The position numbers were made by a program, and so were the translations under genes. Positions 1 through 64,000 of a DNA stretch of 64,000 nucleotides are shown here, one piece after another (position 1 is the stretch's first letter; each line of letters opens with the position of its first letter). The stretch lies in assembly GCA_000388065.2 (NCBI GenBank), contig KB932207.1, one strand, 5' to 3'. The DNA comes from Fonticula alba ATCC 38817. Taxonomy: Eukaryota > Protista > Nucleariida. The notes beneath the pieces were generated by a model. It made no database searches and was not told the DNA's origin. It saw only the letters and a program-made list of their open reading frames with translations.

Positions 1-1263
1 TCCGGCCGGCCGGGCGGGGGGGGGGGGGCGGGGGCCCGAGCGGAGGGCGCAGGCGGGGGGGGCGGGGGGGGTGGGGGGGGGGGGGGGGTGGGGGGGGGGG
101 GGGGGGGGGGGATCTCCGGGGGGGCGGGGGGGCCTGGCGGCGGGCCACGTTCCCGGCGGGCGCTGGCCGCCCGGTGGGTGGCCATTTTCAACGTGGCAGA
201 TCGCTCTGCGGGGCCGCGACCAGGTGGGGCGTCCACCTGGCGCTCTCCCAAGGGCGGAAAGTAGGCTCGCGAGAACACGCCTCAAAATGGGCCTTGATCA
301 GGGCGATTGCTCCCCTTGGAAGCCAGGCTGCTGGGGGGGGGGGGGGGGAAGAAAGGCGGCCTCGGTCCCGAGGGAGCAATCCGTCCGCTGGCCCCCTTGC
401 CCGGGGGCTGGCGGGGGTGAGGACGGCGGCGTGGGGCGACGCGCCAACCGCCGGAGAGTGTCCGGGGCGCAGCCACGTTGTGTGCCCCACGCGCGCGCGC
501 GCGCGCGCGCGCGGGCGCGCCCCCGGGGCGTACATGTGCAACCTCCGCCCCCGCCGCCGGGGCAGCAAGGGTGGGCACGCAGTGCTGGGCATTTGGCAGA
601 CGGTATTCGAAGGGGGCAGGGTTATCAGGATTTTTGAGATATCCTGTTCGCGATCAGAGGCACGCGCACGGCCGCACGTTCACTCGCGCGGGCACGCCCA
701 TGCACCGGCGAACGTGTGCGCGCGAGGACGCACGTCCGGCCGAGGGGGGGAGTCGGCCACACCCGGGCGGCCCGGTCTGCGGCCGTCCGCGAAAAACACA
801 TATGCACCCGGCTCGGGCGCCGGCACGGGGCGGGGGCAGAGTGTGTCGCGCGTGCGGCCGGGCCCAACGTCGAGCTCGTCAGATTGCTAGGCCGGGGTTG
901 CGTTCGCCCCAACTTGTGCGCCGCGCCTCGTTCGCGAGCGCGCCCAGGGCCAACGCGCATGGATGGCCTCGGCCCGGGGGCTGGGGAGGGGGCTGGGGGA
1001 GGGGGCTGGGGGAGGGGTCGGGGCGCGGCCTGAAAGCACCTAGAGAGAGCGAGAGAGAGCGAGAGAGAGACCGAGAATGAGGGAGGTATGTGGGTACCGG
1101 GCGGGACAGCTTTGTTGCCGGGCCCGGGGTACCCCTGCTCGGGCCTCGCCCGGGCCGGGCCACATCCGGGCAGGCAGCCTGCCGAGCTCGCTTGAGGGCG
1201 TGACAGGATGCCCAAATGAAGGCGCCGAAAGGGTGGGCCTGTGTCAGGCGGCCGTCCGCCAGC

Positions 1264-1568
1264 CCTTGTCGACAGTGTCGACCAAGAGCTCAGGTCTCCC
1301 TGTAGGAGACGGCGGGTGAAATTACGCCGGCAAAACAAACAGCGGGGAATGTTTATGGTGCCAGACCCCCTTCCTCTGTCTCGGATGGGTCCTTTGAGAG
1401 GACACAACGTGTGCTCTTCCGATCTCCTTGTCGACAGTGTCGACCAAGAGCTCAGGTCTCCCTGTAGGAGACGGCGGGTGAAATTACGCCGGCAAAACAA
1501 ACAGCGGGGAATGTTTATGGTGCCAGACCCCCTTCCTCTGTCTCGGATGGGTCCTTTGAGAGGACACA
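1264..1568. other. 143-bp exact duplication separated by an Illumina TruSeq adapter remnant (assembly artefact)
   Basis: 1264-1406 and 1426-1568 are identical (CCTTGTCGAC...GAGGACACA). The 19 nt between them (1407-1425, ACGTGTGCTCTTCCGATCT) match the 3' end of the TruSeq read-2 primer/adapter. Confidence 0.93.
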
Positions 1569-1628
1569 GGCCCCACGCACACATATATACACACACACAC
1601 ACACACACTTACGTACACGGAAACCACA

Positions 1629-1911
1629 TCCATGCGCGGACACACGCACGGAAACGTACACACAAGCCCTGCAGCGACCACGCTCGTGACTGGGCCACAC
1701 AAGGGGGGCCCGGTACTCCGCACTTGCCACTTCGTGCGCGGTGCGCACANNNNNNNNNNNNNNNNNNNNNNNNNNNNNNNNNNNNNNNNNNTCCATGCGC
1801 GGACACACGCACGGAAACGTACACACAAGCCCTGCAGCGACCCCGCTCGTGACTGGGCCACACAAGGGGGGCCCGGTACTCCGCACTTGCCACTTCGTGC
1901 GCGGTGCGCAC
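1629..1911. repeat. ~120-bp sequence duplicated on both sides of an N gap (probable unmerged contig overlap)
   Basis: 1629-1748 is nearly identical to 1792-1911 (one mismatch, CGACCACGC vs CGACCCCGC). The copies directly flank the gap at 1750-1791. Confidence 0.8.
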
Positions 1912-4900
1912 GCACGCGCGCCCCAAGATCCCCCCCCCCCCCTCGGCCCCTCTCCGGCATGCGAACGAGGCGCGCTCCTTGACGCCGGTCGTGGTGACGA
2001 TGAGCCATCCCGGCACACGGCGTATCCCCCACCCCCGGTCCTCATGCCTCATGGCTGATCAAGAGAACGAAGGAACAGGAAGCCGCTCCGGGGCACGGGT
2101 GTGCGGACCCTTTACGGCGCGGCGGCGGGTGTTGTGAAGTGCGCGTGCGTTCACGCATGTGCCGACACACACACACACAATCACACGCGCGCGCGCGCGC
2201 GCACATGCCTCAGCGAGTAGGGGCTTACGCACGCACACCTCTTCATGCGAGCCAAAGTGGCCGATGCTCAGGCACCCAGCGCCAGCGGTGACAGGGCAAA
2301 CAGAGCCGGGGCAAGCTCACGCCGGCACACCAGCACCCCCATGCGCCCCAGAGGCACACGCGCGCCTGCACGCGCACGACCCCACATGCACGCGCGCCTC
2401 CCTGGCCATGGGCCCCCCCCTCATGGTGGTGCTCTTCCGTCGGTGGCAAGGCACCCCCTCCGGGCGCTGGCGAACATGCAAGGCGCGATGGTGACGTTGA
2501 TCGGAGGAGCAGGGTGGCCCGGAGCCAGGACCAGCAGGGGGACACGCCGGCCGGGGGCCGAAAGAAGCGGCAGGAGACACACGCCCCGATCACTTGGAAA
2601 AGCCTCCGCCAAAGGGGCCTCGTACTTTGAGCGGGGGGCGGGCGGAAGGCAAGGCTGGGGGCCCAGACAGCCGGCCGGGGGCAAGATGATCGAGGCCACC
2701 TGCATGCCGGGCGGGGGGGACGATGGGCCGGCCACCCCCCTCGCCTGGCCTGATCCCTCAACGCCCGCGGTCCCCTCCGGGGCGGGGGGAGGCAGCTGCG
2801 ACCGGGGTTCGGCGGGGGCACCTTCGATCCGGGGCTCGGGCCAGCCCCGGAAGGCGGCGTGGGCTTGGTCACAAAGGCGCCCGTGGGCCGGCGAACCCGA
2901 CAGCCCGGGCCGCAGAGACACGACCAAGGGCAGGGCGGTTCGGCCGGGACGGCCCAACGCGGGCGGGGGCCACACTGTAGCCCGGAGCAACATCGTCGCC
3001 GGGGCCCCACATCCGGGGCCAAGATTCCGTTCATGTCAGACGCTATGTCGCGGTTACAGGGTGGCTGTGGACCTCCCCAATAATGGCCAAATTGCACCGG
3101 CATCACCGAACCAAGGGGCTGGCCTGGGCCGGGGCAATCGCACTCGCCACAAAGCCCTCGCAGCGCGGGTAGCCCGGGCGTCGGTCGGCTACGCTGCCTC
3201 CCAGGCCCCCCCTTTCCCGACGGCCGGTGTGGCCGGCCCCCCCCCCGGCCCGGGGCCGAGCTCGGGGGGGTTTGGGGGCGTCCGGCGGGAAGAGGCTTCA
3301 CACACGCCCCACACACGGCCGTTTCACCCGGCCAGGGCTGGGGCCGGGGGCTGCCCAGCCCGTTGGATCGCCCGAGCAGGCGCCCGCGCCGGCGCCCGAG
3401 TCCCAGCCAGCCCGGCCCTCCCTGGGAACCCGGGGTCTGCGGTGTGGAACACCGGGCGCGTCGGTCGGCCGGCGAGGGGAACAATAACAAGCGAATGAAG
3501 GCAGTCGGAACGTGTCGTTTCGGGGCGCGCAATAAGCGGCGGGGTGTGCGGCCAGAGGTTCGGGCCGGGGGGTGGCGGCGGCGGACACGTGCGGGACACG
3601 GACTGGCCGCCGCCAGCCGGCCGCGAGACCCGCCCGGCGGAGGGCACGGCACCCCGGCCGGCCGCCGCCGGCCCTCCCCAGAGAGGGCGATGGCGAGATG
3701 CCCCGCCCAAATGGTGCTCTTGCCTCACGATGGCAATAAGGCCCTCGGGCAGGGGCGCGCAGACCGCGCCGACGTCTCCTGCCCGTCTGCCGACCCGGCG
3801 GCCCGCGCTGCCCGGTCCCCATCCTCGCGAGCGCATGCCTCTACCCCGGCCCCCGGGCCGCGCGGGGGAACGGGCAGAAAGCCCATGCGCTTGTCAGGCG
3901 CGCGCGCGCGCGCGCGCGCACTCGCAAAAAAAGCCGCTCAAAAACAAACACCAGCCCGGAAAGGCGGCCCGGAGAAGTGGCGAGAGCCGGCGCGCGGCGG
4001 GGAAGATGAAATGGCTAGTAATAAGAGTGGTACATCACACCACACAAGACCCGCCGTCGTCGGCACCGGGAGGGGGCCCCATGCCCCATGTCTCTGCGAG
4101 GGCCGATTCGTGGAAATACTACGGCCGGAGATGACCGGCGCCCTGGAGGACCAGCCAGTCCGTCGGGCCATCGTCTGCTCCAGGGCGACGTCTCGGCCAG
4201 CGCATCGCGCCGGCGACCGTGCCGAAAACTCCGCCGTTCAAGGCGGGCGCGCACGCGCCCCACGCGATCTGCCCCCCCCCCCCCCCTTGCCCGCCCGGCT
4301 TCGACACGCGGCTCCGCTCAGGCGTAGGGCGCCGCGCCTTGGGCGGCCCTCTGCCCGGCTGCGCCGGTCCTCGCGGCCAGGCCCGGGACCCGCGGCGGCC
4401 AGTTGGCCCGGCCGATAGGTGGATTGGCTGGACGCGTGGAGACAGGCCACGGCAAGCGAGGGGGCGGCGGCCGGCGGCCGGCGGCCGGCGGCCACGGCCG
4501 CGGAGGCCCGGCAGAGCGGGACCACTGCCAGGACACGCATCCCCGGCCCGGGGCCGGAAGAGGGGGCAGGGGCTTTTTGCCGGCAGGCGGGGAGGGGGCC
4601 ACGCCGGCGAGGGGATATTGTCGGCTGGCCAGCCCCGGTTCCAGCCGGGTCGGCGGCCTGTGAGACCGCCGGCGGATGAGTCATCCGCCGCGGGCTGGGA
4701 CTCGGCGGTTCCCTCGAGGGGGGCGGCAGGGGGGGGGGGGGGCCGGCGGAGCGGCTGGCCCTTCGGCGAGACCGCGCGACTACGGCTCTCAGGGCGCGCG
4801 CCTAGGCCGCGGCCCCGGGCCGGGGCACGAGGCCGCCCTCCGGCGCTTGGCAGCCGTTGAGGGGCTGGCTTGCCGCTTGGTCAAGGACGTGTGCTGGGGC

Positions 4901-7373
4901 TTGTCCCCCCCGGCCGCCCCCGCCCCCCCTCCTCGCTGCGGGGTCTGACGCGGGCCGCGCCGGGGTCTCGGCCGCAGGGGGCCAGTGTGCCCCACACAGG
5001 GCGGTGGGAAATTTCTCACCCGGGCCACCGCCGGGCGGCCGACATTCCCCGGCTCGCGTGGCGGACTTCCACCACGGCAGCGTGGTGTTGGCGCGCGGGG
5101 GCGAGGGAAGAGGGAGAATTCCACCCGGGGGGGTGAAAACCGGCGGCAGGACGAGCGGGCCCGGGCCAAAGGGACAGGCGAGGCTTCCGGGCGGGGACCA
5201 CGGATGAGGCGCCAGTGGCTGGGCTAGGCGCGCGTCGCTGGCGCGTGGCCGAGGCGGAGCCACCTCAGCTGGGCACCAGAGGCATCATCAACGATGCTCA
5301 GCCCCGTTGTGGCCCCCGTCCCCCCCCTCCCCCCGGGGGGAGGGGCGGGGGCGGGGGGGGCACCATCGCACCCAGGACAAGCGCGAGAAGCTCGCGAGAA
5401 AAGGGCCCGAGCCTCCGCGGGCTACGGGCTCATGTGAAATCCAAGAGCCGGCACTCCTTTCACGGACCCCGCCACCCACACGCCCCTTCCAGTGATGGGA
5501 CCCATTTAATATTCTCCCCAATCCGCTGCCTTTGGCCTTTTGTCCAAAGTGCCCGAGATCCGGGGGAAAACGCCGGGCGCCGTGCGGCCTGGAGCGAAGG
5601 GGCATTTTCACCTGCATAACCACGCGAACGGACCAAATGCACGAAAATAGCCGGCCCAGCATGTCCGGCCTCCTGTGCCCGCACCTGCCTGGCAGGGGCG
5701 CAGGGGGGGGGGGGGGGGGGGCAGCAACGCCGGTGGGCACCGAGCTCCCTCGAGGCGCCGGTGGCCTCTCATCGTCTCTCTCTCTCTCCCTCTGTCGCGC
5801 CCCGGTGGGCCTACCGGGGCGCGACAGGGACATCCACCCGAGGGCGGGTCTTATGCCTGACGCATGGCCGGACCTGCTGGCCTGCCGAACCGTAGTCCCT
5901 TGCACACGAGGACCCACATCCCCCGCTCCTCTCCCATGACTTCTCGCCGGACGGGGCGAGGAGCGTGCCGTGCGGCCCGACACCGCGAGGGCAGCACCGG
6001 TTGCAAGGAGCTCCGGCGGCGAAGTCGTCAGGGACACCCCCTCAGGGTCCTTCTCCCAGCCCATCCCCCGCCGGGCCTTGCGCAGCGGACGCCGCTGATC
6101 GCCCTGCCGTCTCTCCGCCCTCGACCCCGCCCCAGCCCCCGGCCTCCTAAGCACAGAGGACCCCAGACTGGGGAGACGCCTCGGGCGCGAAAAAGGGGCG
6201 CCCCCTGGGGAGGCGTGGTCGTTCGCCCTTTGTATGGGGGAGGGGGGGGGGGGGGGGGGGGCGGTGCTCCTGCCCCCGCTGCGGTCCTCTCCTCCTCAGC
6301 AGACCTCGGCCGTCGAGGTCGTCGAGGCCGTCGTTGTCCGTCGGCCAGGGGGACCGGAGGCCGGGGGCGACTCATTGCGTGAACACTGACCCGGGGCAGG
6401 AGCCCCGTCCGGCCCCTGGGGGAGAGAGCCTCCCCGCCGCGACCGATGGGCCCATGGGCCCGGGACCGCTCGGCTCCTCTGACGGGGACCCCTGCCTGGT
6501 TGGGGTCCTACTTGGCCGACGCTCCCCGGACTCCGGGCCACATTGGTCCAGATTCTGGTCACCCAGCCCGAGGCATAACACACTCGCACATAAGCGCCGA
6601 TCCTCGTGCACTCACACACACGCACACACGCACAGGGCCACACAGGGCCACATGCTCCTTGACCAGGGGGCATTGGTCCCGGCGCGGGGATACCCCGTTC
6701 ACACCCCCCCCCCCCCCCGCCCCCCCTTCCCCCTCGCGCCCTTGTGGCCACACCCATGGGAGAAAGACCACCGCCCTGTAGCCGCACTTAAGCCCAGCCC
6801 TCCCGGGCGGTTCTCGCCCCGCGCCCCCTCCCCCGATGCCCGCCCTGCCGCGCCCCCTCCCCGAGGCGGGTATGGTGTGTGGTGGGGAGACCTTAGCCGT
6901 GGGACCGGGCTTTGCTGGCTTTTCCTGTCCCAGTCAGCGCCTTCTGGCTGCCATAACTTCCCTCCGCCGGTCTCCGGTCTCCTCCAACGGCCTTTCTCAA
7001 CTGTCAACGGTCACTTGGCCGTGGAGCCCGGCGCGCATGTACGCGTGCCTGGCGCGCTCCCTCCTGCGTCGCCGAGCGAGCAGGCCCCGGGAAGCGGGAA
7101 CCATTCGCCGCCGAGCTCCCACCCGCTCAAATCACTCGCCAGGACGACCACCTATGGAGCGCACCATGTCTCAGATCACACCGACTTGGGTGGTCACCCG
7201 ACCCGCCCACGTGTCACCATCCAGGGCGATCTGGATGCTTTAAATCCATGCCCCGACTCGCCCTCTCTGTCTCGGAGGTTGAAATTCATTCTCCCCTCGT
7301 CCCCCGTTGCTGTTCTGTCATTCCGGTCTTCCCCGTCTGTGTGCAATCTCTCCTGGGCCGCCTCCACTCACTC

Positions 7374-8441
7374 ATGCTCAAGCAATCGTTCCAGGTACCC
7401 CAGCCTGCGTGTGCACCCTCTCCCTTTACTTACCTCGCCTTCCCCACTCCAGTCTGACTTCTGCCTTCCTGCGCCTCCTGCGCCCTCTGCCCCCCCCCCC
7501 CNNNNNNNNNNCCCCCCCCCCCCGCCCATGTGACTCACACTTCCGAGCAGCTCGCATCCTCTTCAGCTCTGGCGCACCGAGACCCATGAGTCGGCCAGTG
7601 TTAAGCTCACGCAGGATGCCTTGATTCGATCTCGCGTGCTGGAGATCCTCACTCCGGAGGGGTGCCCCTCGGCCGCCCTGGTGACCACTTCCATTTCCTG
7701 TCCCCCGGGGCCAGGCCAGTCGATTGGCATTCGTTTGCGTACGTCTCCCCCTCCTCCTCTTGCCCTTGATTTGGTTCAGGCGGTCCATTGCCAATCCGCT
7801 CCTCTCTCTCTCTCTCTCTCGGTCTCTTCCTCCTAGCCATCTCGGCCATACTAACGCCCTTACGAGGGACACATCGCCAGCCTTTCTCACCATCCAGGTG
7901 AAAAATCTCAACCGCTATTTCTCCTTCGAAGTCGAGGTGGAGGATGATCAAGGCGTTGTGCGCCGGTTCCGGTGTTCCAACTTCAACGTGCGCCTCTCGG
8001 ATGCCTCCTCATCAGACTGGATTTCAATTCTCCCTCTGTTGGCTCTGACCTGTGGCGCTATCCCCCCTCCCCCCCCCCCTCCTCGCCCAGACAACCACCC
8101 GCGTAAAGGAGTATATTTGCACCATGCCCCTGCTCCTGGACGCCGGGTGGAATATCGTCAAGATCGATCTGGCCCAAATGGTTCGGTGCGTGCCGCCCAA
8201 GATGGGCTCCCCAAGCACAGATGCGGGGGATTTCCCAGCTGCTCACCCACTCTGTTCCGTCTTTGTCCATGTGTTCCGCATCCATAGCAAGGTGTACGGC
8301 ACCCAGTTCACCGAGGTCCGCTCGATCACCATCCATCCCAACTGCCTCCTTCGGAGAATCTTCTTCAGCGACAAGAACATCCCGGAGGAGGACCTGCCGG
8401 CTGATTTCCGCTTGCACGCGGCCAGCGACACGGCCAATTGA
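7374..8441 (+). CDS. CFAP20: Cilia- and flagella-associated protein 20 (BUG22/GTL3, DUF667 family), multi-exon
   Basis: Exons 7374-7394 (MLKQSFQ), 7551-7738 (SHPLQLW...TTSISCPPGPGQSIGIRL), 7881-7987 (PFLTIQVKNLNRYFSFEVEVEDDQGVVRRFRCSNFN), 8091-8185 (TTTRVKEYICTMPLLLDAGWNIVKIDL) and 8288-8441 (KVYGTQFTEVRSITIHPNCLLRRIFFSDK...). These align by eye with the conserved CFAP20 sequence. Introns are GT-AG, and exons from 7551 onward join in phase; TACTAAC branch point at 7849-7855. One small exon (expected ~SGFLSILYSIG) is missing, probably in the gap at 7502-7511. Confidence 0.93.
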
Positions 8442-8664
8442 TAAAGCCCCAGCCGTGATCCCTTGTTGTTCTTGGGGCTTCCCCCGTTCCCCCCCCTCCC
8501 CCCTCCCGGGACAGCCAAAGCGGGCACACATCGAGTGAGGTCCAACAACAAGAGACATACAATACATTTGAGAAAAAAAAAGCAGGACTAGAGCGCGTCT
8601 CACCGACCATGCCCTGACTATCCCCGGAGCAAAGTCACTCCTCATGTCAATAGGGCAGCCAGTA

Positions 8665-11600
8665 TTACTGCGACTGGGGGAGGATGTTATCCAGGATGTC
8701 GGTTGTCCGGGCGAGAAGCTGCGCCGAGGTTGGCCGCATCGATGGGTCGTGTTCCTGACACCAGCGCTGAAGCACCTGCATTTTGCCCACGGCAGGGTTT
8801 TCCGGGTCAAAGACAACCGGTGTATCTCCGTCGAAGCTCGGCCGCTCGCCCTTTCGGACCTGTTCCATGATAGCGCTGACGGTCATGCCTGATCGTGGCA
8901 AACGGCGACACCGGCGTGTGGGCGTACACATGCGCGAGAGGATGCATACATGGATACATGCATGTGTGAGTCCGTGTGGGGGGCAATACGTGGGTGAGCG
9001 AGTTTTTTCCGCCCAAACAGGGCAAGGAAGAACACCCCAGAAAAAGTGACGGACCTGGCCAGGGAAGTTTGCGCGTGAGGACCTTCCAAATGAGCACCGA
9101 CATGGCATAGATGTCACTGGTCTTTCGGTGTTCGACCGCCGGCTGGGCGCGTTTCATGACAGCCGTGAGAAGCTAGACACAAGTGGCCATGTGTGCAATC
9201 GCAGAAGGGCAAGAAACAGACTAAATGTGAGAAGGGCATGGAGCCAGGGCGAAGGCAGAGAAGTAATCATGAATCGTAGGTCGTGGCATGTGCGCGCGCG
9301 CGTGTGTGTGTATGTATGTATGTATGTATGTGTGTGTGTGTGTGTGTGTAGAGTCCCACAAAGACAGGCACAGTGTGGCCACCGTGTGGCCGGGCCGAGA
9401 AAGACCCTTCGAAGACGCACCTCCGGACTGGCATAGATGATCGAGAAGGCATTGAAATCGGAGATCTCCATCTGGATATGTGACTGCCGATCGGCATTGA
9501 TCGACTGAGCCACACCGAAGTCACCGATTGCGGCCATCCAAATGCCAGTGTGGGTATTCATCTCGATGAAGATGTTCCTCGACTTGATGTCCTGGTGGAC
9601 AATGCCAACACTGTGAATGTGCTCGAGGCCGTTGGCTGCGCGCAGGCGGGAGGCCCAGTTGTGCCGGGTTCATCACACACAAGCACCGGGTCAATACCGA
9701 GAGGCACGGAGCACGAGATGCTCGTCTGGCGAAGATCCCACTCCCAGCTAGACAGGCACAGGGGATTTTGCGCACCGATGTCCCTCAAGACCGAGAGGGA
9801 GGACTGGAGGGTGAACTCGATCGTCGACTCGAGCAGGACATCGAGAGACATGTTGAAGCACTTCATGCCGATGGCCGGCGGATTTTCGGAGTAGAAGTAC
9901 ATCGGCACGATGTTCGGCGTCTTGGACAGAGACCTGTCATCCAGCGCGGGAGGGACCCCCCAAACGGGCGTGCATTTGTGTGTCTGTGAGAAGGGAGGAG
10001 GCGTTTTCAAGGAGGGGGAGGGGGGGGGGGCTGCGAGGGGCAAGGGCAAGCAAGCTCAGCGCAACAATGCCACGCGACGTACCACATGATGGACACCTCA
10101 CGGTAGAAGAGACGCAAGGTGAGATCGCTCATCTCTGCAGGGTGACATTCGGCGTCCAGCCAAGCGCGGAAGGGGGGGAGGGGGGGGGGGGNNNNNNNNN
10201 NNNNNNNNNNNNNNNNNNNNNNNNNNNNNNNNNNNNNNNNNNNNNNNNNNNNNNNNNNNNNNNNNNNNNNNNNNNNGGGGGGGGGGGGGCATATTTTCCT
10301 TGTCTCAGTCGGACGCGAGCGAGGTCCAAGGAAGGACAGGGGGAGGGAGGGTGGAGGAAGGCCACCTTAACTTCATGGGACGTACGAGTCATCTCCTTAA
10401 CCGCGACCATATCGGTGCCAATGCGTCTCCGCAGTGTCGGATCGATGATCTGGGTGCGGAATACCCGGGCCTGGCTCCCACAGCCCAGACCGGTGGTATT
10501 ACCCAGGTCGACGCTATTTTCGAGAGCGACATTGATGAAGCCCGGCAGGGAGAATTCTGTCCAAGCATCGGGGAGCCCACCACCATTGGTCAGGAACAGA
10601 GGGCGGGGAAGGGAAAAGCGCGACGAAGAGGCGGATGGCTTGCAAGAAGGGACTTCAGCATACCGACAAGGGTGTTGAGCACGGTCATGTTTTCATCATC
10701 TCCCGGGGACATGCTCTGGCCAGTGGGATCCTTGCTGGGCGAACGCCGCCGGCAGAAGAACACCATCAGCAGGACGATCAAAGCAAGGAGCACAACAATC
10801 GGCACGGCAATCACGGTTGCTGCGGCAGGGTCGGGACAGGGCCGGGGAAGGGTGGGTGGGGCGGGGAGGCGAAGGAAGGGAAGAGAGGGGAGCGGATCAA
10901 CGGGAGGTGGTCAGAGGGGAAGATAGATGAAGAGGGCGGGGGGGGGGGGGGGGGCCGAAAGGGGGCCCAGGCATTCCCCCGACCGAAAAGAAAAAAACAA
11001 CAAAAAAGGTCCACCCAGCTCTTGCCCCCCACCCCCCCCACAACTGAGAACATACCAAGCACTCCGGACGACATGCGAGGTCTCGGGTTTGACCAAACAA
11101 GGCAATCCTGCTTGGCCGGGCCCAGGCAGCTGGAACAGCCATCCACACAGGCGGCGCAGTGGGTCTCCGTGGCCGGGTATGTTCCCGCCGGGCAGCCACC
11201 CTCCACACACAGGCCTTCGTACGCCATGTAGCCGAAGTGGCACTCGACACAGTGGCCGGCTGGGGCTTCGCAGGAAATACACCATTGCGGGCATGCGCGG
11301 CACTCCCCGGCACCTGTGCCGCCGGGCTTTTCGGCCGGCACCAGGTAGTAACCCGTGGCGGGGCAGGCCTCCCGACACTCATGGAGCTGGGGAATGAAAA
11401 ACTTGTCGGCCCTGCAGGCCGTGCACTTGAGGCTGGTGTCCTGGCACTCGAGGCACCGGGAATCACAGCCCCGGCATCGGCCAGTGGCATCTGGATGCGA
11501 GATGGGATCCGGGTTGAAGTGACCTGCCGGGCAGTCCACCGCGCAAGTCCCATCCCCCCGAAGGACCAATTGCCCGGAGCACAACTCGCACCGGACATTG

Positions 11601-14600
11601 ACCTCGGAGCATTTGTGCTCGGATGGCTGAACATCGTGGACGCAGCGATCGCAGCCGGTCGGACACGTCATGCATGTCTGCGTCGGTTGGCACTCGTACT
11701 CTCCCGCCAAACAGGCTGGCAGACATTGGCCCGTCTGGGGGTGGAGCTTCCACCGGAAGGGATCCCCCGCGGGCTTCGGGCAGGAAAGGCAGAATGAGGG
11801 ATCCGATGGATGGCAAGTGGCGCACCCGGCCGCACAGGGCACACAGGTGCCTGATGCCAAATCGGCGGCCATGCCCGCCGGGCAGGTCCCGCGACAATAC
11901 CCATCCAGCAGGTAGGTCCCACTCGGGCAGGACAGACACTCGGACATGCGCGGGCCGCTGCACGCACTGCATGTCGACACGCACGGCTGGCAGGAGGCCA
12001 CATCGCCGGGGGAGGATGCCTCCTGGCGGAAGAAGCCCGCCGAGCAGGTTGCCACACAGAGTCCCGCCTGAATCAGGGCTTCCGGATCGCTGCATGCCAG
12101 GCATCCACTGGCCCCCGGGCTGTGGCACCTGGTGCACGACGCGTGGCACACCTCGCAGCGACCGGCGAAGGGGAATTTGCCCGGAGGGCAAGTCGATGTG
12201 CAGGTGTTCTGGGCCTGATCCAGGACCATGCCCCGCCGGCATGCATCACACCGGGGCAGTGGCTCTCCCGGGACAATGCGGCAGTGCGTGCAATCGGCCG
12301 GGCAGGCAACACAATGCTGCCTCCCCGCATTCGGGGTCGTGCCTGCCGGGCAGGAGCTGACGCAGGTCCCCCGACTGGGGGAGCCGCCGCTGTCTCCGCT
12401 GCCACTGCCATGGAGTCCGGACAGGTCCACGTGCATGTACCCCGGCGCGCAGGAGGAGCAATCCGTCGAGTAGAGCCCGGTGCAGGTGGCGCAGCTTTGG
12501 TGGCATATGTTGCAACGGCTACCGAATGGCGTATATCCATCGGAGCAAGAGGTCCGACAGGTGCCATCTACATCGATCAGGCCGGAGCCACTGCACGACC
12601 AACAGTCATGATCGGTCGGGCCGGAGCAGCTCCGGCAGGCGGGCGAGCAGGCAGTGCACGTTTCCTCATCCGAGCGGAAGTGCCCCTGGCCGCAGGAATC
12701 AAAGCAGCGGGCTTCCGGACAGGGCTTGACCGGGTCCTCGGCGGCCGTCATCCGGGTGCCATTGACACAGTCACCCTGCCAAAAGCCCAGCGAGTCGGCG
12801 CACGTGAGGCAATGGTGTTCCTCCGGCCCGTCGCACGTCTCGCAGGACCCATGGCACTCGAGGCAACGTCCGTAGCCCGCTTGGGGAGCCTCCTGGCGGA
12901 AGTATCCTGCCGGGCAGATTCCCACGCAGGTGGCCAAGTGGCCCGGCAGCTGAAGCATTGCCTTTTCCGGGTGGCAGGCGGTGCAAGCCCCGGCCGGGGA
13001 GTCGCACGTCAGGCAGTCCGCCGCACAGGGTTCGCATGTGGGCCGATGGGCCGGCGACCCGGGCACCTGGGCGAAGCCCCTCGCACAGGAAAGACACTGA
13101 TTGGCCGCCTCGGCGCATGTGCCACATTCCGAGGCGCAGGGGTGGCACACGCGGCCGTCCAAGTAGAAGCCCTGCTGGCAGGTGTGGCGACAGCCAAGCT
13201 CGCGATCGAGCACCAACCCAGCAATGCACTCCAGGCAGTCGGTCTCCCCCGGGCCCGAGCAAGACTGGCAGGTAGAATGGCACATGTCGCAGGTTCCCGG
13301 CCCGGTGGCGCCCAAACCGGTGGCCGGATGCCAGAAGGTCCCGGCAGCGCAACTTTGGCACTCATCCACGGCCGCCGGACACTCGAGGCATCGAGACACG
13401 CAGGGCTGGCATTCGCCATGCCCCTCGACCGGATCAACATGCGCGCGGAATTGGAGCGGGCACTCGGTCTGACAGCCGGCCATGATGAGGAACAGGCCCG
13501 CCGGGCACCGGGTGCAGTTGTCCTTGGTCGAGCCGTCGCACTCGACGCACGCCTCATGGCAGCGGTCACAATGCAGGGCGCTGGGGAAGGGCAAAAAGTG
13601 CCCGGCCGGGCAGACTGTGCACTGGACCCCGGCCGGCTCGGTCACGCGGCAGGCCGTGCAATTGCCCGGGCAGGGCCGACAGTCGACCCCGCCACTGGAC
13701 GGGTCGAGGTAATGCGTGTCGGCCGGGCAGGAGGCAATGCACTGTGCGGTGGTGACATCGTGTACCTTGCACACATGGCAGGCCTCGGGCCCGGGGCCGA
13801 GGCACGTCCGACAAAGGGCATCGCACGGCCGGCAGGCATTCGCCTCCATGTCGAAGTAGAGTCCCTCCGCGCAGACAGCCGTGTGGTAGACCTCCACCTG
13901 GCCCGCGGGCGTCGTCAGCAGCAGACTGACGCGGGATTCCTGCACAATCGCCAGCATCTGCCGGGTAAGGGGCAGGCCCGTGGCCATGGTGGTGGGCCCA
14001 CTGTCGAGGGCATCGGCCAGGGTGGTCCCAACGGTGGTGGCGATGGCTCCGGCGACGCGCGGGCGCCACTGAACCGGCAGGAAGATCACCGCCCCCGTAT
14101 GCCGAGCGATGGACACGCCGATGCGGCTGGTCGTGACCAGCACCAGGTCCAGATGCCCATCGCGATTGATGTCCGCCAGACTCGCAAATTCGAGCCCCGA
14201 CTCCGGCAACTCACCAAGGGCGTAGGTGAGGGGCTCGAAGTTGGAAGTGACCGCTTGGTGGATATGCCGATTGGGGAAGTGGTCAAGCAGCAGGTCGGCC
14301 ACCATGCGCCCATTGTCCGGCATGAGACGCACGCGAAGAAGATCATCCATCTCGCGGCTGGTGAGGCGCCCAGCGAGCAGGTGGAAGTCCGGACCCGTGA
14401 GCCAGGAATCGGCTTGCCTCAAAAGTGGCGGCCCGGTTTGCAACGACAGCCAGTGGGCTGTGGTCGGCGAAAGGGGCGCCTGCTCGCGCAGCACCACCGG
14501 CCCATTGCCGATGGAGTGCAGGAATCCAATCCCCGGTGCGGTCGGCTGGCTGAGTAGCCCGCAGGCTGCCCGCACGGAAGAAGACGCCAGGTCGTGTTCC

Positions 14601-16982
14601 TGGGTGTCACGCACAAGTGGTGACCACACACCGGTCGGACTCCGCAGCTGGACAAAGGTGTAGACGCCGGAGTTGGTGGACGTCTCGAAGGCCGCAACGA
14701 GGCCCTCTTGCGTTGGACTGGCGCCCGGACAGGCGAAGAGACCCCGGCACTGGCCCAGGAGGGTGGACTGTGGGGACACCACACAGGTGGGCTGGCAGGT
14801 GACCTTGACCTCTGCCGCTTGGGAGGGGGTGCACACGGCGATGTGCAGGATCCCGGGGCTGGGCTGATGGATATGGGCGCCGTAGATATTTTGCGGGAGA
14901 GTGCTGCCAAACAGAGAGAGCGTCTGCTGGCAGGAAACCGTGTCGGCCGAGGAGTCCAGGGCACAGAGAAGCAGATGCCCACTGTGCGAGAGAGCCATGA
15001 GCGACTGGGCATTGTCACCGGTGGCAAGGCAGGCTCCATTCGTGCCACAGGGCTGGAGCGGACCGACAGCCAGCCGCAAAACCGGAGGGTGCGCCGCGGC
15101 AAGGGCACGGGCGTCCATGGCATGGTCCTTGCCGATGCTGATGACGCTGCCACTGTCGCTGCTGCTGTTGTTGGTGTTGGTGTTGTTGTGGACGTTCTGC
15201 CTGCTGCCACGTTCAGGAGCCGCAAGGGCCACGGTCGCTCCATTTACCGGAGTCCCCGGCGGAGTGAACACCATCTCGAAGGGATCAAGATCGTAGTCGC
15301 ACACCGCACGCCCACTGCCACGGCCATCCGGACAAGACTCCACACAGGACCCGGTCTCGGTCAGGGAAAAGCGCGGCCGGCAGCTGAGGCAGTGCCGAGG
15401 GTTGGCATGGTCGCAAATGTCGCAATTGCTCGCCTGACAGGAGGCACAGGCTGCCGAACAAATGGAGCCCCATGTCGATGTCGGTGCACGTGGATGCACA
15501 CGGGGGACAGATCATTAGCAAGGGGAGGACGGGCAGGGGATCTCGGAAAAAAAAAGAGGGCTACGGACTGGAGGTTTGGCGGTGGAAATAGTAGCCGAGT
15601 GCGCATCCGCCGCACAGCTGGCCCTTGGAGTGTGCGGGACCACGGCCCTCGGCACATCGCCAGGCGGCCGTGCGGGCAACCGTGTCGAGAAGGCACTCGA
15701 TCGTGGGATCGGGGGCCGAGACAGCCGATTGTGGGCAGAGGAACTCCTCCGGGGTCAGGTAGAAGTGGGTATCGGCCAATCGCCACACCGAGGACACGGT
15801 ATAGGCCATATCCAGCATGGCCAGCTTGGTGGGAGCCCGATCGAAGGCCACCTGGCGGATGATCGGTCGGGTGGTTTGGCTGTCGACCATTGTCATGTCG
15901 ATGCGGTACACACGGATTTGTGTGCCATGTGGCGCGGCGAAAAAGAAAAAGGGCGCGCTGGGATTCATGAAGTGCTTGTTGCCAGCGATGAAGCGTCCCC
16001 CGCTCGTGGGGAAGGATGTGGGCAGGGTCAAGTGAAGGACTTCCTGCGGAATGAGGCTCCCGTTGGTGGCGCGAAGGATCACGATCGAGCCGTTGTCCAG
16101 TTGCATCAGCACATCGAATGTCACGTCGGTCTCATAATACAGGCGCGTGGCCGTGACGGCCGCCGTGAAGCCAGGACCACCGGAGCGAGTGGTCAGCAGG
16201 GCGGTGTTGCTGGGATTGACCACGCGGTTTTTTTCCACGTAGAGGGAGTTCTTGTTGTAATGAAAGGCGGTCAGCTTGCGACCGGCCTGGGAGGCAGATC
16301 GAATGAAGGTCCTGCTCTCATTGTAAGTGAGACGGAGGGAGTCACTTTCGTAGAGGGCGTTGATCTCGGTGGTTGACACGTCTGTCGTCCAGATGGCATA
16401 GCCCAGTGGGCTTGTGGTAATTCGGGTCATGGCAGTCGTGGTGAGGCTTCCAGTTCTTGGTTGGGAAATGGCATATGCGTTGTTTTGGAGGACCGCCGCG
16501 CAGAAGGTCGTTGACGAGCGAACATTGCAGGTGAAAGGTGTCACCGGGGGGGAAACGAGGGAGTTCTGATTCGCTCGCTCGAAAGAGGCGCCCCAGCGCG
16601 GATCAACGCTCGGGACTGGCCGATAAGCGGCCAGCGAGTTGCGAGACACCAGCAGCATATCGCCGGTCGCCTTGGGATTAGTGCCGAGGACATCCTGGAA
16701 GGTCAGCCCGATCATGTCGTCCTGGTGAGCAGGAGCCAGCACGGCCGGATCCAGGGCGCGTAGGTAGAAGGCTGTGCCGATGTCGCTCTCGGAATAGGTA
16801 TACTCCCGAAGGATGGCCGAATTGGCGGCCGGCCAGCAAACATCCTTCAAGCAGGACTGTGCCCAGACGGTGGGCGATCGGAGCAGCAAGAGTGCAAGCC
16901 CGAGAAGGATGGGGAGAATAGAGGACGGACCACCGGGCGATTGCATGGAGCCAGCGTGCAATCGGCGGGGCGGACCCGGCAT
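8665..16982 (-). CDS. Receptor-like TKL Ser/Thr kinase 1 (~2,300 aa): signal peptide, FG-GAP-like motif, long furin-like Cys-rich ectodomain, one TM, non-RD kinase domain
   Basis: In-phase GT-AG exons: 16982-15569, 15450-11056, 10819-10664, 10556-10386, 10134-10083, 9933-9776, 9635-9421, 9172-9055, 8888-8665. Signal peptide ILPILLGLALLLLRSPTVWA; Ca-loop ADINRDGHLDLVL; many CxxCxxxCxxC repeats; TM VIAVPIVVLLALIVLLMVFFC. Kinase motifs GCGSQARV, VAVK, FYREVSIMW, HQDIKSRN, DFG, YASPE, SDIYAMS. The start could be the ATG at 16946 instead. Confidence 0.9.
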
Positions 16983-17052
16983 CCTTAGGCAGCGACGAAA
17001 GTCTAAAATGAGGAGGGAGTGTAGGGTGGCTTGAAGTGTGTGAGGAGGGGAA

Positions 17053-17121
17053 AGAGAGAGGGAGAGAGAGGGAGAGAGAGGGAGAGGGAGAGAGAAGGAG
17101 AGGGAGAGAGAAGGAGAGGGA

Positions 17122-17165
<44 letters not shown>
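17053..17165. repeat. (GA)n/(CT)n microsatellite immediately upstream of kinase 1
   Basis: Long AG-rich dinucleotide run about 70-180 bp 5' of the ATG at 16982 (reads CT on the coding strand). Confidence 0.9.
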
Positions 17166-17170
<5 letters not shown>

Positions 17171-17480
17171 GCAAGGTGACCAGCTCATCCCAGCGAGCTG
17201 AGATGTGCCCGAAAAGCGGCGTCCTTTTTCTCCCCAGCTCCGCTGACTTCCTCCTGCCATCTCCTTCACACAGGGGTACATCCGGGGGGGGGGGGGGGGG
17301 GGGGGGCAACTAGAGGCCAATTGAACGCGATGCGGGCCACATCATGCGGGGGCTTCCTCGATGTCCCTCGCTCCGATGTTGTGTCCCGACGTCTGCACAG
17401 GTTGTTCGCTCCTTGGCGTCGGCTATTTAAGTCCGTCCCCGATTCGATCAGAGTGATCGGTTGGGGCGGGCGAGCTCATT

Positions 17481-17482
<2 letters not shown>

Positions 17483-17545
<63 letters not shown>
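17483..17545. repeat. (GT)n microsatellite
   Basis: Perfect GT run. Similar runs occur at ~27843-27901, 41133-41190 and 42563-42632 (CA), and a CT run at 18387-18433. Confidence 0.95.
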
Positions 17546-17547
<2 letters not shown>

Positions 17548-18230
17548 CGTATCTCCTCAGCGAGGAGAATAGGTCCTGACGCAAGCCCATCTGGGCATTC
17601 CCTGCCCCTGAGATCGGACATGCGGCCCTCCCCTCCTCCTCTTCCTCCTGCCACTCGCACATACACGGGCTGCGGCCTTGGCATCAACGGATTCCTGGTC
17701 TCCGTTGCGGGCCTTGGGAACGCGAGGTAACCCCCACGCTCAGGGGGGGGGGGGGGGGCTGGGGAAGGGCGCAACGTTCTTACTCCTGACCATGGTGCGG
17801 CCGCCCATTGGGTGTCGGTGTTGGTGGAGCCCTTTCCGTTGCCCCCTCCCACATCCCTCCTCTGCGCCCCTCGCCAGACACTAGACCTGCCTGTTGGCCC
17901 TCGACACACCCAGGCTGATTGCGAAGCGTGCCTAGGAGAGACCATGAAGAAAATAGCCAAGGGGCGCCATCCTGCCAGGTGTACCCCTTAAGCATTCCCG
18001 GCTCTAATCGACTCGAGGGCGGCGAAAAAAAAAATACCCCCCGGCAGAGGGAGCCTCAAGATTGCCCCTCCCTCGACGTGCGCCGACAGAGGACACTGCG
18101 AGAAATCGTGTAAAACAATAACACAGGCGCTATTCCAGGAGCAAATAGGGGGGACTTTTCTCACGGAGTAAATTCGATAACCCTACTTTCCTCACATCTG
18201 ACCCCCTCCAGGGGCACAGGGAAGTCTGGT

Positions 18231-18266
<36 letters not shown>

Positions 18267-18383
18267 GAGGCTGAGGGCATCTGTCGAGAAAAGTCGGCGC
18301 CGGAGCCATTTCCTTGGGAACCATTTGTCTGTCGGATGTGCAGGGCGGGGACCGGCGAGGGCATTTGTTGGCCAGAAGCCCCA

Positions 18384-18438
<55 letters not shown>

Positions 18439-18690
18439 GGCCGGCGATGGGCTGGTTGCCCGTGCTTTTCATCGCACAGGGGGGCCTTGCATCTCCTCAC
18501 CGTTACGGTGCGGCGCGTTTCACATGCACCAATGGGGCGCCCCATTCTCGGGATATGACTTTGGCCAGGAGTTGTTATCCGGCCCTTGGAATGTGCGGGC
18601 ATTTGTCTGTTCGCCAGCACCGCGGAGGGCTTCGTTCGCAAGCAGGAAATCAAGGCACAATAGTCGCACAGAGACAAAAAAAAGAGGCAA

Positions 18691-18764
18691 TGTCCGAACC
18701 AGGACTCGAACCTGGGACATTCTGTGTGTTAGACAGATATGATAACCATCTACATCATTCGGAC
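18691..18764 (-). tRNA. tRNA-Val (AAC)
   Basis: Reverse complement folds GTCCGAA/TTCGGAC acceptor stem, TCTGT-CTAACAC-ACAGA anticodon arm and CCAGG-TTCGAGT-CCTGG T arm. An oligo-T terminator follows (plus-strand A run at ~18676-18683). Confidence 0.96.
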
Positions 18765-19926
18765 TGATGGATGAGGCAGGAAAAGATGTACACATGTGTG
18801 TGCGGCCCGTGAGGCAGGAATGGCCTTCGGCGCGCGGGCCGCGACACAGGCCACCCCGAGGGCCTGCCGGCGCCCGGATTGCGGTGTGCAACTCGCCCGA
18901 AGGGCCGTGGCTGCTTGGCCGCCGATCGTGGCCTTTCCTTCCGCGGGGGTCACCATGCGCGCAAGGGACACCGAAGAGGGGGCGGGGGCGGGGGCGGGGG
19001 CGGGGGCGATGGGATGGCTGGAGATGTGTGCTTATTTTCTTTTGTGCAAACGACACCGGACAGTGGGGGAGGGCCCTTTTTTTTTTCGAGCGACGCCGCC
19101 AGTGTCCGGGCAGTGATGCGCGAGATCTGGACTGGGCAAGCGTCCCGCGGAGTGCATTCTTCTCGGCTGCCGGTCCTCGAAGAGGCGCCCGGCGGGGGGC
19201 CTCGCCCGAAATAAGGGTGCCCTGGCAGCCGGGGAGGACGTGGCTCCCCGCCGGTTGTGGCCGACGCACTTGCCTTGCGTGCTGGCAGGGGAGCGGGCCC
19301 GAGAATGCCTTCGCCATGGGTGCCCCGCCGGATGGTGGTGGTCGCCCCAGGGCAGCGGAGCGGTAGCCGAGGCCGACCGGGCGGGCAGAGGTGCCCCGGC
19401 CCGAGGGGAGGCAGGTGGCGCACGACCGTCGGCCAGCTGGCCGGGCGTGTACTTTCGGTGGGGGATGAGGGGCGCACGAGCCCGGGTGCCACGCTCCGCC
19501 GGCTGTCGGTCCTGGCCTGCTCGGCCTCCGCGTCCGCCCTGGCTGTGACCCCTCCACGCGCCAGGGTTGCTGCTGCTGCTGCTGCTCATGTCTCCAGGCG
19601 AGGGCACGCCACCTTTCCCAGCCCCTCGCCAAGGCGGGAGGACGGATGCGTCAACCCCCGGCCGATGTAGTTTCCGCTGCCCGGGCGCCCCTGGGTGAGG
19701 ATGTGCCTTGCGCCTGGGCGCCGCTCCGCGGGTTGCAGCAACTTCAGGAAGGGCACCTTCGTTGGCGGAAGCGACACCGCATTGCCCGGTCGCGGTGGAT
19801 TGTACCCTTCCTGGGCCGGCGGGTTTCGGTGTCTGATGCGCTGCCTCCCCGGGGGATACAAATCGCCGGCGGGGGCTTTTTCCTCGCTTGTCAGTGCCCT
19901 CTGTCGGCCGGCCGGCCCACGCTGGT

Positions 19927-20050
19927 ACCGAAGTGCCACGGGCGCCGGGACCGAAGTGCCACGGGCGCCGGGACCGAAGTGCCNNNNNNNNNNACCGAAG
20001 TGCCACGGGCGCCGGGACCGAAGTGCCACGGGCGCCGGGACCGAAGTGCC
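19927..20050. repeat. 23-bp tandem minisatellite (ACCGAAGTGCCACGGGCGCCGGG)n with an internal gap
   Basis: Unit starts at 19927, 19950, 19973, 19994, 20017 and 20040. The N gap at 19984-19993 lies inside the array, so the true copy number is unknown. Units are contiguous with no spacers. Confidence 0.92.
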
Positions 20051-20107
20051 TCGCGGCAAAAGGAGAGGGCAAAAATGTCGCCGCGAGTGGGGGAATTCCA
20101 TCAATCG

Positions 20108-20178
20108 GCGTCGATGGTTTAGTGGTAGAATTGCCGCCTGCCACGCGGTAGACCCGGGTTCGATTCCCGGTCGACGCA
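20108..20178 (+). tRNA. tRNA-Gly (GCC), copy 1
   Basis: GCGTCGA/TCGACGC acceptor, GCCGC-CTGCCAC-GCGGT anticodon arm, CCGGG-TTCGATT-CCCGG T arm; TTTT downstream. Confidence 0.96.
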
Positions 20179-20363
20179 ATTGGATCTCCTTTTGCACCGG
20201 GCGAGTATCCAGCCTGCGGGGCGCCTCCATTCCCATTTTTTGTCCCGGCCTCGGAGCGCCCCCCCGCAGGAGCCCAAACATGCGTGGATGATGGGTGTCT
20301 GCCCCCCCCCCTGAGTGACCAGTAGTAAAAGCCCGAAGGGGGTGCAAAATATGAATCATAGAT

Positions 20364-20436
20364 AGCCCACTGTGGGGCTCGAACCCACGACCCTGGGATT
20401 AAGAGTCCCATGCTCTACCAACTGAGCTAAACAGGC
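20364..20436 (-). tRNA. tRNA-Lys (CTT)
   Basis: Reverse complement: GCCTGTT TA GCTCAGTTGGTAGAGC A TGGGA-CTCTTAA-TCCCA GGGTC GTGGG-TTCGAGC-CCCAC AGTGGGC T. Confidence 0.94.
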
Positions 20437-23071
20437 TAATCTGCTGCATGAGGCATGCCATCGTGTATTTAACGATGCGCAGTGGCCCGAAGCGGACCGT
20501 CGCGCGCATTGCCCGGCGATCGACTTTCTCTTGCCACTGACCATGCCCCCGTGCCGACCCCCTCTGGCAGCGCCGGGGCCCAGCGCACAAGGACCCCGGG
20601 GTGGCCGCTTCGTCGTGGATCTTGCCCTGGGGGCCCCGGCCCATGCCCGTGTGGCCCTCGCCCTGCCTCCCGGATACTGGGGCCCCTGGGGCGTGACCGC
20701 CAGCCCGCCGCCAGGTGTCTCTCCGCGTCCGTCGGCTGCCCGGCCTCGGTCTTGGGTGTCTGTTTCGGCCGCGACTTGGCGAGCCGTGCCGGCTCACTCG
20801 CTGTGCCACTGGCCATGGGCATATTTCTAGAGGTGCCGGCAGTTGTGTGCCCCATGCCCAGGGGGCCCGGGTCCGGGGGTGTTCCTTGTCCCGGCGGTTG
20901 GGCTGGGCCCCTGTCGTGCGCCGCGCGAGGAGGCCGGTGTGGGGACTTTCTCGGTCTCTTCAGCTCCGGTGTCGGTGTTGGCATGGCAAGCCGGTCCGCC
21001 GGCTGGGCCCCCGCGTGGTGCGCCCGGTGCCGGCGGTCACATTTTCTGCCGTGCACCGACCCGAGGGCGGGCCTTTCGATGGGTGCTGCGTCCGTTGGCC
21101 CGGGGGTCCGGGCCGTGTATCGGAAGGTGGAGCAGGTGCGCCGGCGATGGCGACCAGCTGGCCGCGCGGGCTGGAGAATGTGCCAAGTCCGCGTTGTGTC
21201 TGCATGGTTCCCTCGGTTTGCACCACTTTCCCCCGCGCCCGGGCGAGCTCTTCCCGAATGCCGCGCCATCAAGGGCCCTTGGCGCGGCGGACCCTTCGGG
21301 TGACGCTTGGCCAGCGGCTCGGCCGACTTGCCTGTCCTTGGGTGTTGACTCGGCAGCGGTCCTTCCCTGCCAGGCCCGAGGGCCGACAGGGGGCACGGGG
21401 ACCGACGGCCGACGGTGCGCGTCGGGCGTCCGAGCCCCTGGTGCACCCGAAGCGGGGACTGCTGTGCGCCGGGAGAGGCTGCTGGCGTGTAGGTGTGTCG
21501 GGCGCACGTTAGGCCAAGGCACGAGGGTGGGCGGGAGCCAAAGCGACGCCCGGTGTGCGCGCCCCGTGAGCCCCCTTCGCCCTCGGGGGCTGGTGCCACC
21601 CCCTGCCGTCGGCCGCGGTCGAGTGGGGCATGCTGCCTGGCCGCCCGGGGCAGGAAGGCGCCCCGGTGGATGGCTTGGCTGTCGGCGGGGGTTTGGCAGG
21701 CGCGTCGGATCCATCGGCTTGGCGTGCTGCCGGGCCGCACGTTGGCCATGGCCTGCTTGGCACCAAGGGACACCTCGGCGGCAGAGACGGTCTGGTGGCG
21801 GCAGTGCAGCGGCGATGCCCCTGTGTGGCTGGGGATCAGCATGGGCGCGCGTTGCGCCTACATGGGCCCCGTGGCGCTGCGGGGCAATGGGCGGACACCT
21901 GGATCGCGGGCGGGCGACGGGTTTCACGGGCGCTCCGGTCCCGCTGCAGGCCGGTCGAGACACTCCTTGCCATGGGCCTCGCTCGAGATGAGGAGGCCGC
22001 GGGGATCAGCAAGTGCACGTCGGTTTTCGGGACGCACGGGCACTTCCCACGGAAGGGAGGGACGAGGGGGGCACATCTGGCTGGCAGCGCCCTCGGGCCG
22101 GGGGAGAGGGGCGAGGGGGCAGGAAGAAAAGGCCGCATGTCGCGGGGACTGTCGATCTCCCAGGGCGGCATGGCCGAGGCCCTTGTTTCAGGAGGAGTGC
22201 TCGGGGGAGCCCCGGTGTTTGCTGGGCCCGGAGGCGGCTAACGGATGGGGCGGGAGGGAGGTCGCGTGCCGCCATCGAGGACATGCCGCACGGGCGACGT
22301 GCTCGGGGGCCTGTTCCGGAGGCTTGGCGGCGGCCACCAACGGGAGCCCCTGCCGATGGATGACGCATTCCTGTGCACTGGAATGTCATACCGGCCTCTG
22401 ATCCCGTGGGCTCCAGACTCACCCGTGACGTGGGCATCTCAAATATCGGCTCCATCCGACGGGGCGTGGGCGTTCCCATCGGGGGGCTGGGCGCAGGGGG
22501 CGCGGCGGGCGCGGCGGGCGCGAGTCACACCCTGTGAGAGTCGCCGAAGGAAGGTCTCGGTCGCCGCGCACTTTGGCGGTTGCCCAGTCGGGGGCCGGCC
22601 CCGGCGGCGGCGGCTACACCGCAAGATGGGCATGCCAACTTCGGACGGAGGCGCGGGGCGTGCCGGGGGCCGGAGGATGCGTGTGTGTCTGTGTATGTGT
22701 TGCCTTGGTGTTGGGCCGCAGGAAATGGACCGGGGAGCCGGGGGTGCTTGGCGGCTGCCGGGCTCGGGCATGCGGCCCCGCGCGCCATGCCCGGGGCGCG
22801 CGCGAACACCCCACACCGACAACGCTGCTCCGGGGGCTTCGCCGGCGGGCCGGGCCGAAATCTGTCCGGGGTGAAAAAAAGGGGGGAGGAAGATTGGGGG
22901 GAAGTAGAAAAAAAAAAGGCAGGACTATGGTCCGTGAAGCGGCTTGGCCATCTGTGCAACAGCCTCGCCTTCTTCTCTCCTCGTGTGCCTGTTTTTCCCC
23001 TTTCCCCCGCCTTCCCCTGCCTTCCTGGGTCTCTGTCTTCTCCTTTCCATTTCCCCTGTCTCCCCTCGACC

Positions 23072-24964
23072 ATGCGTGGTGGAGGTCGATCTGGTGGCGA
23101 TGATGGCATGATCAGCGGGGCGCGCTTCGAGTCGAACTCGTATTCCGGGTCCTCGTCCCATCACTTTGACTCCGGTGGCACCAACTACTCCGGGAGCAGT
23201 AGCAGTGCCAGTTGCTCCTGCTGCGCGGTTTCCCCGGTCAGCGCTGCGTACTGTTGCCTGGTGCGAAGATCGTCGTACGTATGACCCGGTGTCGAGGGTG
23301 TCTTTTGGCTGTGTTTGTGTGCATCTGTGTGCATCTGTGTGCATCTGTGTGCATCTGTGTGCATCCGTGTGCATCTGTGTGCATATGTGTACATCTGTCT
23401 TCCTGTGTACATATGTGTACATATGTGTTCCTGCATATCTCCTGTGCGCGGGCGGGTGGGTTTGGGAACACCCCGCACCTCCCTTTTCCTTTCCCCCGGC
23501 ACCGCTGGCCCGCCACTGACCGAGGGCTCTTTCACCTGTCGGGGCGTTCCTGCCCGGGTGCGTGCCATGCACCCGGGCGCATGGCCCTCGCTCGGCTCAA
23601 CGCACGCTTCTGCCACGCACACACACACACACACATACACCGGCGGACACACATGCACGCACGCCGACAGGACCCTGCCCCGATCGGCGCTGGTGCCGCT
23701 GGTGGTCTCCATCTCCGGCTGCTGGTGGGGCTTGCTGCTGTCGTTTGTGGCGGTTCTGGGGTGTGTCATTGCCCTGCCGCTGTACACGTCGCGATCGTGG
23801 TCCCTCCCGCCGGCGGGGACATTCAAAATCGAAGTGAACCCCCGGTTTTACAACGGGGTGACGCACCGGTCCGGCCCGGATGTCGAGATGTACTTCACGC
23901 CGGCGGCCGAGGGGTCGCCCACGCGCGTCAGCACACTGACCGGGGACATGGCCACCGAACTGCAGAGCCCCCTGGCCCTGTACTACCGCGCGGTGGAGGT
24001 CCACGTGCCGGCCGGCGGGCAGGTTGTTTCGATTTTGTCCAGCGAGGCGTCCTGCCCGCTGGACTACCTCATCATCCAGGGGACCTACAACTTCGAGGAC
24101 TGGCAGGAGGGCGAGTGGATCTCCTACGAGTATGAGGGCACCTTGGAGCCGGGGAAGCCGCTGGTGCACACGCTGACGGCCACCCGGTCGGGGTACTACT
24201 TCTTCGTGGTGTTCAATGACTCGATGGGGTCCTGCCCCCGGGCGCCGGTCTTCATGCAGCTGTCGGCGGATTTGCCGGCGTACCGGCTGTCTCCGAGCCG
24301 GCAGATGGCCCTCGGCCAGCTGGTCCCGGTGTCGGACGAGCAGCCGGGCCTGGCGTCGATCATCGTCCGGAGCATGGCCGAGGTGAGGTATTACAATGCG
24401 CAGGTGGCCTACTCCCGGCGTCCGGGGGCTTTGGATTTGTTGCTCGGCCTGGCCATCGGCCTGCCGCTGGGGCTGACGGCTGTCATTGTGGTGGTCGGCC
24501 TGGTGGTGCACTGGGTGAGGGCCCACCGGAGCCGGGTCTCGCGACGCCGGCAGAACCCGGGCGACCACGAGCTGGGTGCCGTGCTGGGGATCGGCTACCT
24601 GGAGGGCCTGTACCCGGTGTCCACGCAGCAGGGCTCCCCCTCGCCGGTGGGTCCGGCGGCGCAGGCGAAGATGCATCCGGCCGGCGGGGCGCCCGGCGCG
24701 CCGGACGAGCAGGACATGGAGTCGCCTGACTCGCCGATCGGGGTCTTTTCGTGGGAATCCCACGGCGAGGCCCATGGCGCGGCGCCCGACCGCCCGGCCG
24801 GGGAGGATCCGCCCGGCCCGGGGCATGGCGTGCCCCCGGCGGGGACGATGCCGGCCGGCTGGGCAGCCGGCGATCTGTCCCTGGGGCAGCAAATGGACGA
24901 CCCGCCGCCGCCGTACTCGCCAGAGCCGCCGCCTTCCTCGGGTGGCGACTGGTCCAAGTACTGA
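23072..24964 (+). CDS. APD1-4-like two-TM protein, paralog 1 (~498 aa), RING-less, C-terminal PPPPY...WSKY
   Basis: Exon 1 23072-23274, phase-2 intron (GTACGT...ACAG), exon 2 23671-24964. Gly/Ser-rich N-terminus with a Cys cluster (CSCC...YCC); TM1 CWWGLLLSFVAVLGCVIALPLY; domain SWSLPPAGTFKIEVNPRF...YLIIQGTYNFEDW...SGYYFFVVFN...VAYSRRP; TM2 LLLGLAIGLPLGLTAVIVVVGLVV; tail DPPPPYSPE...DWSKY*. The APD assignment is recalled motif similarity, not a search result. Confidence 0.85.
23316..23430. repeat. 10-bp TGCA-core satellite (TGTGCATCTG)n inside the paralog 1 intron
   Basis: About six tandem units, then degenerate TGTACATA variants. Confidence 0.85.
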
Positions 24965-25836
24965 AGCGCGAGTGGCACCTGTACTGACGGTGGATTGTGT
25001 TTCTTGCGCGTGTGTGTGCGCGCGCGCGCCTTCCAAGTGGGGATGGCGCGTGTGCGCGGTGCCGTTGGTGTGGCTGGTCATGCTGGGGCAGTGGTGTACG
25101 GCGGGGAGATGTGGGATGCCCTCGCTCTCCCTCTGCCTTGCTTGCACCCCCCCCCCCTCTCCCTCTGGTGGGGCTGTGAGGCGACGGGGGGCCCCGTGTC
25201 CATGTGGAGGTCGGGGGTGTGGGTGTTGCTGTTTGACCGACGGCCGGCGACAGTATCCGACTCAAGGGGGGGGGGGAGCCCTGCTGGTGGCCGGGGAGGG
25301 ACGCGTCGCCGGTCGCCGCACCAGGGTTCCTCTAGGGCGAGGAGGGCTCTCCTCCGGGGGAGGGGCGAGAAGAAGTGTGTGCGTGTGTGTGTTTGATCCG
25401 CCGCGACTGCGCACGGACCCGAGAGCCGCATGGGGCCGGGGCTCAATTGGAAGGGCCCTGCGGCGACTCGTGGGGCGACTTGTGGCAACGGGGAGTCACT
25501 CAGGGTGCCAAGTGCTGGGGCAGGGAGGAGGAAAGAAGCCGCGGGATTTTCCGGCACGAGGTGCTGACGCGCGCTTGTGTGGGCGTGCAGCCCCGTGTGC
25601 GCGCGAGTGTCTGTATGTGTCTATGTGTGTCCATGCGTGTTCATGTGTGCGTATGTGTTCATATGTGTCTCTCTCTCTCTCTCTCTCTGTTTCTGTGTGG
25701 AGTTCACCGGGTGTGCCTGCTTCAGGTCGCCTCGCACTCTGCCCCCTCCCCCGGATGAAGGGTGAGCGCCTGTGCCCTGCAAGCGAGGCAGGGAAAAGGC
25801 ACATATTCCCGTGGTGGAGCCGGGCTCCTCAAGAAA

Positions 25837-25908
25837 GGGGGCTTAGCTCAGTGGTAGAGCACTCGACTCCAGATCGAGCGGTCAGTGGTTCGATCCCTCT
25901 AGTCCCCA
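25837..25908 (+). tRNA. tRNA-Trp (CCA)
   Basis: GGGGGCT/AGTCCCC acceptor, CTCGA-CTCCAGA-TCGAG anticodon arm, TTCGATC T loop (one T-T mismatch in the T stem); TTTT downstream. Confidence 0.93.
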
Positions 25909-26020
25909 TTTCCTTTTGCCAGCCATGTTTTTTTGTGTCGCCAGCCCGGGTGCGGGAGACCTCCGGCCCGGGGCCATAATGCGGCTCGACAAAAGCATCC
26001 CCGCGTCGGGCGTTTGTCAG

Positions 26021-26102
26021 ATCACCGTGTCCGAGTGGTTAAGGAGTCCGATTAGAAATCGGATGGGCTCTGCCCGCGTAGGTTCAAATCCTGCCGGTGA
26101 TG
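26021..26102 (+). tRNA. tRNA-Ser (AGA)
   Basis: ATCACCG/CGGTGAT acceptor, G73, TCCGA-TTAGAAA-TCGGA anticodon arm, long variable arm GGGC-TCT-GCCC, TTCAAAT T loop; TTTT downstream. Confidence 0.95.
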
Positions 26103-27044
26103 CATCTTCACTTTTGCGCCGGCAAGGGTGTCTGCTTTTGGAGGCGGCCGCGTGGCACTTCCGCGGGTGTGAGAAGAGAGCACCGAGAGAGAGAGAGAGA
26201 GAGAGAGAGTGAGAGAAGCAGACCATTTGCGTGTCCGCACGGGTGTGTCTCCGGAACCGGGGAAGCCCGGCGGCGGGGCAGAGCGTGCATGTTCCTTTTC
26301 CCTGCGCCGTGGGGCCGTCTGCGGGCCCGGCACTGCTCCCGGGAGGCGGCGCCGCCCTTCTCGGCCGGTGGAGCGGGCGCGGGGGTCGAGTGCGCGGCGT
26401 TTGCGCCTGATCGGGGCGCAGCTCGGTGTGGTTGCCGGGTGGACGCCCTTCGAGCCGGGGGGGAAGTGTGGCTGGGCCGACGGAGCGCGTGTCGGGGCCG
26501 GCCGACTGGCTTGTGCGGCGTCTTCCCTTTCTGGGGGGGGGGGGAACCACGCGCCCGGGGCTGCGCAAGTGCGCGGGCGGGCCGCCTGGAGGGTGGTGTC
26601 CGCCGCTTGGACGGCCCTCGGGAGGTGGCTGCGCCGCGCGCCGCCGGCGGTGCGTTCTTGTCCTGGAGGCCGGCGCCGGCGGTGCGGCGAGTGGCCCCCC
26701 GGTGGACTGAAAGAGTTGCCCCGGGCCGCGGCCGGGCGGAGCTGCATATATGCCGGGACTCGGTTCCCCGGTCGCGGGCTGGCCGGCACCTGGGCCCCTT
26801 TTTGTGGCGGGATCTCCGGCAAGTGGCGTGTGCCGCGCGGCCGCCATCGGCCGGGTCAGCTCCTGCTGTTTGAGCTGGCGGGCTGTTCCCCCCCCCCCCC
26901 CCGGGATCTGGCCTGTGGCGCCCTCTCAGGCCCCCGCGCCCCCCCCACTTCGGGGCTGGGCGATGTGCCAGGCGCGGCCCAGTGCGTGTGGGATGCCCAG
27001 TGCGGGGGAATGTCAGCTGCCGACTCATGGCCCTTTCGTGGGCA

Positions 27045-27117
27045 TCCCATATAGTCTAGGTGGTTAGGATACGTGGCTCTCACCCACGAGACCCGGGTTC
27101 GAGTCCCGGTATGGGAA
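27045..27117 (+). tRNA. tRNA-Glu (CTC)
   Basis: TCCCATA/TATGGGA acceptor, CGTGG-CTCTCAC-CCACG anticodon arm, CCGGG-TTCGAGT-CCCGG T arm; TTTTT downstream. Confidence 0.96.
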
Positions 27118-27679
27118 CTCCCTTTTTGTCTTGTGCGTGCGAGGGGTGGGAGCGTGTACTCGTCGTCGATGCACCCGAGGAGTGGAGGGCGGGCCCTTGT
27201 GGTCGCCGGTGTCGGACTGCCGGCCCTCGGGCCGAGCGCCGCCGGAGCCGGCTCCAGCTGGAGAAAGCCCCCCCTCCCCCTTTGCCGGCGGCCCCTCCTC
27301 CTCTGGGGGGTGGGGGGGGATCGTGCCCCGGCGCGCCCTTTCAGCCGCGATTTTCCTGCAGGGGATGGTTGGCGCCTTGCTGCCTGTGGGCCCCTGGGCT
27401 CTCTCGGGCTGTGGTTGTGGCTGGGGGGTCCTGTGTGACGGGAGTCCGAATGGGGCGCGGAGGGTGGCCCCTCGGCCCTTGTCCGCGGACGATGGGGCTC
27501 TGTGCATGTGCATTGTGCGGCGCGTCGTGTGCTCGGGGGCAACTCCGTTGCCCGGGGGGGGGCCGCACGCCGGCGCGTGTAGCCGCGTGTCATCAGTGGG
27601 ATCTGCCAGCCCAGGCACCCAGTGTTCGAGCATTCCTCACTGACAAATACCCCTTGGACCTGGCGGTCTTCAGGCTTCG

Positions 27680-27750
27680 GCGTCGATGGTTTAGTGGTAG
27701 AATTGCCGCCTGCCACGCGGTAGACCCGGGTTCGATTCCCGGTCGACGCA
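27680..27750 (+). tRNA. tRNA-Gly (GCC), copy 2
   Basis: Identical to 20108-20178; TTTT downstream. Confidence 0.96.
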
Positions 27751-27854
27751 AGCCTTCTCTTTTGGCTCCCTCCGCCGGTTTGCATTTCGACCGGGCTGCT
27801 GCCCTTTTTTCTCGCTCCCAGTAGGCGGCGGGGCGCGCGGGCGTGTGTGTGTGC

Positions 27855-27905
<51 letters not shown>

Positions 27906-28448
27906 GCTACCAGAATGAGCCGGGCCCGATGTCCGGCGCGGGGCAACGCCGGGGACTGCCGGCGTGCGAATGGCGCCCGGGGATCCCCGGGCGGCAGGCG
28001 GTCGCGCGCGCCGGGCACATGGCTCCAGTGGGCCGGCCGATCGTCGAGAACGGATGAGCCCTCTTGTACGGTGCCTGCCTGGGGGTCTTCCCTTGGTGCC
28101 TTGCTTGGGCGAGGGGGGGCTGTCCGGTCTCGGCCAAAAGCGTGGCAAGAACAGCAGAAGGAGCAGAAACAGCGGGACGCTGCCCGACCTTATGTTCCCT
28201 GGATGTGGGCCTGGGCTGCCCCCCCCCCCCCCCCCCCCGGCGCGGGAGGTCTCCTTCTCGCGGGAAGCGGGAGGGCCGCCGCTCACCGGGAGGGGTCTCT
28301 CAGGAGGAGGATGCCTCGGGTGTGGCTCCTTCTGGGGGCGAGACGCGCGCCGGGCACACTGGCCTGCTCGGGGGTGGGAGCCCGAAGGCCGGGTGCCCCG
28401 GTGCCGAACGTCTAGATGGACGGCAGACGGCGGAGGGCGTAGTGACCG

Positions 28449-28522
28449 GGCCCCATAGCTCAGTTGGTTAGAGCGTCGTGCTAATAACGCGAAGGTCGTC
28501 AGTTCGATCCTGGCTGGGGCCA
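28449..28522 (+). tRNA. tRNA-Ile (AAT), copy 1
   Basis: GGCCCCA/TGGGGCC acceptor, TCGTG-CTAATAA-CGCGA anticodon arm, GTCAG-TTCGATC-CTGGC T arm; TTTT downstream. Confidence 0.96.
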
Positions 28523-29261
28523 TTTCTCTTTTGTCGCTGGGGCGGGTTTTCCCAGGTGCCCCCTGGGCGAAGAGCCGAGAGCACCGCGCCGAGGAGAGGC
28601 CGGGGGGGGGATGCACGCCGCCCGCCGGTGCCGTCGGAGGAGGGGCCGCAGAGCGCGCCCGAAGGGCGGCGGGAAAAGGGGGACGCGGGGGGCCCTGGGG
28701 CGGAGAGGCCCTCTCCCCCCCCTCGGGCTGGAGCACACGACCAGAGCGCGAGGCCGAGGCGGGACGCGTCCAGGCAGCTGCCCACGAAGCAGCGGCCCCC
28801 AGCGAGGCGTATCGGGCAGGCGCCGCGGCCGGCCCCGGCTGAGTCTCAAGCGGGGGGGGGGTGCTTTCCGCCGCGGCCGGCGGTTGCCCAGTGGGGTCAG
28901 GCGGCGTCCTGGGTCCCTCCCGCCGGGGGGGGCGGCGCAGATCGGCAAGATCCAACTCGGGGGCATTGGCTGCCCCTTTGGATGGCCCGGCTCCGAGGGC
29001 GGTCCGAGGGCGAGGAGCGGCGCCCGGACGGCCGCGGTGGCGGACACACACCCACACAGAGGGCATAAAAGCCCCCTGGTCGGCGGGGGCGACCCCGGTC
29101 GGTGGCACGTCCGGCAACGACCTCCCCCCCACGCCCCTCCCCCCTCCCCTCCTCCCCTCCACGCCTCCCCACGCCTCCCTCTCCACCTCCCCCTCCTCTT
29201 CACACCGCTCTCGCCCTCGCTCCGGCTCTCGGACCTCCCCGATCGTCTCCCACTACGAAGC

Positions 29262-29544
29262 ATGCTGGGCGGAGATCGATCCGGCGGCGATGATGGCGGC
29301 GGCATGAGCAGCGGCGTGTACGGCGGCTCGGACTCCTGCTCCGACACGTCCGGCTACTATCACACGTCGGATGGGGCGTACGAGTCCTCCTCCAGCGACT
29401 GCCGGTGCACCTGCCTCGATGTGACCCTGCCGAATGCCTTCTACTGTATGGTGGTGTCCTGGAACAGGTGGGTCCTTGGTGTGGGGGTGGTTTTTTTTCC
29501 CTGTGGTGTCCCCCCCCCCCGGGGTTCATCCTCCCTCCCTCCCT

Positions 29545-29575
<31 letters not shown>

Positions 29576-30908
29576 CCCCTGCCCCGCCTTGACCGCCCGC
29601 TGACCGACTCTCCTACTTCTTGGGCAATCCCTGTCGGGCGCTCGCGGCCCTTGGCGGGGGTTTTCCGCGGCGGGACACAGCTCCCTGCCCCGATCGCTGC
29701 TCAAGCTCAGGGTCCTCGGGATCGCGGCCTGCTGGTGGGGGCTCATCCTGTCCATTGTGGCGGCCCTGTCCTGTGTGCTCTTCCTGCCGCTGTACACGTC
29801 CAAATCGTGGTCCCTGTCGCCGGGGGGGACCTTCAAGATCGAGGTCAACCCCCGGTTCTTCGACGGGGTCACCCACCTGTCCGGGGCCGAGGCCGAGATG
29901 TACTTCACCCCGGCCGAGGAGGGCCCCCCGGGGCGCGTCAGCATGCTGACCACCGACATGGTGTCCGAGCTGCACAGCCCGTCGGCGCAGTATTATCGCG
30001 CGTTCGAGCTCCACCTGCCGGCCGGGGGCCAGGTCGCGTCGGTTCTGTCCGGGAATGTGCCCTGTCCACTGACCTACCTCATCATCCAGGGGTGGTACAA
30101 TTATGACCAGTGGCGGTACGGGGAATGGGCGCCGGTGGTGTTCCAGGCTACGCTCTTCGCCGGGCATCCGATCACACACACCCTGCTGTCGTACGAGACG
30201 GATTCCTACTTTTTCGTGGTCTTCAACAGCTCGCATGGGGCCTGCCCCACGGTGCCGCTGTTCATGCAGCTGTCGCCGGAGGTGCCGGCATACCGCCTGT
30301 CGCCGAGCCGGCGAATGGCCCTGGGCCAGGAGACGGCCGTGCCGGCCGGCCATGCTGGCATGGCGTCGGTCATCGTCCACACCAAGAGCGCGCTGCGGTA
30401 TTATGACGTGCGGCTGGGGTACTCCCGGCGCCCGGGCGAGCTGGATGTCATGCTTGGCTTGAGCATCGGCCTGCCAGCCGGGCTGGGGGCCCTGCTTGCG
30501 GTCATCTGCTGGACGGTGTTGCATGTGAAGGTGGCCCAGAGGCGGCGACTGGCCGGTGGGCCGGCCTGGCAGCAGGTGTCGCCGGATGACGGGGGCGCCG
30601 GTGCTGCCCCGACTCCGGGGTGCCCTCCGGCCGGCGGTGCGGCATACGGGCATGCCGGCCGGTCGGCGGACTTGTCGCCGGCTCCGGCCGATGGGTGGCC
30701 CGATGTGGCGCATGATCCTCTGCTGGGAGGGCTGCCGGCGGGTTTGGCGACATCCCGGCCGGGGTCGCCTGGCATGCCGGCGTATGGCGCGACGGGGCAA
30801 AGCTGGGCCTGCGACGGGGCGCCGCTGGACTTTGCCGCGGCCGAGCCCCCGCCGCCGTACTCGGCCGAGCAGTCATCCTCCTCAAATGTGGGATGGTCCA
30901 AATACTGA
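29262..30908 (+). CDS. APD1-4-like two-TM protein, paralog 2 (~477 aa), RING-less, C-terminal PPPPY...WSKY
   Basis: Exon 1 29262-29467 (MLGGDRSGGDDGG...CRCTC...FYC), phase-2 intron at the same position as in paralog 1, exon 2 29681-30908. Motifs CWWGLILSIVAALSCVLFLPLYTSKSWSLSPGGTFKIEVNPRF, YLIIQG, DSYFFVVFN, YSRRPG; TM2; tail EPPPPYSAE...GWSKY*. Confidence 0.85.
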
Positions 30909-31149
30909 CGTTCGTGGGCCCGGTGGCTGGATTCCTTTGAAATGCACCTGGCCGAGAGGTTGTCTGTGGCCTGGGAGCTGGCGGGGGGGGGGGGGGGGGT
31001 TCCCCCCTTTTACAGATGGCAGTACATTCCGGGTGCCCGCGCGCGCGCGATCGGGACCACATCTGTTTGTGAGTTGTCCCTCGCGGCCTCAAAGCGGAAA
31101 CATGGGCCTGCGAGGAGGAGGGACGCAAGGGGATGGTTCGCATAGGTGT

Positions 31150-31203
<54 letters not shown>

Positions 31204-31329
31204 CTCATCGTCGTGGCGTTGGTCGGTGCAGGGGCCGCAACCAAGTGGGGTGTGCATGAGTCTGCTTTTGTGTATGTATGTATGTGTGTGTGTATGCATG
31301 TTAATGTGTGCATGTTAATGTGTGTTTGT

Positions 31330-31590
31330 GTTTATGTGTGTGTATACCTGTATACCCGTGTAATTGTGTTCCTGTATACTTGTGTACTTATGTACCTGTG
31401 TATTTGTGCACCCGTATCCCTGTGTACCTGTGTATTTGTGCACCCGTATCCCTGCGTACCTGTGTATTTGTGCACCCGTATCCCTGTGCACCTGTGCACC
31501 TGTGCACCTGTGCACCTGTGCACCTATGCACCTGTGCACCTGTGTACTTGTGTACCTGTGCACCCGTGTCCCTGTGCACTTGTGTACCTG
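31330..31590. repeat. TGCA-core satellite (TGTGCACC-type, ~9-bp units with higher-order ~31-bp repeats)
   Basis: Tandem TGTGCACC/TGTGTACC units. The block CCTGTGTATTTGTGCACCCGTATCCCTG recurs three times. It lies between paralog 2 and tRNA-Ile copy 2. Confidence 0.85.
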
Positions 31591-32143
31591 TGTGTGTGGC
31601 CAGGTGGGCTTCGCATGCTGGCCGATCGGCCGCTTCTCCGAGCCGGCCGCGCGCCGGGCCCTCGAAGGACCTGTCTCGGGTGAAGGAGCACACCATGGCC
31701 GTGTGGCCGGGTGACGCAGAGGGCCGGGGGGCGTGGGCCTCTGGCAAGAGGTGGGCCGGACTCCCGCCTCCCGTGTTGCAGGCCCCCCCCTCCCTCCACG
31801 GCCCCGGGCCTTGCTGCGATTCCTCTCCCGATGGGGTTCGTGGCGTCGTGAGGGTCTCTCCCGTGGCGGGACGGCCCTTTGCGCCGGCCACGGCCTTTTG
31901 CCGGGACCTTTCCCCGTCGTTTGCTCTCCGGGGCTGGCGGGGCAATGTCAGCGGGCATGCGCGTGCCGGGCTCGCCCTCCGGAGCGGGGGGCTGGTGGGG
32001 GGATTGCTGCGACCGGCGCCGGGGCCGGTGCTGGGGCGAAGCTCGAGCGGCCCGGCTCCCTGGCCGCCGTGGGTGTCCCTCGGTGCAGGGCCGTCCGGAG
32101 CAGGGCGGCAGCAAAAGAGCCCCCGGGGCGTACCCGAGTCCAT

Positions 32144-32217
32144 GGCCCCATAGCTCAGTTGGTTAGAGCGTCGTGCTAATAACGCGAAGGTCGTCAGTTC
32201 GATCCTGGCTGGGGCCA
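32144..32217 (+). tRNA. tRNA-Ile (AAT), copy 2
   Basis: Identical to 28449-28522; TTTTT downstream. Confidence 0.96.
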
Positions 32218-32408
32218 GACTTGCTTTTTGCCGGGGGCTCCTCTTTCCCCGCCTCGCACGCGCCCCGGCCAGACGACCAACTGGCGAGGAGCAAGCAGCG
32301 CCCCACCTGGGCCTCCCCCCCCCCCCCTGCCCCATGGGTCTGCGAAGGGCAGTAGTTGCAGGGTGTATTTGTTGAGGCTAGGCACATCCCGGGGTGGGTG
32401 TGTGCGTG

Positions 32409-33424
32409 TCAGGGCGCGGCCTGGCACGCGGCCGCCAGGCTGGCCGCCTGGGGGCGCTGCGCCGGGTCCGAATGCCACATCGAGGGCAGCATGTCCAGGG
32501 CCCAGGCGATCAGTGGGTCGTCGAGGTCCAGAACCGGCTGGGGGCCATGGGAATCCGGCCGCTGCTGGTGGTGCAAGACCGCGGCCGCCACGGCGGCGTG
32601 GGCGAGGCCTGGACGGGGAGGGGGGGGGGGGGGGGAGAGGGAGGCATGGTGTTAGGGGGAGGCAGCTCGCTGGAGGTGGGCGCCCGGAGGGGGGACGAGG
32701 GTCGGCGCACCGTTCCATGGGTGCTGGTGCGTCAGCAGGTGCCACGCCACCGAGGCCAAGGAGTAGACATCGGCCGCCAGGTGGCTGACGGCCTGCAGGT
32801 TGACCACCGTCTGGCCGAGGTTGCTAAGAATCTGCAGGGGGCAGCGCATGGGCAAGGGTCAGGGGCGCAGGGCGAGGGGCGCAGGGCGAGGGGCGGGGCA
32901 CGCACCTCCGGCGCGGCGAAGAACACACTGCATGCGCCGGGCAGGACCGAGTCCAGGAGGGCCGACCCGCGGGACACGGCGACCGACACGCCGAAATCCG
33001 TGAACAGGGGCCGCATGCGCCCGGTCTCGGTGGACACCCCGACCAGGATGTTCTGGGACTTGATGTCGCGATGGGCCACGCCCTCGGCATGGATGAAAGC
33101 CAGCCCGGCGACTGGGGGCCGCGGATTGGGTGGTCAGCCGGGCAGGGGGGAGGGGGGGGGGGGGAGCGGGGGGGACAGGGCGAGGGTGGCAAGCGGGCGC
33201 ATTTTGGGGGGCCATCCTGTCCCCCGGGGTCGAGGAGGCCGGGGAGCGAGCGTGCGACGTACACATGCCGCGTAGCAGTGCGCGAGCGTCCTCCAAGGCC
33301 ACCGGCTCGCCGCGGTCCAGCAAGCTATTCAGGTCGGTCGGCTCGCGGCCGAGAATCAGCGCCGACGGGGCACTGGTATATCCAATCAGCCGGACGATGT
33401 TGGGCGAGGCCTGCAGGGCCCTGG

Positions 33425-33465
<41 letters not shown>

Positions 33466-36400
33466 CATGGATGTGCGTGGATGTGCGTGTTCGTGCATGG
33501 ATGTGCATGTGCATGTGCATGTGCATGTGCATGTGCATGTGCATGTGCATGTGCATGTGCGTGGTGGGTTGGGCCGGGCGGGGTGAGCAGGGGGGCGGGG
33601 GTTGGCAGGCGCGCCAAGCGGACAAGGCGGACAACGCACCAGATGATGGAAAGCTCGTTGCGGAACATGATCTCGGCATGCTCAGCCGGCAGGGCGCCCG
33701 GCGTGCCGGCGGCTAGGAGCCCGGCGGTCGGCGGGTCAGTGACGGCAGGGCAGGTCAGGAGGGGGCCCGGGAGCGGATCCGGCCAGTGTCGAGTCGCGTA
33801 CGGTGGAGCATCTTCAAGACAAGGGGCGCGCCCCGAGCCCTGTCCGCGAGGGCCGGCGTGACGGCCGTGGCGTCGAGGATGCGCGCCTGTGCCCCGGCTC
33901 CGACCTGCTGGTCGTCAGCCAGGCGGACGTCCTCATTGAGGGAAAAGAGCAAGAACCCCGGCACCGCGAGGTCTGCCAGGGCGCATGCGCCGCACAAAGC
34001 AAAGACGTTAGTGACCGGCCACCGCAGGGAGGGCCCCATGGGGCGTGGGCCATGCTGGGTGGCTGTTTCTGGGCGTCGGCACGCACCGACTAGGGTGTTC
34101 ATGACGGTCCGGTCGTCATCCTGGGCCGGTTGGGAGGTTAGCCGGGCGGAAGGGTCAGTTAGGGCCACGGGTGGTGCTTTGGGCATGTTCGTCTCTCTCT
34201 CTCTCCCCCCCCAACCGGGAAAGCGACGCACATCATTGATGTCGGTCTTGGCGAGGCCGGCAGCTTGGCGCTGGCGCCACATGCTGAAGAGCACCAGCGC
34301 GGCGGCCAGCAGCAGCAGCAGCAGCACCGTCACGCCGACGCCGACGCCGATGGCCACGGACCGGGCTGTCGGGGCATCGTGTCCCGGAGCGAGAGCCGAC
34401 GGGGGGGCGAGAGCGGGGGGGGGGGCGGATGGTGGAGGTGAGTAACTACGAGGGCCGGGGGCGCCCCGGGGCCGAAGGCCAGGGCGCACGAAGGCTGCCC
34501 GCGTGTCAGGAGGGGCGCGAGCGGGGGAGGCACGTACCCGAACGCGAGCATGTCCCCTCGAACTGGCACCAGGTGGCCTGGCAGTGGCTGCCGGCCGGGC
34601 CGGTGCATGTGTGGCAGCCCTCGGCACAGGGGAGACAGACCCGGGCGTCGGGCGCCGGAGAGGTGACATCTTCGAAGAAGCCGCCCGGACAGACGGCCAC
34701 GCAGGCCGGCTGCGGGCCGGTGACCAGGGCCAGGCCGGCCTGGCAGACGGTGCAGGCGGCCCGGTTGCAGGTCATGCAGCCGCTGACGCAGGGTCGGCAC
34801 TTGGCCTGGGCCGTGTCCAGCCAGTAGCCGGCATCCGGGCACCGGGCCACACAGCGCCCGGTCAGCAGGACCCGGTCGGGGAGCCTGCAGGCCAGGCAGC
34901 TGCCGGGCCCGGGGCCGGAGCAGCGAGCGCAGCTCGAGTCGCAGGCCAGGCAAAGGCCCTCCTCGGGGTAGGTCCCATCGGGGCAGGCTTCCAGGCAGGC
35001 GCCCTGGGCAAGGTACCGGCCGGGGGGGCATGCGTCGCAGGCGTGCGCATCGTCGGCGGTCAGGCAGCCGGCGCAGTGGGCATGGCAGGCCCGGCAGAGG
35101 GTGGCGTCATTGGCCGGGGGCGCCTCGCCCGGGGGGCAGGTGTCGACGCACTGGCCGGCATCCGGGCGAAGCCGGGCCCCGGGGGCCGAGCAGGCGGTGC
35201 AATGGCCGGCGGCATGGCGGCAGCCGGCACACTCCGGCTGGCAGGGGGCGCAGGCGCCGGCGTCGTCGAACTGCCGGGCCGGGCAGGTCCCGGCACAGAC
35301 GCCGGTCTGGAGGAGCACCAGCCCCGGGTCGCAGCGCAGGCACCGGGGCCCGGGCTGGCCGGGGGCGGCCTCGCACTCGGCGCAGCCGGCCTCGCAGGCG
35401 ACACACGCCGGCGGCTCGTCACTGGTGGGGGCCATGCCGGCCGGGCAGGCGGCCGCGCAGCCGCCCTGCGGCAGGAGCAGCCACTCGGGCGTCCGGCAGG
35501 TGAGACACACGTGCGGGTGGTCGCATGTGGCGCAATCGGCGGCACACGGCCGGCAGGCGGCCTGGGGGATGTCGGCAAAGTGCCCGGCCGGGCAGGTGGC
35601 CATGCAGGCGAAGCCCCCCTCCGGGGCCGGGAGCCGGTAGCTGCCGCGCGGGCAGGACACGCACTGGTCCGGGCCCGGCCCGGTGCATTGGGAGCAGCTG
35701 GCATGGCACCGGCTGCAGCCGGTGCTCGAGGACTGGAACCACCCGACGGCGGAGCAGGCATCGCGGCACTCGCCGGCCTGGAGGAACCGGCCCGGCGGGC
35801 AGGACTGGCATTGGTTGCTGGCCGGGCCGAAGCAGGAATCCCCACAGGAGCTGGAGCACCGGGTGCAATAGCCGGACCCGGGGGGCAGGCCGTGGCCCGG
35901 CGGGCAGGCCGCCACACAGCGGCCATCCAGCGACACCAGCGGGTCGCGGCATTCCAGGCAGAAGCTGCCCTCCTCGTCGGGGACCTTGCGACAGAGGACA
36001 CAGTCATCCTCGCATTCGGCGCACTGGGACGGGTCATTGAGGCAGTCCGGCACGCATTGGCCCACGGCCAGGGGCGGCTCCACCGGGGGGATGGGCTGGC
36101 GAATGACCAGCGGCGGGTCGCACGCGGTGCAGTCACTGGAGCCGGGCCCGGCGCACTCCTGGCAAAGGGGATGGCAGGCGAGGCACTGGGCCGGGGCGGT
36201 GTCGGCATCGAAGGTGCCACTTGGGCACTGGTCCACGCAGGCCCCATCGAGGAGGTGGTGCCCGGTCGAGCAGGCGGTGCAATTGGCCACCGACGTGCAG
36301 GTGGTGCAGTTGGCCGAGCAGGGGGAGCAGGCGCCGCCGGCGTCGTGGAAGTTCGGCGGGCAGCTGGACAGGCAGCCGCCTTCATGGAGCAGGTGGCCGG

Positions 36401-37411
36401 CGGTGCAGGCGGAGCAATTGGTGGAGGAGGTGCAGGAGGTGCAATTGGCCGAGCAGTTGGAGCNNNNNNNNNNAGGTGGCCGGCGGTGCAGGCGGAGCAA
36501 TTGGCGGAGGAGGTGCAGGAGGTGCAATTGGCCGAGCAGTTGGAGCAGGTGCCATTGGAGGGAAAGGTCCCGCCGGGGCAGGGGGCGACGCAGGCCCCGG
36601 CGTGGAGGAAGTGCCCGGCGGTGCAGGCCGTGCAGAGGGTGGCCGAGGTGCAGGAGGCGCAGTTGGCCGAGCACGCGAGGCAGGAGCCGCCGACGGCGAC
36701 GAAGCCGGCCGGGCAGGCGGACAGACACTGGCCGCTGTGATGGAAATGGCCCTGGGAGCAGCTGCTACAGAGGGAGGGGGAGCTGCAGTGGGTGCACTCC
36801 TCTGGGCACGAGTAGCAGGCGTTGTAATCCAGGTAGAAGCCCTCCTCGCAGGAGGAGCAGCCGGATTGGGTGCACATTTGGCAGTTGATCGGGCAGAAGG
36901 CCTCGCAACTGCGATCGACCATCAGCGAGTAGGGCTGGAGGCATTCAAGGCAATCCCGCCGGCTGGGGTCGTATATCTGGCAGCCGGGGGCACAGAGGAT
37001 GTCCGCTTGGTGGCTGGCATCCGGAAGGGCCTGGGCGATGGGGCAGAGCTTCCGGGCGGCGGTGCAGAAGACCCGGTCGCCGAAGGCAAAGGCCGCGCCC
37101 TCCGGGCAGGCCAGGCAGCCATACTCGTCGCAGGGGCCGAGGCAGGATTCCGGGCAGGCCGGCGACTGGGTGTGGGCCTGGGCCTGGGCATCCCACCGGA
37201 AGGGCAGGCCGTAGCGCAGGGCGGCGACCATGCGCTGGTCGCCGCCGGCGGCCTCGAGTGCCGCCGCCGCCGCCGAGTCGAGCACGGGCAGCGCCTGGCG
37301 GCGGGTCGGCAGCGAGTGGACCACTCGCAGCAGCAACGCGAGGCTGAGCAGGCCGGCGAGCAGCACTCCGGCGGGCCGGAGCGGCAGTGGCAGCCGGGCC
37401 GTGCGTGTCAT
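32409..37411 (-). CDS. Receptor-like TKL Ser/Thr kinase 2 (>=~1,360 aa): signal peptide, furin-like Cys-rich ectodomain, one TM, RD kinase domain
   Basis: Exons 37411-34538 (frame offset across the N gap at 36464-36473), 34494-34232, 34120-34087, 33972-33802, 33712-33640, 33420-33263, 33111-32906, 32831-32711, 32608-32409. Signal-like VLLAGLLSLALLLRVVHS; TM VAIGVGVGVTVLLLLLLAAALVLFSMW. Kinase motifs GAGAQARI, LVLK, FRNELSIIW, HRDIKSQN, DFG, FAAPE, ADVYSLA. Confidence 0.88.
33462..33562. repeat. (GTGCAT)n hexamer satellite plus (GT)n in a kinase 2 intron
   Basis: About nine tandem GCATGT units after a GT run (33427-33461), inside intron 33639-33421. Confidence 0.88.
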
Positions 37412-38532
37412 CGCGGGCACGAGGAGGGGGGGGGAGTGGAATGTGCAAGGGCGGAGAGTGAGGGGAGGCGGGGGGGAGGGGAGGAAGGGTGCTGGTGTGC
37501 CGGCAGTCGGGGGTAGGGGACTGTTTCCGTGGGTCGGTCTTATGCCGGTGTCTGTCCGGGGGGAGGGCGGGTCCAGAGGGCACGGCGGCAATCTACAATG
37601 CCCGCGCCCGCGGCCCAGGTGGGGGCGTGGGGCGGGCGAGATCGGGTTGGGGGGCGGGCGCTTGTCGACGGCGGGTCACACGGGCGAGCACGACTGGCGT
37701 TTGGTCGACAAGAGGGGGGGGCATCGGGCCGGCCAGTCGGGGTGCGCCGGGTGGCCCGGGTGTGTTGGCTGAATGGCTTGGGCACCGCCAGTTCCGGGAG
37801 GCAGGGCGGTCGGACGGGTTGGACGGACCATCGCGCACCCTGTCGTCGGGCGGTTGGGGGGGGGAAAGCAGGGCGAAAACACACGCACGCACGCACGCGC
37901 GCGCGCCCGGCACCCGGGACAAAGGCCAGCCTGGTTTCGGCCTATCGGCAGGCATGTGGGCGGCCCGGGCGTGGGCCCTGCATGTTGGCTGGCGTCGGGG
38001 GAGGCCCGGCCCGCTATGATGCTGGGTGTGCCCGACCGCGCCCGGGGGGCGGGGGGCGGGGGCGAGGGGGGATATCACATAATAAACAAAAACACCTGGG
38101 GAATGTGAGGGGGCGGGAACAGGCGCCGGCAACGGGAACGCGGCATGTAGCAGGTCGGGCCCCCTTTTCCATGCCGGAGAGGCCCCCTTCTGCGGAGGCC
38201 ACCGGCCGAGGGCCGGGTCACGCGCACCTACGTGATCAGGGATCCAGCGCGGACCTGCCATCGCCCGGGATGGCCTCGCACACCTCGGGAGGCATCCCAC
38301 CGCTCCGGGGGCGAGGGGCCGCATCGAGGCCGGTCGGCTGGCATGCGGCGTCCGGCCCGGGGCCCGCCTCGCCCTGGTGGATGGCCCCCCCGACGCGCGT
38401 GGCCCGGCCAGTCGGGGGGGGGGGGGGGGGGGCGGACCTCCTTGCGGGTCTGCCGGCGGCGCGTTGCCGGCGGAGGCTGCGAGCTTTTTTCCACCGATAA
38501 ATTCCGCATCTTGGGGGGCGTCCCCTACCGGT

Positions 38533-38606
38533 GGCCCCATAGCTCAGTTGGTTAGAGCGTCGTGCTAATAACGCGAAGGTCGTCAGTTCGATCCTGGCTG
38601 GGGCCA
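38533..38606 (+). tRNA. tRNA-Ile (AAT), copy 3
   Basis: Identical to copies 1 and 2; TTTTT downstream. Confidence 0.96.
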
Positions 38607-39322
38607 GATTCTTTTTGGGCCGGCGCGCGTTGGTCGCGCACTTGCCGACGGATCAGTGGCTCTTTGGAATGTCGGGGACGGTGGCATCCGGTGGCACGTG
38701 CGCACATCGGCCCCAGTTGCCAGGCGTGTGCGAGTCATCCTCGGGCCGGGGGGGGGGGGGGGGGGGGGAGAGCGCGAGCGCGCGCCGCCCTGACACCAGC
38801 CGCAATCCCCGGCAGCGGGCCCGGTCCTTGATCCCTCTCGCGGGCCCTGTGTGCGACGTGGTGGGAACGCGGGGCCCGCCAACTCCGGGGCCAGGCGCCG
38901 GGGCAAGGCCGGCGGTGCGAAAGCACGCCGGGCCTAGGCCGCGCATGGGACTTGCCCCTTTGGATGGGAGCCGGCCCGGACACATGCGCCGGGGCGGGGG
39001 GCCGGCCGGCGGCCGGCGCCTTTCCCTCGGCAATTTCGCTCCCCGGCCTTCCGGCCCCCGGAGGCGCTCCACAGGAGCCGATTCGCGTGGCGCGATCGCC
39101 GGCGGAACAAAAGGCACCAGGCCGGGGCGCGGTTTGGCCGTGGTCGCCCGAGCAAAAAGGCTCCACGATCACTGCCGTTTGTTTTTTTTTTTGCGTTTCG
39201 GATCCGTCCTTTCCCTCCGCCGCTCCCCCTGCCTTCGTCCCCTCCGCCTGTCGTCTTTGGCTGTCGCCCCCTCCCCCACACGCACACCTACTCCCCCCCC
39301 TCCCCAGCCTACCCTTTGAACC

Positions 39323-41090
39323 ATGCGGGGTGGACGCCGCTCCGGTGGCGGCGGCATGAGAAGCAGCTCGCGCTCTCGAAGCCGATCATACTCCCGGTCC
39401 TCCTCGCGACGGCGCTATCGGTCGAGCAGCAGCACCTACTACTCGTCCGGATCCAGCGCCGACTGCGATTGCAGCTGCTGCGGCGGGCTTTTCTGCCGGG
39501 CCATCTACTGTTGCGGGCCCCCGAAGAATTCGTGCGCGGCCGTCGGGCAGCCATCTGCCTCCTGCTTCTTTGACTGCCTTCCCCAGGTCCCGCCCCCCCT
39601 CCCCGCCGGTGTGTCTGCATTGCCGACTGACCATGGCCATTCCCCCCCCCCCCCCCGCCCCGCGCCTGCCCATGCCGCGCCGCGTGCGGATGCCCCTTTG
39701 GCGCAGGCCGCTGCCGCGGATTGTCGTCGCCCATCGGATGATCTGCTCGTGGTTTTGCTGGTGGGGCTTCATCCTGTCCTTCGTGGCCATGCTGGCCTGC
39801 GTGTCCTTCGTGCCGCTGTACACATCGCGCTCGTGGTCCCTCCCGCCGGCCGGGACCTTCACCATCAAGGTGAATCCCCACTTCTTCGACGGGGTGACCC
39901 CCCTGTCGGGGTCGGCGGTGCAGGCGTACTTCCTGCCGGCGGCGGATGGCCCGCCGGAGCGGGTCAGCCAGCTGACCGGCGACATGGTCACCGAGGTGGA
40001 ACCCCCCGGCGGGGGGTTCTATCGAGCGATGGAGGTCTACCTGCCGGCCGGGGCGCGGGTGACTTCGATCCTGGCCGGGCAGGTGTCCTGCCCGTTGGAT
40101 TATCTCATCATCCGGGGGAGCACCAACTTCGACGATTGGGCCTATGGCGATTGGGTGCCACTGGAGTGGGAGGGCAAGCTGTGGCCCGGGCAGGAGCCCT
40201 TGACCGAGTGGCTGCCGGTCAGCCGGTCGGACCACTACTTCTTCGTGGTGTACAACTCGCTGTCCGGGCCCTGCGGCGCGGGGCCGCTTCACTTGCAGCT
40301 GTCGACGGAGGCCCCGGCGCACCGGCTGCCTCCCGCTCGGCGGGTGGCCCTGGGCCAGAGGGCGGCCGTGTCGAATGCCGACCCGGGCATGGGGACGATC
40401 ATCTTCCACACCTCCAGCTCGCTGGAGTACCATGACGCGCGGGTGAGCTACTCCCGGCGGCCGGGGGCCCTGGACCTGGTGCTGGGGCTGAGCATCGGCC
40501 TGCCGTATGGGCTGGCGGTGGTGGTGGCCCTGGTCAGCTGGCTGGTGATGCGCGTGAGCATCGCCCGGGATCCGGACCTGCTGAAGAGCACGAACCGGCG
40601 GCTGCCGGTGTTCGACGAGATCCGGGAGATCAGCGGCCCGATGCGGCCGAGCAACAGCGCGGCCGAGGAGCTGCCCACGTCGGAGGAGCTGTTTGCCATG
40701 TCCGCCGACTTGGAGTCCCAGGCTCGGGGCGCCGCCTCGAAGCCGGTGGCCGGCTCGAGGCCCGCCAGGGCGGTGCGCTTCGCCGACGAGGACCCCGGGC
40801 CGTATGCCTCGAAGGAGATGTCCCTCATCTCACCGGGTGCTTCGTCGGTGAGCTTCCAGGCCGGCGACGATGGCGCGGACGATGGGGAGGGCGGCATCAT
40901 GCTCGTGCCTCTGACCGAGAGCCTGCCCCCCGGTCTGCCGTCTTCCGGTGGGCCGGGCGGCGGGGGGCCGGCCGGGGCCGAAGTGTCCCCGGACCGGTCG
41001 GTGCCCGACATGCCGATGTCGTCGCCGCCGCCGCCGTACTCGGCCGAGTCGTCGCCCTCCTCGGCGGATGACGGCTGGTCCAAGTACTAA
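39323..41090 (+). CDS. APD1-4-like two-TM protein, paralog 3 (~530 aa), RING-less, RS-rich N-terminus, C-terminal PPPPY...WSKY
   Basis: Exon 1 39323-39531 (MRGGRRSGGGGMRSSSRSRSRS...CDCSCC...YCC), phase-2 intron at the homologous position (GTGCGC...GCAG), exon 2 39707-41090. Motifs CWWGFILSFVAMLACVSFVPLYTSRSWSLPPAGTFTIKVNPHF, YLIIRG, HYFFVVYN, YSRRPG; tail SPPPPYSAE...GWSKY*. An alternative in-frame acceptor at ~39586 is possible. Confidence 0.85.
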
Positions 41091-41128
41091 ACGCCGTGTG
41101 TTTTTGCGATTGGGAATAGACTTTCCTC

Positions 41129-41192
<64 letters not shown>

Positions 41193-41315
41193 CGGTTGTT
41201 TGGGGGCATCGGCGGTGGTGGTGGGCGACTGCCGAGCTCCTGCGCGCCTGAAACACTCCGGTTCTGGTGTGCGATTCTGGGGGACCGGTGAGGGCCTTCC
41301 CTGAACCACCCAGAG

Positions 41316-41630
41316 TGTTCCGTCCCGAGAGGGTCACCACTCGGACGTGGACACAACAACAAAAGAAAGGAAAGCTGGTGATCTGCGTCTTTATAGAGAG
41401 TACATCAGGGACTGAGTCACACCGCTCCAGGGGAGCGACGTACAGAGGCAGGGAAACGGGTAGTCACGGCCTCCGCAAAGAGAATGACTATCCTTCAAGG
41501 TGCTGAGCCCTTGGAGGGGAGGCGCGAAAAGGGGGCCCTTATATAGGGGTGCCCGGAAAAGAGGAAATACATGGGAAAGAAGGGGAAAACGAGAGGGAAT
41601 GGGTTGCATCGTTGACGGGCGATGCTAACA
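41316..41630 (-). mobile_element. Possible solo LTR (315 bp)
   Basis: On the minus strand it starts TGTTAG and ends GGAACA (TGTT...AACA termini). It contains CCCTATATAAG (TATA-like), then CTATAAAG (polyA-like) followed by a TTGTTGTTGTG tract, and is visibly less GC-rich than its flanks. No target-site duplication or internal coding sequence was found. Confidence 0.4.
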
Positions 41631-41852
41631 CCCACCTACGGGGAAAGGGGGAAAGAAAAATGGATCTCCGGCCATTTGATCACGTGGAGGGCGTGACCAG
41701 ATTTTGGCGGGGAGGCGACAGCAGGGGAAAACAAAGCAGGGCGAGGTGAGGCAGGTGCGGAGGAGGTGAGCGGAGCGAAGTTCCGACGCGGCGTCGGAGG
41801 TGACATTATGGTTACAGCGCCATTTGAGTGCAGGCGGTGGGGAGGAAAGAAT

Positions 41853-41926
41853 GGCCGCGTAGCTCAATTGGATAGAGCACCTGACTACGGATCAGGAGGT
41901 TGTGTGTTCGAGCCGCATCGTGGTCA
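41853..41926 (+). tRNA. tRNA-Arg (ACG)
   Basis: GGCCGCG/CGTGGTC acceptor, CCTGA-CTACGGA-TCAGG anticodon arm, GTGTG-TTCGAGC-CGCAT T arm; TTTTTT downstream. Confidence 0.96.
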
Positions 41927-42558
41927 CTCTTCTTTTTTCTTGCACCCCGCTGGACGGCCTGTTTCCATGTGAGTGCACAGGGGCCCGGGCGTCGACGCGC
42001 AGGATGCGAGGCGTGCTTGTGAGAGGTGGCGCGCTCCGCCGGGGCCCTTGCTGGCAGGCTGGCGTTCGCTGGAGGGAGGGAGGGCAGGGACCGGGCAGGG
42101 GGCGGGGCCAGACAAAAACCATTATTGTTGTTTTTTTTTTCCATTTTCAAGTGGTGTTGTCATTATCGCCCAGCCGCTTGGGGCCGAAAGGGGGGGCGGG
42201 ATGACGGCGGGTTTCAGCACGGCGAGCGTGCCAAGTCTTAACTGAGTGGAGCATGTCCGTCAGAATGCGGGCTATTGTGTTGGTCACTCCGGGGGCTAAC
42301 CCGAAGGGAGCCCCGGGCGGCATTGGCGCGCATCCGGGTGCAGAGGAGCCCCCCGGCGGCGCCGGGGATTCGGCGCCTGCGGCCGGGTTGGCGTGGAGCT
42401 CCCCTGTCGGAGGAGGGGGGGAGTGGCGCCCTGTGCGCGGCCCCCGGCTGGTGGTGGCCGAAGGGCCGGGCCCAGGCGCGTCCACCCCGGGGGAGCTGCC
42501 CTTGTCCAATGTGCTGGGCGGCGCGGTGGCTTTCCGTCGGCCGCGTGCGTGTGGTTTG

Positions 42559-42635
<77 letters not shown>

Positions 42636-42882
42636 GTCGTCCGTGCCCCCAATGTCACCGAGAGCCGCGGGCAGGGCAGATCCCCCCCGAGGCAAAATGT
42701 GCGTTTGTGTGTTTGCGTGAGGGGCGCCTCGGAGCGGGGGGGGGGGGAGGAGGAACTGGACAGGCAAGGTGCCGGCGAAGTGTGGGATGTCGCTGTATTT
42801 CGGGTGTCGGTGCACCTCGGCGCCGGCGCGCGGGCGGCGAAGGCGCGGTACAGGAAGGATGCCAGCTAGCGGAGCCGCTCTG

Positions 42883-45800
42883 CTAAGGCAGGATCTCGCC
42901 CATCTCCATGGATGTGTTGCTCATGCCCGGGCCGGCGCTGGAGCCGGCCTTGGCGCCGGTGGGCTTGCGCATGACCAGCACCACGACGACGGCCACGATG
43001 ATGATGGCCAGCAGGGGCAGGCCTACCCCGAGGCCGATGGCCAGGGCGGTCTTGTTGCGGCCGGAGGACGGGACATCGCTGCTGCTGTTGCTGCTGTTGC
43101 TGCTGTTGCTGCTGTTGCTGCTGTTGCTGCTGTTGCTGCTGCTGCCATTGCTGCCATTGCTGCTACTGCTGCTGCTGCCATTGCTGCTGTTGCTGCTAGA
43201 GCTGCCACCTGGCGCACTGTCACTCGTGGAGGTGCTACTGTCGTCATCCGGAAGCGGAGGGGTGCACTCGGCCGAGGTGGGCCCGGTGCATGCAGCACAC
43301 TTGGGATGGCAGGGGGCGCAGGCATCGGCGCCCGGGAGGCGATACGAGCCGGCGGGACAGGCATCCAGGCAGCCGGCGCCGGGGACGAGAATCGGCCGGG
43401 CCGGCTTGCAGGCGGTGCACTGGCCGGCCGCGGGGCCGGAGCACTCGGCACAGGTACCATCACAAGCCAGGCAGGTGCCGCCCTGCGCCGGGAAGGAGCC
43501 CGGGTTGCAGGCTTCGAGGCAGCCGACGCCGGGCTGGAGCAGGCGCCCGGGAGCGCAGGCAATGCAGGCGCCCGGGTCATAGGCGTCGGAGCACGTGCTG
43601 CAGGTGGCATGGCAGGGGAGGCAGTTGCGGCCGACGGCCGAGGGGACCATGTTGCTGGGGCAGCTGCTGGCGCATGTGCCATCCGTGACCGAGAGGTAGC
43701 CGGTGCCCAGGCAGGCAGTGCAGTGGAGGGGCTCGGGGCCGACGCACTCGGCACAGCCGTCGGCACAGGGCCGGCAGCCGGCCTCGCCGGTCGGGCTGTA
43801 GGAGCCGGCCGGGCAGGCGTCCAGGCACTGGCCCAGGGCGAGGAACATGGCGTGGCGGCAGCTGGAGCAGTGGGTGGCGGCCGGGCCGAAGCAGCTGGCG
43901 CAATGTTGGGCACAGGGCTGGCAGGCGCCGGCTTCGGGGAAGGTGCCGAAGGGGCAGCTGGTCAGGCAGCTGCCCTGGTGGGCGAGGGTGCCATGCTCAC
44001 AGGTGTCGCACGCGAGGGGGCCGCTGCACAGCCGGCAGCCGGCCGGGCATGGGACACACGCGTGACCCTGGGTCGGGTCGCGGAAGAACCCGGTGTGCGG
44101 GCAGTCCCAGGTGCAGCGGCCGTTGACCAGCTGGACCGGGTCGGTGGCCGGGCAGGAGAGGCACACCTCCGGCCGGGCCGGGTCGCAAGTGGCACAGCCC
44201 GCGCCGCAGACGCCGCAAAGGCCGGCCTCGATGTTGGGATAGTAGCCCGGGGGGCACATGTCCGGCAGGACGCACATGGAGTAGGGAAGCAACAGGTAGC
44301 CGGGCTGGCAGCGCAGGCACATGGTGGCATCCTGGTTGAGGCATGTGGCACAGTTGGCGATGTTGCAGGGGCAGGCGCCGGGGCCGCCGGGGCAGGGGGG
44401 CGGCTGGCAGGCCAGATCCGCCCCGGGGGTGAGGATATCGGTGGGCAGGAAGCACCGGAGGCACTGGGCGGACTGGGTCCCGGTGCACTCGGCACACAGG
44501 GGATAGCAGGCGTCGCAGACGCCGGGGCTGGCCCCCGGGCGGGGGAAGCTGCCTTGAGGGCAGTTGGCCACGCAGATGCCGTTCGACAGGAAGTAGCCCT
44601 CCTGGCAGGAGAGGCACTGGCCGTGGGGGTCCTGCTGGCAGGTGGCACAGTGGTCCGGGCAGGCCCGGCATGTGCGGCTGGTCGAGTCGTAGATGGCATT
44701 GGCCGGGCAGGCGGTGCAGTGGGTCGAGGCGCCGGGGGCGCAGTGCAGGCAGTCGGTGCCGGCGCAGGCGACGCACTGGCCGGTGGCGGGGTCGAACCCG
44801 CTGCCCGGCGAGCAGGAGGTTTCCTCGCACAGGCCGGTCAGCTGGTTGACCGAGTAGCCGGGGATGCAGGCGTGGCAGTCGCCGGGGCCGGAGCACGAGT
44901 CGCACCGAGTGCTGCAGGGCTGGCAGCGGCCGGTGGTCTCGTCGAGCCAGAGCCCCGGAGCGCAGGCCGTGCAGCGGCCGGGCACCCCGGTGCAGGCATC
45001 GCACCCGGCCGCGCAGGCCACGCAGCCCCGGCCATCGGAGGTGCGGTTGTAGCCGGCCGGGCAGCCGGCCACACAGGCCTGCCCGTGGTCCAGGTCCAGC
45101 AGCCCGGCCGGGCAGGTGGCACACCGGCCGGGGCGCTGCACCGAGCAGGTGCCGCACGAGTCGTCGCACTCGCCGCACGTGCGCGGGTCCACCTCGCCGC
45201 TGGCCGCCTCGTCATAGAGCGGCCGCCGGCCCGCGGGGCAGGCGCACTCGGTGGCCGTGGCCAGCAGGCCCGCCGGGCAGGCGCAGTCCGGGCCGTCTTG
45301 CACCTGCACGGCATGCGCAATGCAGGCACAGGCATTGCCGGCCACATCGAAGAGGGTGTTGGCGCCGGGGCACACGCAGGAGAAGTCCTCCTGGCTGAAG
45401 GCAGTCCCGGGTGGGCATTGTGGGGCCGTGGTGTCCGGGTGGGCGTAGACCCTGACGCGCGGCCCGGCGGCGGTGTCCTCGGTCAGGACCACGTCCATCA
45501 GGCCGTCATTGTTGAAGTCCACGATCTGGATGACGGGACCGGGCGAGGCGGCGGCCTGCCCCGCGGCCAGGGCGCTGCCCGGCATGACCACCACCCGGCG
45601 GAAGGAGATGGCCTGGCGGTCGGCCGCCAGGGTGTCGGCCAGGTAGAACACCACCCGGCCGGTGGCCCGGTCCACCAGGACTAGGTCCTCCTGCCCGTCA
45701 CGGTTGAGGTCCATGACGGCCAGCTCGGATTCCGGGCTGACGGCCAGGTGCTCGATGACCGCCAGCGGGCAGCCGGAGTCCCGCCGGCCGGAGAGGTTGC

Positions 45801-48800
45801 CCTCGAGGAAGGGGTCGGCCAGCAGGCCGGCCGGGGTGGCGAAGGGCGACGCGCCGTAGGCCTCCTCGAAGTCCCACAGGCTCTGGTCCGCGAGGCAGTC
45901 GAAGGGCTGGGCCACGATGCCGGCCGGGGCGCCGTCCGCCCGGACGAAGACCGCATGGGCCAGGGTGTCGGTCGCCTGGCGGTAGAAGAGGGCCTGGTGC
46001 AGGGGCACGTCGTCGCCCGGGGGCTGGAAGAACAGGAATTCCGGCTCCTGGTAGTAGCTGTGGATGAAGAGCACGGCCGGGCGCTCGCCGGCGGTGCCGG
46101 CCAGGGCCGGATAGAGGCTAGTGGCCGATGGCAGGGCCAGCACCAGGCACTCGCCCCACTGGTAGTCGACCCGAGGCACGCTGAGCCGGGGCCCGAAGGA
46201 GGGGAGGGTGATGAGCAGGGTGGCGATGGAGTAGGGCAGGTCCCAGTAGCCGGCCATCCAGGTGGGCAGCAGGAGGAGGTGCTCGGGCGGGGCGTCCGGG
46301 TCGGCGCCCGGGGCCCGGCGCAGGAGCGAGGGGATGCGCGGGTCGCGCTGGCCGTGGAGTTGCACCGGGGCGAAGGCCAGCTCGGTGGCCGGGTGCGGCA
46401 GGGGGAACATCAGCACCGACAGCGGGTCGCGGTGGGCACTTTCCGTTGGCTGGACCATGCCCGGGGCGATGACGAGCGACATGAGGGTGGCGACAACCGG
46501 CAGATCGGCGTCCAGGTCGGCCGGGCGGCGGACATACCCAAAGCCGTAGTGGGGCAGGAGGCGCAGATCGGTGTCGATGCGCGAGAGGCCGACACTGCCG
46601 GTGGAGAAGGGGGCCATGCTGAGCGCCAGGCCGGAGGCCTGCGACTCGCGCGGGGCAAGGGTCTCCCGGGTTTGGAGCCCGGCCAGGAAGGGCGGCGCAA
46701 TCGGGCGCAGAAGCTCGGCCAGGCTGGTGACCGGGGGGAAGTCCGTCGGGTCGGAGCTGGGGTATTGGCTGGCGGCGGGCCCGCCGGGGGGGGAGGCCGA
46801 TCGCATGGGGCCGGCGGCCGGGGACCGGGCGAAGAGGGTGGCGAAGCTGGAGAAGCCGGCGCGCGAAGGGGGGCGCGGCTGCGGCCGGTGGTGGCCGGCC
46901 GCCCGGGGAGACTGCGCGCCCATGGCGGCAAGCCCCCGGATGCCGGCATCCCAAGCAAGGAAGTCCTCGAGGACTTGGGGGAAGTTCACCTGGCGGACCT
47001 CGGTGGGCCGGCCATCGACGGCGGCCGGGCTGACCGGGATCAGGGTCAGGGCGTCGGCTTCCGGGCCGAAGTGCCCCAGGAGGCTGGGGGTGGCCGTGGC
47101 CACGGGCCAGGTCGTGGGCTGGCCTTCGAACACCAGGTGGGCCGGCCGGGCGTGCATGAGGCCGAGCGGCCGGAAGCCGGCCCACGATGCCTGGGGCATG
47201 ATCCGGGCCCAGGGCAGGAAGGCGGTGGGCGACGGGGCGAGGCATTGGCCCTTGGCCACCGGGGCATCCGGGTCCGGGCAGGCGGCAATGCAAGCGGTGC
47301 CGTCCTCGGCCAGGAGGAAGCCGGTGTGGCAGGCGAGACACCGGCCATCCAGGCACCGGCGGCAGTGGGGCAGGCTGCAGGGCGGGGTGCAGTCTGCGCC
47401 ATTAACAATGTCGAGTCAGTGGACCGGGGGCGGGGAAACAGGGGAAAGGCGGCGGGAGGACCATACCCTCCATGGTGTCCGGGTCACACAGGGCACACGG
47501 GACCTCGGGGGTGGCCACGCCGGAGAGGCAGACCGCCAGGTCGCCGGCCACCAGGGCAGTCGGCCGGGGGACGCAGCCGGAGTCGTCGGCCGTGCTGCAG
47601 GTGGTGGCGGACCAGGCGGGCCGCGGGGTGACGCAGGTGCCGAGGGTGCCGGCGCCGCAGCCATTGTGCGGGCCGGCCTCGGTGAAGAAGACCACCTTGC
47701 CGGTGTTCAGGCGGACGAGGGCCATCTCCGGCCGGCCGTCGGCGTCGAGGTCCAGGGGGACCAAGCGGATTTGGTCGGCAGGCGCGCCGGCGAAGGGCTG
47801 CATGTCCTCCGGGCGGCGAGGCACCACGGGCTGCACATCGAGGCGCAGGGCGCCGGAGGGGCTGATCTTGAGCACGGCGGCATAGGCCCACGAGCCGTCC
47901 CACAGGAAGAGCTGGACATGGTCATGGCGGGCGGTGTGCGGCACGATGGCCGCATGGAGGACCGGGGGCGAGGTGCCCGGAGCGTAGCCCAGATCGGCGG
48001 CCGTCAGCAGGGGCACCATGGTGTCCATGCGCGGGGTGCCGGCCGTCCGGGCGGTGAGGCTCGAGCGCCAGAAGAAGAGCAGCCCCGGCAGCCCCGGGGC
48101 ATTGCCCTCGGCGGAGATGAGCAGCGGCGGGGGCGCGAGCCCGGCCGGGTCGGCGGGCAGCGAGTGTGGCTGGCCGCAGGGGGCCAGGTCGCCGGCCGGG
48201 GTTTCCAGCGACAGGAAGGCCGTGCGGGAGGAGCTGCTGGCCATGTCCTCGGCCAGGAGGCCGGTCCAGTGGTACTGGCACAGGACATCGGCCGGCTGGG
48301 CCGAGGTGGCCACCAGCCACCGGTCCAGGCCCGGGTGGTTGTCCACCGGGTGCCAGGTGCCGGCGCGGAAATGGCGGTTGGGCGGCACCAGGCGCCGGGT
48401 GCCGAGCATGGGCAGGGCCGCGGCAATGCGCCGGCCCGGGGCCGGCCGGGCAAAGGCCAGGGCGTGACCATTGAGCGGGGTCATGTACATGGCATGGCAC
48501 AGCCGGGCCTCGGGGCTACCGCTGGCGGCCATGCATTCGACGGTGGTCCCGCCGGCATGCGGCACGAGGAGGGGCGCATCGCCATCCCGGCGAAGGAGGA
48601 GGGTGCTCAGGGCGTCGGCCCCGGTGGCGGTGGCATTGAAGTGGCCGCCGCCTGGCGCCGGGGTGGCATACGCCATCCAGGAGGTGGAGGCGAAGCCCAT
48701 GTGCAGGGCCTCGGCCTTGATCGGAGAGGCCGGGCTGAGGTCCGTCTGGTAGAGGTGCCCGAAGGCGCACAAATCGTGGAAGGCATAGCCCATGTTGAGG

Positions 48801-50616
48801 CCGACATCGAAGCTGACCACGGCCATGCGCTCGAACTGCGCGGTGGCCACCACCTCCGAGGCTTGGAAGTACAGCGGCAGGGTGGGGTCATCCTCCACAC
48901 GGACGCGCGTGGTCACGGGCGAGGCGGGCATGCAGCTGCCGTCCAGCAGGAAGGTGCCCGTGCGGCAGGTGATGCAATCGGTGGCGGTGGGACCGCTGCA
49001 TGCGGCGCAGCTGCTGTGACAGGCGAGGCACTTGTTGTCTGGGCGCCAGGGGCATGATGGGGCGGGGGGGGGGGGGGGGAATGGGTCAATACCGGCAGGG
49101 GGAGCGGTCAAGGGCTGGCCCAATGAGCAGGGGCCGGGCGCCGCGCACCGTCACCGAGGAAGAAGCCCGCGAGGCAGGCCTCGCACGGGAAGTAGGTGTT
49201 GAGGAGCTGGCGATGGGCCAGGGCGCAGGTGCAGGCCGGATGGACATGCGGGCCGCCCTGGTGAATGCACTGGGCCTTGGGGCCGCAGAGGCACGTGGGC
49301 GCGGCGCTGTGCAGCGAGTACAGGCGGATGGCGCTCGGGTCGCTGTCATGGGCGAGGGCGATGTCCAGGTGGCCATCACCATCATAGTCGCCGCTGGCCA
49401 GGCCGACCCACCGGCCGGAAGGGGCATCCGGCACCAGGGCAAAGTAATCAATGGCATTGAGGGTCATCGGCGAGGCGGGGGCCTCGGCGGCGGCGTCGCG
49501 CGGCCCGGTCAGCACCAGGACGCGACGACCCCCGGCGATGATGAGGTCGTGGTGGTCCGGGGAGGTGACGCGCGCGGCGGTGGCCTTGAACAGCTCGCCG
49601 GTCCAGGTGCCGGGCGGGCTGCCGCGGTAGAAGTCCGCCAGGTCGATGACGACCGGCTGGGCGAACTGGTTGCCGGACAGGAGGAAGAAGAGGGCCGGGG
49701 CATTGGCGGACCCGAGCCCGGGGAGGACCACAATGTCCGAGGCATTGCCATCGCCATCGAAGTCGCCGACCACCATGCCGCCAGGCAGGAAGCCCGGTGG
49801 CAGGACGGCCAGGATGCGTTCCTGGCAGAAGCTGGCGCCCAGGAAGTCCGACAGCAGGGTCAGGCAGTACCCCTGACCGGGGTGGTCTTCGTGCTGGCTG
49901 GCGATGAGGGCCTCGGCGTGGCCGTCGGCATCGATGTCCACGGCGATGGCCCCGCGGATGTTCTTCAGTTGGGGGAAGGTGTCGGCTTTGGAGTAGTCGT
50001 GCTCCGGGTCGGGGCCAAGGACCTGCACAGCGATGTAGGTAGGGTGGCCGGCGAAGAACTTCACCAGGGCCCAGACGGCCGGGGCGTCCTGGCCATGGGG
50101 GAAGGCCGACACGACGACCGACGACAGGGTCGAGGCCAGGGAGGACCCGACGGCGAAGAGGCCATTGCCGCGGAGGAGGACCGGCGGGCTTTGGGCGAGG
50201 AAGAGATCCGCGAGCTGCCCGGCCAGCGGGTTGTACAGGGTGCTGGTGGGCGCGAGTGGGGCCCGGGGGAAGGGGCTGGTCGTGAGGCAGGACACGCTGC
50301 CGGGGCCGGCGTGGATGAAGCTGATCGGGGCCCCGGGGCTCGGCCGGGCCGTGTAGTGGGTCTCATAGAAGGACAGGTCGGCCAGGCCGTCGCGCGTGCC
50401 GGGCAGCAGGGTGTCCTGGCTGAAGAAGTCGCAAAAGTGGATGTCCCGGTTGAGATCGATGGTCGGGTTGTCCGGGCCGGGGATCGTGTGGACCCGGATG
50501 TATTCCAGGTGCGAGGGGGTGGGCTGGAGCCCGGCCTCGGCGAGCGGCGCGGCCGCCAGCAGCAGGATGCCCAGCACCAGGGCCAGCCACGGGAGCCGGC
50601 CGGTGGGCGGGATCAT
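42883..50616 (-). CDS. Kinase-less receptor-like surface protein (~2,516 aa): signal peptide, FG-GAP/VCBS-like modules alternating with Cys linkers, long furin-like stalk, Ser/Asn linker, one TM, ~30-aa tail
   Basis: In-phase exons 50616-49149, 49038-47467, 47393-42883. Signal peptide LPWLALVLGILLLAAAPLAEA. Ca-loop motifs VDIDADG, GDFDGDG, GDYDGDGHLD, DLDADGRPE, DLNRDGQED, DFNNDGLMD. TM ALAIGLGVGLPLLAIIIVAVVVVLVM, then RKPTG...MEMGEILP*. Confidence 0.88.
43080..43200 (-). repeat. Coding (AGC/AAC)n microsatellite encoding a Ser/Asn-rich juxtamembrane linker
   Basis: Plus-strand GCTGCTGTT repeats translate on the minus strand as SSSSNSSNGSSSSSSNGSNGSSSNSSNSSNSSNSSNSSNSSS. Confidence 0.9.
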
Positions 50617-53600
50617 GGCGCCGGAGGGGAGGAGGGGGATAGAGGGGCTGTGCGTATGGAGCGGGGGGGGGGGGGGGGCTAGGAACGGTCGCAGAGGGAT
50701 GGGGAGGCCAGCCTGATGGGGGGGGAGACGCGTGAGGGCGGGAAAGAAGGTGACAAGAGATCGAGCACGGTGCGGGCTGATATAGGTGCGCCGGGAATGG
50801 GCCGGGCTGCCGCTGCACCCGGTGGCTGCCCGCCGGAGAGGGGGACCGGAGGCTCCGCCCGCCTCCAGGCCGGGTGCCGGTTGGACTGGGGATCCACCCG
50901 TTTGGGGGCCCTGCGAGGGCCGGGACAGGGGATGCGGGGAGTACCGCGGCGGGACGCGCGGACCGGTGGCTCGCCCCCCAGTGTCCTGGCCCTCGGGGGG
51001 GAGGGGCGAACGCAGGCAAGACGCCGGCACCCCTGGGCGGACGGTGTGTTGCCGTGGCCCCCGAGCAGGGGGCCAGCGTGGGAGCAGCGTCGAAGAGCCT
51101 GGTCAGCAGGCACTCGGCTCGGCGGGTCGTGTGCGGGCACTGTCAACCAATGCACATGCCGTGTGGTGCAGGGCCGCGATATTCTGGGGGCCAAATAGAC
51201 CCTCAGCTGAGGTCCGGAAAAGCAACCGGGCGGGCCTGTGTGTGGGTGTTGCATGCGTGCTGTCCCCCTCGGGCCCCTGCGTGTACCTCCCCCACCTGGC
51301 CAAAAAGGGGGCCGGCGACCAGGGGCAACGACCACGAGCCAATGCCGCGGCTTGTGTGCTTGTCTGCCCGCGGGTGGCAGGCGGAATCTTGGGGGCGCGG
51401 CGGGTGGTCCCCTCGTACGGGGCCCCCACCGCGCCATGCGTCGCGCTCGGGCGAATAAAGGATGGCAAGAAAGAAATTCGGACCGGGGGAAGGACATCCA
51501 AATGGCCCCTGGAACAGGCCACCACTTGTAATCGAGACCGGTATTCCGGTTAATGTGACACTTCGTGGGCATTTTTCCCTGGTCCGGTTGTCTGGCCGGC
51601 TGGGAGAGGAGCGCATGCTCCCCCCGAGCCCCGGGTGCTTGCTGGTCCGTCGGATGTTCCCACATTCGCCAACTGCGGGGGGCCTCGAGCCTGTGGGCGG
51701 CGTTGGCTCCGGTGCGGGGCACGAGTCGGTCTCGTGCGGGGGGTCACATGTCCCGCATCTGGCCGGGGCGCGCGACCGGCAGCGAGGCGGCCCCCCGCCA
51801 CCATCTGGGTGGGAAATCCGGACGTGGGCCGGTTGCCGCGCAGGGGACCCCCTCGGAGGTGGTGCGGCGCGCTGGCCGGCCTCCTAGCCTTGCCAGCTTG
51901 GTGCGCGCGTGCACGGGCGCGGTGTGACGCTCGTGAGGGCGGCATCCAAGGTCGAAGACCATATCCGAGCCGGGGCGGAGCGTCGAGACCCGAGCGGGCA
52001 CCCGTCATCGAGCAACCCCCGGTGAAACAAACACAGCTTCTCACCAGGAAGCCGCCCTTGGGACCACGACACGGACTCTCCAGTCGAACCGACGCGTGAG
52101 CATGCTGAGCCGCGCGGGGCGCGCATCGCTCGAGGGGATGCCCAGCAGGAGGCCACGCCGCGCCCCGGGGGCGCACACCGAAGGCCGTGGGGATGTCAGA
52201 CACACTGGAGAAGCGTCGAACGGAGCCGCCTCCGCGTCGGCCATGCACACGAACAGGGAAGTGGCACCGACGCCCGAGGACAGGGCGCCTGCCGAACACG
52301 CCAGCAGGCGGGCAGAGGCCCACCGTGCTCCCGGTCTCTCGGTCCGAGTCTGTGCCTGGCCATCGAAGGGACTCGGAGCATGGTTGCCACGGCCGCCGGG
52401 CCGACCGGCGCGCGCGCTCTGCCTTTTTGCGGCGGAAGGGGGGGGGGCATATTCTCCCCCCACGCCTCTCGTGCCCTGGCGGAGTGTGATGCCCGCTTGG
52501 GTCGCTGGCGCTGGAACCTTGCGTTTGGGACATCGGGTCGCGGGCGAGGACATTGGCGCAACGATCGCCTGAGTGCGATCCGCCTGGCCAAAGGGCGGCG
52601 GCGGTGTGTGCGGTCGGGGCACCCATGGCACCAATGCCAGGGGGGGAGGGGGGGGGGCCTGGGCATCGGCGTGGCCACAGCATCCCAGGAGCAGGGCTGG
52701 CCGCCGGTTGGCCAGCCACTGGCGGCACTGTGTCTGGCGAGATCGCCGGCGCCCGGCGCGAGATCGGTGGCGATGGGAACGACCTAACCGGGCATGCAGG
52801 CGCTCGAGTGCACTGGGGGAACCAGGAGGGGCACCTGGTGTTCGTGGAAGAGACGGTCGCGGCCGGCGGGTTCCGCCGGTGTCGGATGGTGCTCCCATGC
52901 CGATGGCACACCTGCCGGGGGGGGGGGGGGCGGCTCGGAGTGCTGGACATGCTGGCGAAAGGCCGGGGCATGGGTCGCCGGCGGCCGTGGGAGCGGGCGA
53001 CCAGGCTCGTCCCTCTGTCGAGAGGATGGATTGCCATGCACCGGCCCGTTGGCCGCGGGCTGTGCCGGCGGAAGGCGTCAACCGGGGCACAAGGGGGGGG
53101 CAAGGCCGGTGGGGCCAGCTGCACCGGCCGATGGGGCGATTGTGCTGGGGACGTCCCCCGAGGAAGTACGCCCATGTGGGCTGGCATGGCAAGAGCCGGC
53201 CAGAGAGGGTGGCGCCGTGCCCGGGGGAGGGGAGGGGGGCCCCACTGTGAGCCCGGTACCAGGACCAGTGCGATGGGGCAGACGGCCCTTTGCCCCGGCT
53301 CGGTGGCAGAGCCCCCCCCCCCCCCCCCCCGGCGGGGCATCAAGTACCGTCGGCACCGGCCGAGAGGGGAGTGCTGCCACGGCCGACGTCTTCCCCGGGG
53401 ACTTGCCTGGCCGGCGGGTCCCGGGTCGCCGGGGGCCGGACGCAAGCATGAGGGCCTTTCGCTCGGGGCCATCACGCGTGGGCCAGGCCCCGGGCGTGGC
53501 AGACCGAGGATCCAGGCCGGCGGTCGAAGCTGCTTGGGGCGCATGCAGGCCGACGGACGAGCAGCCCACACCAAGGGCGCGAAAGGGAAGCATGTCCACG

Positions 53601-55532
53601 CAGCCGGAGGGCCGGGCCCCGAAGGTGCCAGGATCCCGCACCGGCGCCGCGTGTCACTTTGGCGAGTGCATGCCACCGGCGGAGGAGGCGCGGGCCGGTC
53701 GCGGTGGGACGGTGCTTGGGCTTACCCTGCGGCAGGTGACACCGACGCAGCTCGAGGGGCTGAGAGGGGCGCATGTCTCGGACGCTGAGGCCGGGGCCTT
53801 GGGCCACGCTGGGGAAGGACGGGCGCGGGAGGAGAATCGGGACCTCGTGTTTGAGGCGACGCGGGATTGGATGCCGGCGACCGGGGGGCGGGGTCGGCAC
53901 CGGGGCCGGTGATGTGTCTGGCGGCCAAGGGGGCACGCGCGCCGGACTGCGGGCGGCAGACAGAGGGGCACAGCCCGGAGCGGAGACAGGGCGACAGGCG
54001 CCGGTCTGGGACGGACTTGGCGGCCCGGGCTCGACCCGGCCGGGACACGAGCCTGGCGCGTGTGCCGGCGCTCGCCCCGTCCGGGAGCCAAAACAACCGA
54101 CGCGCCGCAGGGCGGGGCGGGCACAGCTGCCCTCCCTGCGGCGGTGGAGATCGGGCTGGGAGGCCGAGTGGGCCATTCGTTGGCACCGTGGCACGTCTTC
54201 GCGCGCGACGCTCCGGTCTCCCTTCCAGGGCGAAAAAGAGACATAATATAGGCCGTGTTGTATTTTCGGGAGGCCGGGGGGAAAGTCCAGCCGGTGGGGT
54301 CCTACACGATTTCTCCAGCCCCTCTCGCCGGCCTTTTCCGCCCCTGCCATGCACCACGCGATGTTTACGTGTCCCTCTTTTGGCCGCCCTCACCCGTTGA
54401 CCCTCTTCGGCCCTGCTGGCGGGACAGTGGCCACCCATGCGAGGGGGACTCTCTATCTCTCCCTGTCTCTCTTTTTCCTTTCGTTCCCTCCTCCTCGCTG
54501 CGTGTACTTGTCTGCGCATCCCTCGCACAAGTGGCCTCTCGGTGTCTCCATCTGTGTGCGAGCCGCGCGGCGTGTTGGGGAAGCCAGGATTCCTCGCCTC
54601 GGTCACCGGGGCGCGCCCCGGTTCGGGCGTGGCCCCACACGCTCCAACCGCATCTGTGGCGGCGCGCGCGCGCGGGCGCCTTGCGCCCTCCCCCCTGGCT
54701 TGGTCCTCTTTCTCCACGCTGGCGGCTTCCTCTGCGGACAGACCCGTCTGGCGGGCGGCGGGGGGGAGGGGCAGCGTGGACCGCAGGGCACCTCATGGCA
54801 CGGGGGCCGGAAGCCCGAGGCCGGGAGGGCCGGGGCGGGGAGGGGAAGGGGGGACAGTGCGCCCGGGGAGGGGCCTGGGCTGGTGGATGTTTCTTTCCGG
54901 AGGGGCGAGGGCACGCAGGATCGGCGCACTATGCCGCGTGAGCGTTGTGTGGTGTCATGTGTGTCCCTCATGTGCGTCACATGCCCACTGGGTCCGCGGA
55001 GCACGCCGCCTCGTCGCTCGCCGAGCATGTCTTCGGACCGAAGTCGTCCATCTGGGAAGTGCCCACGGTGGGGGGGGGTGACCGCGCGCCAGGTGGTGTG
55101 GGAACGGGGCTCGTTCGTGCGCGGAGGGGCGGAGAGGGCTCTACGCCCGGGGCCAGCACACACACACAGGGCCATCTGCCGGGTATTGTGTGCGAGGGGG
55201 GCCGTCGGAACTTGGCTGGGCCGGGCCACGCAGTAAATTCCCCCCCTTGGTATCCTGGTGCGCGGCCAGGCTCCCTTGGCGAGACTGGCCTGTTTTCGGG
55301 ATTATACCCCCCCCGGGTCGATGTCTTTCTTTATGGGCGGCCAGCCCCCCCCCCGGAGCCCCGTGGCTGTCTCAGGGCAGACAGTCAACCTCTCCCCTTC
55401 CTGCCCTGCTCGACCCTCTCTCTCTCTCTCCCTCTCTCTCTCTCTCTCTCCTCCCTCTCCTTTGCTCTCCCCCCCCCCCTTTAGTCCCCCATTACCACCT
55501 ACCCACCCCTGTCTCTTCCTCCCCGAAGCCGG

Positions 55533-57623
55533 ATGTTTGCGCCGGCTGCCACCGGTAGGGCCTTGTGCCGGAGCGGCTGGCTGCGGCTGGCGATGCTGGC
55601 CCGGCAGCCTCCCGGGCGTGGTCCTGCCACCTGGGGAGCCGCGTCGTTGCTGTTGAGCGGGATCCGGCACGCCGCCATCCGGCCCCCCGGCGAGGGCGGC
55701 CCCCCGATGCACCCGCAGAGGGCCTTCTCTTCGGCCGTGCCGAGTGTGGCCACCGGGAACCCGGCGGCCGGGCAGCACCATGGCGATGCCGCGGAGTGCG
55801 CCGGAACGCGCCTCTGCCAGGCCATCGAGCTCGGGGAAGCCCCGCTGCCACAGGGCTTCGACGATGTGGAGCACTTCCGGCTGTTTTTGCGGCTTGCCGG
55901 GGACCCGCGAGCGAATCGGCCACTGGCCAGCTCGTCCACCATCGGCCGACTGCTGGGGATGGATCGTCTCTCGGTGCAGGCCCTGCTGAGCCGCTATACC
56001 AGGGACTATGGGATTGCGCCGCCGAGGCGGTCGGGTCACATCATCCTGCCGGGCCTGGGGCCCGGGCACCCGGTCTTCGAGGATCTGATGGTGCTGGCCA
56101 GGAGGGATCCGCCGGTGGTGGGGCTGACCTTGGCGCGGCTGGTTTGCCTGCCCCCGAGGCAGGTGGACGAGCTGCTGAGTGAGCATATGCCCGAGCTGCT
56201 GGAGGGGCCTACCTTCCAGCGGAATGCGTGCATTCGTCGGCTGAAGCAGCTGGTGAATGTGGTCCCCCCCCTGTCGTATCGCATGATGTGCATGCTGCTC
56301 TCGATTGACCAGAATTCGGTGATGAGCAACATCAGAAGGCACATGCCGGAGTATGCCGATCGGGCGGTGGCCCGCGCGCCGGCCGACCAGCTGGAGACGA
56401 TGCGGCGGCTGCTGTCCGACCGGAGTCTGGATCCGCTGCCGTCCCCGCGGGAAGTGTACACCCAGTCGGGCTTGAGCAAGTCCACCTTCGACATCCACGG
56501 CCCGTCGCTGCATGCGGAGTATATGATCCGCCTCCGGGGGGCGCTGCCGCCGGAGAAGCTGGCCTCCATGCGAGCGCTGCTCCAGGAGCGGCGCCACACT
56601 CTGAGGACCATGGCCGATGAATTGGGCATGACGGCGCTCACCCTCCGGTGGTACATCAGGCACTATGAGCCGGAGGTCATTGTGCCGGCGCGGAATAACA
56701 TCCCGATTCGGCATCTTTCCCTGCCGCCGGACCGCAAGCAGCTGACGCTGACCGAGTATACGAGGCGCTTTTTGCCGGCCGAGTCGCCGGTGCATGGCCT
56801 GCCGGATGCGGAGCTGGCTACGCGATTGAGCGCGAAGGGCCTCCCCTCCTTGCGGCATTACAAAAAGACCTCATTCAATCCGCTGGTCCATTGCTCGGGC
56901 CCGGGGACCGACCTGCGGCCATTGGCCAAGGACCTTGACGCGGGTCTGGAAAGCCGCGTGCTGGCCCTTGCTGGGATGCGACCGGCCTTGACGAGATTGG
57001 AGATCAGCGAGCAATTGGCCACCACGCATCGGTATATTGCGGATCTGGTCCAATCGTCCAGCTGGCCGGCGGACTTCTGGCTTCACGGGTCGCGACGGGT
57101 GACCCCCCCCACGCGGGAGGAGATCCGCTCGCTGCGGCGCTTGGCGAGCGAAGTCCACCCGGCTGGCGGGCGCATGAAGTACACGGTGCCGGAGCTGGCT
57201 GCCGCGATGGGCTGGTGTCCGGACCGGCTGTATCACCGGTTGCATGAGTGCTGTCCGGAGTACTTCTTCCTGGCGCTGGCCCCGGAGGCGGGGTCCGGCC
57301 CGGGGGGGATGTATGTGCCGGAGGGGAAGCTGGATGCGCTGCTGGCCGCGGTGGAGGGCCAGTACCCGACGCCGGTGCTTCACCAGGTGGCGGCGGATCT
57401 GGGGTGTGCCCTGCCGCAGGTGGTGAACTCGCTGCGAGCACATGCCCGTCGGCAGGGTGGCCGCTTTACGGCGTCCAGGTATGCGCAGCATTCGGCCGGC
57501 CGGGTGTTCGAGTTGAAGCATGTGTTTCTGGAGGATCCGGCGCTGTACTATGTGAATGGGCGCCCGAGGCTTTGTCCGGAGGCCTCCCGCATTTACCGGA
57601 ACGCCAAGCAGTATCTCGAATGA
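55533..57623 (+). CDS. Intronless 696-aa hypothetical protein with a mitochondrial-type presequence and ~6-7 tandem tri-helical HTH-like motifs
   Basis: True ATG after a CT-rich leader. Non-low-complexity ORF with GC3-biased codons. The first ~50 aa are Arg-rich and acid-free, and ...QRAFSS follows. HTH-like segments: SSSTIGRLLGMDRLSVQALL, SPREVYTQSGLSKSTFDIH, TLRTMADELGMTALTLRWYI, TRLEISEQLATTHRYIADLV, TVPELAAAMGWCPDRLYHRL, VLHQVAADLGCALPQVVNSL. Confidence 0.75.
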   Translation: MFAPAATGRALCRSGWLRLAMLARQPPGRGPATWGAASLLLSGIRHAAIRPPGEGGPPMHPQRAFSSAVPSVATGNPAAGQHHGDAAECAGTRLCQAIELGEAPLPQGFDDVEHFRLFLRLAGDPRANRPLASSSTIGRLLGMDRLSVQALLSRYTRDYGIAPPRRSGHIILPGLGPGHPVFEDLMVLARRDPPVVGLTLARLVCLPPRQVDELLSEHMPELLEGPTFQRNACIRRLKQLVNVVPPLSYRMMCMLLSIDQNSVMSNIRRHMPEYADRAVARAPADQLETMRRLLSDRSLDPLPSPREVYTQSGLSKSTFDIHGPSLHAEYMIRLRGALPPEKLASMRALLQERRHTLRTMADELGMTALTLRWYIRHYEPEVIVPARNNIPIRHLSLPPDRKQLTLTEYTRRFLPAESPVHGLPDAELATRLSAKGLPSLRHYKKTSFNPLVHCSGPGTDLRPLAKDLDAGLESRVLALAGMRPALTRLEISEQLATTHRYIADLVQSSSWPADFWLHGSRRVTPPTREEIRSLRRLASEVHPAGGRMKYTVPELAAAMGWCPDRLYHRLHECCPEYFFLALAPEAGSGPGGMYVPEGKLDALLAAVEGQYPTPVLHQVAADLGCALPQVVNSLRAHARRQGGRFTASRYAQHSAGRVFELKHVFLEDPALYYVNGRPRLCPEASRIYRNAKQYLE

Positions 57624-57652
57624 GTGAATGCACCTGTGTATCACTGGGTGCT

Positions 57653-57683
<31 letters not shown>

Positions 57684-58599
57684 GAGCGGTGGGGGGGGGT
57701 GATATGCCTGCGCCATTCGTGGACGTTGAAACATTGAACTGGATTTGGCGGGTCGAGCAGCGTGACACCGGAGCAGGAGAGGAGGAAGGCCAGGCGGGGG
57801 AGCGGAGCATGTACGTGGCGACGCCGATTGAGAGCATGGGCATCGTGCTGCTGCCTTTCGGTGTGAATGGGGATAGCCGGGGCGTGCCCTCCCGCCGGGC
57901 AGGTGTGAGATGGGTTCGGTGCTTTAAATGAGCCACCCTTCGGCCCGGTATGTTGTTCCTGGGGGGGGGGGGTGCCCACAGGGTGCTCGTGCGCATGTGT
58001 GTCGTGGACCATTGGGCCATCTTATGGTGCAGGGAGTCCTGGTGATGGGCGAGCGGAGGCGGCGCGCGAGGAGACGTACACGCGGGTCCTGCGGTGGGGC
58101 TTTGTTCGGGTCTTTGGGGGCAGGATCGAGCCATGGGCCACGCGGCGGGCGAGCGCCATTGTCGAGTCCTAGGGCTGACTCGCGCCCGGCTGCCGGCTTG
58201 TCGGCCTCTGCCCGGCTGGGAGATGTCGCCAGGGCGTGGGCAAGCCGCCACCAATGCCCAGGCGGCCGGGACCCCCGGGGTCGAGGATCGGTGAGTGCCT
58301 CGTCACCGGGAGGGGGGGGGGGGGGGGGGTTGCTGCCAGCCAATCACGCAGGTGTCGTTTGCGGCGGGCGCCCGGTGGGGCGAATGGAGCCTACTTGGAG
58401 GCGGTCCTTCGGGATTGGGGGAATAGATGTGTTGCCTCGCGCTGCGCCTTCCTCGCATGCGCTGCGACCGCCAAGGCATTCCATATGGTGCAACGAGGGG
58501 ATGCGGCAGGAGCGGGCGGCTGCCTGTAGCGGCGTGCTGGGAAATGTGCGGGCGTCTGTGTGCCTCTATGCCCGTGTGTGTGTGTGTGTGCCAAGACAT

Positions 58600-60400
58600 A
58601 GGGGGTGCTACCTAGCGGGGGGTGAACCATGCGCCTGGTAGCGTTTCGCCGGTTGGCAGGGTCGGCACATGGGCACAGCCGAACACACAGCAATCCATGT
58701 GGCCGGCGGGAGGGATGCGCTCCAACCCCCGAGGGGGGCATTCGGCACACGGGTTGCACGGGGGCTTGGTGCAGGTGCCGCAGCAGGCCTCGGGCCACCG
58801 GCATGACGCGATTTCGGTCCCGGAGGGGCAGGCGGCTGCACAGGCGGCCTCGTGCGCGAGCAGCGAGTCAGCCACACGGGGCAGGCAGCGACCCCTCGAG
58901 GTGCATGCGGCACAGTCGGGCGCACAGGGCACGCGCCGGGCGGCATCGGCATCGGTGGGAGGGGTGCCTGGCGATGGTGGCCCTCGACACAGGCCTGGCA
59001 TAGGTTGGGTGCACCGGTGCACAGGGTATACGGGGCGTCATGCGGAGCCCGCCGGGCCGGAGCTTGCATCCTCGCTCGGGGGATGCGAGCCGGTGCATAG
59101 GGAGGGGATGCGTGGATCGCGGGACACGCAAGGACCAGGCCCGCTTGGCAGGCGGGACACTTGTCCTGGCTGTCGCAGGCGGCGCACGATCCGGAGGAGA
59201 GCGCGCACAGCTGGCCATCCGGGCAAGGCCGACAGGCATGACGGGCCGAGGGGCGGTGAGCATGCTTCGCCGGCGGCCGGGCGTGCGGGGCCCTTTCGCG
59301 TGTCGATGCCACCGGATGTGCCAGCGGGGGGGGGGGGGGGGGGGGGCGGCACCGCAGGAGGCCAGGCGGGGGAAAGGGTCGCCAGCATGAGCGGCGCATT
59401 TGTCGACGCGAATGCACGTTTGGCGGGCCGATGGGCAAGAAGCACGTGCCCGGGCCGGTGGAGCACACTTCGTCGGGGAATCTGGACTGACACGCCAGCC
59501 GGGCAGACGCCACTGCCGTTGACGCCGGCTCGGAAGCAGCTACATCGGGTGTAGGTCGGGGCATTGGAGCTGCTGGTAAAGGTGGGGCACGCCCCTGTGA
59601 GCAGGGGTCGCCATGGCAGGGGGTACATGTGGCAACAGCGAGTGGTGCGGGGCGAGGAGCCTGTGGGACGGCCGCCGCGGCCTGCTTGGCTGTGAGGCCT
59701 TTCAGTCGGGACGGCGGCTGCTGCATACGTGGCGGGACATTGGGCGCAGGAGGGGGGACGGGGGGTCGCAGGTGCGGGCAGCGAGGCAATATCCATTGGG
59801 GTGGCGATATCCCTCATGGCAGGAGGTAGGCTGGCTGGGGCGGGCGCGTGCGGGATGTGCGTCGGGGTGCGCGCGGAACAAGAGTGGCTGGTGGTGTTGG
59901 GGAGGGCGCGTGAAGGGCAGCTACCGTGGCCGACCCGGTCATAGAGCGAGGCCCGGCAGTCCAGCTGGAGAATGTATTGGTGCCGGTGCTGCGGGCGCCA
60001 CCAGACAGGCGAAAGGGCCCAGCACGGCCGGCCGGGTATGCAGAAGCGCTTCGGAAGCCGCGAAGGCAGGGGGCGGAGCAGGCAATGTACGTGCGCTTCC
60101 GCCGAGGAGAATTCCCGCGGGTGGGAGAAAATGCAGCCACCGCTCCATGTGCGGCGTGGCCGCCTCGCACAGCGGGATCAGCCGGCCGAAAGAGTGCATG
60201 CCCGGCAGTCCGGGCGGCAAGTGTGGCAAGTGTGGCCCCGGGATTCATGCCCATTGGAAGCGTCGGATGTACGCTCGAGAGAGCAGATCCAGGCGTGTGG
60301 CGAGCACAGGGCATTGAGGTGGCGCCGGTTTGGTTGAAGGAAGTGGCCGGGGCATAATGGGCAACGGTTGTGGGGCAGCACCATGACCGGGGAGGGGCAC
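58600..60400 (-). pseudogene. Decayed furin-like Cys-rich receptor fragment
   Basis: CxxC-type remnants hop between frames and are broken by stops: CHTCRPDCRACT, CPLCPGHFLQ, CRPCPDGQLCALSSGSCAACDSQDKCPACQAG, VPCAPDCAACTSRGRC, ACAAACPSG. A similar remnant near 62800-62950 reads TSTACTARKTARCTGHRESTCMS. Same strand as the intact receptors. Confidence 0.55.
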
Positions 60401-63400
60401 GGGAGCGTAGGGGCGGTCGGAGTGCCCGGAGAGGGGACAGTGGCGGGGGACAGCGAGCGCACACTGCCCAGCAGAGGCAGCAACAAGCCCCGGCCAAGAG
60501 CCGAGCAGGGGCGCACGACTGGGTGCTGGGAGGAGGGCAGGCGAGGATGGCGAAGGGGGGGGGGGGGGGGGCCGGTCGGGTCGCCGCGACCTTGAGAAGG
60601 CGGGGGCGCAGCCCGGCCCCCGGTTGCCACTGTCGGTGGGGGCGGCCAATGCGTCGGCAGATGCACCGGTGAGATGCCCAACGCATTCCGCATATTACAC
60701 TTTCTTCCGGAAGGGCTGTTCACCGAAAATAGGGGGATTAAATATGGCCAGCGAACATGGTGTGTGTGCATGTTGGTTTTTTTTTTTAATTTTAAGGGAC
60801 CCGGGCCTGAGCGGCAGCCGGGGCTGGCGGCTCCCCAAGCCCACTCCGTGCATTTTCTCCTTTTTTTCCCCCTGCAATGCCCACCCTTTTTTTTGCCTCC
60901 CCCCTCCCTGGTTCCTCCATGTGCGCCTCTAGCCATCGAGTTGCTGGCCTGCCGGCGAGCCGGTCTTCCTGAGAGGGGTCAGCGTTTTACGCCCCCGGTG
61001 ACGGCCCTGCCTATGTCGGTCTGCTTGGCATGGTCCTGCGCGTGGGCGAGCCACCTGCGCGCGTGCAGTGGCGCGCGTGGTCCGCGAACTCGCAGGCGGG
61101 GGTGCTCCTCCCCGGGCGTCCTCCGCGAAGGCCGGTGCCACCGCCGCCCGGTGGCCCGTGCGTGCATCCCCCCTCAGGGAGGGCATTGTGTGCCTGGGCG
61201 GCCGGAGCCCCTTGACGCCATTTTCCGGGCGAACCGCGCGCGAGTCCTCCATCCTTGCTTCCGGGTTTGGCTCCGGGTGTCGAGTCGCGCGCCCGCCCTG
61301 GAGCAAGCGCTCGCCAGTGGCACCGCCCGCCCCACCCCCGGGCCACCCCCCTGCCATGGGCCCATGTCTCGGGGTGTATGCAGGCAGTCTTCCCCCCTGT
61401 TCGGCCGCCATGCTGGCCGTCTGGCGGTCGGGGCAGGGGGAGGCATCGAAGCCGCGCCTTCCGCCGATGGGGGCCGACTCTGCAAGTGTGTCCAGGCGGC
61501 GCGCGGGCTGCATGTTGCACTGCCCTTGTGGGGACTCGGTTGCTGTTGCGCCGTCGCACAGGGGGGCAGGGCCCCGCACCCCACGGCCAATCTCGCCGTG
61601 GCGGGGTGCGCCTGTGCTATTGCCTGTCGCAGGGCAAGCAAGGATGCCGGCGATGTAGCGCATCCCGGCGGACGTGGAGAGGAGGCGGGGCGGGCCACCG
61701 AAAGGCGCCTGCGTGTGCGCAGGGCCCATTCTCGGGTCTGGTGTTGACTCTGCGTGCCGCCGGGCCAGGGCTGATCCCCCTGGCCTGGGTGAGAGGCAGG
61801 GGGAGGTGCTGCATGAGTATGCCAGACTCAGCCTCAACCACCCGCATGTGGGGGGGGGGGGGGGGGGGGGGGAGAGATGTGTTTGCAGCCGGCGGGCCAG
61901 GCCCCGAAGACCATGCCACGGGCGATGGCGCGTGATGTGGTGGTGGGCATATGATCCTGCATGTGACATGGCGCGACGGCTGACTCCATATGCTGGTGCA
62001 TTTCGTCAAGAGACTTGGACCTGGGGGGTGGGGTGGGGGTGGGGGGGGGGGGGGGCAAGTCCAAGAGGCACGCACAGGGGGCTGGTGTGGAGGCTCGTGT
62101 GTTCCTCTTCGGAGGTGCTGCGACGAGGTGCTTGCCGGGTGTTGAGCGGCATTGCCCGGGGCCTAGTCGCGGGGGATCCCAATGTGGGCGGGAGCCGTGT
62201 CCGTGAGAGAAGCACCTTCCGGGGGGAGGGTGGGGCACGGGGCGTGCGGGGCGGGGCGGCTGCCGCACATCTGGCGTGCATGCGGCCGCCGTCTCAGTGG
62301 CGGCCGGGAGGCAATGGCCCCGGGTTCAAGAAGGGGAGCGCGTGCCAAGATCCCCCTTCTGTCCTACATCGGTGCTCTCTTTGGGGCTGCCTGTCTGGGA
62401 TCTTATGTCGATGTTAGCAACACTGACTGCTGCCGAAGAGGCACCAGGCTCGGGGAGGGCCGGCCGTGGGGAATATGGCATGGTCGGCTGGCGATCGGGG
62501 GCCTCTGTGGCGGGGAGGATATGGAGCCTCTCCGAGTGCTCCTGCTCCATGCCGACGTCCTGTCGAGGAGTCGCGACACATTCGTCTTGCTGGGGGGGGG
62601 GGGGGGATGGATCGTGTGCTGAGCCGAGATGCTCGGGTGCGGCTCGCTGTCCCGATTGAGGCGATCCTCGGGAGAAGGCACGGGTGGGCCTGGGTAACGG
62701 GCACTCGGCGGCCTGAGTGTCCGATGAAGTCCGTCCGGACGAGCCGCGCCAGTGCCGGGGGCCCCTCTCCCTCGGCAAGCGCATCTGCCACCGGGCCGCA
62801 TGGGTAGCCTGTTGGGGGAGGGTCAGGTGAATGTGCCGGGGGCGTGGACATGCAGGTGCTCTCTCGGTGACCTGTGCAGCGGGCTGTCTTGCGAGCAGTG
62901 CAGGCTGTTGAGGTGGGCATTTTTGCGGCCGTGTGCCCTGGTCACTCGACGTGCGCCTTTTGGTGGAAAGATTGATCATGCACGGCAGGGGGAGCGGGAT
63001 CCATCGGCCGACGGGGGGCTGCTGCTGCTGCCATGAGACGTATGTCTGCGGTGTGGCAGTCTACCAGACCGACGGGGAGCCGGCAAGGGGCGGGGCCAGC
63101 CGGCCGACGGGCTCTGTGGTGGTGTGGATTAGTGGGATGGGCGGGCTGGCTCCTCTGGTTACCACGGTGGGGGATTCTCGAGTGGGGGTCATTCATGGGG
63201 CCGGCTGTGTGGATGGGTGGCAATGTGTGAGGCGAGTCCCGAGGGCCGGGCGTGGGGGGTCTGTTCGGACTGGGTCCACGGGTGTGTGGGTGATTGAGCA
63301 CTCGCCTGGGGAATGGCTGCCATGGGCCATGGAGTTGCGCGAGGTGTCTTGTGGCGGCGCACCGTGAGCAGCACCATTTGCCGGATATGGGGTGGATCGC

Positions 63401-64000
63401 GGCAGCCCGAAGAACCAGGTATGTGTACGCGATCCTCGGAGGGGGCGCTGTCCGGAAAGGGGAATCGGTGTGAAGCGACCCATGGGGCGCCCTTATGTTG
63501 CGGGGGGCCTCCTCTCGGGTCTGGGGCCGGGAGCTGGTCCCTGGCACGGGGGGAGGAAGATGACTATGCCGTTCGTGGGGGTGGGCACGGCCATGGCTCC
63601 ATCAGGTGGAAATGCATCAGCATGCGAACCCGGCGAGGGGCTTGCTGCAGATGCATGGACCTTGGCACAAGGGGAGTGAATCCCCACGGCTGGCCATGGG
63701 AGCGGAGAGTTGAAGTAAGAGCTGGGAGGTGGGCATCGGGAGCGGTGGTGGGAGCTGGCTGCTGGAGCCCGGGGGAGGAGCCCGGCCTATGGGCAGGATC
63801 TTGTGTGGGGTTGATTTGGTGGGATTGTCTCTGGGCGTGTGCAGGGGGAGGATGGAGTGCTCTTTGGGGATGCATGGAGGAGGGGCCGAAAGAGGGGGGG
63901 TGGAAGGGCGAGGTGCGGGTGTGTCCGCGTGACCAGTTCGTGGAATCCGGGGCCATCGGGGAAGTAGGCGGGCTACGAGGATGTGGCAAGTGGGAGGGGG

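Follow-up and report, generated by a model that had tools for sequence, protein, structure and literature searches.

Dispersed clusters of tRNA genes interleaved with fast-evolving multigene families are found in the human extended MHC region at 6p22 and on the long arm of zebrafish chromosome 4. tRNA genes can also serve as chromatin barriers or insulators, examples being the tRNA-Thr gene at HMR in S. cerevisiae, the tRNA genes flanking S. pombe centromeres and human tDNA insulators, and they are hotspots of rearrangement and retroelement insertion, as for yeast Ty and the Dictyostelium elements TRE and DGLT-A. In Entamoeba, tRNA genes form tandem array units, and trypanosomatids carry tRNA clusters at strand switches.

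In this study, we analysed a stretch of 64 kb of Fonticula alba DNA (hereafter, the window), which runs to the end of contig C7 and in which tRNA genes alternate with genes for membrane proteins. Like 6p22 and zebrafish chromosome 4, Fonticula combines many identical tRNA genes, mixed clusters and tandemly duplicated receptor-type families in a distinct compartment, for which co-amplification by segmental duplication is again the best explanation. Unlike them, it is a nucleariid-related Holomycota amoeba with a compact 31-Mb genome, the partners of its tRNA genes are Fonticula-only Cys-rich receptor kinases and APD-like proteins, and its tRNA clusters, instead of forming large blocks, recur every gene or two. 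With the tDNA barriers it shares Pol III tRNA genes that have intact internal promoters and lie between Pol II neighbours, including divergent and convergent pairs; however, the Fonticula tRNA genes are not known to bind TFIIIC or to border a silenced domain or an expression boundary, the tRNA is missing in paralogous pairs, and several gaps hold multiple tRNA genes. As in the retroelement-hotspot systems, Fonticula tRNA genes lie in unstable, repeat-rich DNA, with near-identical repeats beside some tRNA-Lys copies, but no retroelement or LTR was found between the window genes, where only microsatellites, a poly-G run and minisatellites were seen. Finally, the strong clustering of tRNA genes and their positioning relative to Pol II units recall Entamoeba and the trypanosomatids, from which Fonticula differs in having neither short tRNA-only tandem arrays nor polycistronic units, and in having protein paralogues inside the repeating units.

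Gene order in the window

Gene bounds were set from third-codon-position GC periodicity, Pfam and RNA contigs, and tRNA genes were identified with ARAGORN and Rfam RF00005. The two tRNA searches returned an identical set of 11 genes at 18.7–41.9 kb, all 11 scoring 54.7–66.9 bits with RF00005 (gathering score, 29), and neither found a tRNA gene at 1–18.6 kb or 42–64 kb, as a preliminary description of this DNA had claimed. The order given there was also correct, namely kinase 1; Val, Gly, Lys; APD-like 1; Trp, Ser, Glu, Gly, Ile; APD-like 2; Ile; kinase 2; Ile; APD-like 3; Arg; kinase-less receptor, and each of the five intergenic gaps among these six membrane-protein genes indeed contains at least one tRNA gene. 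The features are as follows, every tRNA gene being supported by both ARAGORN and RF00005.

8668–16982 (about 8.7–16.98 kb), minus strand: receptor kinase 1, from periodicity and Pfam; 3′ exon structure approximate
10192–10276: assembly gap within the kinase 1 span
18691–18764, minus strand: tRNA-Val(AAC), 28 identical copies genome-wide
19984–19993: assembly gap inside a non-coding 23-nt minisatellite (19904–20073)
20108–20178, plus strand: tRNA-Gly(GCC) copy 1, same sequence as the copy at 27680
20363–20437, minus strand: tRNA-Lys(CTT), 40 copies in the genome
22930–24988, plus strand: APD-like 1 (H696_04663), CDS 23072–24964, from a spliced RNA contig and periodicity
25837–25908, plus strand: tRNA-Trp(CCA)
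26021–26103, plus strand: tRNA-Ser(AGA)
27045–27118, plus strand: tRNA-Glu(CTC)
27680–27750, plus strand: tRNA-Gly(GCC) copy 2, a direct repeat with copy 1
28449–28522, plus strand: tRNA-Ile(AAT) copy 1, 1228 nt upstream of the conserved part of APD-like 2
29604–30908, plus strand: APD-like 2, main open frame (first exon outside the mapped span), from periodicity
32143–32218, plus strand: tRNA-Ile(AAT) copy 2, where the 3′ ends of APD-like 2 and kinase 2 converge
32412–37591 (about 32.4–37.6 kb), minus strand: receptor kinase 2, from Pfam and periodicity
36464–36473: assembly gap within kinase 2, in its 135-nt Cys-rich coding repeat
38532–38607, plus strand: tRNA-Ile(AAT) copy 3, in the divergent kinase 2/APD-like 3 region, 1171 nt upstream of the conserved part of APD-like 3
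39360–41090, plus strand: APD-like 3, main open frame, from periodicity
41853–41927, plus strand: tRNA-Arg(ACG), about 0.96 kb past the stop of the kinase-less receptor, in opposite orientation to it
42886–50616, minus strand: kinase-less receptor, from periodicity and Pfam

Receptor kinase 1 comprises a signal peptide, a head, Cys-rich furin-like repeats, a TM segment and a split kinase domain (Pkinase match at 9157–9669, with HQD/DFG). Receptor kinase 2 has Cys-rich furin-like/GF_recep_IV repeats, a TM segment and a kinase with HRD/DFG at 32735–33133, and the kinase matches of the window belong only to these two genes. The kinase-less receptor, which has FG-GAP-like head motifs and Cys-rich repeats, is made up of three overlapping open frames in differing phases, with joins near 47.4 and 49.1 kb that are only approximate. 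The heads of the three receptors gave no cross-match to one another, and the kinase-less receptor has its best relatives on contigs C11, C67 and C13, its closest paralogue (C11) being 48% identical. The three receptors are not close paralogues of each other, and the window is therefore a mosaic rather than a simple tandem array. For APD-like 1, RNA contigs of a single study demonstrate expression and splicing; its transcript consists of two exons (22930–23274 and 23671–24988) separated by a GT..AG intron (23275–23670), and a Pfam search assigned it to no family. APD-like 1 and 2 were sisters in the APD-like tree (support 86/95), the sole pairing that this partly resolved tree recovered, and monophyly of the three window genes was not recovered. 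Branch lengths of 0.66–0.95 changes per site point to old duplications.

Every tRNA gene of the window was found by direct reading to have a B-box-like T-loop (GGTTCGA, AGTTCGA, GGTTCAA or TGTTCGA) and a run of at least 4 T about 5–15 nt downstream. Judged by these sequence features, the 11 genes are best read as ordinary, functional RNA polymerase III genes. tRNA-derived SINEs were ruled out, as there was no common body or tail outside the tRNA and the flank homology between copies of the same tRNA ended 3–25 nt outside it. A local supply of tRNA for the Cys-rich genes was also rejected because the cluster has no tRNA-Cys.

The assembly gaps at 19984–19993 and 36464–36473 are harmless to this layout. 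Units of the 23-nt minisatellite run on both sides of the former. On each side of the latter lies a 73-nt stretch, the two sharing 99% identity, and the Cys-rich frame changes across the gap. When the duplicated flank and the gap (83 nt) were removed, a single open frame of 1003 aa was obtained for kinase 2, and spacing of one repeat period would restore the frame just as well; given that either spacing suffices, kinase 2 is one gene with an uncertain number of repeats. Coding periodicity was not seen in any of the five intergenic gaps. Moreover, no RNA contig matched the gap DNA of 20.5–26.5 kb, which, with contigs only, is weak evidence.

Chance and the genome-wide association

The window has 11 tRNA genes in 23 kb, compared with about 0.5 expected from the genome average (about 650 candidates in 31.3 Mb; 63 of about 658 were scored against RF00005). 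When 11 tRNA genes were scattered over the 15.5 kb of local non-coding DNA, all five gaps were occupied 32% of the time, so that the occupation of every gap is not significant given the local number of tRNA genes (P about 0.3). One of the gaps has 3 tRNA genes and another has 5; on either side of the array, the gaps before kinase 1 and past 50.6 kb have none. The preliminary description had noted that a high genome-wide tRNA density could make such interleaving expected by chance. This is partly so: by a rough estimate, the tRNA density in receptor-rich parts of the genome fills about one-third of gaps.

Four tRNA species, Lys-CTT, Arg-ACG, Val-AAC and Asp-GTC, were mapped in full genome-wide and have 40, 34, 28 and 32 copies, respectively, nearly all of them 100% identical. 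Thirty Lys loci of 3 kb each contain 74 tRNA genes in total, and loose clusters comparable to that of the window were found at C15:59–74 kb (at least 17 tRNA genes) and C8:1759–1783 kb (at least 8). When the tRNA genes of these four species outside the window were compared with the positions of 125 scored receptors (of 871 candidates), 24 of 131 were within 5 kb of a Cys-rich receptor match, whereas 4.8 were expected (P=8e-11); counted as clusters, 17 of 92 were near a match to the same 125 receptors (3.4 expected, P=4e-8). For WD40 control genes, none of the 131 tRNA genes was within 10 kb, compared with 5.4 expected. The wider association of tRNA genes with receptors is therefore real. Of the four other APD-like loci, two lack any tRNA gene within 14–20 kb. 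In addition, paralogous kinase/APD-like neighbours on C17 and on C5 have no tRNA gene in between, and no receptor was among the matches listed for the large C15 cluster.

Both tRNA genes and receptors accumulate in the first 100 kb of contigs, and part of the enrichment is co-location at the level of this compartment. When only the first 400 kb of each contig are considered, tRNA genes are still enriched 2–3 fold (P about 0.002). The ends of C7 and C17 have no telomere repeats; we therefore do not name the region subtelomeric, and contig ends may be assembly breaks rather than chromosome ends.

Probable duplication of tRNA-bearing units and alternative readings

Genome-wide, pairs of the same tRNA species 3–30 kb apart were in direct orientation in 22 cases and inverted in 4 (P=2.7e-4), the corresponding figures for pairs of different species being 25 and 31. 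tRNA-Val occurs seven times in the receptor array of C10, three tRNA-Lys genes lie between the tandem receptors of C13, and a receptor at C11:183.9–191.4 kb is bracketed by tRNA-Lys. The three Ile and two Gly copies of the window are likewise all direct repeats on the plus strand. A distance of 10,083 nt separates Ile copy 1 from copy 3, and corresponding points of APD-like 2 and 3 lie 10,026–10,029 nt from each other, with Ile about 1.2 kb before the APD-like anchor in both cases (1228 and 1171 nt, respectively). Moreover, an Arg gene lies about 1 kb past the receptor stop both in the window and at the closest paralogue on C11, its orientation relative to the receptor being the same at the two loci.

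Alignable DNA among the window duplicates consists only of coding parts (about 71–72% identity) and tRNA genes. Whole-unit alignments that include spacers were not found within the window, a homology search between the spacers of Ile-APD-like 2 and Ile-APD-like 3 gave one collinear 22-nt match, and a decayed tRNA-Ile sought upstream of APD-like 1, at the position seen in 2 and 3, did not rise above shuffled sequence. Given that no tRNA flank homology in the window is longer than about 25 nt, co-duplication there rests on spacing and synteny and not on alignable DNA. An example of recent passenger copying of tRNA is provided by a 2.3-kb stretch common to C7:500 kb and C4:1011 kb, which is 99.8% identical and carries Lys, with Asp at the same 2.14-kb distance, its homology stopping 715 nt past the tRNA. 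When this repeat beside tRNA-Lys was searched for transposon content, there was no Pfam match. The association of tRNA genes with receptors, the direct-repeat signature and the conserved Ile-APD and receptor-Arg units are established and support the earlier suggestion of a link between tRNA genes and locus duplication, in which the tRNA genes may be either the cause or simply carried along.

Taken together, these data suggest that segmental duplication in the contig-end compartment probably amplified the tRNA genes together with the receptor arrays. Many loose, mixed nuclear tRNA clusters would be concentrated in this compartment, which would also house the large Fonticula-specific family of Cys-rich receptors and receptor kinases and small companion families such as the APD-like genes. 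The compartment would expand as segments of several kilobases are duplicated again and again, mostly in tandem, and a tRNA gene within such a unit would be copied along with it. Selection or gene conversion would hold the tRNA copies identical while their surroundings diverge and, after many rounds, tRNA genes would stand between paralogous membrane-protein genes. The window thus looks like one case of a genome-wide habit rather than of demonstrated chromatin boundaries. As passengers, the tRNA genes would explain the layout without any boundary function, and they may have a boundary role in addition.

It is less likely that the tRNA genes themselves drive the expansion, identical 72–76-nt direct copies or Pol III fork stalling leading to unequal crossing-over or break-induced duplication that seeds receptor and APD-like copies. 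The copies are identical and hence able to recombine, same-species copies at 3–30 kb are mostly direct (22:4), APD-like 2 and kinase 2 lie between Ile copies, as the C11 receptor lies between Lys copies, and in yeasts tRNA genes are linked to fork pausing and rearrangement breakpoints. However, direct repeats of this kind also arise when any tRNA-bearing unit is duplicated in tandem; what lies between successive Ile copies, APD-like 2 in one interval and kinase 2 in the other, is unrelated and would not result from a single unequal exchange between Ile copies; and the homology of the recent duplicate does not end at the tRNA but extends 715 nt beyond it.

The preliminary description had also proposed that the tRNA genes partition individually regulated loci. 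That they would be TFIIIC/Pol III barriers, kept by selection for independent, perhaps variant-expression, regulation of receptor and APD-like genes, seems improbable to us. Such a role would fit the lone tRNA genes mid-way in the divergent kinase 2/APD-like 3 region and in the convergent APD-like 2/kinase 2 and APD-like 3/receptor regions, the enrichment of tRNA genes beside receptor genes and their absence near housekeeping WD40 genes, and S. cerevisiae, S. pombe and human cells all provide established cases of barrier activity by tDNAs. The idea is weakened, however, by the C17 and C5 kinase/APD-like paralogue pairs without an intervening tRNA and by the presence of up to five tRNA genes in a gap where one would suffice; the gaps before kinase 1 and past 50.6 kb lack tRNA genes, and the duplication signature accounts for the layout without barrier function. 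More doubtful still is a doubly active part in receptor evolution and control, in which identical direct-repeat tDNAs would both supply the substrates for recombination that gains or loses receptor cassettes and, as Pol III/TFIIIC boundaries, allow each cassette its independent expression; if true, a protist would have in this an equivalent of variant surface-gene systems, with tRNA genes as its basis. Pure coincidence, that is, an ordinary tRNA cluster among membrane-protein genes with no broader link, would accord with the frequency at which random scattering fills all five gaps and with the two APD-like loci devoid of nearby tRNA genes, but is very improbable in view of the five-fold genome-wide enrichment near receptors with the opposite result for the control family, the persistence of the association within the contig-end compartment and the conserved Ile-APD and receptor-Arg units.

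Probable compartments in the Fonticula genome

The results do not demonstrate a new mechanism. They indicate that the genome of this amoeba, a close relative of the fungi, has at least two compartments: a core of housekeeping genes with few tRNA genes close by, and contig ends in which lineage-specific receptors and several hundred tRNA genes grow together. Two questions thereby become separable, whether duplication is driven by the tRNA genes or takes them along as passengers, and whether these genes have any boundary effect. Co-amplification would also explain in simple terms how a tRNA species can reach about 30–40 identical copies, and it marks out the receptor arrays as the fast-evolving part of the genome.

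tRNA and membrane-protein genes of the window

The preliminary description had read this DNA as an array of six membrane-protein genes in which every neighbouring pair is separated by a tRNA gene. The same 11 tRNA genes were found by ARAGORN and, independently, by Rfam, and neither detected a further tRNA gene in the window outside their span. All 11 possess a eukaryote-type anticodon and a B-box-like T-loop, and a few bases beyond each gene lies a T run. Protein genes were delimited by third-codon-position G+C periodicity, and gene bounds are our own predictions. The features are as follows.

9157-9669, (-) strand: Pfam Pkinase match, kinase 1
18,691-41,927: span of the 11 tRNA genes
19984-19993: first assembly gap
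22930-23274 + 23671-24988, (+) strand: spliced APD-like 1 transcript from RNA contigs, with a GT..AG intron
32735-33133, (-) strand: Pfam Pkinase match, kinase 2
36464-36473: second assembly gap
42886-51102: kinase-less receptor

The order along the window is kinase 1; tRNA-Val, -Gly, and -Lys; APD-like 1; tRNA-Trp, -Ser, -Glu, -Gly, and -Ile; APD-like 2; tRNA-Ile; kinase 2; tRNA-Ile; APD-like 3; tRNA-Arg; and the kinase-less receptor. Because the two sets of tRNA calls agree, the protein genes were mapped (by periodicity, Pfam, and RNA contigs), and the gap DNA examined showed neither coding periodicity nor an RNA contig, the order first described is correct, and all five gaps carry at least one tRNA gene. 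Furin-like Cys-rich repeats occur in all three receptors; the third, which lacks a kinase, additionally contains FG-GAP-like motifs, and no kinase match was found in the window beyond kinases 1 and 2. The APD-like genes all lie on the (+) strand, are 51-54% identical to one another, and matched no Pfam family; the product of APD-like 1 is a 100% match to H696_04663 of F. alba. The kinase-less receptor is read as three overlapping open frames in differing phases, and at the joins, located around 47405-47415 and 49111-49150, there may be short introns or sequence errors.

Neither assembly gap affects this layout. The first lies inside a non-coding 23-nt minisatellite that is present on either side of it. 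The second interrupts the coding sequence of kinase 2 within a 135-nt repeat and is flanked by two 73-nt stretches of 99% identity, and the Cys-rich frame is off by one across it. When the duplicated flank and the gap (83 nt) were taken out, kinase 2 became a single open frame of 1003 aa, and a spacing of one repeat period restored the identical frame; kinase 2 is one gene whose repeat number is uncertain. Simple repeats are found elsewhere as well: a run of ~60 G (31144-31205) and, beyond it, 8-nt TGTGCACC-like units arrayed over 300 nt (31301-31614), both between APD-like 2 and the second tRNA-Ile, other G-rich runs at 32605-32658, 33122-33197, and 38743-38792, and long (GT)n, (CT)n, and (CA)n microsatellites in tRNA-bearing gaps (17479-17545, 18388-18435, and 42558-42633).

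The window forms the terminal 64 kb of a 2.16-Mb contig (G000:C7:2093035-2157034) in a genome of 31.3 Mb and ~70% G+C. As no telomere repeats were found at this contig end, its place is here called contig-end rather than subtelomeric. Three G+C-rich stretches (1-8000, 51000-55500, and 58000-64000) lacked clear codon periodicity at the threshold used, and are either gene-poor or occupied by genes of weak codon bias.

Clustering of tRNA genes and their proximity to receptor genes

By a rough count of ~650 candidates in 31.3 Mb, ~0.5 tRNA genes would be expected in 23 kb, vs the 11 seen. Clustering of tRNA genes is, however, typical of this genome: thirty loci of 3 kb, each with a tRNA-Lys at its centre, contained 74 tRNA genes, and loose clusters equal to or larger than that of the window occur on contigs C15 (59-74 kb, at least 17 tRNA genes) and C8 (1759-1783 kb, at least 8). 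The C15 cluster (58984-74131) is denser than the window, with its tRNA genes within 15 kb, and no receptor match among those listed lies there. When 11 tRNA genes were placed at random in the 15.5 kb of non-coding DNA of the region, all five gaps were occupied in 32% of placements; by itself, the presence of a tRNA gene in every gap is unremarkable. In receptor-rich DNA, a rough estimate from the candidate count, the tRNA-Lys loci, and receptor proximity is that ~1 gap in 3 is occupied, and a run of five occupied gaps would therefore be expected roughly once per genome.

Complete maps were obtained for Lys-CTT (40 copies), Arg-ACG (34), Val-AAC (28), and Asp-GTC (32), nearly all copies being 100% identical. 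Such copy numbers imply several hundred nuclear tRNA genes in the genome, and the near-identity points to strong purifying selection or gene conversion. Within clusters of <3 kb, species are mixed and orientation is random, and same-species pairs make up 8% vs 25% expected.

These four species were then compared with the receptor-family matches listed elsewhere in the genome (125 of 871 candidates scored). Outside the window, 24 of 131 tRNA genes lay within 5 kb of a listed receptor match, vs 4.8 expected (P=8e-11); counting each cluster once gave 17 of 92 vs 3.4 expected (P=4e-8). For 67 housekeeping loci (WD40 genes) tested as a control, none of the 131 tRNA genes lay within 10 kb, vs 5.4 expected. 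The first 100 kb of contigs hold 21% of the tRNA genes and 28% of the listed receptor matches vs 3% of WD40 genes, and the association is therefore partly one of shared compartment. Within the first 400 kb of contigs, enrichment near listed receptor matches was still 2-3 fold (P about 0.002).

Probable duplicated units and the boundary question

Same-species pairs of the four mapped tRNAs at gene-scale distances (3-30 kb) were 22 direct vs 4 inverted (P=2.7e-4); different-species pairs at the same distances were 25 direct and 31 inverted. The excess of direct same-species repeats is read as a mark of duplication. In a receptor array on C10, seven tRNA-Val copies all lie on the (-) strand; among tandem receptors on C13, three tRNA-Lys copies each lie 1.4-3.3 kb past a receptor's 3' region; and the receptor at C11:183.9-191.4 kb has tRNA-Lys copies on either side. 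The window conforms to this pattern: its three tRNA-Ile copies are direct repeats, as are its two tRNA-Gly copies. A distance of 10,083 nt separates the first tRNA-Ile from the third, and one of 10,026-10,029 nt separates corresponding points of APD-like 2 and 3, so that tRNA-Ile precedes the conserved part by 1228 nt (APD-like 2) and 1171 nt (APD-like 3). Downstream of the kinase-less receptor, a (CA)n tract precedes the tRNA-Arg, which is ~1 kb from the receptor's stop and oppositely oriented; in the C11 paralogue of this receptor (48% identical, the closest among the matches listed), a tRNA-Arg and a (CA)n tract are placed alike.

Two tRNA-Lys loci, at ~C7:500 kb (500286-503359) and ~C4:1011 kb (1010411-1013484), have 2.3 kb in common at 99.8% identity, in inverted orientation. 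This stretch carries the tRNA-Lys, with a tRNA-Asp 2.14 kb away in both; homology stops 715 nt past the tRNA-Lys, not at the tRNA, and the open frames of the common stretch gave no Pfam match. From these alignments, the pair appears to be a young example of a tRNA gene copied as a passenger inside a duplicated unit. Two other loci (C10:53948-57022 and C4:1832567-1835641) share a 569-nt repeat of 98% identity that adjoins tRNA clusters and is possibly a solo LTR.

In the window itself, spacers can no longer be aligned and branches of the APD-like tree are long, with APD-like 1 and 2 as sisters (support 86/95). Since the three receptors are not close relatives of one another, the window is a patchwork of old units, not a clean tandem array. 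A receptor kinase and an APD-like gene are also neighbours at other, unlinked loci (C17:334175-341849, C5:398364-407757, and C1:4688455-4694650), and a kinase piece of kinase 2 shares 76% identity with another at about C5:396.8 kb. The recurrence of this pair suggests an old two-gene unit.

It had also been proposed that the tRNA genes partition the loci as chromatin boundaries. On sequence grounds this proposal is weakened, though not overturned: the gap between kinase and APD-like gene has no tRNA gene on C17 or on C5 (where six follow the APD-like gene rather than lying between the two), of the other four APD-like loci, two lack a tRNA gene within 14-20 kb, and two window gaps have three and five tRNA genes and the next gaps outward from the array have zero.

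No paper on how nuclear tRNA genes are laid out in Fonticula came up in a literature search. In other genomes, clusters of tRNA genes are known to alternate with members of duplicated multigene families, and tRNA genes are also known as possible barriers and as rearrangement hotspots. Because comparable arrangements are known there, the tRNA/receptor layout of Fonticula would best be regarded as another case of an already known phenomenon.
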